A stretch of 64,000 nt of DNA from Eledone cirrhosa (GCA_964016885.1 OZ024744.1:121148001-121212000), one strand, 5' to 3'. Counted from the stretch's first letter, positions 1-64,000 are shown. The notes: a model not told the origin generated them from the sequence alone. Made by a program: numbers and translations.

Positions 1-1
1 A

Positions 2-91
2 GGAATAGAGGTAGTTATGGATGTTGTGAAGAGAGATAGTGTGAGATGGTTGGGTCATGTGTTGAGGAAGGATAAAAGTGACTGGGTGAGA
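2..91 (+). mobile_element. Representative monomer: probable fragment of an RTE-clade non-LTR retrotransposon ORF (region C-terminal to the RT domain); not an intact element
   Basis: Translation GIEVVMDVVKRDSVRWLGHVLRKDKSDWVR fits the pattern 'G(I/V)..(I/V)...(I/V)...RLRW(F/L)GHV.R......V' that precedes the 'G.R.RGRP...W' motif in RTE-like LINE proteins. This is the only + strand frame without stops. Recognised from family knowledge; no search was run. Confidence 0.75.
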
Positions 92-1719
92 GGAATAGAG
101 GTAGTGGTGGATGTTGTGAAGAGAGATAGTGTGAGATGGTTGGGTCATGTGTTGAGGAAGGATAAAAGTGACTGGGTGAGAAGAATAGAGGTAGTGACGG
201 ATGTTGTGAAGAGAGATAGTGTGAGATGGTTGGGTTATGTGTTGAGGAAGGATAAAAGTGAGTCGTCGAGAGGAATAGAGGTAGTGATGGATGTTGTGAA
301 GAGAGATAGTGTGAGATGGTTGGGTCATGTGTTGAGGAAGGATAAAAGCGACTGGGTGAGAGGAATAGAGGTAGTGACGAATGTTGTGAAGAGAGATAGT
401 GTGAGATGGTTGGCTCATGTGTTGAGGAAGGATAAAAGTGACTCGGTGAGAGGAATAGAGGTAGTGATGGATGTTGTGAAGAGAGATAGTGTGAGATGGT
501 TGGGTCATGTGTTGAGGAAGGATAAAAGTGACTGGGTGAGAGGAAAAGAGGTAGTGATGGATGTTGTGAAGAGAGATAGTGAGATGGTTGGGTCATGTGT
601 TGAGGAAGGATACAAGTGACTGGGTGAGAGGAATAGAGGTAGTGATGGATGTTGTGAAGAGAGATATGTGAGATGGTTGGGTCATGTGTTGAGGAAGGAT
701 AAAAGTGACTGGGTGAGAGGAATAGAGGTAGTGACGGATGTTGTGAAGAGAGATAGTGTGAGATGGTTGGGCCATGTGTTGAGGAAGGATAAAAGTGACT
801 CGGTGAGAGGAATAGAGGTAGTGATGGATGTTGTGAAGAGAGATAGTGTGAGATGGTTGGGTCATGTGTTGAGGAAGGATAAAAGTGACTGGGTGAGAAG
901 AATAGAGGTAGTGACGGATGTTGTGAAGAGAGATAGTGTGAGATGGTTGGGTCATGTGTTGAGGAAGGATAAAAGTGACTGGGTGAGAGGAATAGAGGTA
1001 GTGATGGATGTTGTGAAGAGAGATAGTGTGAGATGGTTGGGTCATGTGTTGAGGAAGGATAAAAGTGAGTCGTCGAGAGGAATAGAGGTAGTGATGGACG
1101 TTGTGAAGAGAGATAGTGTGAGATGGTTGGGTCATGTGTTGAGGAAGGATAAAAGTGAGTCGTCGAGAGGAATAGAGGTAGTGATGGATGTTGTGAAGAG
1201 AGATAGTGTGAGATGGTTGGGTCATGTGTTGAGGAAGGATAAAAGTGACTGGGTGAGAGGAATAGAGGTAGTGATGGATGTTGCGAAGAGAGATAGTGTG
1301 AGATGGTTGGGTCATGTGTTGAGGAAGGATAAAAGTGACTGGGTGAGAGGAATAGAGGTAGTGATGGATGTTGTGAAGAGAGATAGTGTGAGATGGTTGG
1401 GTCATGTGTTGAGGAAGTATAAAAGTGACTGGGTGAGAGGAATAGAGGTAGTGATGGATGTTGTGAGGAGAGATAGTGTGAGATGGTTGGGTCATGTGTT
1501 GAGGAAGTGTGAAAGTGACTGGGTGAGAGGAATAGAGGTAGAGATGGATGTTGTGAAGAGAGATAGTGTGAGAAGGTTGGGTCATGTGTTGAGGAGGGAT
1601 AAAATTGATTGTGTGAGAGGAATAGAGGTAGTGATGGATGTTGTGAAGAGAGATAGTGTGAGATGGTTGGGTCATGTGTTGAGGAAGGATAAAAGTGACT
1701 GGGTGAGAGGAATAGAGGT

Positions 1720-4700
1720 AGTGATGGATGTTGTGAAGAGAGATAGTGTGAGATGGTTGGGTCATGTGTTGAGGAGGGATAAAATTGATTGTGTGAGAGG
1801 AATAGAGGTAGTGATGGATGTTGTGAAGAGAGATAGTGTGAGATGGTTGGGTCATGTGTTGAGGAAGGATAAAAGTGACTGGGTGAGAGGAATAGAGGTA
1901 GTGATGCATGTGGTGAAGAGAGATAGTGTGAGATGGTTGGGTCATGTGTTGAGGAAGGATAAAAGTGACTGGGTGAGAGGAATAGAGGTAGTGATGGATG
2001 TTGTGAAGAGAGATATTTGAGATGGTTGGGTCATGTGTTGAGGAAGGATAAAAGTGACTGGGTGAGAGGAATAGAAGTAGTGAAGGATGCTGTGAAGAGG
2101 GATAGTGTGAGATGGTTGGGTTATGTGTTGAGGAAGGATGAACGTAACTGGGTGAGAGGAATAGAGGTAGTGATGGATGTTGTGAAGAGAGATAGTGTGA
2201 GATGGTTAGGTCATGTGTTGAGGGAGGATAAAAGTGACTGGGTGAGATGAATAGAGGTAGTGATGGATGTTGTGAAGAGAGATAGTGTGAGATGGTTGGG
2301 TCATGTGTTGAGGAAGGATAAAAGTGACTGGGTGAGAGAAATAGAGGTAGTGATGGATGTTGCGAAGAGAGATAGTGTGAGATGGTTGGGTCATGTGTTG
2401 AGGAAGGATAAAAGTGACTGGGTGAGAGGAATAGTGGTAGTGATGGATGTTGTAAAGGGAGATAGTGTGAGATGCTTGGGTCATGTGTTGAGGAAGTATA
2501 AAAGTGACTGGGTGAGAGGAATAGAGGTAGTGATGGATGTTGTGAAGAGAGATAGTGTGAGATGGTTGGGTCCTGTGTTGAGGAAGGATGAATGTGACTG
2601 GGTGAGAGGAACAGAGGTAGTGATGGATGTTGTGAAGAGAGATAGTGTGAGATGGTTGGGTCATGAGTTGAGGAAGTATGAATGTGACTGGGTGAGAGGA
2701 ATAGAGGTAGTTATGGATGTTGTGAAGAGAGATAGTGTGAGATGGTTGGGTCATGTGTTGAGGAAGGATAAAAGTGACTGGGTGAGAGGAATCAGAGGTA
2801 GTGATGGATGTTGTGAAGAGAGATAGTGTGAGATGGTTAGGTCATGTGTTGAGGGAGGATAAAAGTGACTGGGTGAGATGAATAGAGGTAGTGATGGATG
2901 TTGTGAAGAGAGATAGTGTGAGATGGTTGGGTCATGTGTTGAGGAAGGATAAAAGTGACTGGGTGAGAGGAATCAGAGGTAGTGATGGATGTTGCGAAGA
3001 GAGATAGTGTGAGATGGTTGGGTCATGTGTTGAGGAAGGATAAAAGTGACTGGGTGAGAGGAATCAGAGGTAGTGATGGATGTTGTGAAGAGAGATAGTG
3101 TGAGATGGTTGGGTCATGTGTTGAGGAAGGATAAAAGTGACTGGGTGAGAGGAATCAGAGTGATGGATGTTGTGAAGAGAGATATGTGAGATGGTTGGGT
3201 CATGTGTTGAGGAAGGATAAAAGTGACTGGGTGAGAGGAATAGAGGTAGTGACGGATGTTGTGAAGAGAGATAGTGTGAGATGGTTGGGTCATGTGTTGA
3301 GGAAGTATGAAAGTGACAGGGTGAGAGGAATAGAGGTAGTGATGGATGTTGTGAAGAGAAATAGTGTGAGATGGTTGGGTCATGTGTTGAGGAAGTATGA
3401 ATGTGACTGGGTGAGAGGAATAGAGGTAGTTATGGATGTTGTGAAGAGAGATAGTGTGAGATGGTTGGTTCATGTGTTGAGGAAGGATAAAAGTGACTGG
3501 GTGAGAGGAATAGAGGTAGTGGTGGATGTTGTGAAGAGAGATAGTGTGAGATGGTTGGGTCATGTGTTGAGGAAGGATAAAAGTGACTGGGTGAGAGGAA
3601 TAGAGGTAGTGACGGATGTTGTGAAGAGAGATAGTGTGAGATGGTTGGGTTATGTGTTGAGGAAGGATAAAAGTGAGTCGTCGAGAGGAATAGAGGCAGT
3701 GATGGATGTTGTGAAGAGAGATAGTGTGAGATGGTTGGGTCATGTGTTGAGGAAGGATAAAAGCGACTGGGTGAGAGGAATAGAGGTAGTGACGAATGTT
3801 GTGAAGAGAGATAGTGAGATGGTTGGGTCATGTGTTGAGGAAGGATACAAGTGACTGGGTGAGAGGAATAGAGGTAGTGATGGATGTTGTGAAGAGAGAT
3901 ATGTGAGATGGTTGGGTCATGTGTTGAGGAAGGATAAAAGTGACTGGGTGAGAGGAATAGAGGTAGAGATGGATGTTGTGAAGAGAGATAGTGTGAGAAG
4001 GTTGGGTCATGTGTTGAGGAAGTATGAAAGTGACTGGGTGAGAGGAATAGAGGTAGTGATGGATGTTGTGAAGAGAGATAGTGTGAGATGGTTGGGTCAT
4101 GTGTTGAGGAGGGATAAAATTGATTGTGTGAGAGGAATAGAGGTAGTGATGGATGTTGTGAAGAGAGATAGTGTGAGATGGTTGGGTCATGTGTTGAGGA
4201 AGGATAAAAGTGACTGGGTGAGAGGAATAGAGGTAGTGATGCATGTGGTGAAGAGAGATAGTGTGAGATGGTTGGGTCATGTGTTGAGGAAGGATAAAAG
4301 TGACTGGGTGAGAGGAATAGAGGTAGTGATGGATGTTGTGAAGAGAGATATGTGAGATGGTTGGGTCATGTGTTGAGGAAGGATAAAAGTGACTGGGTGA
4401 GAGGAATAGAAGTAGTGAAGGATGCTGTGAAGAGGGATAGTGTGAGATGGTTGGGTTATGTGTTGAGGAAGGATGAACGTAACTGGGTGAGAGGAATAGA
4501 GGTAGTGATGGATGTTGTGAAGAGAGATAGTGTGAGATGGTTAGGTCATGTGTTGAGGGAGGATAAAAGTGACTGGGTGAGATGAATAGAGGTAGTGATG
4601 GATGTTGTGAAGAGAGATAGTGTGAGATGGTTGGGTCATGTGTTGAGGAAGGATAAAAGTGACTGGGTGAGAGAAATAGAGGTAGTGATGGATGTTGCGA

Positions 4701-5020
4701 AGAGAGATAGTGTGAGATGGTTGGGTCATGTGTTGAGGAAGGATAAAAGTGACTGGGCGAGAGGAATAGTGGTAGTGATGGATGTTGTAAAGGGAGATAG
4801 TGTGAGATGCTTGGGTCATGTGTTGAGGAAGTATAAAAGTGACTGGGTGAGAGGAATAGAGGTAGTGATGGATGTTGTGAAGAGAGATAGTGTGAGATGG
4901 TTGGGTCCTGTGTTGAGGAAGGATGAATGTGACTGGGTGAGAGGAACAGAGGTAGTGATGGATGTTGTGAAGAGAGATAGTGTGAGATGGTTGGGTCATG
5001 AGTTGAGGAAGGATAAAAGT
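1720..5020 (+). repeat. Higher-order duplication, offset 2335 bp (~1720-2670 repeated at ~4055-5005)
   Basis: ORFs 2017/4352, 2206/4541 and 2260/4595. Shared variants atgcatgtggtg, gatgaacgtaac, gatgcttggg and tcatgagttg appear in the same order. Confidence 0.88.
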
Positions 5021-8000
5021 GACTGGGTGAGAGGAATCAGACGTAGTGATGGCTGTTGTGAAGAGAAATAGTGTGAGATGGTTGGGTCATGTGTTGAGGA
5101 AGGATAAAAGTGACTGGGTAAGAGGAATAGATGTAGTGATGCATGTTGAGAAAAGAGATAATGTGAGTTGGTTGGGTCATTTGTTGAGGAAGTATGAAAG
5201 TGACGGGCTGCGAGGAATAGAGGTAGTGATAGATGTTGTGAAGAGAGATAGTGTGAGATGGTTGGGTCATGTGTTGAGGAAGTATGAAAGTGACTGGGTG
5301 AGAGGAATAGAGGTAGAGATGGATGTTGTGAAGAGACATAGTCTGAGATGGTTGGGTCATGTGTTGAGGAAGTATGAAAGTGACAGGGTGAGAGGAATAG
5401 AGGTAGTGATGGATGTTGTGAAGAGAAATAGTGTGAGATGGTTGGGTCATGTGTTGAGGAAGTATGAATGTGACTGGGTGAGAGGAATAGAGGTAGTTAT
5501 GGATGTTGTGAAGAGAGATAGTGTGAGATGGTTGGGTCATGTGTTGAGGAAGGATAAAAGTGACTGGGTGAGAGGAATAGAGGTAGTGGTGGATGTTGTG
5601 AAGAGAGATAGTGTGAGATGGTTGGGTCATGTGTTGAGGAAGGATAAAAGTGACTGGGTGAGAAGAATAGAGGTAGTGACGGATGTTGTGAAGAGAGATA
5701 GTGTGAGATGGTTGGGTTATGTGTTGAGGAAGGATAAAAGTGAGTCGTCGAGAGGAATAGAGGTAGTGATGGATGTTGTGAAGAGAGATAGTGTGAGATG
5801 GTTGGGTCATGTGTTGAGGAAGGATAAAAGCGACTGGGTGAGAGGAATAGAGGTAGTGACGAATGTTGTGAAGAGAGATAGTGTGAGATGGTTGGCTCAT
5901 GTGTTGAGGAAGGATAAAAGTGACTCGGTGAGAGGAATAGAGGTAGTGATGGATGTTGTGAAGAGAGATAGTGTGAGATGGTTGGGTCATGTGTTGAGGA
6001 AGGATAAAAGTGACTGGGTGAGAGGAAAAGAGGTAGTGATGGATGTTGTGAAGAGAGATAGTGAGATGGTTGGGTCATGTGTTGAGGAAGGATACAAGTG
6101 ACTGGGTGAGAGGAATAGAGGTAGTGATGGATGTTGTGAAGAGAGATATGTGAGATGGTTGGGTCATGTGTTGAGGAAGGATAAAAGTGACTGGGTGAGA
6201 GGAATAGAGGTAGTGACGGATGTTGTGAAGAGAGATAGTGTGAGATGGTTGGGCCATGTGTTGAGGAAGGATAAAAGTGACTCGGTGAGAGGAATAGAGG
6301 TAGTGATGGATGTTGTGAAGAGAGATAGTGTGAGATGGTTGGGTCATGTGTTGAGGAAGGATAAAAGTGACTGGGTGAGAAGAATAGAGGTAGTGACGGA
6401 TGTTGTGAAGAGAGATAGTGTGAGATGGTTGGGTCATGTGTTGAGGAAGGATAAAAGTGACTGGGTGAGAGGAATAGAGGTAGTGATGGATGTTGTGAAG
6501 AGAGATAGTGTGAGATGGTTGGGTCATGTGTTGAGGAAGGATAAAAGTGAGTCGTCGAGAGGAATAGAGGTAGTGATGGACGTTGTGAAGAGAGATAGTG
6601 TGAGATGGTTGGGTCATGTGTTGAGGAAGGATAAAAGTGAGTCGTCGAGAGGAATAGAGGTAGTGATGGATGTTGTGAAGAGAGATAGTGTGAGATGGTT
6701 GGGTCATGTGTTGAGGAAGGATAAAAGTGACTGGGTGAGAGGAATAGAGGTAGTGATGGATGTTGCGAAGAGAGATAGTGTGAGATGGTTGGGTCATGTG
6801 TTGAGGAAGGATAAAAGTGACTGGGTGAGAGGAATAGAGGTAGTGATGGATGTTGTGAAGAGAGATAGTGTGAGATGGTTGGGTCATGTGTTGAGGAAGT
6901 ATAAAAGTGACTGGGTGAGAGGAATAGAGGTAGTGATGGATGTTGTGAGGAGAGATAGTGTGAGATGGTTGGGTCATGTGTTGAGGAAGTGTGAAAGTGA
7001 CTGGGTGAGAGGAATAGAGGTAGAGATGGATGTTGTGAAGAGAGATAGTGTGAGAAGGTTGGGTCATGTGTTGAGGAGGGATAAAATTGATTGTGTGAGA
7101 GGAATAGAGGTAGTGATGGATGTTGTGAAGAGAGATAGTGTGAGATGGTTGGGTCATGTGTTGAGGAAGGATAAAAGTGACTGGGTGAGAGGAATAGAGG
7201 TAGTGATGGATGTTGTGAAGAGAGATAGTGTGAGATGGTTGGGTCATGTGTTGAGGAGGGATAAAATTGATTGTGTGAGAGGAATAGAGGTAGTGATGGA
7301 TGTTGTGAAGAGAGATAGTGTGAGATGGTTGGGTCATGTGTTGAGGAAGGATAAAAGTGACTGGGTGAGAGGAATAGAGGTAGTGATGCATGTGGTGAAG
7401 AGAGATAGTGTGAGATGGTTGGGTCATGTGTTGAGGAAGGATAAAAGTGACTGGGTGAGAGGAATAGAGGTAGTGATGGATGTTGTGAAGAGAGATATGT
7501 GAGATGGTTGGGTCATGTGTTGAGGAAGGATAAAAGTGACTGGGTGAGAGGAATAGAAGTAGTGAAGGATGCTGTGAAGAGGGATAGTGTGAGATGGTTG
7601 GGTTATGTGTTGAGGAAGGATGAACGTAACTGGGTGAGAGGAATAGAGGTAGTGATGGATGTTGTGAAGAGAGATAGTGTGAGATGGTTAGGTCATGTGT
7701 TGAGGGAGGATAAAAGTGACTGGGTGAGATGAATAGAGGTAGTGATGGATGTTGTGAAGAGAGATAGTGTGAGATGGTTGGGTCATGTGTTGAGGAAGGA
7801 TAAAAGTGACTGGGTGAGAGAAATAGAGGTAGTGATGGATGTTGCGAAGAGAGATAGTGTGAGATGGTTGGGTCATGTGTTGAGGAAGGATAAAAGTGAC
7901 TGGGTGAGAGGAATAGAGGTAGTGATGGATGTTGTGAAGAGAAATAGTGTGAGATGGTTGGGTCATGTGTTGAGGAAGTATGAATGTGACTGGGTGAGAG

Positions 8001-8299
8001 GAATAGAGGTAGTTATGGATGTTGTGAAGAGAGATAGTGTGAGATGGTTGGGTCATGTGTTGAGGAAGGATAAAAGTGACTGGGTGAGATGAATAGAGGT
8101 AGTGATGGATGTTGTGAAGAGAGATAGTGTGAGATGGTTGGGTCATGTGTTGAGGAAGGATAAAAGTGACTGGGTGAGAGAAATAGAGGTAGTGATGGAT
8201 GTTGCGAAGAGAGATAGTGTGAGATGGTTGGGTCATGTGTTGAGGAAGTATGAATGTGACTGGGTGAGAGGAATAGAGGTAGTTATGGATGTTTTGAAG

Positions 8300-11200
8300 A
8301 GAGATAGTGTGAGATGGTTGGGTCATGTGTTGAGGAAGGATAAAAGTGACTGGGTGAGAGGAATAGAGGTAGTGATGGATGTTGCGAAGAGAGATAGTGT
8401 GAGATGGTTGGGTCATGTGTTGAGGAAGGATAAAAGTGACTGGGTGAGAGGAATAGAGGTAGTGATGGATGTTGTGAAGAGAGATAGTGTGAGATGGTTA
8501 GCTCATGTGTTGAGGAAGGATAAAAGTGACTGGGTGAGAGGAATAGAGGTTGTGATGGATGTTGTGAAGAGAGATAGTGTGAGATGGTTGGGTCATGTGT
8601 TGAGGAAGTATAAAAGTGACTGGGTGAGAGGAATAGAGGTAGTGATGGATGTTGTGAGGAGAGATAGTGTGAGATGGTTGGGTCATGTGTTGAGGAAGTG
8701 TGAAAGTGACTGGGTGAGAGGAATAGAGGTAGAGTTGGATGTTGTGAAGAGAGATAGTGTGAGAAGGTTGTGTCATGTGTTGAGGAAGTATGAAAGTGAC
8801 TGGGTGAGAGGAATAGAGGTAGTGATGGATGTTGTGAAGAGAGATAGTGTGAGATGGTTGGGTCATGTGTTGAGGAGGGATAAAATTGATTGTGTGAGAG
8901 GAATAGAGGTAGTGATGGATGTTGTGAAGAGAGATAGTGTGAGATGGTTGGGTCATGTGTTGAGGAAGGATAAAAGTGACTGGGTGAGAGGAATAGAGGT
9001 AGTGATGGATGTTGTGAAGAGAGATATGTGAGATGGTTGGGTCATGTGTTGAGGAAGGATAAAAGCGACTGGGTGAGAGGAATAGAGGTAGTGACGAATG
9101 TTGTGAAGAGAGATTGTGTGAGATGGTTGGGTCATGTGTTGAGGAAGGATAAAAGTGACTCGGTGAGAGGAATAGAGGTAGTGATGGATGTTGTGAAGAG
9201 AGATAGTGTGAGATGGTTGGGTCATGTGTTGAGGAAGGATAAAAGTGACTGGGTGAGAGGAATAGAGGTAGTGATGGATGTTGTGAAGAGAGATAGTGAG
9301 ATGGTTGGGTCATGTGTTGAGGAAGGATACAAGTGACTGGGTGAGAGGAATTGAGGTAGTGATGGATGTTGTGAAGAGAGATATGTTAGATGGTTGGGTC
9401 ATGTGTTGAGGAAGGATAAAAGTGACTGGGTGAGAGGAATAGAGGTAGTGATGGATGTTGTGAAGGGAGATAGTGTGAGATGATTGGCTCATGTGTTGAG
9501 GAAGTATGAAAGTGACTGGGTGAGAGGAATAGAAGTAGTGATGGATGTTGTGAAGAGAGATAGTGTGAGATGATTGGCTCATGTGTTGAGAAAGTATGAA
9601 AGTGACTGGGTGAGAGGAATAGAGGTAGTGATGGATGTTGTGAAGAGAGATAGTGTGAGATGGTTGGGTCATACGTTGAGTAAGGTTAAAAGTGACTGGG
9701 TGAGAGGAATAGAGGTAGTGATGGATGTTGTGAGGAGAGATAGTGTGAGATAGTTGGGTCATGTGTTGAGGAAGGATAAAAGTGACTGGGTGAGAGGAAT
9801 AGAGGTAGTGATGGATGTTGCGAAGAGACATAGTGTGAGATGGTTGGGTCATGTGTTGAGGAAGGATAAAAGTGACTCGGTGAGAGGAATAGAGGTAGTG
9901 ATGGATGTTGTGAAGAGAGATAGTGTGAGATGGTTAGCTCATGTGTTGAGGAAGGATAAAAGTGACTGGGTGAGAGGAATAGAGGTTGTGATAGATGTTG
10001 TGAAGAGAGATAGTGTGAGATGGTTGGATCATGTGTTGAGGAAGTATGAAAGTGACTGTGTGAGAGGAATAGAGGTAGTGATGGATGTTGTGAAGAGAGA
10101 TAGTGTGAGATGGTTGGGTCATATGTTGATGAAGGATAAAAGTGATTGGGTGAGAGGAATAGAGGTAGTGATGGATGTTGTGAGGTGAGATAGTGTGAGA
10201 TGGTTGAGTCATGTGTTGAGGAAGTGTGAAAGTGACTGGGTGAGAGGAATAGAGGTAGTAATAGATGTTGTGAAGAGAGATAGTGTGAGATGGTTGGGTC
10301 ATGTGTTGAGGAAGGATGAAAGTGACTGGGTGAGAGGAATAGAGGTAGTGATGGATGTTGTGAAGAGAGATAGTGTGAGATGGTTGGGTCATGTGTTAAG
10401 GAAGGATAAAAGTGACTGGGTGAGAGGAATAGAGGTAGTGATGGATGTTGTGAAGAAAGATAGTGTGAGATGGTTGGGTCATGTGTTAAGGAAGTATGAA
10501 TGTGACTGGGTGAGAGGAATAGAGATAGTGATGGATGTTGTGAAGAGAGATAGTGTGAGATAGTTGGGTCATGTGTTGAGGAAGGATAAAAGTGACTGGG
10601 TGAGAGGAATAGTGGTAGTGATGGATGTTGTAAAGGGAGATAGTGTGAGATGCTTGGGTCATGTGTTGAGGAAGTATAAAAGTGACTGGGTGAGAGGAAT
10701 AGAGGTAGTGATGGATGTTGTGAAGAGAGATAGTGTGAGATGGTTGGGTCCTGTGTTGAGGAAGGATGAATGTGACTGGGTGAGAGGAACAGAGGTAGTG
10801 ATGGATGTTGTGAAGAGAGATAGTGTGAGATGGTTGGGTCATGAGTTGAAGAAGGATAAAAGTGACTGGGTGAGAGGAATAGAGGTAGTGATGGATGTTG
10901 TGAAGAGAGATAGTGTGAGATGGTGGGTCATGTGTTAAGGAAGGATAAAAGTGACTGGGTGAGAGGAATAGATGTAGTTATGGATGTTGGGTAGAGAGAT
11001 AGTGTGAGATGGTTGGGTCATGTGTTAAGGAAGTATGAATGTGACTGGGTGAGAGGAATAGAGGTAGTTATGGATGTTGTGAAGAGAGATAGTGTGAGAT
11101 GGTTGGGTCATGTGTTGAGGAAGGATAAAAGTGACTGGGTGACAGGAATAGAAGTAGTGATGGATGCTGTGAAGAGAGATAGTGTGATATGGTTGGGTCA

Positions 11201-14200
11201 TGTGTTGAGGAAAGATGAAAGTGACTGGGTGAGAGGAATAGAGGTAGTGATGGATGTTGTGAAGAGAGATAGTGTGAGATGGTTGGGTCATGTGTTGAGG
11301 AAGGACAAAAGTGACTGGGTGAGAGGAATAGAGGTAGTGATGGATGTTGTGAAGAGAGATAGTGTGAGATGGTTGGGTCACGTGTTGAGGAAGGATTAAA
11401 GTGACTGGGTGAGAGGAATAGAGGTAGTGATCGATGTTGTGAAGAGAGATAGTGTGAGATGGTTGGGTCATGTGCTAAGGAAGGATAAAAGTGACTGGGT
11501 GAGAGGAATAGAGGTAGTGATGTATGTTGTGAAGAGAGATAGTGTGAGATGGTTGGGTCATGTGTTGAGGAAGGATAAAAGTGACTGGGTGAGAGGAATA
11601 GAAGTAGTGAAGGATGCTGTGAAGAGGGATAGTGTGAGATGGTTGGGTTATGTGTTGAGGAAGGATGAACGTAACTGGGTTAGAGGAATAGAGGTAGTGA
11701 TGGATGTTGTGAAGAGAGATAGTGTGAGATGGTTGGGTCATGTGCTAAGGAAGGATAAAAGTGACTGGGTGAGATGAATAGAGGTAGTGATGGATGTTGT
11801 GAAGAGAGATAGTGTGAGATGGTTGGGTCATGTGTTGAGGAAGGATAAAAGTGACTGGGTGAGAGAAATAGAGGTAGTGATGGATGTTGCGAAGAGAGAT
11901 AGTGTGAGATGGTTGGGTCATGTGTTGAGGAAGGATAAAAGTGACTGGGTGAGAGGAATCAGAGGTAGTGATGGATGTTGTGAAGAGAAATAGTGTGAGA
12001 TGGTTGGGTCATGTGTTGAGGAAGGAAAAAAGTGACTGGGTAAGAGGAATAGATGTAGTGATGCATGTTGAGAAAAGAGATAATGTGAGTTGGTTGGGTC
12101 ATTTGTTGAGGAAGTATGAAAGTGACGGGCTGAGAGGAATAGAGGTAGTGATAGATGTTGTGAAGAGAGATAGTGTGAGATGGTTGGGTCATGTGTTGAG
12201 GAAGTATGAAAGTGACTGGGTGAGAGGAATAGAGGTAGAGATGGATGTTGTGAAGAGACATAGTCTGAGATGGTTGGGTCATGTGTTGAGGAAGTATGAA
12301 AGTGACAGGGTGAGAGGAATAGAGGTAGTGATGGATGTTGTGAAGAGAAATAGTGTGAGATGGTTGGGTCATGTGTTGAGGAAGTATGAATGTGACTGGG
12401 TGAGAGGAATAGAGGTAGTTATGGATGTTGTGAAGAGAGATACTGTGAGAATGTTGGGTCATGTGTTGAGGAAGGATAAAAGTGACTGGGTGAGAGGAAT
12501 AGTGGTAGTGATGGATGTTGTAAAGGGAGATAGTGTGAGATGGTTGGGTCATGTGTTGAGGAAGTATAAAAGTGACAGGGTGAGAGGAATAGAGGTAGTT
12601 ATGGATGTTGTGAAGAGAGATAGTGTGAGATGGTTGGGTCATGTGTTGAGGAAGGATAAAAGTGACTGGGTGAGAGGAATAGATGTAGTGATGGATGTTG
12701 TGAAGAGAGATAGTGTGAGATGGTTGGGTCATGTGTTGAGGAAGGATAAAAGTGACTGGGTGAGAGGAATAGAAGTAGTGATGGATGTTGTGAAGAGAGA
12801 TAGTGTGAGATCGTTGGGTCATGTGTTGAGTAAGGATGAAAGTGACTGGGTGAGAGGAATAGAAGTAGTGATGGATGTTGTGAAGAGAGATAGTGTGAGA
12901 TGGTTGGGTCATGTGTTGAGGAAGCATAAACTGACTGGGTGAGAGGAATAGAGGTAGTGATGGATGTTGTGAAGAGAGATAGTGTGAGATGGTTGGGTCA
13001 TGTGTTGAGGAAGGATAAAAGTGACAGGGTGAGAGGAATAGATGTAGTGATGGATGTTGTAAGGAGAGATAGTGTGAGATGGTTGGGTAATGTGTTGAGG
13101 AAGTATGATAGTGACTGGGTGAGAGGAATAGAAGTAGTGATGGATGTTGTGAAGAGAGATAGTGTGAGATGGTTGGGTCATGTGTTGAGGAAGCATAAAC
13201 TGACTGGGTGAGAGGAACAGCGGTAGTGATGGATGTTGTGAAGAGAGATAGTGTGAGATGGTTGGGTCATGTGTTGAGGAAGGATAAAAGTGACTGGGTG
13301 AGAGGAATAGAGGTAGTGATGGATGTTGTGAAGAGAGATAGTGTGAGATGGTTAGGTCATGTGTTGAGGAAGGATAAAATTGACTGGGTGAGAGGAATAG
13401 AGGTAGTGACGGATGTTGTGAAGAGAGATAGTGTGAGATGGTTGGGTCATGTGTTGAGGAAGGATAAAAGTGACTCGGTGAGAGGAATAGAGGTAGTGAT
13501 GGATGTTGTGAAGAGAGATAGTGTCAGATGGATGGGTCATGTGTTGAGGAAGGATAAAAGTGACTGGGTGAGAGGAATAGAGGTAGTGATGGATGTTGCG
13601 AAGAGAGATAGTGTGAGATGGTTGGGTCATGTGTTGAGGAAGGATAAAAGTGACTGGGTGAGAGGAATAGAGGTTGTGATGGATGTTGCGAAGAGAGATA
13701 ATGTGAGATGGTTGGGTCATGTGTTAAGGAAGGATAAAAGCGACTGGGTGAGAGGAATAGAGGTAGTGATGGATGTTGTGAAGAGAGATAGTTTGAGATG
13801 GTTGGGTCATGTGTTAAGGAAGTATGAATGTGACTGGGTGAGAGGAATAGAGGTAGTTATGGATGTTGTGAAGAGAGATAGTGTGAGATGGTTGGGTCAT
13901 GTTCTGAGGAAGGATAAAAGTGACTCGGTGAGAGGAATAGAGGTAGTGATGGATGTTGTGAAGAGAGATAGTGTGAGATGGTTGGGTCATGTGTTGAGGA
14001 GGGATAAAATTGATTGTGTGAGAGGAATAGAGGTAGTGATGGATGTTGTGAAGAGAGATAGTGTGAGATGGTTGGGTCATGTGTTGAGGAAGGATAAAAG
14101 TGAGTGGGTGAGAGGAATAGAGGTAGTGATGGATGTTGTGAAGAGAGATAGTGTGAGATGGTTGGGTCATGTGTTGAGGAGGGATAAAATTGATTGGGTG

Positions 14201-17200
14201 AGAGGAATAGAGGTAGTGATGGATGTTGTGAAGAGAGATAGTGTGAGATGGTTGGGTCATGTGTTGAGGAGGATAAAAGTGAGTGGGTGAGAGGAATAGA
14301 GGTAGTGATGGATGTTGTGAAGAGAGATAGTGTGAGATGGTTGGGTCATGTGTTCAGGACGGTTGAATGTGAATGGGTGAGAGGAACAGAGGTAGTGATG
14401 GATGTTGCGAAGAGAGATAGTGTGAGATGGTTGGGTCATGTGTTGAGGAAGGTTAAAGTGACTGGGTGAGAGGAATAGAGGTAGTGATGGATGTTGCGAA
14501 GAGAGATAGTGTGAGATGGTTGGGTCATGTGTTGAGGAAGTATGAAAGTGACTGGGTGAGAGGAATAGAGGTAGTGATAGATGTTGTGAAGACAGATAGT
14601 GTGAGATGGTTGGGTCATGTGTTGAGGAAGGATAAAACTGTCTGGGTGAGAGGAATAGTGGTAGTGATGGATGTTGTGAAGAGAGATAGTGTGAGATGGT
14701 TGGGTCATGTGTTGAGGAAGTATGAAAGTGACTGGGTGAGCGAATAGAGGTAGTGATGGATGTTGTGAAGAGAGATAGTGTGAGATTGTTGGGTCATGTG
14801 TTGAGGAGGGATAAAATTGATTGGGTGAGAGGAATAGAGGTAGTGATGGATGTTGTGAAGAGAGATAGTGTGAGATGTTTGGGTCATGTGTTGAGGAAGG
14901 ATTAAAGTGACTGGGTGAGAGGAATAGAGGTAGTGATGGATGTTGTGAAGAGAGATAGTGTGAGATGGTTGGGTCATGTGTTGAGGAAGTATAAAATTGA
15001 CTGGGTGAGAGGAATAGTGGTAGAGATGGATGTTGTAAAGGGAGATAGTGTGAGATGGTTGGGTCATGTGTTGAGGAAGTATAAAAGTGTCTGGGTGAGA
15101 GGAATAGAGGTAGTGATGGATGTTGTGAAGAGAGATAGTGTGAGATGGTTGGGTCATGTGTTGAGGAAGGATGAAAGTGACTGGGTGAGATGGTTGGGTC
15201 CTGTGTTGAGGAAGGATGAAAGTGACTGGGTGAGAGGAATAGAGGTAGTGATGGATGTTGTGAAGAGAGATATGTGAGATGGTTGGGTCATGTGTTGAGG
15301 AAGGATAAAAGTGACTGGGTGAGAGGAATAGAAGTAGTGAAGGATGCTGTGAAGAGGGATAGTGTGAGATGGTTGGGTTATGTGTTGAGGAAGGATGAAC
15401 GTAACTGGGTGAGAGGAATAGAGGTAGTGATGGATGTTGTGAAGAGAGATAGTGTGAGATGGTTAGGTCATGTGTTGAGGGAGGATAAAAGTGACTGGGT
15501 GAGATGAATAGAGGTAGTGATGGATGTTGTGAAGAGAGATAGTGTGAGATGGTTGGGTCATGTGTTGAGGAAGGATAAAAGTGACTGGGTGAGAGAAATA
15601 GAGGTAGTGATGGATGTTGCGAAGAGAGATAGTGTGAGATGGTTGGGTCATGTGTTGAGGAAGGATAAAAGTGACTGGGTGAGAGGAATAGAGGTAGTGA
15701 TGGATGTTGTGAAGAGAAATAGTGTGAGATGGTTGGGTCATGTGTTGAGGAAGTATGAATGTGACTGGGTGAGAGGAATAGAGGTAGTTATGGATGTTGT
15801 GAAGAGAGATAGTGTGAGATGGTTGGGTCATGTGTTGAGGAAGGATAAAAGTGACTGGGTGAGAGGAATAGAGGTAGTGGTGGATGTTGTGAAGAGAGAT
15901 AGTGTGAGATGGTTGGGTCATGTGTTGAGGAAGGATAAAAGTGACTGGGTGAGAAGAATAGAGGTAGTGACGGATGTTGTGAAGAGAGATAGTGTGAGAT
16001 GGTTGGGTTATGTGTTGAGGAAGGATAAAAGTGAGTCGTCGAGAGGAATAGAGGTAGTGATGGATGTTGTGAAGAGAGATATGTGAGATGGTTGGGTCAT
16101 GTGTTGAGGAAGGATAAAAGTGACTGGGTGAGAGGAATAGAAGTAGTGAAGGATGCTGTGAAGAGGGATAGTGTGAGATGGTTGGGTTATGTGTTGAGGA
16201 AGGATGAACGTAACTGGGTGAGAGGAATAGAGGTAGTGATGGATGTTGTGAAGAGAGATAGTGTGAGATGGTTAGGTCATGTGTTGAGGGAGGATAAAAG
16301 TGACTGGGTGAGATGAATAGAGGTAGTGATGGATGTTGTGAAGAGAGATAGTGTGAGATGGTTGGGTCATGTGTTGAGGAATGATAAAAGTGACTGGGTG
16401 AGAGAAATAGAGGTAGTGATGGATGTTGCGAAGAGAGATAGTGTGAGATGGTTGGGTCATGTGTTGAGGAAGGATAAAAGTGACTGGGTGAGAGGAATAG
16501 AGGTAGTGATGGATGTTGCGAAGAGAGATAGTGTGAGATGGTTGGGTCATGTGTTGAGGAAGGATAAAAGTGACTGGGTGAGAGGAATAGAGGTAGTGAT
16601 GGATGTTGTGAAGAGAGATAGTGTGAGATGGTTAGCTCATGTGTTGAGGAAGGATAAAAGTGACTGGGTGAGAGGAATAGAGGTTGTGATGGATGTTGTG
16701 AAGAGAGATAGTGTGAGATGGTTGGGTCATGTGTTGAGGAAGTATAAAAGTGACTGGGTGAGAGGAATAGAGGTAGTGATGGATGTTGTGAGGAGAGATA
16801 GTGTGAGATGGTTGGGTCATGTGTTGAGGAAGTGTGAAAGTGACTGGGTGAGAGGAATAGAGGTAGAGTTGGATGTTGTGAAGAGAGATAGTGTGAGAAG
16901 GTTGTGTCATGTGTTGAGGAAGTATGAAAGTGACTGGGTGAGAGGAATAGAGGTAGTGATGGATGTTGTGAAGAGAGATAGTGTGAGATGGTTGGGTCAT
17001 GTGTTGAGGAGGGATAAAATTGATTGTGTGAGAGGAATAGAGGTAGTGATGGATGTTGTGAAGAGAGATAGTGTGAGATGGTTGGGTCATGTGTTGAGGA
17101 AGGATAAAAGTGACTGGGTGAGAGGAATAGAGGTAGTGATGGATGTTGTGAAGAGAGATATGTGAGATGGTTGGGTCATGTGTTGAGGAAGGATAAAAGC

Positions 17201-20200
17201 GACTGGGTGAGAGGAATAGAGGTAGTGACGAATGTTGTGAAGAGAGATTGTGTGAGATGGTTGGGTCATGTGTTGAGGAAGGATAAAAGTGACTCGGTGA
17301 GAGGAATAGAGGTAGTGATGGATGTTGTGAAGAGAGATAGTGTGAGATGGTTGGGTCATGTGTTGAGGAAGGATAAAAGTGACTGGGTGAGAGGAATAGA
17401 GGTAGTGATGGATGTTGTGAAGAGAGATAGTGAGATGGTTGGGTCATGTGTTGAGGAAGGATACAAGTGACTGGGTGAGAGGAATTGAGGTAGTGATGGA
17501 TGTTGTGAAGAGAGATATGTTAGATGGTTGGGTCATGTGTTGAGGAAGGATAAAAGTGACTGGGTGAGAGGAATAGAGGTAGTGATGGATGTTGTGAAGG
17601 GAGATAGTGTGAGATGATTGGCTCATGTGTTGAGGAAGTATGAAAGTGACTGGGTGAGAGGAATAGAAGTAGTGATGGATGTTGTGAAGAGAGATAGTGT
17701 GAGATGATTGGCTCATGTGTTGAGAAAGTATGAAAGTGACTGGGTGAGAGGAATAGAGGTAGTGATGGATGTTGTGAAGAGAGATAGTGTGAGATGGTTG
17801 GGTCATACGTTGAGTAAGGTTAAAAGTGACTGGGTGAGAGGAATAGAGGTAGTGATGGATGTTGTGAGGAGAGATAGTGTGAGATAGTTGGGTCATGTGT
17901 TGAGGAAGGATAAAAGTGACTGGGTGAGAGGAATAGAGGTAGTGATGGATGTTGCGAAGAGACATAGTGTGAGATGGTTGGGTCATGTGTTGAGGAAGGA
18001 TAAAAGTGACTCGGTGAGAGGAATAGAGGTAGTGATGGATGTTGTGAAGAGAGATAGTGTGAGATGGTTAGCTCATGTGTTGAGGAAGGATAAAAGTGAC
18101 TGGGTGAGAGGAATAGAGGTTGTGATAGATGTTGTGAAGAGAGATAGTGTGAGATGGTTGGATCATGTGTTGAGGAAGTATGAAAGTGACTGTGTGAGAG
18201 GAATAGAGGTAGTGATGGATGTTGTGAAGAGAGATAGTGTGAGATGGTTGGGTCATATGTTGATGAAGGATAAAAGTGATTGGGTGAGAGGAATAGAGGT
18301 AGTGATGGATGTTGTGAGGTGAGATAGTGTGAGATGGTTGAGTCATGTGTTGAGGAAGTGTGAAAGTGACTGGGTGAGACGAATAGAGGTAGTAATAGAT
18401 GTTGTGAAGAGAGATAGTGTGAGATGGTTGGGTCATGTGTTGAGGAAGGATGAAAGTGACTGGGTGAGAGGAATAGAGGTAGTGATGGATGTTGTGAAGA
18501 GAGATAGTGTGAGATGGTTGGGTCATGTGTTAAGGAAGGATAAAAGTGACTGGGTGAGAGGAATAGAGGTAGTGATGGATGTTGTGAAGAAAGATAGTGT
18601 GAGATGGTTGGGTCATGTGTTAAGGAAGTATGAATGTGACTGGGTGAGAGGAATAGAGATAGTGATGGATGTTGTGAAGAGAGATAGTGTGAGATAGTTG
18701 GGTCATGTGTTGAGGAAGGATAAAAGTGACTGGGTGAGAGGAATAGTGGTAGTGATGGATGTTGTAAAGGGAGATAGTGTGAGATGCTTGGGTCATGTGT
18801 TGAGGAAGTATAAAAGTGACTGGGTGAGAGGAATAGAGGTAGTGATGGATGTTGTGAAGAGAGATAGTGTGAGATGGTTGGGTCCTGTGTTGAGGAAGGA
18901 TGAATGTGACTGGGTGAGAGGAACAGAGGTAGTGATGGATGTTGTGAAGAGAGATAGTGTGAGATGGTTGGGTCATGAGTTGAAGAAGGATAAAAGTGAC
19001 TGGGTGAGAGGAATAGAGGTAGTGATGGATGTTGTGAAGAGAGATAGTGTGAGATGGTGGGTCATGTGTTAAGGAAGGATAAAAGTGACTGGGTGAGAGG
19101 AATAGATGTAGTTATGGATGTTGGGTAGAGAGATAGTGTGAGATGGTTGGGTCATGTGTTAAGGAAGTATGAATGTGACTGGGTGAGAGGAATAGAGGTA
19201 GTTATGGATGTTGTGAAGAGAGATAGTGTGAGATGGTTGGGTCATGTGTTGAGGAAGGATAAAAGTGACTGGGTGACAGGAATAGAAGTAGTGATGGATG
19301 CTGTGAAGAGAGATAGTGTGATATGGTTGGGTCATGTGTTGAGGAAAGATGAAAGTGACTGGGTGAGAGGAATAGAGGTAGTGATGGATGTTGTGAAGAG
19401 AGATAGTGTGAGATGGTTGGGTCATGTGTTGAGGAAGGATAAAAGTGACTGGGTGAGAGGAATAGAGGTAGTGATGGATGTTGTGAAGAGAGATAGTGTG
19501 AGATGGTTGGGTCACGTGTTGAGGAAGGATTAAAGTGACTGGGTGAGAGGAATAGAGGTAGTGATCGATGTTGTGAAGAGAGATAGTGTGAGATGGTTGG
19601 GTCATGTGCTAAGGAAGGATAAAAGTGACTGGGTGAGAGGAATAGAGGTAGTGATGTATGTTGTGAAGAGAGATAGTGTGAGATGGTTGGGTCATGTGTT
19701 GAGGAAGGATAAAAGTGACTGGGTGAGAGGAATAGAAGTAGTGAAGGATGCTGTGAAGAGGGATAGTGTGAGATGGTTGGGTTATGTGTTGAGGAAGGAT
19801 GAACGTAACTGGGTTAGAGGAATAGAGGTAGTGATGGATGTTGTGAAGAGAGATAGTGTGAGATGGTTGGGTCATGTGTTGAGGAAGGATAAAAGTGACT
19901 GGGTGAGAGGAATAGAGGTAGTGATGGATGTTGTGAAGAGAGATAGTGTGAGATGGTTAGGTCATGTGTTGAGGGAGGATAAAAGTGACTGGGTGAGATG
20001 AATAGAGGTAGTGATGGATGTTGTGAAGAGAGATAGTGTGAGATGGTTGGGTCATGTGTTGAGGAAGGATAAAAGTGACTGGGTGAGAGAAATAGAGGTA
20101 GTGATGGATGTTGCGAAGAGAGATAGTGTGAGATGGTTGGGTCATGTGTTGAGGAAGGATAAAAGTGACTGGGTGAGAGGAATCAGAGGTAGTGATGGAT

Positions 20201-23200
20201 GTTGTGAAGAGAAATAGTGTGAGATGGTTGGGTCATGTGTTGAGGAAGGAAAAAAGTGACTGGGTAAGAGGAATAGATGTAGTGATGCATGTTGAGAAAA
20301 GAGATAATGTGAGTTGGTTGGGTCATTTGTTGAGGAAGTATGAAAGTGACGGGCTGAGAGGAATAGAGGTAGTGATAGATGTTGTGAAGAGAGATAGTGT
20401 GAGATGGTTGGGTCATGTGTTGAGGAAGTATGAAAGTGACTGGGTGAGAGGAATAGAGGTAGAGATGGATGTTGTGAAGAGACATAGTCTGAGATGGTTG
20501 GGTCATGTGTTGAGGAAGTATGAAAGTGACAGGGTGAGAGGAATAGAGGTAGTGATGGATGTTGTGAAGAGAAATAGTGTAAGATGGTTGGGTCATGTGT
20601 TGAGGAAGTATGAATGTGACTGGGTGAGAGGAATAGAGGTAGTTATGGATGTTGTGAAGAGAGATACTGTGAGAATGTTGGGTCATGTGTTGAGGAAGGA
20701 TAAAAGTGACTGGGTGAGAGGAATAGTGGTAGTGATGGATGTTGTAAAGGGAGATAGTGTGAGATGGTTGGGTCATGTGTTGAGGAAGTATAAAAGTGAC
20801 AGGGTGAGAGGAATAGAGGTAGTTATGGATGTTGTGAAGAGAGATAGTGTGAGATGGTTGGGTCATGTGTTGAGGAAGGATAAAAGTGACTGGGTGAGAG
20901 GAATAGATGTAGTGATGGATGTTGTGAAGAGAGATAGTGTGAGATGGTTGGGTCATGTGTTGAGGAAGGATAAAAGTGACTGGGTGAGAGGAATAGAAGT
21001 AGTGATGGATGTTGTGAAGAGAGATAGTGTGAGATCGTTGGGTCATGTGTTGAGTAAGGATGAAAGTGACTGGGTGAGAGGAATAGAAGTAGTGATGGAT
21101 GTTGTGAAGAGAGATAGTGTGAGATGGTTGGGTCATGTGTTGAGGAAGCATAAACTGACTGGGTGAGAGGAATAGAGATAGTGATGGATGTTGTGAAGAG
21201 AGATAGTGTGAGATGGTTGGGTCATGTGTTGAGGAAGGATAAAAGTGACAGGGTGAGAGGAATAGATGTAGTGATGGATGTTGTAAGGAGAGATAGTGTG
21301 AGATGGTTGGGTAATGTGTTGAGGAAGTATGATAGTGACTGGGTGAGAGGAATAGAAGTAGTGATGGATGTTGTGAAGAGAGATAGTGTGAGATGGTTGG
21401 GTCATGTGTTGAGTAAGCATAAACTGACTGGGTGAGAGGAACAGCGGTAGTGATGGATGTTGTGAAGAGAGATAGTGTGAGATGGTTGGGTCATGTGTTG
21501 AGGAAGGATAAAAGTGACTGGGTGAGAGGAATAGAGGTAGTGATGGATGTTGTGAAGAGAGATAGTGTGAGATGGTTAGGTCATGTGTTGAGGAAGGATA
21601 AAATTGACTGGGTGAGAGGAATAGAGGTAGTGACGGATGTTGTGAAGAGAGATAGTGTGAGATGGTTGGGTCATGTGTTGAGGAAGGATAAAAGTGACTC
21701 GGTGAGAGGAATAGAGGTAGTGATGGATGTTGTGAAGAGAGATAGTGTCAGATGGATGGGTCATGTGTTGAGGAAGGATAAAAGTGACTGGGTGAGAGGA
21801 ATAGAGGTAGTGATGGATGTTGCGAAGAGAGATAGTGTGAGATGGTTGGGTCATGTGTTGAGGAAGGATAAAAGTGACTGGGTGAGAGGAATAGAGGTTG
21901 TGATGGATGTTGTGAAGAGAGATAATGTGAGATGGTTGGGTCATGTGTTAAGGAAGGATAAAAGCGACTGGGTGAGAGGAATAGAGGTAGTGATGGATGT
22001 TGTGAAGAGAGATAGTTTGAGATGGTTGGGTCATGTGTTAAGGAAGTATGAATGTGACTGGGTGAGAGGAATAGAGGTAGTTATGGATGTTGTGAAGAGA
22101 GATAGTGTGAGATGGTTGGGTCATGTTCTGAGGAAGGATAAAAGTGACTCGGTGAGAGGAATAGAGGTAGTGATGGATGTTGTGAAGAGAGATAGTGTGA
22201 GATGGTTGGGTCATGTGTTGAGGAGGGATAAAATTGATTGTGTGAGAGGAATAGAGGTAGTGATGGATGTTGTGAAGAGAGATAGTGTGAGTTGGTTGGG
22301 TCATGTGTTGAGGAAGGATAAAAGTGAGTGGGTGAGAGGAATAGAGGTAGTGATGGATGTTGTGAAGAGAGATAGTGTGAGATGGTTGGGTCATGTGTTG
22401 AGGAGGGATAAAATTGATTGGGTGAGAGGAATAGAGGTAGTGATGGATGTTGTGAAGAGAGATAGTGTGAGATGGTTGGGTCATGTGTTGAGGAAGGATA
22501 AAAGTGAGTGGGTGAGAGGAATAGAGGTAGTGATGGATGTTGTGAAGAGAGATAGTGTGAGATGGTTGGGTCATGTGTTCAGGACGGTTGAATGTGAATG
22601 GGTGAGAGGAACAGAGGTAGTGATGGATGTTGCGAAGAGAGATAGTGTGAGATGGTTGGGTCATGTGTTGAGGAAGGTTAAAGTGACTGGGTGAGAGGAA
22701 TAGAGGTAGTGATGGATGTTGCGAAGAGAGATAGTGTGAGATGGTTGGGTCATGTGTTGAGGAAGTATGTAAGTGACTGGGTGAGAGGAATAGAGGTAGT
22801 GATAGATGTTGTGAAGACAGATAGTGTGAGATGGTTGGGTCATGTGTTGAGGAAGGATAAAACTGTCTGGGTGAGAGGAATAGTGGTAGTGATGGATGTT
22901 GTGAAGAGAGATAGTGTGAGATGGTTGGGTCATGTGTTGAGGAAGTATGAAAGTGACTGGGTGAGCGAATAGAGGTAGTGATGGATGTTGTGAAGAGAGA
23001 TAGTGTGAGATGGTTGGGTCATGTGTTGAGGAGGGATAAAATTGATTGGGTGAGAGGAATAGAGGTAGTGATGGATGTTGTGAAGAGAGATAGTGTGAGA
23101 TGTTTGGGTCATGTGTTGAGGAAGGATTAAAGTGACTGGGTGAGAGGAATAGAGGTAGTGATGGATGTTGTGAAGAGAGATAGTGTGAGATGGTTGGGTC

Positions 23201-23463
23201 ATGTGTTGAGGAAGTATAAAATTGACTGGGTGAGAGGAATAGTGGTAGAGATGGATGTTGTAAAGGGAGATAGTGTGAGATGGTTGGGTCATGTGTTGAG
23301 GAAGTATAAAAGTGTCTGGGTGAGAGGAATAGAGGTAGTGATGGATGTTGTGAAGAGAGATAGTGTGAGATGGTTGGGTCATGTGTTGAGGAAGGATGAA
23401 AGTGACTGGGTGAGATGGTTGGGTCCTGTGTTGAGGAAGGATGAAAGTGACTGGGTGAGAGGA
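8300..23463 (+). repeat. Higher-order duplication, offset 8134-8225 bp (~8300-15238 repeated at ~16434-23463)
   Basis: ORF pairs 8498/16632, 9310/17444, 10195/18329 and 11409/19543 are offset by 8134. Pairs 11968/20192 and 13208/21432 are offset by 8224 (one extra monomer). Pairs 14466/22691 and 14915/23140 are offset by 8225. Confidence 0.93.
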
Positions 23464-25745
23464 ACAGAGGTAGTGATGGATGTTGTGAAGAGAGATTGTG
23501 TGAGATGGTTGGGTCATGTGTTGAGGAAGGTTAAAAGTGACTGGGTGAGTGGAATAGAGGTAGTGATGGATGTTGTGAAGAGAGATAGCGTGGGACGGTG
23601 GGGTCATGTGTTGAGGAAGTATGAAAGTGACTGGGTGAGAGGAATCAGAGGTAGTGATGGATGTTGTGAAGAGAGATAGTGTGAGATGGTTGTGTCATGT
23701 GTTGAGGAAGGATAAAAGTTACTGGGTGAGAGGAATAGAGGTAGTGATGGATGTTGTGAAGAGAGATAGTGTGAGATGGTTGGGTCATGTGTTGAGGAAG
23801 GATAAAAGTGACTGGGTGAGAGGAATAGAGGTTGTGATGGATGTTGTGAAGAGAGATAATGTGAGATGGTTGGGTCATGTGTTAAGGAAGGATAAAAGCG
23901 ACTGGGTGAGAGGAATAGAGGTAGTGATGGATGTTGTGAAGAGAGATAGTTTGAGATGGTTGGGTCATGTGTTAAGGAAGTATGAATGTGACTGGGTGAG
24001 AGGAATAGAGGTAGTTATGGATGTTGTGAAGAGAGATAGTGTGAGATGGTTGGGTCATGTTCTGAGGAAGGATAAAAGTGACTCGGTGAGAGGAATAGAG
24101 GTAGTGATGGATGTTGTGAAGAGAGATAGTGTGAGATGGTTGGGTCATGTGTTGAGGAGGGATAAAATTGATTGTGTGAGAGGAATAGAGGTAGTGATGG
24201 ATGTTGTGAAGAGAGATAGTGTGAGTTGGTTGGGTCATGTGTTGAGGAAGGATAAAAGTGAGTGGGTGAGAGGAATAGAGGTAGTGATGGATGTTGTGAA
24301 GAGAGATAGTGTGAGATGGTTGGGTCATGTGTTGAGGAGGGATAAAATTGATTGGGTGAGAGGAATAGAGGTAGTGATGGATGTTGTGAAGAGAGATAGT
24401 GTGAGATGGTTGGGTCATGTGTTGAGGAAGGATAAAAGTGAGTGGGTGAGAGGAATAGAGGTAGTGATGGATGTTGTGAAGAGAGATAGTGTGAGATGGT
24501 TGGGTCATGTGTTCAGGACGGTTGAATGTGAATGGGTGAGAGGAACAGAGGTAGTGATGGATGTTGCGAAGAGAGATAGTGTGAGATGGTTGGGTCATGT
24601 GTTGAGGAAGGTTAAAGTGACTGGGTGAGAGGAATAGAGGTAGTGATGGATGTTGCGAAGAGAGATAGTGTGAGATGGTTGGGTCATGTGTTGAGGAAGT
24701 ATGTAAGTGACTGGGTGAGAGGAATAGAGGTAGTGATAGATGTTGTGAAGACAGATAGTGTGAGATGGTTGGGTCATGTGTTGAGGAAGGATAAAACTGT
24801 CTGGGTGAGAGGAATAGTGGTAGTGATGGATGTTGTGAAGAGAGATAGTGTGAGATGGTTGGGTCATGTGTTGAGGAAGTATGAAAGTGACTGGGTGAGC
24901 GAATAGAGGTAGTGATGGATGTTGTGAAGAGAGATAGTGTGAGATGGTTGGGTCATGTGTTGAGGAGGGATAAAATTGATTGGGTGAGAGGAATAGAGGT
25001 AGTGATGGATGTTGTGAAGAGAGATAGTGTGAGATGTTTGGGTCATGTGTTGAGGAAGGATTAAAGTGACTGGGTGAGAGGAATAGAGGTAGTGATGGAT
25101 GTTGTGAAGAGAGATAGTGTGAGATGGTTGGGTCATGTGTTGAGGAAGTATAAAATTGACTGGGTGAGAGGAATAGTGGTAGAGATGGATGTTGTAAAGG
25201 GAGATAGTGTGAGATGGTTGGGTCATGTGTTGAGGAAGTATAAAAGTGTCTGGGTGAGAGGAATAGAGGTAGTGATGGATGTTGTGAAGAGAGATAGTGT
25301 GAGATGGTTGGGTCATGTGTTGAGGAAGGATGAAAGTGACTGGGTGAGATGGTTGGGTCCTGTGTTGAGGAAGGATGAAAGTGACTGGGTGAGAGGAACA
25401 GAGGTAGTGATGGATGTTGTGAAGAGAGATTGTGTGAGATGGTTGGGTCATGTGTTGAGGAAGGTTAAAAGTGACTGGGTGAGTGGAATAGAGGTAGTGA
25501 TGGATGTTGTGAAGAGAGATAGCGTGGGACGGTGGGGTCATGTGTTGAGGAAGTATGAAAGTGACTGGGTGAGAGGAATCAGAGGTAGTGATGGATGTTG
25601 TGAAGAGAGATAGTGTGAGATGGTTGTGTCATGTGTTGAGGAAGGATAAAAGTTACTGGGTGAGAGGAATAGAGGTAGTGATGGATGTTGTGAAGAGAGA
25701 TAGTGTGAGATGGTTGGGTCATGTGTTGAGGAAGGATAAAAGTGA
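21825..25745 (+). repeat. Tandem duplication of a 1934-bp unit (21.5 monomers)
   Basis: ORF pairs 22038/23972, 22691/24625, 22930/24864, 23140/25074 and 23645/25579. The variant aagtatgtaagt is seen only in these two copies. Confidence 0.93.
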
Positions 25746-26059
25746 GTGGGTGAGAGGAATAGAGGTAGTGATGGATGTTGGGAAGAGAGATAGTGTGAGA
25801 TGGTTGGGTCATGTGTTGAGGAAGGTTGAATGTGAATGGGTGAGAGGAACAGAGGTAGTTATGGATGTTGCGAAGAGAGATAGTGTGAGATGGTTGGGTC
25901 ATGTGTTGAGGAAGGATAAAATGACTGTGTGTGAGGAATAGAGGTTTTGATGGATGTTGTGAAGAGAGATAGTGTGAGATGGTTGGGTCATGTTTTGAGG
26001 AAGGATAAAAGTGACTGGGTGAGTGGAATAGAGGTAGTGATGGATGTTGCAAAGAGAGA

Positions 26060-29000
26060 TAGTGTGAGATGGTTGGGTCATGTGTTGAGGAAGGATGAAA
26101 GTGACTGGGTGAGAGGAATAGAGGTAGTGATGGATGTTGTGAAGAGAGATAGTGTGAGATGGTTGGGTCATGTGTTAAGGAAGGATAAAAGTGACTGGGT
26201 GAGAGGAATAGAGGTAGTGATGGATGTTGTGAAGAAAGATAGTGTGAGATGGTTGGGTCATGTGTTAAGGAAGTATGAATGTGACTGGGTGAGAGGAATA
26301 GAGATAGTGATGGATGTTGTGAAGAGAGATAGTGTGAGATAGTTGGGTCATGTGTTGAGGAAGGATAAAAGTGACTGGGTGAGAGGAATAGTGGTAGTGA
26401 TGGATGTTGTAAAGGGAGATAGTGTGAGATGCTTGGGTCATGTGTTGAGGAAGTATAAAAGTGACTGGGTGAGAGGAATAGAGGTAGTGATGGATGTTGT
26501 GAAGAGAGATAGTGTGAGATGGTTGGGTCCTGTGTTGAGGAAGGATGAATGTGACTGGGTGAGAGGAACAGAGGTAGTGATGGATGTTGTGAAGAGAGAT
26601 AGTGTGAGATGGTTGGGTCATGAGTTGAAGAAGGATAAAAGTGACTGGGTGAGAGGAATAGAGGTAGTGATGGTTGTTGTGAAGAGAGATAGTGTGAGAT
26701 GGTGGGTCATGTGTTAAGGAAGGATAAAAGTGACTGGGTGAGAGGAATAGATGTAGTTATGGATGTTGGGTAGAGAGATAGTGTGAGATGGTTGGGTCAT
26801 GTGTTAAGGAAGTATGAATGTGACTGGGTGAGAGGAATAGAGGTAGTTATGGATGTTGTGAAGAGAGATAGTGTGAGATGGTTGGGTCATGTGTTGAGGA
26901 AGGATAAAAGTGACTGGGTGACAGGAATAGAAGTAGTGATGGATGCTGTGAAGAGAGATAGTGTGATATGGTTGGGTCATGTGTTGAGGAAAGATGAAAG
27001 TGACTGGGTGAGAGGAATAGAGGTAGTGATGGATGTTGTGAAGAGAGATAGTGTGAGATGGTTGGGTCATGTGTTGAGGAAGGATAAAAGTGACTGGGTG
27101 AGAGGAATAGAGGTAGTGATGGATGTTGTGAAGAGAGATAGTGTGAGATGGTTGGGTCACGTGTTGAGGAAGGATTAAAGTGACTGGGTGAGAGGAATAG
27201 AGGTAGTGATCGATGTTGTGAAGAGAGATAGTGTGAGATGGTTGGGTCATGTGCTAAGGAAGGATAAAAGTGACTGGGTGAGAGGAATAGAGGTAGTGAT
27301 GTATGTTGTGAAGAGAGATAGTGTGAGATGGTTGGGTCATGTGTTGAGGAAGGATAAAAGTGACTGGGTGAGAGGAATAGAAGTAGTGAAGGATGCTGTG
27401 AAGAGGGATAGTGTGAGATGGTTGGGTTATGTGTTGAGGAAGGATGAACGTAACTGGGTTAGAGGAATAGAGGTAGTGATGGATGTTGTGAAGAGAGATA
27501 GTGTGAGATGGTTGGGTCATGTGTTGAGGAAGGATAAAAGTGACTGGGTGAGAGGAATAGAGGTAGTGATGGATGTTGTGAAGAGAGATAGTGTGAGATG
27601 GTTAGGTCATGTGTTGAGGGAGGATAAAAGTGACTGGGTGAGATGAATAGAGGTAGTGATGGATGTTGTGAAGAGAGATAGTGTGAGATGGTTGGGTCAT
27701 GTGTTGAGGAAGGATAAAAGTGACTGGGTGAGAGAAATAGAGGTAGTGATGGATGTTGCGAAGAGAGATAGTGTGAGATGGTTGGGTCATGTGTTGAGGA
27801 AGGATAAAAGTGACTGGGTGAGAGAAATAGAGGTAGTGATGGATGTTGTGAAGAGAAATAGTGTGAGATGGTTGGGTCATGTGTTGAGGAAGGAAAAAAG
27901 TGACTGGGTAAGAGGAATAGATGTAGTGATGCATGTTGAGAAAAGAGATAATGTGAGTTGGTTGGGTCATTTGTTGAGGAAGTATGAAAGTGACGGGCTG
28001 AGAGGAATAGAGGTAGTGATAGATGTTGTGAAGAGAGATAGTGTGAGATGGTTGGGTCATGTGTTGAGGAAGTATGAAAGTGACTGGGTGAGAGGAATAG
28101 AGGTAGAGATGGATGTTGTGAAGAGACATAGTCTGAGATGGTTGGGTCATGTGTTGAGGAAGTATGAAAGTGACAGGGTGAGAGGAATAGAGGTAGTGAT
28201 GGATGTTGTGAAGAGAAATAGTGTGAGATGGTTGGGTCATGTGTTGAGGAAGTATGAATGTGACTGGGTGAGAGGAATAGAGGTAGTTATGGATGTTGTG
28301 AAGAGAGATACTGTGAGAATGTTGGGTCATGTGTTGAGGAAGGATAAAAGTGACTGGGTGAGAGGAATAGTGGTAGTGATGGATGTTGTAAAGGGAGATA
28401 GTGTGAGATGGTTGGGTCATGTGTTGAGGAAGTATAAAAGTGACAGGGTGAGAGGAATAGAGGTAGTTATGGATGTTGTGAAGAGAGATAGTGTGAGATG
28501 GTTGGGTCATGTGTTGAGGAAGGATAAAAGTGACTGGGTGAGAGGAATAGATGTAGTGATGGATGTTGTGAAGAGAGATAGTGTGAGATGGTTGGGTCAT
28601 GTGTTGAGGAAGGATAAAAGTGACTGGGTGAGAGGAATAGAAGTAGTGATGGATGTTGTGAAGAGAGATAGTGTGAGATCGTTGGGTCATGTGTTGAGTA
28701 AGGATGAAAGTGACTGGGTGAGAGGAATAGAAGTAGTGATGGATGTTGTGAAGAGAGATAGTGTGAGATGGTTGGGTCATGTGTTGAGGAAGCATAAACT
28801 GACTGGGTGAGAGGAATAGAGGTAGTGATGGATGTTGTGAAGAGAGATAGTGTGAGATGGTTGGGTCATGTGTTGAGGAAGGATAAAAGTGACAGGGTGA
28901 GAGGAATAGAGGTAGTGATGGATGTTGTGAAGAGAGATAGTTTGAGATGGTTGGGTCATGTGTTAAGGAAGTATGAATGTGACTGGGTGAGAGGAATAGA

Positions 29001-31450
29001 GGTAGTTATGGATGTTGTAAGGAGAGATAGTGTGAGATGGTTGGGTAATGTGTTGAGGAAGTATGATAGTGACTGGGTGAGAGGAATAGAAGTAGTGATG
29101 GATGTTGTGAAGAGAGATAGTGTGAGATGGTTGGGTCATGTGTTGAGGAAGCATAAACTGACTGGGTGAGAGGAACAGCGGTAGTGATGGATGTTGTGAA
29201 GAGAGATAGTGTGAGATGGTTGGGTCATGTGTTGAGGAAGGATAAAAGTGACTGGGTGAGAGGAATAGAGGTAGTGATGGATGTTGTGAAGAGAGATAGT
29301 GTGAGATGGTTAGGTCATGTGTTGAGGAAGGATAAAATTGACTGGGTGAGAGGAATAGAGGTAGTGACGGATGTTGTGAAGAGAGATAGTGTGAGATGGT
29401 TGGGTCATGTGTTGAGGAAGGATAAAAGTGACTCGGTGAGAGGAATAGAGGTAGTGATGGATGTTGTGAAGAGAGATAGTGTCAGATGGATGGGTCATGT
29501 GTTGAGGAAGGATAAAAGTGACTGGGTGAGAGGAATAGAGGTAGTGATGGATGTTGCGAAGAGAGATAGTGTGAGATGGTTGGGTCATGTGTTGAGGAAG
29601 GATAAAAGTGACTGGGTGAGAGGAATAGAGGTTGTGATGGATGTTGTGAAGAGAGATAATGTGAGATGGTTGGGTCATGTGTTAAGGAAGGATAAAATTG
29701 ACTGGGTGAGAGGAATAGAGGTAGTTATGGATGTTGTGAAGAGAGATAGTGTGAGATGGTTGGGTCATGTTCTGAGGAAGGATAAAAGTGACTCGGTGAG
29801 AGGAATAGAGGTAGTGATGGATGTTGTGAAGAGAGATAGTGTGAGATGGTTGGGTCATGTGTTGAGGAGGGATAAAATTGATTGTGTGAGAGGAATAGAG
29901 GTAGTGATGGATGTTGTGAAGAGAGATAGTGTGAGATGGTTGGGTCATGTGTTGAGGAAGGATAAAAGTGAGTGGGTGAGAGGAATAGAGGTAGTGATGG
30001 ATGTTGTGAAGAGAGATAGTGTGAGATGGTTGGGTCATGTGTTGAGGAGGGATAAAATTGATTGGGTGAGAGGAATAGAGGTAGTGATGGATGTTGTGAA
30101 GAGAGATAGTGTGAGATGGTTGGGTCATGTGTTGAGGAAGGATAAAAGTGAGTGGGTGAGAGGAATAGAGGTAGTGATGGATGTTGTGAAGAGAGATAGT
30201 GTGAGATGGTTGGGTCATGTGTTCAGGACGGTTGAATGTGAATGGGTGAGAGGAACAGAGGTAGTGATGGATGTTGCGAAGAGAGATAGTGTGAGATGGT
30301 TGGGTCATGTGTTGAGGAAGGTTAAAGTGACTGGGTGAGAGGAATAGAGGTAGTGATGGATGTTGCGAAGAGAGATAGTGTGAGATGGTTGGGTCATGTG
30401 TTGAGGAAGTATGAAAGTGACTGGGTGAGAGGAATAGAGGTAGTGATAGATGTTGTGAAGACAGATAGTGTGAGATGGTTGGGTCATGTGTTGAGGAAGG
30501 ATAAAACTGTCTGGGTGAGAGGAATAGTGGTAGTGATGGATGTTGTGAAGAGAGATAGTGTGAGATGGTTGGGTCATGTGTTGAGGAAGTATGAAAGTGA
30601 CTGGGTGAGCGAATAGAGGTAGTGATGGATGTTGTGAAGAGAGATAGTGTGAGATGGTTGGGTCATGTGTTGAGGAGGGATAAAATTGATTGGGTGAGAG
30701 GAATAGAGGTAGTGATGGATGTTGTGAAGAGAGATAGTGTGAGATGTTTGGGTCATGTGTTGAGGAAGGATTAAAGTGACTGGGTGAGAGGAATAGAGGT
30801 AGTGATGGATGTTGTGAAGAGAGATAGTGTGAGATGGTTGGGTCATGTGTTGAGGAAGTATAAAATTGACTGGGTGAGAGGAATAGTGGTAGAGATGGAT
30901 GTTGTAAAGGGAGATAGTGTGAGATGGTTGGGTCATGTGTTGAGGAAGTATAAAAGTGTCTGGGTGAGAGGAATAGAGGTAGTGATGGATGTTGTGAAGA
31001 GAGATAGTGTGAGATGGTTGGGTCATGTGTTGAGGAAGGATGAAAGTGACTGGGTGAGATGGTTGGGTCCTGTGTTGAGGAAGGATGAAAGTGACTGGGT
31101 GAGAGGAACAGAGGTAGTGATGGATGTTGTGAAGAGAGATTGTGTGAGATGGTTGGGTCATGTGTTGAGGAAGGTTAAAAGTGACTGGGTGAGTGGAATA
31201 GAGGTAGTGATGGATGTTGTGAAGAGAGATAGCGTGGGACGGTGGGGTCATGTGTTGAGGAAGTATGAAAGTGACTGGGTGAGAGGAATCAGAGGTAGTG
31301 ATGGATGTTGTGAAGAGAGATAGTGTGAGATGGTTGTGTCATGTGTTGAGGAAGGATAAAAGTTACTGGGTGAGAGGAATAGAGGTAGTGATGGATGTTG
31401 TGAAGAGAGATAGTGTGAGATGGTTGGGTCATGTGTTGAGGAAGGATAAA
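26060..31450 (+). repeat. Further copy of the ~18.4-23.8 kb block, offset ~7645 bp
   Basis: ORF pairs 18620/26265, 19138/26783 and 19543/27188 (7645), and 22691/30335 and 23140/30784 (7644). One monomer is gained near 28.9 kb and one lost near 29.7 kb. Confidence 0.9.
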
Positions 31451-34400
31451 AGTGAGTGGGTGAGAGGAATAGAGGTAGTGATGGATGTTGGGAAGAGAGA
31501 TAGTGTGAGATGGTTGGGTCATGTGTTGAGGAAGGTTGAATGTGAATGGGTGAGAGGAACAGAGGTAGTTATGGATGTTGCGAAGAGAGATAGTGTGAGA
31601 TGGTTGGGTCATGTGTTGAGGAAGGATAAAATGACTGTGTGTGAGGAATAGAGGTTTTGATGGATGTTGTGAAGAGAGATAGTGTGAGATGGTTGGGTCA
31701 TGTTTTGAGGAAGGATAAAAGTGACTGGGTGAGTGGAATAGAGCTAGTGATGGATGTTGCAAAGAGAGATAGTGTGAGATGGTTGGGTCATGTGTTGAGG
31801 AAGTATGAAAGTGACTGGGTGAGAGGAATAGAGGTAGAGATGATGTTGTGAAGAGAGATAGAGTGAGATGGTGGGGTCATGTGTTGAGGAAGTATGAAAG
31901 TGACTGGGTGAGGGAATAGAGGTAGTGATGGATGTTGTCAAGAGAGATAGTGTGAGATGGTTGGGTCATGTGTTGAGGAGGGATAAAATTGATTGGGTGA
32001 GAGGAATAGAGGTAGTGATGGATGTTGTGAAGAGAGATAGTGTGAGATGGTTGGGTCATGTGTTGAGGAAGGATAAAAGTGAGTGGGTGAGAGGAATAGA
32101 GGTATTGATGGATGTTGTGAAGAGAGATAGAGTGAGATGGTTGGGTCATATGTTGAGGAAGGATAAAAATGAGTGGGTGAGAGGAATAGAGGTAGTGATA
32201 GATGTTGTGAAGGGAGATAGTGTGAGATGGTTGGGTCATGTGTTGAGGAAGTATGAATGTGACTGGGTGAGAGGAATAGAGGTAGTTATGGATGTTGTGA
32301 AGAGAGATACTGTGAGAATGTTGGGTCATGTGTTGAGGAAGGATAAAAGTGACTGGGTGAGAGGAATAGTGGTAGTGATGGATGTTGTAAAGGGAGATAG
32401 TGTGAGATGGTTGGGTCATGTGTTGAGGAAGTATAAAAGTGACAGGGTGAGAGGAATAGAGGTAGTTATGGATGTTGTGAAGAGAGATAGTGTGAGATGG
32501 TTGGGTCATGTGTTGAGGAAGGATAAAAGTGACTGGGTGAGAGGAATAGATGTAGTGATGGATGTTGTGAAGAGAGATAGTGTGAGATGGTTGGGTCATG
32601 TGTTGAGGAAGGATAAAAGTGACTGGGTGAGAGGAATAGAAGTAGTGATGGATGTTGTGAAGAGAGATAGTGTGAGATGGTTGGGTCATGTGTTGAGTAA
32701 GGATGAAAGTGACTGGGTGAGAGGAATAGAAGTAGTGATGGATGTTGTGAAGAGAGATAGTGTGAGATGGTTGGGTCATGTGTTGAGGAAGCATAAACTG
32801 ACTGGGTGAGAGGAATAGAGGTAGTGATGGATGTTGTGAAGAGAGATAGTGTGAGATGGTTGGGTCATGTGTTGAGGAAGGATAAAAGTGACAGGGTGAG
32901 AGGAATAGATGTAGTGATGGATGTTGTAAGGAGAGATAGTGTGAGATGGTTGGGTAATGTGTTGAGGAAGTATGAAAGTGACTGGGTGAGAGGAATAGAA
33001 GTAGTGATGGATGTTGTGAAGAGAGATAGTGTGAGAAGGTTGGGTCATGTGTTGAGGAAGCATAAACTGACTGGGTGAGAGGAACAGCGGTAGTGATGGA
33101 TGTTGTGAAGAGAGATAGTGTGAGATGGTTGGGTCATGTGTTGAGGAAGGATAAAAGTGACTGGGTGAGAGGAATAGAGGTAGTGATGGATGTTGCGAAG
33201 AGAGATAGTGTGAGATGGTTGGGTCATGTGTTGAGGAAGGATAAAAGTGACTGGGTGAGAGGAATAGAGGTTGTGATGGATGTTGTGAAGAGAGATAATG
33301 TGAGATGGTTGGGTCATGTGTTAAGGAAGGATAAAAGCGACTGGGTGAGAGGAATAGAGGTAGTGATGGATGTTGTGAAGAGAGATAGTTTGAGATGGTT
33401 GGGTCATGTGTTAAGGAAGTATGAATGTGACTGGGTGAGAGGAATAGAGGTAGTTATGGATGTTGTGAAGAGAGATAGTGTGAGATGGTTGGGTCATGTT
33501 CTGAGGAAGGATAAAAGTGACTCGGTGAGAGGAATAGAGGTAGTGACGGATGTTGTGAAGAGAGATAGTGTGAGATGGTTGGGTCATGTGTTGAGGAGGG
33601 ATAAAATTGATTGTGTGAGAGGAATAGAGGTAGTGATGGATGTTGTGAAGAGAGATAGTGTGAGATGGTTGGGTCATGTGTTGAGGAAGGATAAAAGTGA
33701 GTGGGTGAGAGGAATAGAAGTAGTGATGGATGTTGTGAGGAGAGATAGTGTGAGATGGTTGGGTCATGTGTTGAGGAGGGATAAAATTGATTGGGTGAGA
33801 GGAATAGAGGTAGTGATGGATGTTGTGAAGAGAGATAGTGTGAGATGGTTGGGTCATGTGTTGAGGAAGGATAAAAGTGAGTGGGTGAGAGGAATAGAGG
33901 TAGTGATGGATGTTGTGAAGAGAGATAGTGTGAGATGGTTGGGTCATGTGTTGAGGACGGTTGAATGTGAATGGGTGAGAGGAACAGAGGTAGTGATGGA
34001 TGTTGCGAAGAGAGATAGTGTGAGATGGTTGGGTCATGTGTTGAGGAAGGTTAAAGTGACTGGGTGAGAGGAATAGAGGTAGTGATGGATGTTGCGAAGA
34101 GAGATAGTGTGAGATGGTTCGGTCATGTGTTGAGGAAGTATGAAAGTGACTGGGTGAGAGGAATAGAGGTAGTGATAGATGTTGTGAAGACAGATAGTGT
34201 GAGATGGTTGGGTCATGTGTTGAGGAAGGATGAAAGTGACTGGGTGAGAGGAATAGAGGTAGAGATGGATGTTGTGAAGAGAGATAGTGTGAGATGGTTG
34301 GGTCATGTGTTGAGGAAGTATGAAAGTGACTGGGTGAGAGGAATAGAGGTAGAGATGGATGTTGTGAAGAGAGATAGTGTGAGATGGTTGGGTCATGTGT

Positions 34401-34923
34401 TGAGGAAGGATAAAACTGTCTGGGTGAGAGGAATAGTGGTAGTGATGGATGTTGTGAAGAGAGATAGTGTGAGATGGTTGGGTCATGTGTTGAGGAAGTA
34501 TGAAAGTGACTGGGTGAGCGAATAGAGGTAGTGATGGATGTTGTGAAGAGAGATAGTGTGAGATGGTTGGGTCATGTGTTGAGGAGGGATAAAATTGATT
34601 GGGTGAGAGGAATAGAGGTAGTGATGGATGTTGTGAAGAGAGATAGTGTGAGATGTTTGGGTCATGTGTTGAGGAAGGATTAAAGTGACTGGGTGAGAGG
34701 AATAGAGGTAGTGATGGATGTTGTGAAGAGAGATAGTGTGAGATGGTTGGGTCATGTGTTGAGGAAGGATAAAATTGACTGGGTGAGAGGAATAGTGGTA
34801 GAGATGGATGTTGTAAAGGGAGATAGTTTGAGATGGTTGGGTCATGTGTTGAGGAAGTATAAAAGTGTCTGGGTGAGAGGAATAGAGGTAGTGATGGATG
34901 TTGTGAAGAGAGATAGTGTGAGA

Positions 34924-35013
34924 TGGTTGGGTCCTGTGTTGAGGAAGGATGAAAGTGACTGGGTGAGATGGTTGGGTCCTGTGTTGAGGAAGGATGAAAG
35001 TGACTGGGTGAGA
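34924..35013 (+). repeat. Tandem duplication of the 45-bp half-monomer (also at 15146-15235, 23371-23460, 25305-25394, 31015-31104, 57447-57536)
   Basis: The sequence reads tggttgggtcctgtgttgaggaaggatgaaagtgactgggtgaga twice in a row. The ORF track shows ...KDESDWVRWLGPVLRKDESDWVR.... Confidence 0.95.
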
Positions 35014-38000
35014 GGTACAGAGGTAGTGATGGATGTTGTGAAGAGAGATTGTGTGAGATGGTTGGGTCATGTGTTGAGGAAGGTTAAAAGTGACTGGGTG
35101 AGTGGAATAGAGGTAGTGATGGATGTTGTGAAGAGAGATAGCGTGGGACGGTTGGGTCATGTGTTGAGGAAGTATGAAAGTGACTGGGTGAGAGGAATCA
35201 GAGGTAGTGATGGATGTTGTGAAGAGAGATACTGTGAGATGGTTGGGTCATGTGTTGAGGAAGGATAAAAGTTACTGGGTGAGAGGAATAGAGGTAGTGA
35301 TGGATGTTGTGAAGAGAGATAGTGTGAGATGGTTGGGTCATGTGTTGAGAAAGGATAAAAGTGAGTGGGTGAGAGGAATAGAGGTAGTGATGGATGTTGG
35401 GAAGAGAGATAGTGTGAGATGGTTGGGTCATGTGTTGAGGAAGGTTGAATGTGAATGGGTGAGAGGAACAGAGGTAGTTATGGATGTTGCGAAGAGAGAT
35501 AGTGTGAGATGGTTGGGTCATGTGTTGAGGAAGGATAAAATGACTGTGTGAGAGGAATAGAGGTTTTGATAGATGTTGTGAAGAGAGATAGTGTGAGATG
35601 GTTGGGTCATGTTTTGAGGAAGGATAAAAGTGACTGGGTGAGTGGAATAGAGGTAGTGATGGATGTTGCAAAGAGAGATAGTGTGAGATGGTTGGGTCAT
35701 GTGTTGAGGAAGTATGAAAGTGACTGGGTGAGAGGAATAGAGGTAGAGATGATGTTGTGAAGAGAGATAGAGAGAGATGGTGGGGTCATGTGTTGAGGAA
35801 GTATGAAAGTGACTGGGTGAGGGAATAGAGGTAGTGATGGATGTTGTGAAGAGAGATAGTGTGAGATGGTTGGGTCATGTGTTGAGGAAGGATAAAAGTG
35901 AGTGGGTGAGAGGAATAGAGGTATTGATGGATGTTGTGAAGAGAGATAGAGTGAGATGGTTGGGTCATATGTTGAGGAAGGATAAAAATGAGTGGGTGAG
36001 AGGAATAGAGGTAGTGATAGATGTTGTGAAGAGAGATAGTGTGAGATGGTTGGGTCATGTGTTGAGAAAGTTTGAAAGTGACTGGGTGAGCGAATAGAGG
36101 TAGTGATGGATGTTGTGAAGAGAGATAGTGTGAGATGGTTGGGTCATGTGTTGAGGAGGGATAAAATTGATTGGGTGAGAGGAATAGAGGTAGTGATGAA
36201 TGTTGTGAAGAGAGATAGTGTGAGATGGTTGGGTCATGTGTTGAGGAAGGATTAAAGTGACTGGGTGAGAGGAATAGAGGTAGTGATGGATGTTGTGAAG
36301 AGAGATAGTGTGAGATGGTTGGGTCATGTGTTGAGGAAGGTTAAAAGTGACTGGGTGAGTGGAATAGATGTAGTGATGGATGTTGTGAAGAGAGATAGTG
36401 TGGGACGTTTGGGTCATGTGTTGAGGAAGTATGAAAGTGACTGGGTGAGAGGAATCAGAGGTAGTGATGGTTGTTGTGAAGAGAGATAGTGTGAGATGGT
36501 TGGGTCATGTGTTGAGGAAGGATTAAAGTGACTGGGTGAGAGGAATAGAGGTAGTGATGGATGTTGTGAAGAGAGATAGTGTGAGATGGTTGGGTCATGT
36601 GTTGAGGAAGGTTAAAAGTGACTGGGTGAGTGGAATAGATGTAGTGATGGATGTTGTGAAGAGAGATAGTGTGGGACATTTGGGTCATGTGTTGAGGAAG
36701 TATGAAAGTGACTGGGTGAGAGGAATCAGAGGTAGTGATGGATGTTGTGAAGAGAGATAGTGTGAGATGGTTGGGTCATGTGTTGAGGAAGGATAAAAGT
36801 GACTGTGTGAGAAGAATAGAGGTTTTGATGGATGTTGTGAAGAGAGATAGTGTGTGATGGTTGGGTAATGTGTTGAGGAAGGATAAAAGTGACTGGGTGA
36901 GAGGAATAGAGGTAGTGATGGATATTGCGAAGAGAGATAGTGTGAGATGGTTGGGTCATGTGTTGAGGAAGGATAAAAGTGACTGGGTGAGAGGAATAGA
37001 GGTTTTGATGTATGTTGTGAAGAGAGATAGTGTGAGATGGTTAGCTCATTTGTTGAGGAAGGATAAAAGTAACTGGGTGAGAGGAATAGAGGTTGTGATG
37101 GATGTTGTGAAGAGAGATAGTGTGAGAGGGTTGGGTCATGTGTTGAGGAAGTATGAAAGTAACTGGGGTGAGAGGAATAGAGGTAGTGATGGATGTTGTG
37201 AAGAGAGATAGTGTGAGATGGTTGGGTCATATGTTGAGGAAGGATAAAAGTGACTGGGTGGGAGGAATAGTGGTAGTGATGGATGTTGTAAAGGGAGATA
37301 GTGTGAGATGATTGGGTCATGTGTTGAGGAAGTATGAAAGTGACTGGGTGAGAGGAATAGAGGTAGAGATGGATGTTGTGAAGAGAGATAGAGTGAGATG
37401 GTTGGGTCATGTGTTGAGGAAGTATGAAAATGACTGGGTGAGGGAATAGAGGTAGTGAGGGATGTTGTGAAGAGAGATAGTGTGAGATGGTTGGGTCATG
37501 TGTTGAGGAGGGATAAAATTGATTGGGTGAGAGGAATAGAGGTAGTGATAGATGTTGTGAAAAGAGATAGTGTGAGATGGTTGGGTCATGTGTTGAGGAA
37601 GGATTAAAGTGAGTGGGTGAGAGGAATAGAGGTAGTGATGGATGTTGTGAAGAGAGATAGTGTGAGATGGTTGGGTCATGTGTTGAGGAGGAATAGAATT
37701 GATTGGGTGAGAGGAATAGAGGTAGTGATGGATGTTGTGAAGAGAGATAGTGTGAGATGGTTGGGTCATGTGTTGAGGAAGGATAAAAGTGAGTGGGTGA
37801 GAGGAATAGAGGTAGTGATGGATGTTGTGAAGAGAGATAGTGTGAGATGGTTGGGTCATGTGTTGAGGAAGGTTGAATGTGAATGGGTGAGAGGAACAGA
37901 GGTAGTGATGGATGTTGCGAAGAGAGATAGTGTGAGATGGTTGGGTCATGTGTTGAGGAAGGATAAAAGTGACTGGGTGAGAGGAATAGAGGTTTTGATG

Positions 38001-38464
38001 GATGTTGTGAAGAGAGATAGTGTGAGATGGTTGGGTCATATGTTGAGGAAGGATAAAAGTGACTGGGTGAGAGGAATAGAGGTAGTGATGGATGTTACGA
38101 AGAAAGATAGTGTGAGATGGTTGGGTCATGTGTTGAGGAAGTATGAAAGTGACTGGGTGAGAGGAATAGAGGTAGTGATAGATGTTGTGAAGACAGATAG
38201 TGTGAGATGGTTGGGTCATGTGTTGAGGAAGGATGAAAGTGACAGGGTGAGAGGAATAGAGGTAGAGATGGATGTTGTGAAGAGAGATAGTGTGAGAGGT
38301 TGGGTCATGTGTTGAGGAAGTATGAAAGTGACTGGGTGAGAGGAATAGAGGTAGAGATGGATGTTGTGAAGAGAGATAGTGTGAGATGGTTGTGTCATGT
38401 GTTGAGGAAGGATAAAACTGACTGGGTGAGAGGAATAGTGGTAGTGATGGATGTTGTAAAGGGA

Positions 38465-41400
38465 GATAGTGTGAGATGGTTGGGTCATGTGTTGAGGAAG
38501 TATGAAAGTGACTGGGTGAGAGGAATAGAAGTAGTGATAGATGTTGTGAAGAGAGATAGTGTGAGACGGTTGGGTCATGTGTTGAGGAAGTATGAAAGTG
38601 ACTGGGTGAGAGGAATAGAGGTAGAGATGGATGTTGTGAAGAGAGATAGTGTGAGATGGTTGGGTCATGTGTTGAGGAAGTATGAAAGTGACTGGGTGAG
38701 CGAATAGAGGTAGTGATGGATGTTGTGAAGAGAGATAGTGTGAGATGGTTGGGTCATGTGTTGATGAGGGATAAAATTGATTGGGTGAGAGGAATAGAGG
38801 TAGTGATGGATGTTGTGAAGAGAGATAGTGTGAGATGTTTGGGTCATGTGTTGAGGAAGGATTAAAGTGACTGGGTGAGAGGAATAGAGGTAGTGATGGA
38901 TGTTGTGAAGAGAGATAGTGTGAGATGGTTGGGTCATGTGTTGAGGAAGGATAAAAGTGACTGGGTGAGAGGAATAGTGGTAGAGATGGATGTTGTAAAG
39001 GGAGATAGTGTGAGATGGTTGGGTCATGTGTTGAGGAAGTATAAAAGTGACTGGGTGAGAGGAATAGAGGTAGTGATGGATGTTGTGAAGAGAGATAGTG
39101 TGAGATGGTTGGGTCCTGTGTTGAGGAAGGATGAAAGTGACTGGGTGAGAGGAACAGAGGTAGTGATGGATGTTGTGAAGAGAGATAGTGTGAGATGGTT
39201 GGGTCATGTGTTGAGGAAGGATAAAAGTGACTGGGTGAGAGGAATAGAGGTTGTGATGGATGTTGTGAAGAGAGATAGTTTGAGATGGTTGGGTCATGTG
39301 TTAAGGAAGTATGAATGTGACTGGGTGAGAGGAATAGAGGTAGTTATGGATGTTGTGAAGAGAGATAGTGTGAGATGGTTGGGTCATGTTCTGAGGAAGG
39401 ATAAAAGTGACTCGGTGAGAGGAATAGAGGTAGTGATGGATGTTGTGAAGAGAGATAGTGTGAGATGGTTGGGTCATGTGTTGAGGAGGGATAAAATTGA
39501 TTGTGTGAGAGGAATAGAGGTAGTGATGGATGTTGTGAAGAGAGATAGTGTGAGATGGTTGGGTCATGTGTTGAGGAAGGATAAAAGTGAGTGGGTGAGA
39601 GGAATAGAGGTAGTGATGGATGTTGTGAAGAGAGATAGTGTGAGATGGTTGGGTCTTGTGTTGAGGAGGGATAAAATTGATTGGGTGACAGGAATAGAGG
39701 TAGTGATGGATGTTGTGAAGAGAGATAGTGTGAGATGGTTGGGTCATGTGTTGAGGAAGGATAAAAGTGAGTGGGTGAGAGGAATAGAGGTAGTGATGGA
39801 TGTTGTGAAGAGAGATAGTGTGAGATGGTTGGGTCATGTGTTGAGGACGGTTGAATGTGAATGGGTGAGAGGAACAGAGGTAGTGATGGATGTTGCGAAG
39901 AGAGATAGTGTGAGATGGTTGGGTCATGTGTTGAGGAAGGTTAAAGTGACTGGGTGAGAGGAATAGAGGTAGTGATGGATGTTGCGAAGAGAGATAGTGT
40001 GAGATGGTTGGGTCATGTGTTGAGGAAGTATGAAAGTGACTGGGTGAGAGGAATAGAGGTAGTGATAGATGTTGTGAAGACAGATAGTGTGAGATGGTTG
40101 GGTCATGTGTTGAGGAAGGATAAAACTGTCTGGGTGAGAGGAATAGTGGTAGTGATGGATGTTGTGAAGAGAGATAGTGTGAGATGGTTGGGTCATGTGT
40201 TGAGGAAGTATGAAAGTGACTGGGTGAGCGAATAGAGGTAGTGATGGATGTTGTGAAGAGAGATAGTGTGAGATGGTTGGGTCATGTGTTGAGGAGGGAT
40301 AAAATTGATTGGGTGAGAGGAATAGAGGTAGTGATGGATGTTGTGAAGAGAGATAGTGTGAGATGTTTGGGTCATGTGTTGAGGAAGGATTAAAGTGACT
40401 GGGTGAGAGGAATAGAGGTAGTGATGGATGTTGTGAAGAGAGATAGTGTGAGATGGTTGGGTCATGTGTTGAGAAAGTTTGAAAGTGACTGGGTGAGCGA
40501 ATAGAGGTAGTGATGGATGTTGTGAAGAGAGATAGTGTGAGATGGTTGGGTCATGTGTTGAGGAGGGATAAAATTGATTGTGTGAGAGGAATAGAGGTAG
40601 TGATGGATGTTGTGAAGAGAGATAGTGTGAGATGGTTGGGTCATGTGTTGAGGAAGGATTAAAGTGACTGGGTGAGAGGAATAGAGGTAGTGATGGATGT
40701 TGTGAAGAGAGATAGTGTGAGATGGTTGGGTCATGTGTTGAGGAAGGTTAAAAGTGACTGGGTGAGTGGAATAGATGTAGTGATGGATGTTGTGAAGAGA
40801 GATAGTGTGGGACGTTTGGGTCATGTGTTGAGGAAGTATGAAAGTGACTGGGTGAGAGGAATCAGAGGTAGTGATGGATGTTGTGAAGAGAGATAGTGTG
40901 AGATGGTTGGGTCATGTGTTGAGGAAGGATTAAAGTGACTGGGTGAGAGGAATAGAGGTAGTGATGGATGTTGTGAAGAGAGATAGTGTGAGATGGTTGG
41001 GTCATGTGTTGAGGAGGGATAAAATTGATTGTGTGAGAGGAATAGAGGTAGTGATGGATGTTGTGAAGAGAGATAGTGTGAGATGGTTGGGTCATGTGTT
41101 GAGGAAGGATAAAAGTGAGTGGGTGAGAGGAATAGAGGTAGTGATGGATGTTGTGAAGAGAGATAGTGTGAGATGGTTGGGTCTTGTGTTGAGGAGGGAT
41201 AAAATTGATTGGGTGACAGGAATAGAGGTAGTGATGGATGTTGTGAAGAGAGATAGTGTGAGATGGTTGGGTCATGTGTTGAGGAAGGATAAAAGTGAGT
41301 GGGTGAGAGGAATAGAGGTAGTGATGGATGTTGTGAAGAGAGATAGTGTGAGATGGTTGGGTCATGTGTTGAGGACGGTTGAATGTGAATGGGTGAGAGG

Positions 41401-44400
41401 AACAGAGGTAGTGATGGATGTTGCGAAGAGAGATAGTGTGAGATGGTTGGGTCATGTGTTGAGGAAGGTTAAAGTGACTGGGTGAGAGGAATAGAGGTAG
41501 TGATGGATGTTGCGAAGAGAGATAGTGTGAGATGGTTGGGTCATGTGTTGAGGAAGTATGAAAGTGACTGGGTGAGAGGAATAGAGGTAGTGATAGATGT
41601 TGTGAAGACAGATAGTGTGAGATGGTTGGGTCATGTGTTGAGGAAGGATAAAACTGTCTGGGTGAGAGGAATAGTGGTAGTGATGGATGTTGTGAAGAGA
41701 GATAGTGTGAGATGGTTGGGTCATGTGTTGAGGAAGTATGAAAGTGACTGGGTGAGCGAATAGAGGTAGTGATGGATGTTGTGAAGAGAGATAGTGTGAG
41801 ATGGTTGGGTCATGTGTTGAGGAGGGATAAAATTGATTGGGTGAGAGGAATAGAGGTAGTGATGGATGTTGTGAAGAGAGATAGTGTGAGATGTTTGGGT
41901 CATGTGTTGAGGAAGGATTAAAGTGACTGGGTGAGAGGAATAGAGGTAGTGATGGATGTTGTGAAGAGAGATAGTGTGAGATGGTTGGGTCATGTGTTGA
42001 GAAAGTTTGAAAGTGACTGGGTGAGCGAATAGAGGTAGTGATGGATGTTGTGAAGAGAGATAGTGTGAGATGGTTGGGTCATGTGTTGAGGAGGGATAAA
42101 ATTGATTGTGTGAGAGGAATAGAGGTAGTGATGGATGTTGTGAAGAGAGATAGTGTGAGATGGTTGGGTCATGTGTTGAGGAAGGATTAAAGTGACTGGG
42201 TGAGAGGAATAGAGGTAGTGATGGATGTTGTGAAGAGAGATAGTGTGAGATGGTTGGGTCATGTGTTGAGGAAGGTTAAAAGTGACTGGGTGAGTGGAAT
42301 AGATGTAGTGATGGATGTTGTGAAGAGAGATAGTGTGGGACGTTTGGGTCATGTGTTGAGGAAGTATGAAAGTGACTGGGTGAGAGGAATCAGAGGTAGT
42401 GATGGATGTTGTGAAGAGAGATAGTGTGAGATGGTTGGGTCATGTGTTGAGGAAGGATTAAAGTGACTGGGTGAGAGGAATAGAGGTAGTGATGGATGTT
42501 GTGAAGAGAGATAGTGTGAGATGGTTGGGTCATGTGTTGAGGAAGGTTAAAAGTGACTGGGTGAGTGGAATAGATGTAATGATGGATGTTGTGAAGAGAG
42601 ATAGTGTGGGACATTTGGGTCATGTGTTGAGGAAGTATGAAAGTGACTGGGTGAGAGGAATCAGAGGTAGTGATGGATGTTGTGAAGAGAGATAGTGTGA
42701 GATGGTTGGGTCATGTGTTGAGGAAGGATAAAAGTGACTGTGTGAGAAGAATAGAGGTTTTGATGGATGTTGTGAAGAGAGATAGTGTGTGATGGTTGGG
42801 TCATGTGTTGAGGAAGGATAAAAGTGACTGGGTGAGAGGAATAGAGGTAGTGATGGATATTGCGAAGAGAGATAGTGTGAGATGGTTGGGTCATGTGTTG
42901 AGGAAGGATAAAAGTGACTGGGTGAGAGGAATAGAGGTTTTGATGTATGTTGTGAAGAGAGATAGTGTGAGATGGTTAGCTCATTTGTTGAGCAAGGATA
43001 AAAGTAACTGGGTGAGAGGAATAGAGGTTGTGATGGATGTTGTGAAGAGAGATAGTGTGAGATGGTTGGGTCATGTGTTGAGGAAGTATGAAAGTAACTG
43101 GGGTGAGAGGAATAGAGGTAGGGATGGATGTTGTGAAGAGAGATAGTGTGAGATGGTTGGGTCATATGTTGAGGAGGGATAAAAGTGACTGGGTGGGAGG
43201 AATAGTGGTAGTGATGGATGTTGTAAAGGGAGATAGTGTGAGATGATTGGGTCATGTGTTGAGGAAGTATGAAAGTGACTGGGTGAGAGGAATAGAGGTA
43301 GAGATGGATGTTGTGAAGAGAGATAGAGTGAGATGGTTGGGTCATGTGTTGAGGAAGTATGAAAATGACTGGGTGAGGGAATAGAGGTAGTGATGGATGT
43401 TGTGAAGAGAGATAGTGTGAGATGGTTGGGTCATGTGTTGAGGAGGGATAAAATTGATTGGGTGAGAGGAATAGAGGTAGTGATAGATGTTGTGAAAAGA
43501 GATAGTGTGAGATGGTTGGGTCATGTGTTGAGGAAGTATGAAAGTGACTGGGTGAGAGGAATAGAAGTAGTGATAGATGTTGTGAAGAGAGATAGTGTGA
43601 GACGGTTGGGTCATGTGTTGAGGAAGTATGAAAGTGACTGGGTGAGAGGAATAGAGGTAGAGATGGATGTTGTGAAGAGAGATAGTGTGAGATGGTTGGG
43701 TCATGTGTTGAGGAAGTATGAAAGTGACTGGGTGAGCGAATAGAGGTAGTGATGGATGTTGTGAAGAGAGATAGTGTGAGATGGTTGGGTCATGTGTTGA
43801 TGAGGGATAAAATTGATTGGGTGAGAGGAATAGAGGTAGTGATGGATGTTGTGAAGAGAGATAGTGTGAGATGTTTGGGTCATGTGTTGAGGAAGGATTA
43901 AAGTGACTGGGTGAGAGGAATAGAGGTAGTGATGGATGTTGTGAAGAGAGATAGTGTGAGATGGTTGGGTCATGTGTTGAGGAAGGATAAAAGTGACTGG
44001 GTGAGAGGAATAGTGGTAGAGATGGATGTTGTAAAGGGAGATAGTGTGAGATGGTTGGGTCATGTGTTGAGGAAGTATAAAAGTGACTGGGTGAGAGGAA
44101 TAGAGGTAGTGATGGATGTTGTGAAGAGAGATAGTGTGAGATGGTTGGGTCCTGTGTTGAGGAAGGATGAAAGTGACTGGGTGAGAGGAACAGAGGTAGT
44201 GATGGATGTTGTGAAGAGAGATAGTGTGAGATGGTTGGGTCATGTGTTGAGGAAGGATAAAAGTGACTGGGTGAGAGGAATAGAGGTTGTGATGGATGTT
44301 GTGAAGAGAGATAGTTTGAGATGGTTGGGTCATGTGTTAAGGAAGTATGAATGTGACTGGGTGAGAGGAATAGAGGTAGTTATGGATGTTGTGAAGAGAG

Positions 44401-47043
44401 ATAGTGTGAGATGGTTGGGTCATGTTCTGAGGAAGGATAAAAGTGACTCGGTGAGAGGAATAGAGGTAGTGATGGATGTTGTGAAGAGAGATAGTGTGAG
44501 ATGGTTGGGTCATGTGTTGAGGAGGGATAAAATTGATTGTGTGAGAGGAATAGAGGTAGTGATGGATGTTGTGAAGAGAGATAGTGTGAGATGGTTGGGT
44601 CATGTGTTGAGGAAGGATAAAAGTGAGTGGGTGAGAGGAATAGAGGTAGTGATGGATGTTGTGAAGAGAGATAGTGTGAGATGGTTGGGTCTTGTGTTGA
44701 GGAGGGATAAAATTGATTGGGTGACAGGAATAGAGGTAGTGATGGATGTTGTGAAGAGAGATAGTGTGAGATGGTTGGGTCATGTGTTGAGGAAGGATAA
44801 AAGTGAGTGGGTGAGAGGAATAGAGGTAGTGATGGATGTTGTGAAGAGAGATAGTGTGAGATGGTTGGGTCATGTGTTGAGGACGGTTGAATGTGAATGG
44901 GTGAGAGGAACAGAGGTAGTGATGGATGTTGCGAAGAGAGATAGTGTGAGATGGTTGGGTCATGTGTTGAGGAAGGTTAAAGTGACTGGGTGAGAGGAAT
45001 AGAGGTAGTGATGGATGTTGCGAAGAGAGATAGTGTGAGATGGTTGGGTCATGTGTTGAGGAAGTATGAAAGTGACTGGGTGAGAGGAATAGAGGTAGTG
45101 ATAGATGTTGTGAAGACAGATAGTGTGAGATGGTTGGGTCATGTGTTGAGGAAGGATAAAACTGTCTGGGTGAGAGGAATAGTGGTAGTGATGGATGTTG
45201 TGAAGAGAGATAGTGTGAGATGGTTGGGTCATGTGTTGAGGAAGTATGAAAGTGACTGGGTGAGCGAATAGAGGTAGTGATGGATGTTGTGAAGAGAGAT
45301 AGTGTGAGATGGTTGGGTCATGTGTTGAGGAGGGATAAAATTGATTGGGTGAGAGGAATAGAGGTAGTGATGGATGTTGTGAAGAGAGATAGTGTGAGAT
45401 GTTTGGGTCATGTGTTGAGGAAGGATTAAAGTGACTGGGTGAGAGGAATAGAGGTAGTGATGGATGTTGTGAAGAGAGATAGTGTGAGATGGTTGGGTCA
45501 TGTGTTGAGAAAGTTTGAAAGTGACTGGGTGAGCGAATAGAGGTAGTGATGGATGTTGTGAAGAGAGATAGTGTGAGATGGTTGGGTCATGTGTTGAGGA
45601 GGGATAAAATTGATTGTGTGAGAGGAATAGAGGTAGTGATGGATGTTGTGAAGAGAGATAGTGTGAGATGGTTGGGTCATGTGTTGAGGAAGGATTAAAG
45701 TGACTGGGTGAGAGGAATAGAGGTAGTGATGGATGTTGTGAAGAGAGATAGTGTGAGATGGTTGGGTCATGTGTTGAGGAAGGTTAAAAGTGACTGGGTG
45801 AGTGGAATAGATGTAGTGATGGATGTTGTGAAGAGAGATAGTGTGGGACGTTTGGGTCATGTGTTGAGGAAGTATGAAAGTGACTGGGTGAGAGGAATCA
45901 GAGGTAGTGATGGATGTTGTGAAGAGAGATAGTGTGAGATGGTTGGGTCATGTGTTGAGGAAGGATTAAAGTGACTGGGTGAGAGGAATAGAGGTAGTGA
46001 TGGATGTTGTGAAGAGAGATAGTGTGAGATGGTTGGGTCATGTGTTGAGGAAGGTTAAAAGTGACTGGGTGAGTGGAATAGATGTAATGATGGATGTTGT
46101 GAAGAGAGATAGTGTGGGACATTTGGGTCATGTGTTGAGGAAGTATGAAAGTGACTGGGTGAGAGGAATCAGAGGTAGTGATGGATGTTGTGAAGAGAGA
46201 TAGTGTGAGATGGTTGGGTCATGTGTTGAGGAAGGATAAAAGTGACTGTGTGAGAAGAATAGAGGTTTTGATGGATGTTGTGAAGAGAGATAGTGTGTGA
46301 TGGTTGGGTCATGTGTTGAGGAAGGATAAAAGTGACTGGGTGAGAGGAATAGAGGTAGTGATGGATATTGCGAAGAGAGATAGTGTGAGATGGTTGGGTC
46401 ATGTGTTGAGGAAGGATAAAAGTGACTGGGTGAGAGGAATAGAGGTTTTGATGTATGTTGTGAAGAGAGATAGTGTGAGATGGTTAGCTCATTTGTTGAG
46501 CAAGGATAAAAGTAACTGGGTGAGAGGAATAGAGGTTGTGATGGATGTTGTGAAGAGAGATAGTGTGAGATGGTTGGGTCATGTGTTGAGGAAGTATGAA
46601 AGTAACTGGGGTGAGAGGAATAGAGGTAGGGATGGATGTTGTGAAGAGAGATAGTGTGAGATGGTTGGGTCATATGTTGAGGAGGGATAAAAGTGACTGG
46701 GTGGGAGGAATAGTGGTAGTGATGGATGTTGTAAAGGGAGATAGTGTGAGATGATTGGGTCATGTGTTGAGGAAGTATGAAAGTGACTGGGTGAGAGGAA
46801 TAGAGGTAGAGATGGATGTTGTGAAGAGAGATAGAGTGAGATGGTTGGGTCATGTGTTGAGGAAGTATGAAAATGACTGGGTGAGGGAATAGAGGTAGTG
46901 ATGGATGTTGTGAAGAGAGATAGTGTGAGATGGTTGGGTCATGTGTTGAGGAGGGATAAAATTGATTGGGTGAGAGGAATAGAGGTAGTGATAGATGTTG
47001 TGAAAAGAGATAGTGTGAGATGGTTGGGTCATGTGTTGAGGAA
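38465..47043 (+). repeat. Tandem duplication of a 3508-bp (39-mer) unit whose first copy contains an internal 1528-bp duplication (apparent offset 5036)
   Basis: Pairs 38665/43701, 38875/43911 and 39924/44960 are offset by 5036. Pairs 41452/44960, 42471/45979 and 42796/46304 are offset by 3508. 5036-3508=1528. Variants seen only here include ttgagcaagg, gtagggatgg, gtaatgatgg and ggtcttgtg. Confidence 0.9.
39415..42543 (+). repeat. Tandem duplication of a 1528-bp (17-mer) unit, type 1
   Basis: ORF pairs 39924/41452, 39954/41482, 40193/41721, 40462/41990 and 40672/42200. Confidence 0.92.
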
Positions 47044-47789
47044 GGATAAAAGTGAGTGGGTGAGAGGAATAGAGGTAGTGATGGATGTTGTGAAGAGAGA
47101 TAGTGTGAGATGGTTGGGTCATGTGTTGAGGAGGAATAAAATTGATTGGGTGAGAGGAATAGAGATAGTGATGGATGTTGTGAAGAGAGATAGTGTGAGA
47201 TGGTTGGGTCATGTGTTGAGGAAGGATAAAAGTGAGTGGGTGAGAGGAATAGAGGTAGTGATGGATGTTGTGAAGAGAGATAGTGTGAGATGGTTGGGTC
47301 ATGTGTTGAGGAAGGTTGAATGTGAATGGGTGAGAGGAACAGTGGTAGTGATGGATGTTGCGAAGAGAGATAGTGTGAGATGGTTGGGTTATGTGTTGAG
47401 GAAGGATAAAAGTGACTGGGTGAGAGGAATAGAGGTTTTGATGGATGTTGTGAAGAGAGATAGTGTGAGATGGTTGGGTCATATGTTGAGGAAGGATAAA
47501 AGTGACTGGGTGAGAGGAATAGAGGTAGTGATGGATGTTGCGAAGAGAGATAGTGTGAGATGGTTGGGTCATGTGTTGAGGAAGTATGAAAGTGACTGGG
47601 TGAGAGGAATAGAGGTAGTGATAGATGTTGTGAAAAGAGATAGTGTGAGATGGTTGGGTCATGTGTTGAGGAAGGATAAAAGTGAGTGGGTGAGAGGAAT
47701 AGAGGTAGTGATGGATGTTGTGAAGAGAGATAGTGTGAGATGGTTGGGTCATGTGTTGAGGAAGGATAAAAGTGAGTGGGTGAGAGCAA

Positions 47790-50700
47790 TAGAGGTAGTG
47801 ATGGATGTTGTGAAGAGAGATAGTGTGAGATGGTTGGGTCATGTGTTGAGGAAGGTTGAATGTGAATGGGTGAGAGGAACAGAGGTAGTGATGGATGTTG
47901 CGAAGAGAGATAGTGTGAGATGGTTGGGTCATGTGTTGAGGAAGGATAAAAGTGACTGGGTGAGAGGAATAGAGGTTTTGATGGATGTTGTGAAGAGAGA
48001 TAGTGTGAGATGGTTGGGTCATATGTTGAGGAAGGATAAAAGTGACTGGGTGAGAGGAATAGAGGTAGTGATGGATGTTGCGAAGAGAGATAGTGTGAGA
48101 TGGTTGGGTCATGTGTTGAGGAAGTATGAAAGTGACTGGGTGAGAGGAATAGAGGTAGTGATAGATGTTGTGAAGACAGATAGTGTGAGATGGTTGGGTC
48201 ATGTGTTGAGGAAGGATGAAAGTGACAGGGTGAGAGGAATAGAGGTAGAGATGGATGTTGTGAAGAGAGATAGTGTGAGAGGTTGGGTCATGTGTTGAGG
48301 AAGTATGAAAGTGACTGGGTGAGAGGAATAGAGGTAGAGATGGATGTTGTGAAGAGAGATAGTGTGAGATGGTTGTGTCATGTGTTGAGGAAGGATAAAA
48401 CTGACTGGGTGAGAGGAATAGTGGTAGTGATGGATGTTGTAAAGGGAGATAGTGTGAGATGGTTGGGTCATGTGTTGAGGAAGTATGAAAGTGACTGGGT
48501 GAGAGGAATAGAAGTAGTGATAGATGTTGTGAAGAGAGATAGTGTGAGACGGTTGGGTCCTGTGTTGAGGAAGTATGAAAGTGACTGGGTGAGAGGAATA
48601 GAGGTAGAGATGGATGTTGTGAAGAGAGATAGTGTGAGATGGTTGGGTCATGTGTTGAGGAAGTATGAAAGTGACTGGGTGAGCGAATAGAGGTAGTGAT
48701 GGATGTTGTGAAGAGAGATAGTGTGAGATGGTTGGGTCATGTGTTGATGAGGGATGAAATTGATTGGGTGAGAGGAATAGAGGTAGTGATGGATGTTGTG
48801 AAGAGAGATAGTGTGAGATGTTTGGGTCATGTGTTGAGGAAGGATTAAAGTGACTGGGTGAGAGGAATAGAGGTAGTGATGGATGTTGTGAAGAGAGATA
48901 GTGTGAGATGGTTGGGTCATGTGTTGAGGAAGGATAAAAGTGACTGGGTGAGAGGAATAGTGGTAGAGATGGATGTTGTAAAGGGAGATAGTGTGAGATG
49001 GTTGGGTCATGTGTTGAGGAAGTATGAAAGTGACTGGGTGAGAGGAATAGAGGTAGTGATAGATGTTGTGAAAAGAGATAGTGTGAGATGGTTGGGTCAT
49101 GTGTTGAGGAAGGATAAAAGTGAGTGGGTGAGAGGAATAGAGGTAGTGATGGATGTTGTGAAGAGAGATAGTGTGAGATGGTTGGGTCATGTGTTGAGGA
49201 GGAATAGAATTGATTGGGTGAGAGGAATAGAGGTAGTGATGGATGTTGTGAAGAGAGATAGTGTGAGATGGTTGGGTCATGTGTTGAGGAAGGATAAAAG
49301 TGAGTGGGTGAGAGGAATAGAGGTAGTGATGGATGTTGTGAAGAGAGATAGTGTGAGATGGTTGGGTCATGTGTTGAGGAAGGTTGAATGTGAATGGGTG
49401 AGAGGAACAGAGGTAGTGATGGATGTTGCGAAGAGAGATAGTGTGAGATGGTTGGGTCATGTGTTGAGGAAGGATAAAAGTGACTGGGTGAGAGGAATAG
49501 AGGTTTTGATGGATGTTGTGAAGAGAGATAGTGTGAGATGGTTGGGTCATATGTTGAGGAAGGATAAAAGTGACTGGGTGAGAGGAATAGAGGTAGTGAT
49601 GGATGTTGCGAAGAGAGATAGTGTGAGATGGTTGGGTCATGTGTTGAGGAAGTATGAAAGTGACTGGGTGAGAGGAATAGAGGTAGTGATAGATGTTGTG
49701 AAGACAGATAGTGTGAGATGGTTGGGTCATGTGTTGAGGAAGGATGAAAATGACAGGGTGAGAGGAATAGAGGTAGAGATGGATGTTGTGAAGAGAGATA
49801 GTGTGAGAGGTTGGGTCATGTGTTGAGGAAGTATGAAAGTGACTGGGTGAGAGGAATAGAGGTAGAGATGGATGTTGTGAAGAGAGATAGTGTGAGATGG
49901 TTGTGTCATGTGTTGAGGAAGGATAAAACTGACTGGGTGAGAGGAATAGTGGTAGTGATGGATGTTGTAAAGGGAGATAGTGTGAGATGGTTGGGTCATG
50001 TGTTGAGGAAGTATGAAAGTGACTGGGTGAGAGGAATAGAAGTAGTGATAGATGTTGTGAAGAGAGATAGTGTGAGACGGTTGGGTCCTGTGTTGAGGAA
50101 GTATGAAAGTGACTGGGTGAGAGGAATAGAGGTAGAGATGGATGTTGTGAAGAGAGATAGTGTGAGATGGTTGGGTCATGTGTTGAGGAAGTATGAAAGT
50201 GACTGGGTGAGCGAATAGAGGTAGTGATGGATGTTGTGAAGAGAGATAGTGTGAGATGGTTGGGTCATGTGTTGATGAGGGATGAAATTGATTGGGTGAG
50301 AGGAATAGAGGTAGTGATGGATGTTGTGAAGAGAGATAGTGTGAGATGTTTGGGTCATGTGTTGAGGAAGGATTAAAGTGACTGGGTGAGAGGAATAGAG
50401 GTAGTGATGGATGTTGTGAAGAGAGATAGTGTGAGATGGTTGGGTCATGTGTTGAGAAAGGATAAAAGTGACTGGGTGAGAGGAATAGTGGTAGAGATGG
50501 ATGTTGTAAAGGGAGATAGTGTGAGATGGTTGGGTCATGTGTTGAGGAAGTATGAAAGTGACTGGGTGAGAGGAATAGAGGTAGTGATAGATGTTGTGAA
50601 AAGAGATAGTGTGAGATGGTTGGGTCATGTGTTGAGGAAGGATAAAAGTGAGTGGGTGAGAGGAATAGAGGTAGTGATGGATGTTGTGAAGAGAGATAGT

Positions 50701-52080
50701 GTGAGATGGTTGGGTCATGTGTTGAGGAGGAATAGAATTGATTGGGTGAGAGGAATAGAGGTAGTGATGGATGTTGTGAAGAGAGATAGTGTGAGATGGT
50801 TGGGTCATGTGTTGAGGAAGGATAAAAGTGAGTGGGTGAGAGGAATAGAGGTAGTGATGGATGTTGTGAAGAGAGATAGTGTGAGATGGTTGGGTCATGT
50901 GTTGAGGAAGGTTGAATGTGAATGGGTGAGAGGAACAGAGGTAGTGATGGATGTTGCGAAGAGAGATAGTGTGAGATGGTTGGGTCATGTGTTGAGGAAG
51001 GATAAAAGTGACTGGGTGAGAGGAATAGAGGTTTTGATGGATGTTGTGAAGAGAGATAGTGTGAGATGGTTGGGTCATATGTTGAGGAAGGATAAAAGTG
51101 ACTGGGTGAGAGGAATAGAGGTAGTGATGGATGTTGCGAAGAGAGATAGTGTGAGATGGTTGGGTCATGTGTTGAGGAAGTATGAAAGTGACTGGGTGAG
51201 AGGAATAGAGGAAGTGATAGATGTTGTGAAGACAGATAGTGTGAGATGGTTGGGTCATGTGTTGAGGAAGGATGAAAGTGACAGGGTGAGAGGAATAGAG
51301 GTAGAGATGGATGTTGTGAAGAGAGATAGTGTGAGAGGTTGGGTCATGTGTTGAGGAAGTATGAAAGTGACTGGGTGAGAGGAATAGAGGTAGAGATGGA
51401 TGTTGTGAAGAGAGATAGTGTGAGATGGTTGTGTCATGTGTTGAGGAAGGATAATCTGACTGGGTGAGAGGAATAGTGGTAGTGATGGATGTTGTAAAGG
51501 GAGATAGTGTGAGATGGTTGGGTCATGTGTTGAGGAAGTATGAAAGTGACTGGGTGAGAGGAATAGAAGTAGTGATAGATGTTGTGAAGAGAGATAGTGT
51601 GAGACGGTTGGGTCATGTGTTGAGGAAGTATGAAAGTGACTGGGTGAGAGGAATAGAGGTAGAGATGGATGTTGTGAAGAGAGATAGTGTGAGATGGTTG
51701 GGTCATGTGTTGAGGAAGTATGAAAGTGACTGGGTGAGCGAATAGAGGTAGTGATGGATGTTGTGAAGAGAGATAGTGTGAGATGGTTGGGTCATGTGTT
51801 GATGAGGGATAAAATTGATTGGGTGAGAGGAATAGAGGTAGTGATGGATGTTGTGAAGAGAGATAGTGTGAGATGTTTGGGTCATGTGTTGAGGAAGGAT
51901 TAAAGTGACTGGGTGAGAGGAATAGAGGTAGTGATGGATGTTGTGAAGAGAGATAGTGTGAGATGGTTGGGTCATGTGTTGAGGAAGGATAAAAGTGACT
52001 GGGTGAGAGGAATAGTGGTAGAGATGGATGTTGTAAAGGGAGATAGTGTGAGATGGTTGGGTCATGTGTTGAGGAAGTAT
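47790..52080 (+). repeat. ~2.8 tandem copies of a 1528-bp (17-mer) unit, type 2
   Basis: ORF series 48199/49727/51255, 48283/49811, 48648/50176/51703 and 48858/50386/51913. The last step is 1527 because of an extra 1-bp deletion near 51452. Confidence 0.92.
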
Positions 52081-55000
52081 AAAAGTGACTGGGTGAGAGG
52101 AATAGAGGTAGTGATGGATGTTGTGAAGAGAGATAGTGTGAGATGGTTGGGTCCTGTGTTGAGGAAGGATGAAAGTGACTGGGTGAGAGGAACAGAGGTA
52201 GTGATGGATGTTGTGAAGAGAGATAGTGTGAGATGGTTGGGTCATGTGTTGAGGAAGGATAAAAGTGACTGGGTGAGAGGAATAGAGGTTGTGATGGATG
52301 TTGTGAAGAGAGATAATGTGAGATGGTTGGGTCATGTGTTAAGGAAGGATAAAAGCGACTGGGTGAGAGGAATAGAGGTAGTGATGGATGTTGTGAAGAG
52401 AGATAGTTTGAGATGGTTGGGTCATGTGTTAAGGAAGTATGAATGTGACTGGGTGAGAGGAATAGAGGTAGTTATGGATGTTGTGAAGAGAGATAGTGTG
52501 AGATGGTTGGGTCATGTTCTGAGGAAGGATAAAAGTGACTCGGTGAGAGGAATAGAGGTAGTGATGGATGTTGTGAAGAGAGATAGTGTGAGATGGTTGG
52601 GTCATGTGTTGAGGAGGGATAAAATTGATTGTGTGAGAGGAATAGAGGTAGTGATGGATGTTGTGAAGAGAGATAGAGTGAGATGGTTGGGTCATGTGTT
52701 GAGGAAGGATAAAAGTGAGTGGGTGAGAGGAATAGAGGTAGTGATGTATGTTGTGAAGAGAGATAGTGTGAGATGGTTGGGTCATGTGTTGAGGAGGGAT
52801 AAAATTGATTGGGTGAGAGGAATAGAGGTAGTGATGGATGTTGTGAAGAGAGATAGTGTGAGATGGTTGGGTCATGTGTTGAGGAAGGATAAAAGTGAGT
52901 GGGTGAGAGGAATAGAGGTAGTGATGGATGTTGTGAAGAGAGATAGTGTGAGATGGTTGGGTCATGTGTTGAGGACGGTTGAATGTGAATGGGTGAGAGG
53001 AACAGAGGTAGTGATGGATGTTGCGAAGAGAGATAGTGTGAGATGGTTGGGTCATGTGTTGAGGAAGGTTAAAGTGACTGGGTGAGAGGAATAGAGGTAG
53101 TGATGGATGTTGCGAAGAGAGATAGTGTGAGATGGTTGGGTCATGTGTTGAGGAAGTATGAAAGTGACTGGGTGAGAGGAATAGAGGTAGTGATAGATGT
53201 TGTGAAGACAGATAGTGTGAGATGGTTGGGTCATGTGTTGAGGAAGGATGAAAGTGACTGGGTGAGAGGAATAGAGGTAGTGATGGATGTTGTGAAGAGA
53301 GATAGTGTGAGATGGTTGGGTCATGTGTTGAGGAAGTATGAAAGTGACTGGGTGAGCGAATAGAGGTAGTGATGGATGTTGTGAAGAGAGATAGTGTGAG
53401 ATGGTTGGGTCATGTGTTGAGGAGGGATAAAATTGATTGTGTGAGAGGAATAGAGGTAGTGATGGATGTTGTGAAGAGAGATAGTGTGAGATGGTTGGGT
53501 CATGTGTTGAGGAAGGATTAAAGTGACTGGGTGAGAGGAATAGAGGTAGTGATGGATGTTGTGAAGAGAGATAGTGTGAGATGGTTGGGTCATGTGTTGA
53601 GGAAGGTTAAAAGTGACTGGGTGAGTGGAATAGATGTAGTGATGGATGTTGTGAAGAGAGATAGTGTGGGACGTTTGGGTCATGTGTTGAGGAAGTATGA
53701 AAGTGACTGGGTGAGAGGAATCAGCGGTAGTGATGGATGTTGTGAAGAGAGATAGTGTGAGATGGTTGGGTCATGTGTTGAGGAAGGATAAAAGTGACTG
53801 TGTGAGAAGAATAGAGGTTTTGATGGATGTTGTGAAGAGAGATAGTGTGTGATGGTTGGGTCATGTGTTGAGGAAGGATAAAAGTGACTGGGTGAGAGGA
53901 ATAGAGGTAGTGATGGATATTGCGAAGAGAGATAGTGTGAGATGGTTGGGTCATGTGTTGAGGAAGGATAAAAGTGACTGGGTGAGAGGAATAGAGGTTT
54001 TGATGTATGTTGTGAAGAGAGATAGTGTGAGATGGTTAGCTCATTTGTTGAGGAAGGATAAAAGTAACTGGGTGAGAGGAATAGAGGTTGTGATGGATGT
54101 TGTGAAGAGAGATAGTGTGAGATGGTTGGGTCATGTGTTGAGGAAGTATGAAAGTAACTGGGGTGAGAGGAATAGAGGTAGTGATGGATGTTGTGAAGAG
54201 AGATAGTGTGAGATGGTTGGGTCATATGTTGAGGAAGGATAAAAGTGACTGGGTGGGAGGAATAGTGGTAGTGATGGATGTTGTAAAGGGAGATAGTGTG
54301 AGATGATTGGGTCATGTTTTGAGGAAGTATGAAAGTGACTGGGTGAGAGGAATAGAGGTAGAGATGGATGTTGTGAAGAGAGATAGAGTGAGATGGTTGG
54401 GTCATGTGTTGAGGAAGTATGAAAATGACTGGGTGAGGGAATAGAGGTAGTGATGGATGTTGTGAAGAGAGATAGTGTGAGATGGTTGGGTCATGTGTTG
54501 AGGAGGGATAAAATTGATTGGGTGAGAGGAATAGGGGTAGTGATGGATGTTGTGAAGAGAGATAGTGTGAGATGGTTGGGTCATGTGTTGAGGAGGGATA
54601 AAATTGATTGTGTGAGAGGAATAGAGATAGTGATGGATGTTGTGAAGAGAGATAGTGTGGGACGGTGGGTCATGTGTTGAGGAAGTATGAAAGTGACTGG
54701 GTGAGAGGAATAGAGGTAGTGATGGATGTTGTGAAGAGAGGTAGTGTGGGACGGTGGGTCATGTGTTGAGGAAGTATGAAAGTGACTGGGTGAGAGGAAT
54801 CACAGGTAGTGATGGATGTTGTGAAGAGAGATAGTGTGAGATGGTTGGGTCATGTGTTGAGGAAGGATAAAATTAGTGGGTGAGAGGAATAGAGGTAGTG
54901 ATGGATGTTGTGAAGAGAGATAGTGTGAGATGGTTGGGTCATGTGTTGAGGAAGGTTGAATGTGAATGGGTGAGAGGAACAGAGGTAGTGATGGATGTTG

Positions 55001-55929
55001 CGAAGAGAGATAGTGTGAGATGGTTGGGTCATGTGTTGAGGAAGGATAAAAGTGACTGGGTGAGAGGAATAGAGGTTTTGATGGATGTTGTGAAGAGAGA
55101 TAGTGTGAGATGGTTGGGTCATATGTTGAGGAAGGATAAAAGTGACTGGGTGAGAGGAATAGAGGTAGTGATGGATGTTGCGAAGAGAGATAGTGTGAGA
55201 TGGTTGGGTCATGTGTTGAGGAAGTATGAAAGTGACTGGGTGAGAGGAATAGAGGTAGTGATAGATGTTGTGAAGACAGATAGTGTGAGATGGTTGGGTC
55301 ATGTGTTGAGGAAGGATGAAAGTGACTGGGTGAGAGGAATAGAGGTAGAGATGGATGTTGTGAAGAGAGATAGTTTGAGAGGTTGGGTCATGTGTTGAGG
55401 AAGTATGAAAGTGACTGGGTGAGAGGAATAGAGGTAGAGATGGATGTTGTGAAGAGAGATAGTGTGAGATGGTTGTGTCATGTGTTGAGGAAGGATAAAA
55501 CTGACTGGGTGAGAGGAATAGTGGTAGTGATGGATGTTGTAAAGGGAGATAGTGTGAGATGGTTGGGTCATGTGTTGAGGAAGTATGAAAGTGACTGGGT
55601 GAGAGGAATAGAAGTAGTGATAGATGTTGTGAAGAGAGATAGTGTGAGATGGTTGGGTCATGTGTTGAGGAAGTATGAAAGTGACTGGGTGAGAGGAATA
55701 GAGGTAGAGATGGATGTTGTGAAGAGAGATAGTGTGAGATGGTTGGGTCATGTGTTGAGGAAGTATGAAAGTGACTGGGTGAGCGAATAGAGGTAGTGAT
55801 GGATGTTGTGAAGAGAGATAGTGTGAGATGGTTGGGTCATGTGTTGATGAGGGATAAAATTGATTGGGTGAGAGGAATAGAGGTAGTGATGGATGTTGTG
55901 AAGAGAGGTAGTGTGAGATGGTTGGGTCA

Positions 55930-58900
55930 TGTGTTAAGGAAGTATGAATGTGACTGGGTGAGAGGAATAGAGGTAGTTATGGATGTTGTGAAGAGAGATA
56001 GTGTGAGATGGTTGGGTCATGTTCTGAGGAAGGATAAAAGTGACTCGGTGAGAGGAATAGAGGTAGTGATGGATGTTGTGAAGAGAGATAGTGTGAGATA
56101 GTTGGGTCATGTGTTGAGGAGGGATAAAATTGATTGTGTGAGAGGAATAGAGGTAGTGATGGATGTTGTGAAGAGAGATAGTGTGAGATGGTTGGGTCAT
56201 GTGTTGAGGAAGGATAAAAGTGAGTGGGTGAGAGGAATAGAGGTAGTGATGGATGTTGTGAAGAGAGATAGTGTGAGATGGTTGGGTCATGTGTTGAGGA
56301 GGGATAAAATTGATTGGGTGAGAGGAATAGAGGTAGTGATGGATGTTGTGAAGAGAGATAGTGTGAGATGGTTGGGTCATGTGTTGAGGAAGGATAAAAG
56401 TGAGTGGGTGAGAGGAATAGAGGTAGTGATGGATGTTGTGAAGAGAGATAGTGTGAGATGGTTGGGTCATGTGTTGAGGACGGTTGAATGTGAATGGGTG
56501 AGAGGAACAGAGGTAGTGATGGATGTTGCGAAGAGAGATAGTGTGAGATGGTTGGGTCATGTGTTGAGGAAGGTTAAAGTGACTGGGTGAGAGGAATAGA
56601 GGTAGTGATGGATGTTGCGAAGAGAGACAGTGTGAGATGGTTGGGTCATGTTTTGAGGAAGTATGAAAGTGACTGGGTGAGAGGAATAGAGGTAGTTATA
56701 GATGTTGTGAAGACAGATAGTGTGAGATGGTTGGGTCATGTGTTGAGGAAGGATGAAAGTGACTGGTTGAGAGGAATAGAGGTAGAGATGGATGTTGTGA
56801 GGAGAGATAGTGTGAGATGGTTGGGTCATGTGTTGAGGAAGTATGAAAGTGACTGGGTGAGAGGAATAGAGGTAGAGATGGATGTTGTGAAGAGAGATAG
56901 TGTGAGATGGTTGGGTCATGTGTTGAGGAAGGATAAAACTGTCTGGGTGAGAGGAATAGTGGTAGTGATGGATGTTGTGAAGAGAGATAGTGTGAGATGG
57001 TTGGGTCATGTGTTGAGGAAGTATGAAAGTGACTGGGTGAGCGAATAGAGGTAGTGATGGATGTTGTGAAGAGAGATAGTGTGAGATGGTTGGGTCATGT
57101 GTTGAGGAGGGATAAAATTGATTGGGTGAGAGGAATTGAGGTAGTGATGGATGTTGTGAAGAGAGATAGTGTGAGATGTTTGGGTCATGTGTTGAGGAAG
57201 GATTAAAGTGACTTGGTGAGAGGAATAGAGGTAGTGATGGATGTTGTGAAGAGAGATAGTGTGAGATGGTTGGGTCATGTGTTGAGGAAGGATAAAATTG
57301 ACTGGGTGAGAGGAATAGTGGTAGAGATGGATGTTGTAAAGGGAGATAGTGTGAGATGGTTGGGTCATGTGTTGAGGAAGTATAAAAGTGTCTGGGTGAG
57401 AGGAGTAGAGGTAGTGATGGATGTTGTGAAGAGAGATAGTGTGAGATGGTTGGGTCCTGTGTTGAGGAAGGATGAAAGTGACTGGGTGAGATGGTTGGGT
57501 CCTGTGTTGAGGAAGGATGAAAGTGACTAGGTGAGAGGAACAGAGGTAGTGATGGATGTTGTGAAGAGAGATTGTGTGAGATGGTTGGGTGATGTGTTGA
57601 GGAAGGTTAAAAGTGACTGGGTGAGTGGAATAGAGGTAGTGATGGATGTTGTGAAGAGAGATAGCGTGGGACGGTTGGGTCATGTGTTGAGGAAGTATGA
57701 AAGTGACTGGGTGAGAGGAATCAGAGGTAGTGATGGATGTTGTGAAGAGAGATAGTGTGAGATGGTTGGGTCATGTGTTGAGGAAGGATAAAAGTTACTG
57801 GGTGAGAGGAATAGAGGTAGTGATGGATGTTGTGAAGAGAGATAGTGTGAGATGGTTGGGTCATGTGTTGAGTAAGGATAAAAGTGACTGGGTGAGAGGA
57901 ATAGAGGTAGTGATGGATGTTGTGAAGAGAGATAGTGTGAGATGGTTGGGTCATGTGTTGAGGAAGGATAAAAGTGAGTGGGTGAGAGGAATAGAGGTAG
58001 TGATGGATGTTGGGAAGAGAGATAGTGTGAGATGGTTGGGTCATGTGTTGAGGAAGGTTGAATGTGAATGGGTGAGAGGAACAGAGGTAGTTATGGATGT
58101 TGCGAAGAGAGATAGTGTGAGATGGTTGGGTCATGTGTTGAGGAAGGATAAAATGACTGTGTGAGAGGAATAGAGGTTTTGATGGATGTTGTGAAGAGAG
58201 ATAGTGTGAGATGGTTGGGTCATGTGTTGAGGAAGTATGAAAATGACTGGGTGAGGGAATAGAGGTAGTGATGGATGTTGTCAAGAGAGATAGTGTGAGA
58301 TGGTTGGGTCATGTGTTGAGGAGGGATAAAATTGATTGGGTGAGAGGAATAGAGGTAGTGATGGATGTTGTGAAGTGAGATAGTGTGAGATGGTTGGGTC
58401 ATGTGTTGAGGAAGGATAAAAGTGAGTGGGTGAGAGGAATAGAGATATTGATGGATGTTGTGAAGAGAGATAGAGTGAGATGGTTGGGTCATATGTTGAG
58501 GAAGGATAAAAATGAGTGGGTGAGAGGAATAGAGGTAGTGATAGATGTTGTGAAGAGAGATAGTGTGAGATGGTTGGGTCATGTGTTGAGAAAGTTTGAA
58601 AGTGACTGGGTGAGCGAATAGAGGTAGTGATGGATGTTGTGAAGAGAGATAGTGTGAGATGGTTGGGTCATGTGTTGAGGAGGGATAAAATTGATTGGGT
58701 GAGAGGAATAGAGGTAGTGATGGATGTTGTGAAGAGAGATAGTGTGAGATGGTTGGGTCATGTGTTGAGGAAGGATTAAAGTGACTGGGTGAGAGGAATA
58801 GAGGTAGTGATGGATGTTGTGAAGAGAGATAGTGTGAGATGGTTGGTTCATGTGTTGAGGAAGGTTAAAAGTGACTGGGCAAGTGGAATAGATGTAGTGA

Positions 58901-60300
58901 TGGATGTTGTGAAGAGAGATAGTGTGGGACATTTGGGTCATGTGTTGAGGAAGTATGAAAGTGACTGGGTGAGAGGAATCAGAGGTAGTGATGGATGTTG
59001 TGAAGAGAGATAGTGTGAGATGGTTGGGTCATGTGTTGAGGAAGGATAAAAGTGACTGTGTGAGAAGAATAGAGGTTTTGATGGATGTTGTGAAGAGAGA
59101 TAGCGTGTGATGGTTGGGTCATGTGTTGAGGAAGGATAAAAGTGACTGGGTGAGAGGAATAGAGGTTTTGATGTATGTTGTGAAGAGAGATAGTGTGAGA
59201 TGGTTAGCTCATTTGTTGAGGAAGGATAAAAGTAACTGGGTGAGAGGAATAGAGGTTGTGATGGATGTTGTGAAGAGAGATAGTGTGAGATGGTTGGGTC
59301 ATGTGTTGAGGAAGTATGAAAGTAACTGGGGTGAGAGGAATAGAGGTAGTGATGGATGTTGTGAAGAGAGATAGTGTGAGATGGTTGGGTCATATGTTGA
59401 GGAAGGATAAAAGTGACTGGGTGGGAGGAATAGTGGTAGTGATGGATGTTGTAAAGGGAGATAGTGTGAGATGATTGGGTCATGTGTTGAGGAAGTATGA
59501 AAGTGACTGGGTGAGAGGAATAGAGGTAGAGATGGATGTTGTGAAGAGAGATAGAGTGAGATGGTTGGGTCATGTGTTGAGGAAGTATGAAAATGACTGG
59601 GTGAGGGAATAGAGGTAGTGATGGATGTTGTGAAGAGAGATAGTGTGAGATGGTTGGGTCATGTGTTGAGGAGGGATAAAATTGATTGGGTGAGAGGAAT
59701 AGAGGTAGTGATAGATGTTGTGAAAAGAGATAGTGTGAGATGGTTGGGTCATGTGTTGAGGAAGGATAAAAGTGAGTGGGTGAGAGGAATAGAGGTAGTG
59801 ATGGATGTTGTGAAGAGAGATAGTGTGAGATGGTTGGGTCATGTGTTGAGGAGGAATAAAATTGATTGGGTGAGAGGAATAGAGGTAGTGATGGATGTTG
59901 TGAAGAGAGATAGTGTGAGATGGTTGGGTCATGTGTTGAGGAAGGATAAAAGTGAGTGGGTGAGAGGAATAGAGGTAGTGATGGATGTTGTGAAGAGAGA
60001 TAGTGTGAGATGGTTGGGTCATGTGTTGAGGAAGGTTGAATGTGAATGGGTGAGAGGAACAGAGGTAGTGATGGATGTTGCGAAGAGAGATAGTGTGAGA
60101 TGGTTGGGTCATGTGTTGAGGAAGGATAAAAGTGACTGGGTGAGAGGAATAGAGGTTTTGATGGATGTTGTGAAGAGAGATAGTGTGAGATGGTTGGGTC
60201 ATATGTTGAGGAAGGATAAAAGTGACTGGGTGAGAGGAATAGAGGTAGTGATGGATGTTGCGAAGAGAGATAGTGTGAGATGGTTGGGTCATGTGTTGAG
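55930..60300 (+). repeat. More diverged long-range copy of the ~33.4-38.1 kb block (offset ~22.5 kb)
   Basis: Pairs 33411/55934, 34034/56557, 34483/57006 and 35198/57721 are all offset by 22523. Later pairs shift by whole monomers (36685/58938, 37407/59570). Confidence 0.85.
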
Positions 60301-63300
60301 GAAGTATGAAAGTGACTGGGTGAGAGGAATAGAGGTAGAGATGGATGTTGTGAAGAGAGATAGTGTGAGATGGTTGGGTCATGTGTTGAGGAAGGATAAA
60401 ACTGACTGGGTGAGAGGAATAGTGGTAGTGATGGATGTTGTAAAGGGAGATAGTGTGAGATGGTTGGGTCATGTGTTGAGGAAGTATGAAAGTGACTGGG
60501 TGAGAGGAATAGAAGTAGTGATAGATGTTGTGAAGAGAGATAGTGTGAGATGGTTGGGTCATGTGTTGAGGAAGTATGAAATGACTGGGTGAGAGGAATA
60601 GAGGTAGAGATGGATGTTGTGAAGAGAGATAGTGTGAGATTGTTGGGTCATGTGTTGAGGAAGTATGAAAGTGACTGGGTGAGCGAATAGAGGTAGTGAT
60701 GGATGTTGTGAAGAGAGATAGTGTGAGATGGTTGGGTCATGTGTTGATGAGGGATAAAATTGATTGGGTGAGAGGAATAGAGGTAGTGATGGATGTTGTG
60801 AAGAGAGATAGTGTGAGATGGTTGGGTCATGTGTTGAGGAAGGATAAAAGTGACTGGGTGAGAGGAATAGTGGTAGAGATGGATGTTGTAAAGGGAGATA
60901 GTGTGAGATGGTTGGGTCATGTGTTGAGGAAGTATAAAAGTGACTGGGTGAGAGGAATAGAGGTAGTGATGGATGTTGTGAAGAGAGATAGTGTGAGATG
61001 GTTGGGTCATGTGTTGAGGAAAGTTAAAAGTGACTCGGTGAGTGGAATAGAGGTAGTGATGGATGTTGTGAGGAGAGATAGCGTGGGACGGTTGGGTCAT
61101 GTGTTGAGGAAGTATGAAAGTGACTGGGTGAGAGGAATCAGAGGTAGTGATGGATGTTGTGAAGAGAGATAGTGTGAGATGGTTGGGTCATGTGTTGAGG
61201 AAGGATAAAAGTTACTGGGTGAGAGGAATAGAGGTAGTGATGGATGTTGTGAAGAGAGATAGTGTGAGATGGTTGGGTCATGTGTTGAGTAAGGATAAAA
61301 GTGACTGGGTGAGAGGAATAGAGGTAGTGATGGATGTTGTGAAGAGAGATAGTGTGAGATGGTTGGGTCATGTGTTGAGGAGGGATAAAAGTGAGTGGGT
61401 GAGAGGAATAGAGGTAGTGATGGATGTTGGGAAAAGAGATAGTGTGAGATGGTTGGGTCATGTGTTGAGGAAGGATAAAAGTAACTGGGTGAGTGGAATA
61501 GAGGTAGTGATGGATGTTGCGAAGAGAGATAGTGTGAGATGGTTGGGTCATGTGTTGAGGAAGTATGAAAGTGACTGGGTGAGAGGAATAGAGGTAGAGA
61601 TGCATGTTGTGAAGAGAGATAGAGTGAGATGGTTGGGTCATGTGTTGAGGAAGTATGAAAGTGACTGGGTGAGAGAAATAGAGGTAGTGATGGATGTTGT
61701 GAAGAGATATAGTGTGAGATGGTTGGGTCATGTGTTGAGGAACGATAAAAGTGAGTGGGTGAGAGGAATAGTGGTATTGATGGATGTTGTGAAGAGAGAT
61801 AGAGTGAGATGGTTGGGTCATGTGTTGAGGAAGGATAAAAGTGACTGGGTGAGAGGAATAGAGGTAGAGATGGATGTTGTGAAGAGAGATAGTGTGAGAT
61901 GGTTGGGTCATGTGTTGAGGAAGTATGAAAGTGACTGGGTGAGAGGAATAGAGGTAGTGATAGATGTTGTGAAGACAGATTGTGTGAGATGGTTGGGTCA
62001 TGTGTTGAGGAAGGATAAAAGTGACTGGGTGAGAGGAATATAGGTAGAGATAGATGTTGTGAAGAGAGATAGTGTGAGATGGTTGAGTCATGTGTTGAGG
62101 AAGGATAAAAGTGACTGGGTGAGAGGAATAGTGGTAGTGATGGATGTTGTAAAGGGAGATAGTGTGAGATGGTTGGGTCATGTGTTGAGGAAGTATGAAA
62201 GTGACTGGGTGAGAGGAATAGAGGTAGTGATGGATGTTGTGAAGAGAGATAGTGTGAGATGGTTGGGTCATATGTTGAGGAAGGATAAAAGTGACTGGGT
62301 GAGAGGAATAGGGGTAGTGATGGATGTTGTGAAGAGAGATAGTGTGAGATGGTTGGGTCATGTGTTGAGGAGGGATAAAATTGATTGTGTGAGAGGAATA
62401 GAGGTAGTGATGGATGTTGTGAAGAGAGATAGTGTGGGACGGTGGGTCATGTGTTGAGGAAGTATGAAAGTGACTGGGTGAGAGGAATAGAGGTAGTGAT
62501 GGATGTTGTGAAGAGAGGTAGTGTGGGACGGTGGGTCATGTGTTGAGGAAGTATGAAAGTGACTGGGTGAGAGGAATCACAGGTAGTGATGGATGTTGTG
62601 AAGAGAGATAGTGTGAGATGGTTGGGTCATGTGTTGAGGAAGGATAAAAGTGACTGGGTAAGAGGAATAGATGTAGTGATGGATGTCGTGAAGAGAGATA
62701 GTGTGAGATGGTTGGGTCATGTGTTGAGGAAGGATACAAGTGAGTGGGAGAGAGGAATAGAGGTAGTGATAGATGTTGTGAAGAGAGATAGTGTGAGATG
62801 GTTGGGTCATGTGTTGAGGAAGTATGAAAGTGACTGGGTGAGAGGAATAGAGGTAGAGATGGATGTTGTGAAGAGAGATAGTGTGAGATGGTTGGGTCAT
62901 GTGTTGAGGAAGGATAAAAGTGACTGGGTGAGAGGAATAGAGGTAGTGATGGATGTTGTGAAGAGACATAGTGTGAGATGGTTGGTTCATATGTTGAGGA
63001 AGGATAAAAGTGAGTGGGTGAGAGGAATAGAGGTAGTGATAGATGTTGTGAAGAGAGATAGTGTGAGATGGTTGGGTCATGTGTTGAGGAAGTATGAAAG
63101 TGACTGGGTGAGAGGAATAGTGGTAGAGATGGATGTTGTGAAGAGAGATAGTGTGAGATGGTTGGGTCATGTGTTGAGGAAGTATGAAGGTGACTGGGTG
63201 AGCGAATAGAGGTAGTGATGGATGTTGTGAAGAGAGATAGTGTGAGATGGTTGGGTCATGTGTTGAGGAGGGATAAAATTGATTGGGTGAGAGGAATAGA

Positions 63301-64000
63301 GGTCGTGATGGATGTTGTGAAGAGAGATAGTGTGAGATGGTTGGGTCATGTGTTGAGGAAGGATTAAAGTGACTGGGTGAGAGGAATAGAGGTAGTGATG
63401 GATGTTGTGAAGAGAGATAGTGTGAGATGGTTGGGTCATGTGTTGAGGAAGGTTAAAAGTGACTGGGTGAGTGGAATAGAGGTAGTGATGGATGTTGTGA
63501 AGAGAGATAGTGTGAGATGGTTGGGTCATGTGTTGAGGAAGGATAAAAGTGAGTGGGTGAGAGGAATAGAGGTAGTGATGGATGTTGTGAAGAGAGATAG
63601 TGTGAGATGGTTGGGTCATGTGTTGAGGAAGGTTGAATGTGAATGGGTGAGAGGAACAGAGGTAGTGATGGATGTTGCGAAGAGAGATAGTGTGAGATGG
63701 TTGGGTCATGTGTTGAGGAAGGATAAAAGTGACTGGGTGAGAGGAATAGAGGTTTTGATGGATGTTGTGAAGAGAGATAGTGTGAGATGGTTGGGTCATA
63801 TGTTGAGGAAGGATAAAAGTGACTGGGTGAGAGGAATAGAGGTAGTGATGGATGTTGCGAAGAGAGATAGTGTGAGATGGTTGGGTCATGTGTTGAGGAA
63901 GTATGAAAGTGACTGGGTGAGAGGAATAGAGGTAGAGATGGATGTTGTGAAGAGAGATAGTGTGAGATGGTTGGGTCATGTGTTGAGGAAGGATAAAATT

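Follow-up and report, generated by a model that had tools for sequence, protein, structure and literature searches.

The 64,000-nucleotide stretch of DNA analysed here (the window, C28:121,148,001-121,212,000 in a host genome of 3.0 Gb, possibly that of an octopod to judge by its repeats) lies within a satellite array that is real and LINE-derived, a conclusion we regard as virtually certain. The array was probably born in two steps, with retrotransposition seeding copies of a repeat borne by a source element and local amplification following later. A preliminary description had attributed the satellite to the coding DNA of an RTE-type LINE, and this attribution is supported by a colinear family in the host genome, by an RVT_1 match upstream of the unit and by matches of the unit to two related proteins, P0001 and P0002. 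What is new here is that a satellite of TE origin has its stages of birth preserved with unusual completeness and has a convergent neighbour.

TRF reports a period of 90 bp over positions 1-63,998 of the window (Table 1). The whole array, A1, extends on the + strand of C28 from about 121,048,804 to 121,464,024 (415 kb, about 4,600 units), and an inverted twin, A2, occupies about 121,801,281-122,325,276 (524 kb), 337 kb from A1. The ends of both arrays were read and their interiors were sampled as 2-10-kb pieces, every one of which was pure array. An exact 42-mer of the monomer matches 1,385 times in forward and 2,301 times in reverse orientation (3,686 in total), and because this number is close to the prediction from the sampled densities of A1 and A2, further large arrays are unlikely. 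The consensus is common to both arrays, and their variant frequencies are not equal. The dominant block offsets in the window are 8,134, 1,528, 3,508, 1,934, 5,710 and 7,645 bp; these 1.5-8-kb block duplications show recent local amplification. A1 thus shows the marks of satellite DNA, with head-to-tail units in the hundreds to thousands, homogenised monomers and higher-order duplication. Satellite DNA is also typically heterochromatic or centromeric, and many other satellites are found in the surroundings of A1 on C28. The monomer is present at very high depth in one public run, whose sample may be identical; no RNA holder is listed. A nearly identical monomer is also present in runs from other organisms, by common descent or through contamination.

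Table 1. Features of the window (positions counted from its first nucleotide)
Feature	Position	Strand	Description or basis
Satellite array, A1 segment	1..64000	+	90-bp monomers, 3.7% off own consensus
Higher-order block duplications	8000..56000	+	Exact 150-mer offsets in the window
Canonical monomer, 30 codons of the C-terminal part of a LINE ORF, after RT and PHD	1169..1258	+	Protein and DNA matches
Fossil RWLGHV motif within the monomer	1211..1228	+	Consensus translation; host copies
WVR/GIE unit junction, parent 3' context joined to 5' context at a shared GGA	1253..1267	+	

The 90-bp monomer had been read as exactly 30 codons with a single open + frame, and TRF and the unit counts confirm this. 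Among 687 anchored units in the window, 557 are exactly 90 nt long and 501 are both 90 nt and stop-free (73%); the consensus in the sole open + frame is GIEVVMDVVKRDSVRWLGHVLRKDKSDWVR, and the remaining + frames contain 7 and 3 stops per unit. By itself, the open frame is weak evidence, because two of the three minus-strand frames of the consensus are open as well and an open + frame also turns up in 17% of composition shuffles. The LINE origin of the array is decided by homology, and not by the open frame. The high proportion of in-frame, stop-free units, together with stop-free stretches that reach 866 codons elsewhere in the array, could be taken to indicate a functional repeat-protein gene, or a chance likeness to LINEs. 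This reading is largely refuted, and we consider it exceedingly improbable. The longest + stop-free stretch within the window is 473 codons, and the array is not one ORF; instead of the continuous ORF and purifying selection that would mark a repeat-protein gene, there are frequent stops, 89-bp units and a neutral variant spectrum (111 nonsynonymous, 31 synonymous and 7 stop variants, with 110, 30 and 9 expected). In simulations, the frame stays open in 65% of cases after 8 random substitutions, and an open frame also persists in 17 of the 60 dead dispersed copies. A Pfam search with the unit found no family at cut-off, and the consensus of a sibling satellite (see below) contains a stop. The reading frame of the monomer is a neutral fossil under no selection, and annotation could mistake such arrays for LINE proteins or repeat genes.

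DNA and protein searches of the host genome with the monomer itself returned matches saturated by the array. The parent family was recovered with a pattern combining codons for WLGHVLRKD with a downstream GRP, which has 34 dispersed matches on 15 contigs (reversed-pattern control, 0); 20 of the 34 loci were fetched and gave a ELQRMMGIEPVMNVVKRNGMRWLGHVLRKDESDWVRGVMEMNVEGSRGRGRP-like reading. The dispersed copies are colinear with the monomer from GIE to WVR and have different flanks that run on into GVMEMNVEGSRGRGRP, just as had been predicted for a host family leading to an RGRP motif. The proposal that WVR/GIE is the natural unit boundary was also right, and the junction is found in dispersed copies too. 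Copies of the family, on the order of thousands (2,345 candidates at first look), are variably truncated at the 5' side with 5' extents of 13-650 bp and beyond, and under a strict rule 19 of 60 copies have a trimer tail, mostly GTT, about 170-260 nt past the unit. The satellite consensus is identical to the majority of 60 dispersed single copies at 82 of 90 nt and differs at 8 (8.9%). With these single copies averaging 11.4% off the family majority and the monomers 3.7% off their own consensus, the satellite is shown to have been amplified from a decayed copy.

Upstream of the unit, RVT_1 was detected in two long copies, L141 and L089 (E values of 2e-6 and 1e-5, both under the Pfam cut-off). 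The RT piece of L141 retrieved proteins P0001-P0004 at 60-73% identity, and the 30-aa unit matches the RT-PHD protein P0001 at 25 of 30 residues (positions 542-571, 83%) and P0002 at 22 of 30 (positions 881-910), the P0002 ORF terminating 57 aa past the unit. No homologue was found with a 103-aa piece of the parent, and a search based on P0003 led not to the parent but to a younger sibling family. Intact relatives and cluster members have an APE-RT-PHD architecture and a length of 967-1,091 aa, the WxGH motif occurs in 83 of 154 related non-LTR proteins, and the top PDB matches of one relative are L1 ORF2p and R2. AP endonuclease and RT share a single ORF in the nearest intact relatives, P0164 (1,060 aa) and P0168 (1,091 aa), whose cluster representatives are 60-67% identical to host copy L141; in the host copies the analysis reached as far as the RT. 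The label 'craniofacial development protein 2-like', borne by one cluster member, is a name given to BovB-type endonucleases.

An RT colinear with the unit and dispersed, 5'-truncated copies are the marks of a non-LTR parent. Its architecture (the ORF, the short 3' end and the trimer tail) supports a putative RTE-like assignment, which is made on these features. The portion of PMC1291365 drawn on here describes RTE-1, SR2 and SR3 as having a single ORF of about 1,000-1,100 aa with AP endonuclease and RT, and the RTE 3' UTR as short and ending in AT-rich trimer to pentamer repeats. In their single ORF, AP endonuclease plus RT and short 3' UTR, these elements and RTE-2_OV are like the relatives found here (PMC1291365, PMC9115989, both as far as drawn on). 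Unlike the described RTE LINEs, the relatives have a PHD-type finger right after the RT.

The preliminary description had pictured a piece of a LINE amplified into an array. The event was not unique: this tandem junction is found widely among the dispersed copies. In a sample chosen independently of the unit, by fetching every one of 60 matches to a 3'-flank motif, 9 copies stop short of the unit, 36 contain it once and 15 contain 2-8 units. The last group includes one duplicate locus and one doubtful one, so that 13-14 of 50 dispersed copies, about a quarter, carry the unit in tandem. In the set selected with the WLGHVLRKD and GRP pattern, from which 16 overlapping or duplicate loci had been removed, 7 of 19 loci are tandem. 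Besides the satellite variant, there are 148 exact matches to the junction motif (control, 0). Mini-arrays lie in place inside LINE remnants, and several retain both flanks. Dispersed arrays span 2 to about 97 units, and some of the larger ones (about 8-97 units) have secondary periods of 40-95 bp.

Most of the short runs date back to the insertions that contain them, while a minority of the runs and the large arrays grew later. The age of the short runs follows from the divergence within loci, which for runs of 2-5 units (18 loci) is 0.187 and so nearly the same as that between single copies (0.179), and from the scarcity of shared derived bases, with a fraction of at most 0.17 at 18 of 27 short-run loci (background 0.067). 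At the other 9 of 27 loci, 0.2-0.8 of the derived bases are shared (pooled value 0.237), arguing that some short runs are later local duplications. Of three larger arrays, two have a within-locus divergence of 0.03-0.05 and one of 0.12. Units with gaps or more than 20-22% divergence were left out of both tests, and L221, a duplicate of L220, was left out of the test of derived bases. Because most short runs date from insertion, seeding by retrotransposition is likely.

The favoured sequence of events would thus begin with a source LINE copy that gained an in-frame tandem duplication around RWLGHV, with a 90/99-bp junction, and retrotransposition would then have carried copies that already had 2-5 units to many loci. 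In the second step, which is partly shown, local growth after insertion and decay would have extended some loci to about 6-97 units, and block duplication of a decayed C28 variant with 8 private changes would have produced about 940 kb in two inverted arrays. An inherited, in-frame source duplication would explain the age of the runs, their register and their 30-codon length, and we lean towards it on these grounds.

The junction registers bear on how the duplications formed. Junctions were tallied by hand in the first 100 of 192 matches (43 loci, C1-C7), and 25 are 90-bp and 9 are 99-bp junctions (34 of 43 exact and in frame). The microhomology available to the 99-bp register is 9/10, that of the 90-bp register is 7/10 and that of the 87-bp register is an exact 8/8. 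An 87-bp junction was found at none of 154 loci, and the out-of-frame microhomology junctions of 98 and 76 bp were seen at one locus each of 32. Since the 7/10 register dominates, the 87-bp register is absent and the 98- and 76-bp junctions are rare, the register must be set by more than microhomology. These results weigh against the idea that all duplications in the LINE copies arose after insertion, at a steady rate, by slippage or repair between flanking microhomologies, which leaves the dominance of the 90-bp register unexplained. Slippage does fit the 9/10 microhomology that bounds the 99-bp unit, the derived bases shared in 9 of 27 short runs and the homogeneity of the larger arrays (0.03-0.12), and a route of this kind is described for human TE-derived repeats in the part of PMC3389668 consulted. 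However, a steady rate should give a divergence within loci of about half that between loci, and the two are equal; we consider slippage distinctly improbable as the general origin of the runs.

The main rival to the inherited source duplication is a LINE origin in which every insertion creates the duplication afresh, with the RT jumping back about 90-99 nt, or to a second RNA, at a preferred site. Such jumps likewise predict runs aged as insertions. Several results count against the source model. No full-length source element carrying the duplication was found, and no in-frame duplication of the motif is present in the 83 motif-bearing relatives among 154 intact proteins. (Two of the 154 related proteins have distant repeats.) No flank sites separate multi-unit from single copies (18 versus 49 copies; best p 0.002 of 659 tests, with enough 5' flank in only 3 of 29 multi-unit loci), which is what jumps would lead one to expect. 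The unit number varies from 2 to 4 even where both flanks are intact and the order of 90- and 99-bp junctions differs between loci, so that several sources or some instability would be needed for the source model, whereas variable unit numbers and mixed orders are natural outcomes of jumping. Duplications of 85-124 bp also occur elsewhere in the element, at 5 of 154 loci versus 41 at the unit by the analyst's reading, and the sibling family has a 90-bp junction of its own. Nevertheless, it counts against jumps that the weaker-homology 90-bp register (7/10) outnumbers those of 99 bp (9/10) and 87 bp (8/8), and the unit counts are not geometric, with 2 units at 5 loci and at least 3 at 9 (duplicate removed). 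The related idea of an RT pause site was rejected: 5' ends are scattered, with no pile-up at the unit start, and the RNA fold of the region is no better than that of shuffles (z -1.0). On this evidence RT jumping appears rather unlikely, and the inherited source duplication is preferred.

The parent's RT and its RGRP and tail parts had been expected beside the array ends. This expectation failed: the RT part, or RGRP plus tail, is absent at 4 of 4 ends of A1 and A2, and none of these ends has a LINE 3' tail. The 5' edge of A2 consists, in order, of a truncated unit in the ancestral state with its junction, an antisense insertion of a sibling LINE, a partly ancestral unit and the array. What survives at one end of A2 is only units in the ancestral state, so that A2 probably marks where the satellite was founded, with A1 derived from it later in inverted orientation.

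A second 90-bp satellite begins 14 kb past A1 and occupies about C28:121,478,316-121,591,947 (114 kb). The unit shows 82-85% identity to the RWYGHV region of the sibling LINEs, with which it is homologous, and is offset by 7 codons; where it overlaps satellite A (the satellite of A1 and A2), the two are 54% identical. On C17, C22 and C24 the sibling junction recurs within arrays of 4-6 units that keep the LINE flank on either side, and C955 has an array with it too. Duplications were seen in 0 of 25 long copies of the sibling family (Fisher p 0.003, from a sample biased to long, young copies); in this biased sample duplication is much rarer than in the parent family, and rare cases exist. That a second family has converged on a unit of 90 bp at the same motif suggests a repeatable route.

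Several known systems share features with this one. In the part of PMC9659126 drawn on here, LINE ORF2-related satellites include PROsat (Phodopus, L1), the HinfI repeat (chicken, CR1) and Pvc 20 (seal, L1), which, like satellite A, contain non-LTR retrotransposon coding sequence in a tandem repeat. In PROsat and HinfI, however, the LINE accounts for a small region or partial ORF of the repeat, whereas the whole monomer of A is a 30-codon slice (PMC9659126, same part). The present case also differs from all three in that the donor is RTE-like and intermediates of 2 to about 5,800 units coexist. The same text treats dispersed short arrays as expected satellite intermediates, and describes internal repeats of Helitrons/Helentrons, MITEs and the Ogre 3' UTR that seed satellites (DINE-TR1, CgHINE, miDNA4, PisTR-A). 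There, as here, a mobile element spreads short arrays of the kind expected as intermediates of large satellites, but in those cases the seeds come from non-coding regions of DNA transposons or LTR elements, and in the present one the seed is internal to a LINE ORF (PMC9659126, as far as drawn on). The consulted part of PMC3389668 describes human multilocus TE-derived tandem repeats, including LTR12 and L1PA internal repeats, most TE-derived repeats being without a known initiating mechanism. They resemble the present family in having TE-internal hotspots, a start that is inherited or occurs at or after insertion, and larger arrays at fewer loci; the relative abundance is about 0.2-0.4 for Alu subfamilies, in arrays of few units (PMC3389668, same part). 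In contrast to the human repeats, those found here affect about a quarter of the copies, have in-frame junctions and extend to about 0.9 Mb at one locus. A literature search, made mostly at the level of records and with Repbase and Dfam outside its scope, found no description of this satellite or of any satellite from an RTE ORF.

More broadly, the RTE-like LINEs of this lineage may possess a variable in-frame ORF repeat around RWxGH that has been sown genome-wide as seeds of satellites, with this one motif having independently given rise, in at least two families, to neighbouring 90-bp satellites of 0.1-0.9 Mb by a repeatable pathway, a generalization that we offer tentatively. The first tandem duplication of a satellite can seldom be observed. 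A single assembly here preserves the parent, the junction, intermediates of 2-97 units and near-megabase arrays, so that initiation and amplification can be dated separately, and the system allows inheritance to be tested directly against reverse-transcriptase jumps.

A second 90-bp satellite lies in the same region of contig C28 as the array in the window (see table), and it is also found on another contig (C955, loci L314-L316). It is derived from a sibling of the parent LINE, namely from the RWYGHV region homologous to the source of the first monomer. Mini-arrays of this second satellite, with both flanks present, occur at three host loci (L308, L310 and L312). The sibling family (L267-L291) has the RT-PHD-RWYGH architecture of the parent, is far commoner (143,996 first-look candidates) and younger, and has open frames longer than 1,000 aa.

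Tandem duplications of 85-124 bp were also found in upstream parts of the first satellite's parent LINE (L059, L074, L083, L238 and L239), suggesting a preferred length scale of about 90-100 nt. The 48-bp satellites may be a third LINE-derived satellite of the C28 region: L189, the only one tested, shares 76-77% identity with part of the sibling LINE locus L278 that lies on the 3' side of the ORF.

Satellites of the C28 region and their locations
Satellite	Location	Note
Second 90-bp	L033:7316 to L298:1947 (C28 ~121,478,316-121,591,947)	units 90/83 bp
42-bp	L196-L176	C28 domain
25-bp	L177-L178	C28 domain; with TTAGGG
36-bp	L032:4620-5781	C28 domain
Other	L184, L185, L188, L030	C28 domain
48-bp	L170, L189, L028-L030	

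Between 121 and 124.4 Mb, C28 is densely filled with unrelated satellites, one with telomere-like hexamers, and this domain is possibly a centromeric or fusion site. The contig (136 Mb) breaks the size order of the numbered contigs of assembly G000; in some assemblies, a contig out of size order marks a sex chromosome.

Sequencing runs X4, X6, X7, X8 and X9, which carry five other organism labels and come from four studies, each yielded a 120-nt contig, as a collapsed 90-bp repeat would if k=31. These contigs carry the bases specific to the satellite of the window, at depths of 9-83, which may reflect shared ancestry or contamination. The 90% cluster of the protein P0001, the closest relative, includes a hagfish protein (P0155), which, if the host is a mollusc, would hint at horizontal transfer of the LINE family.
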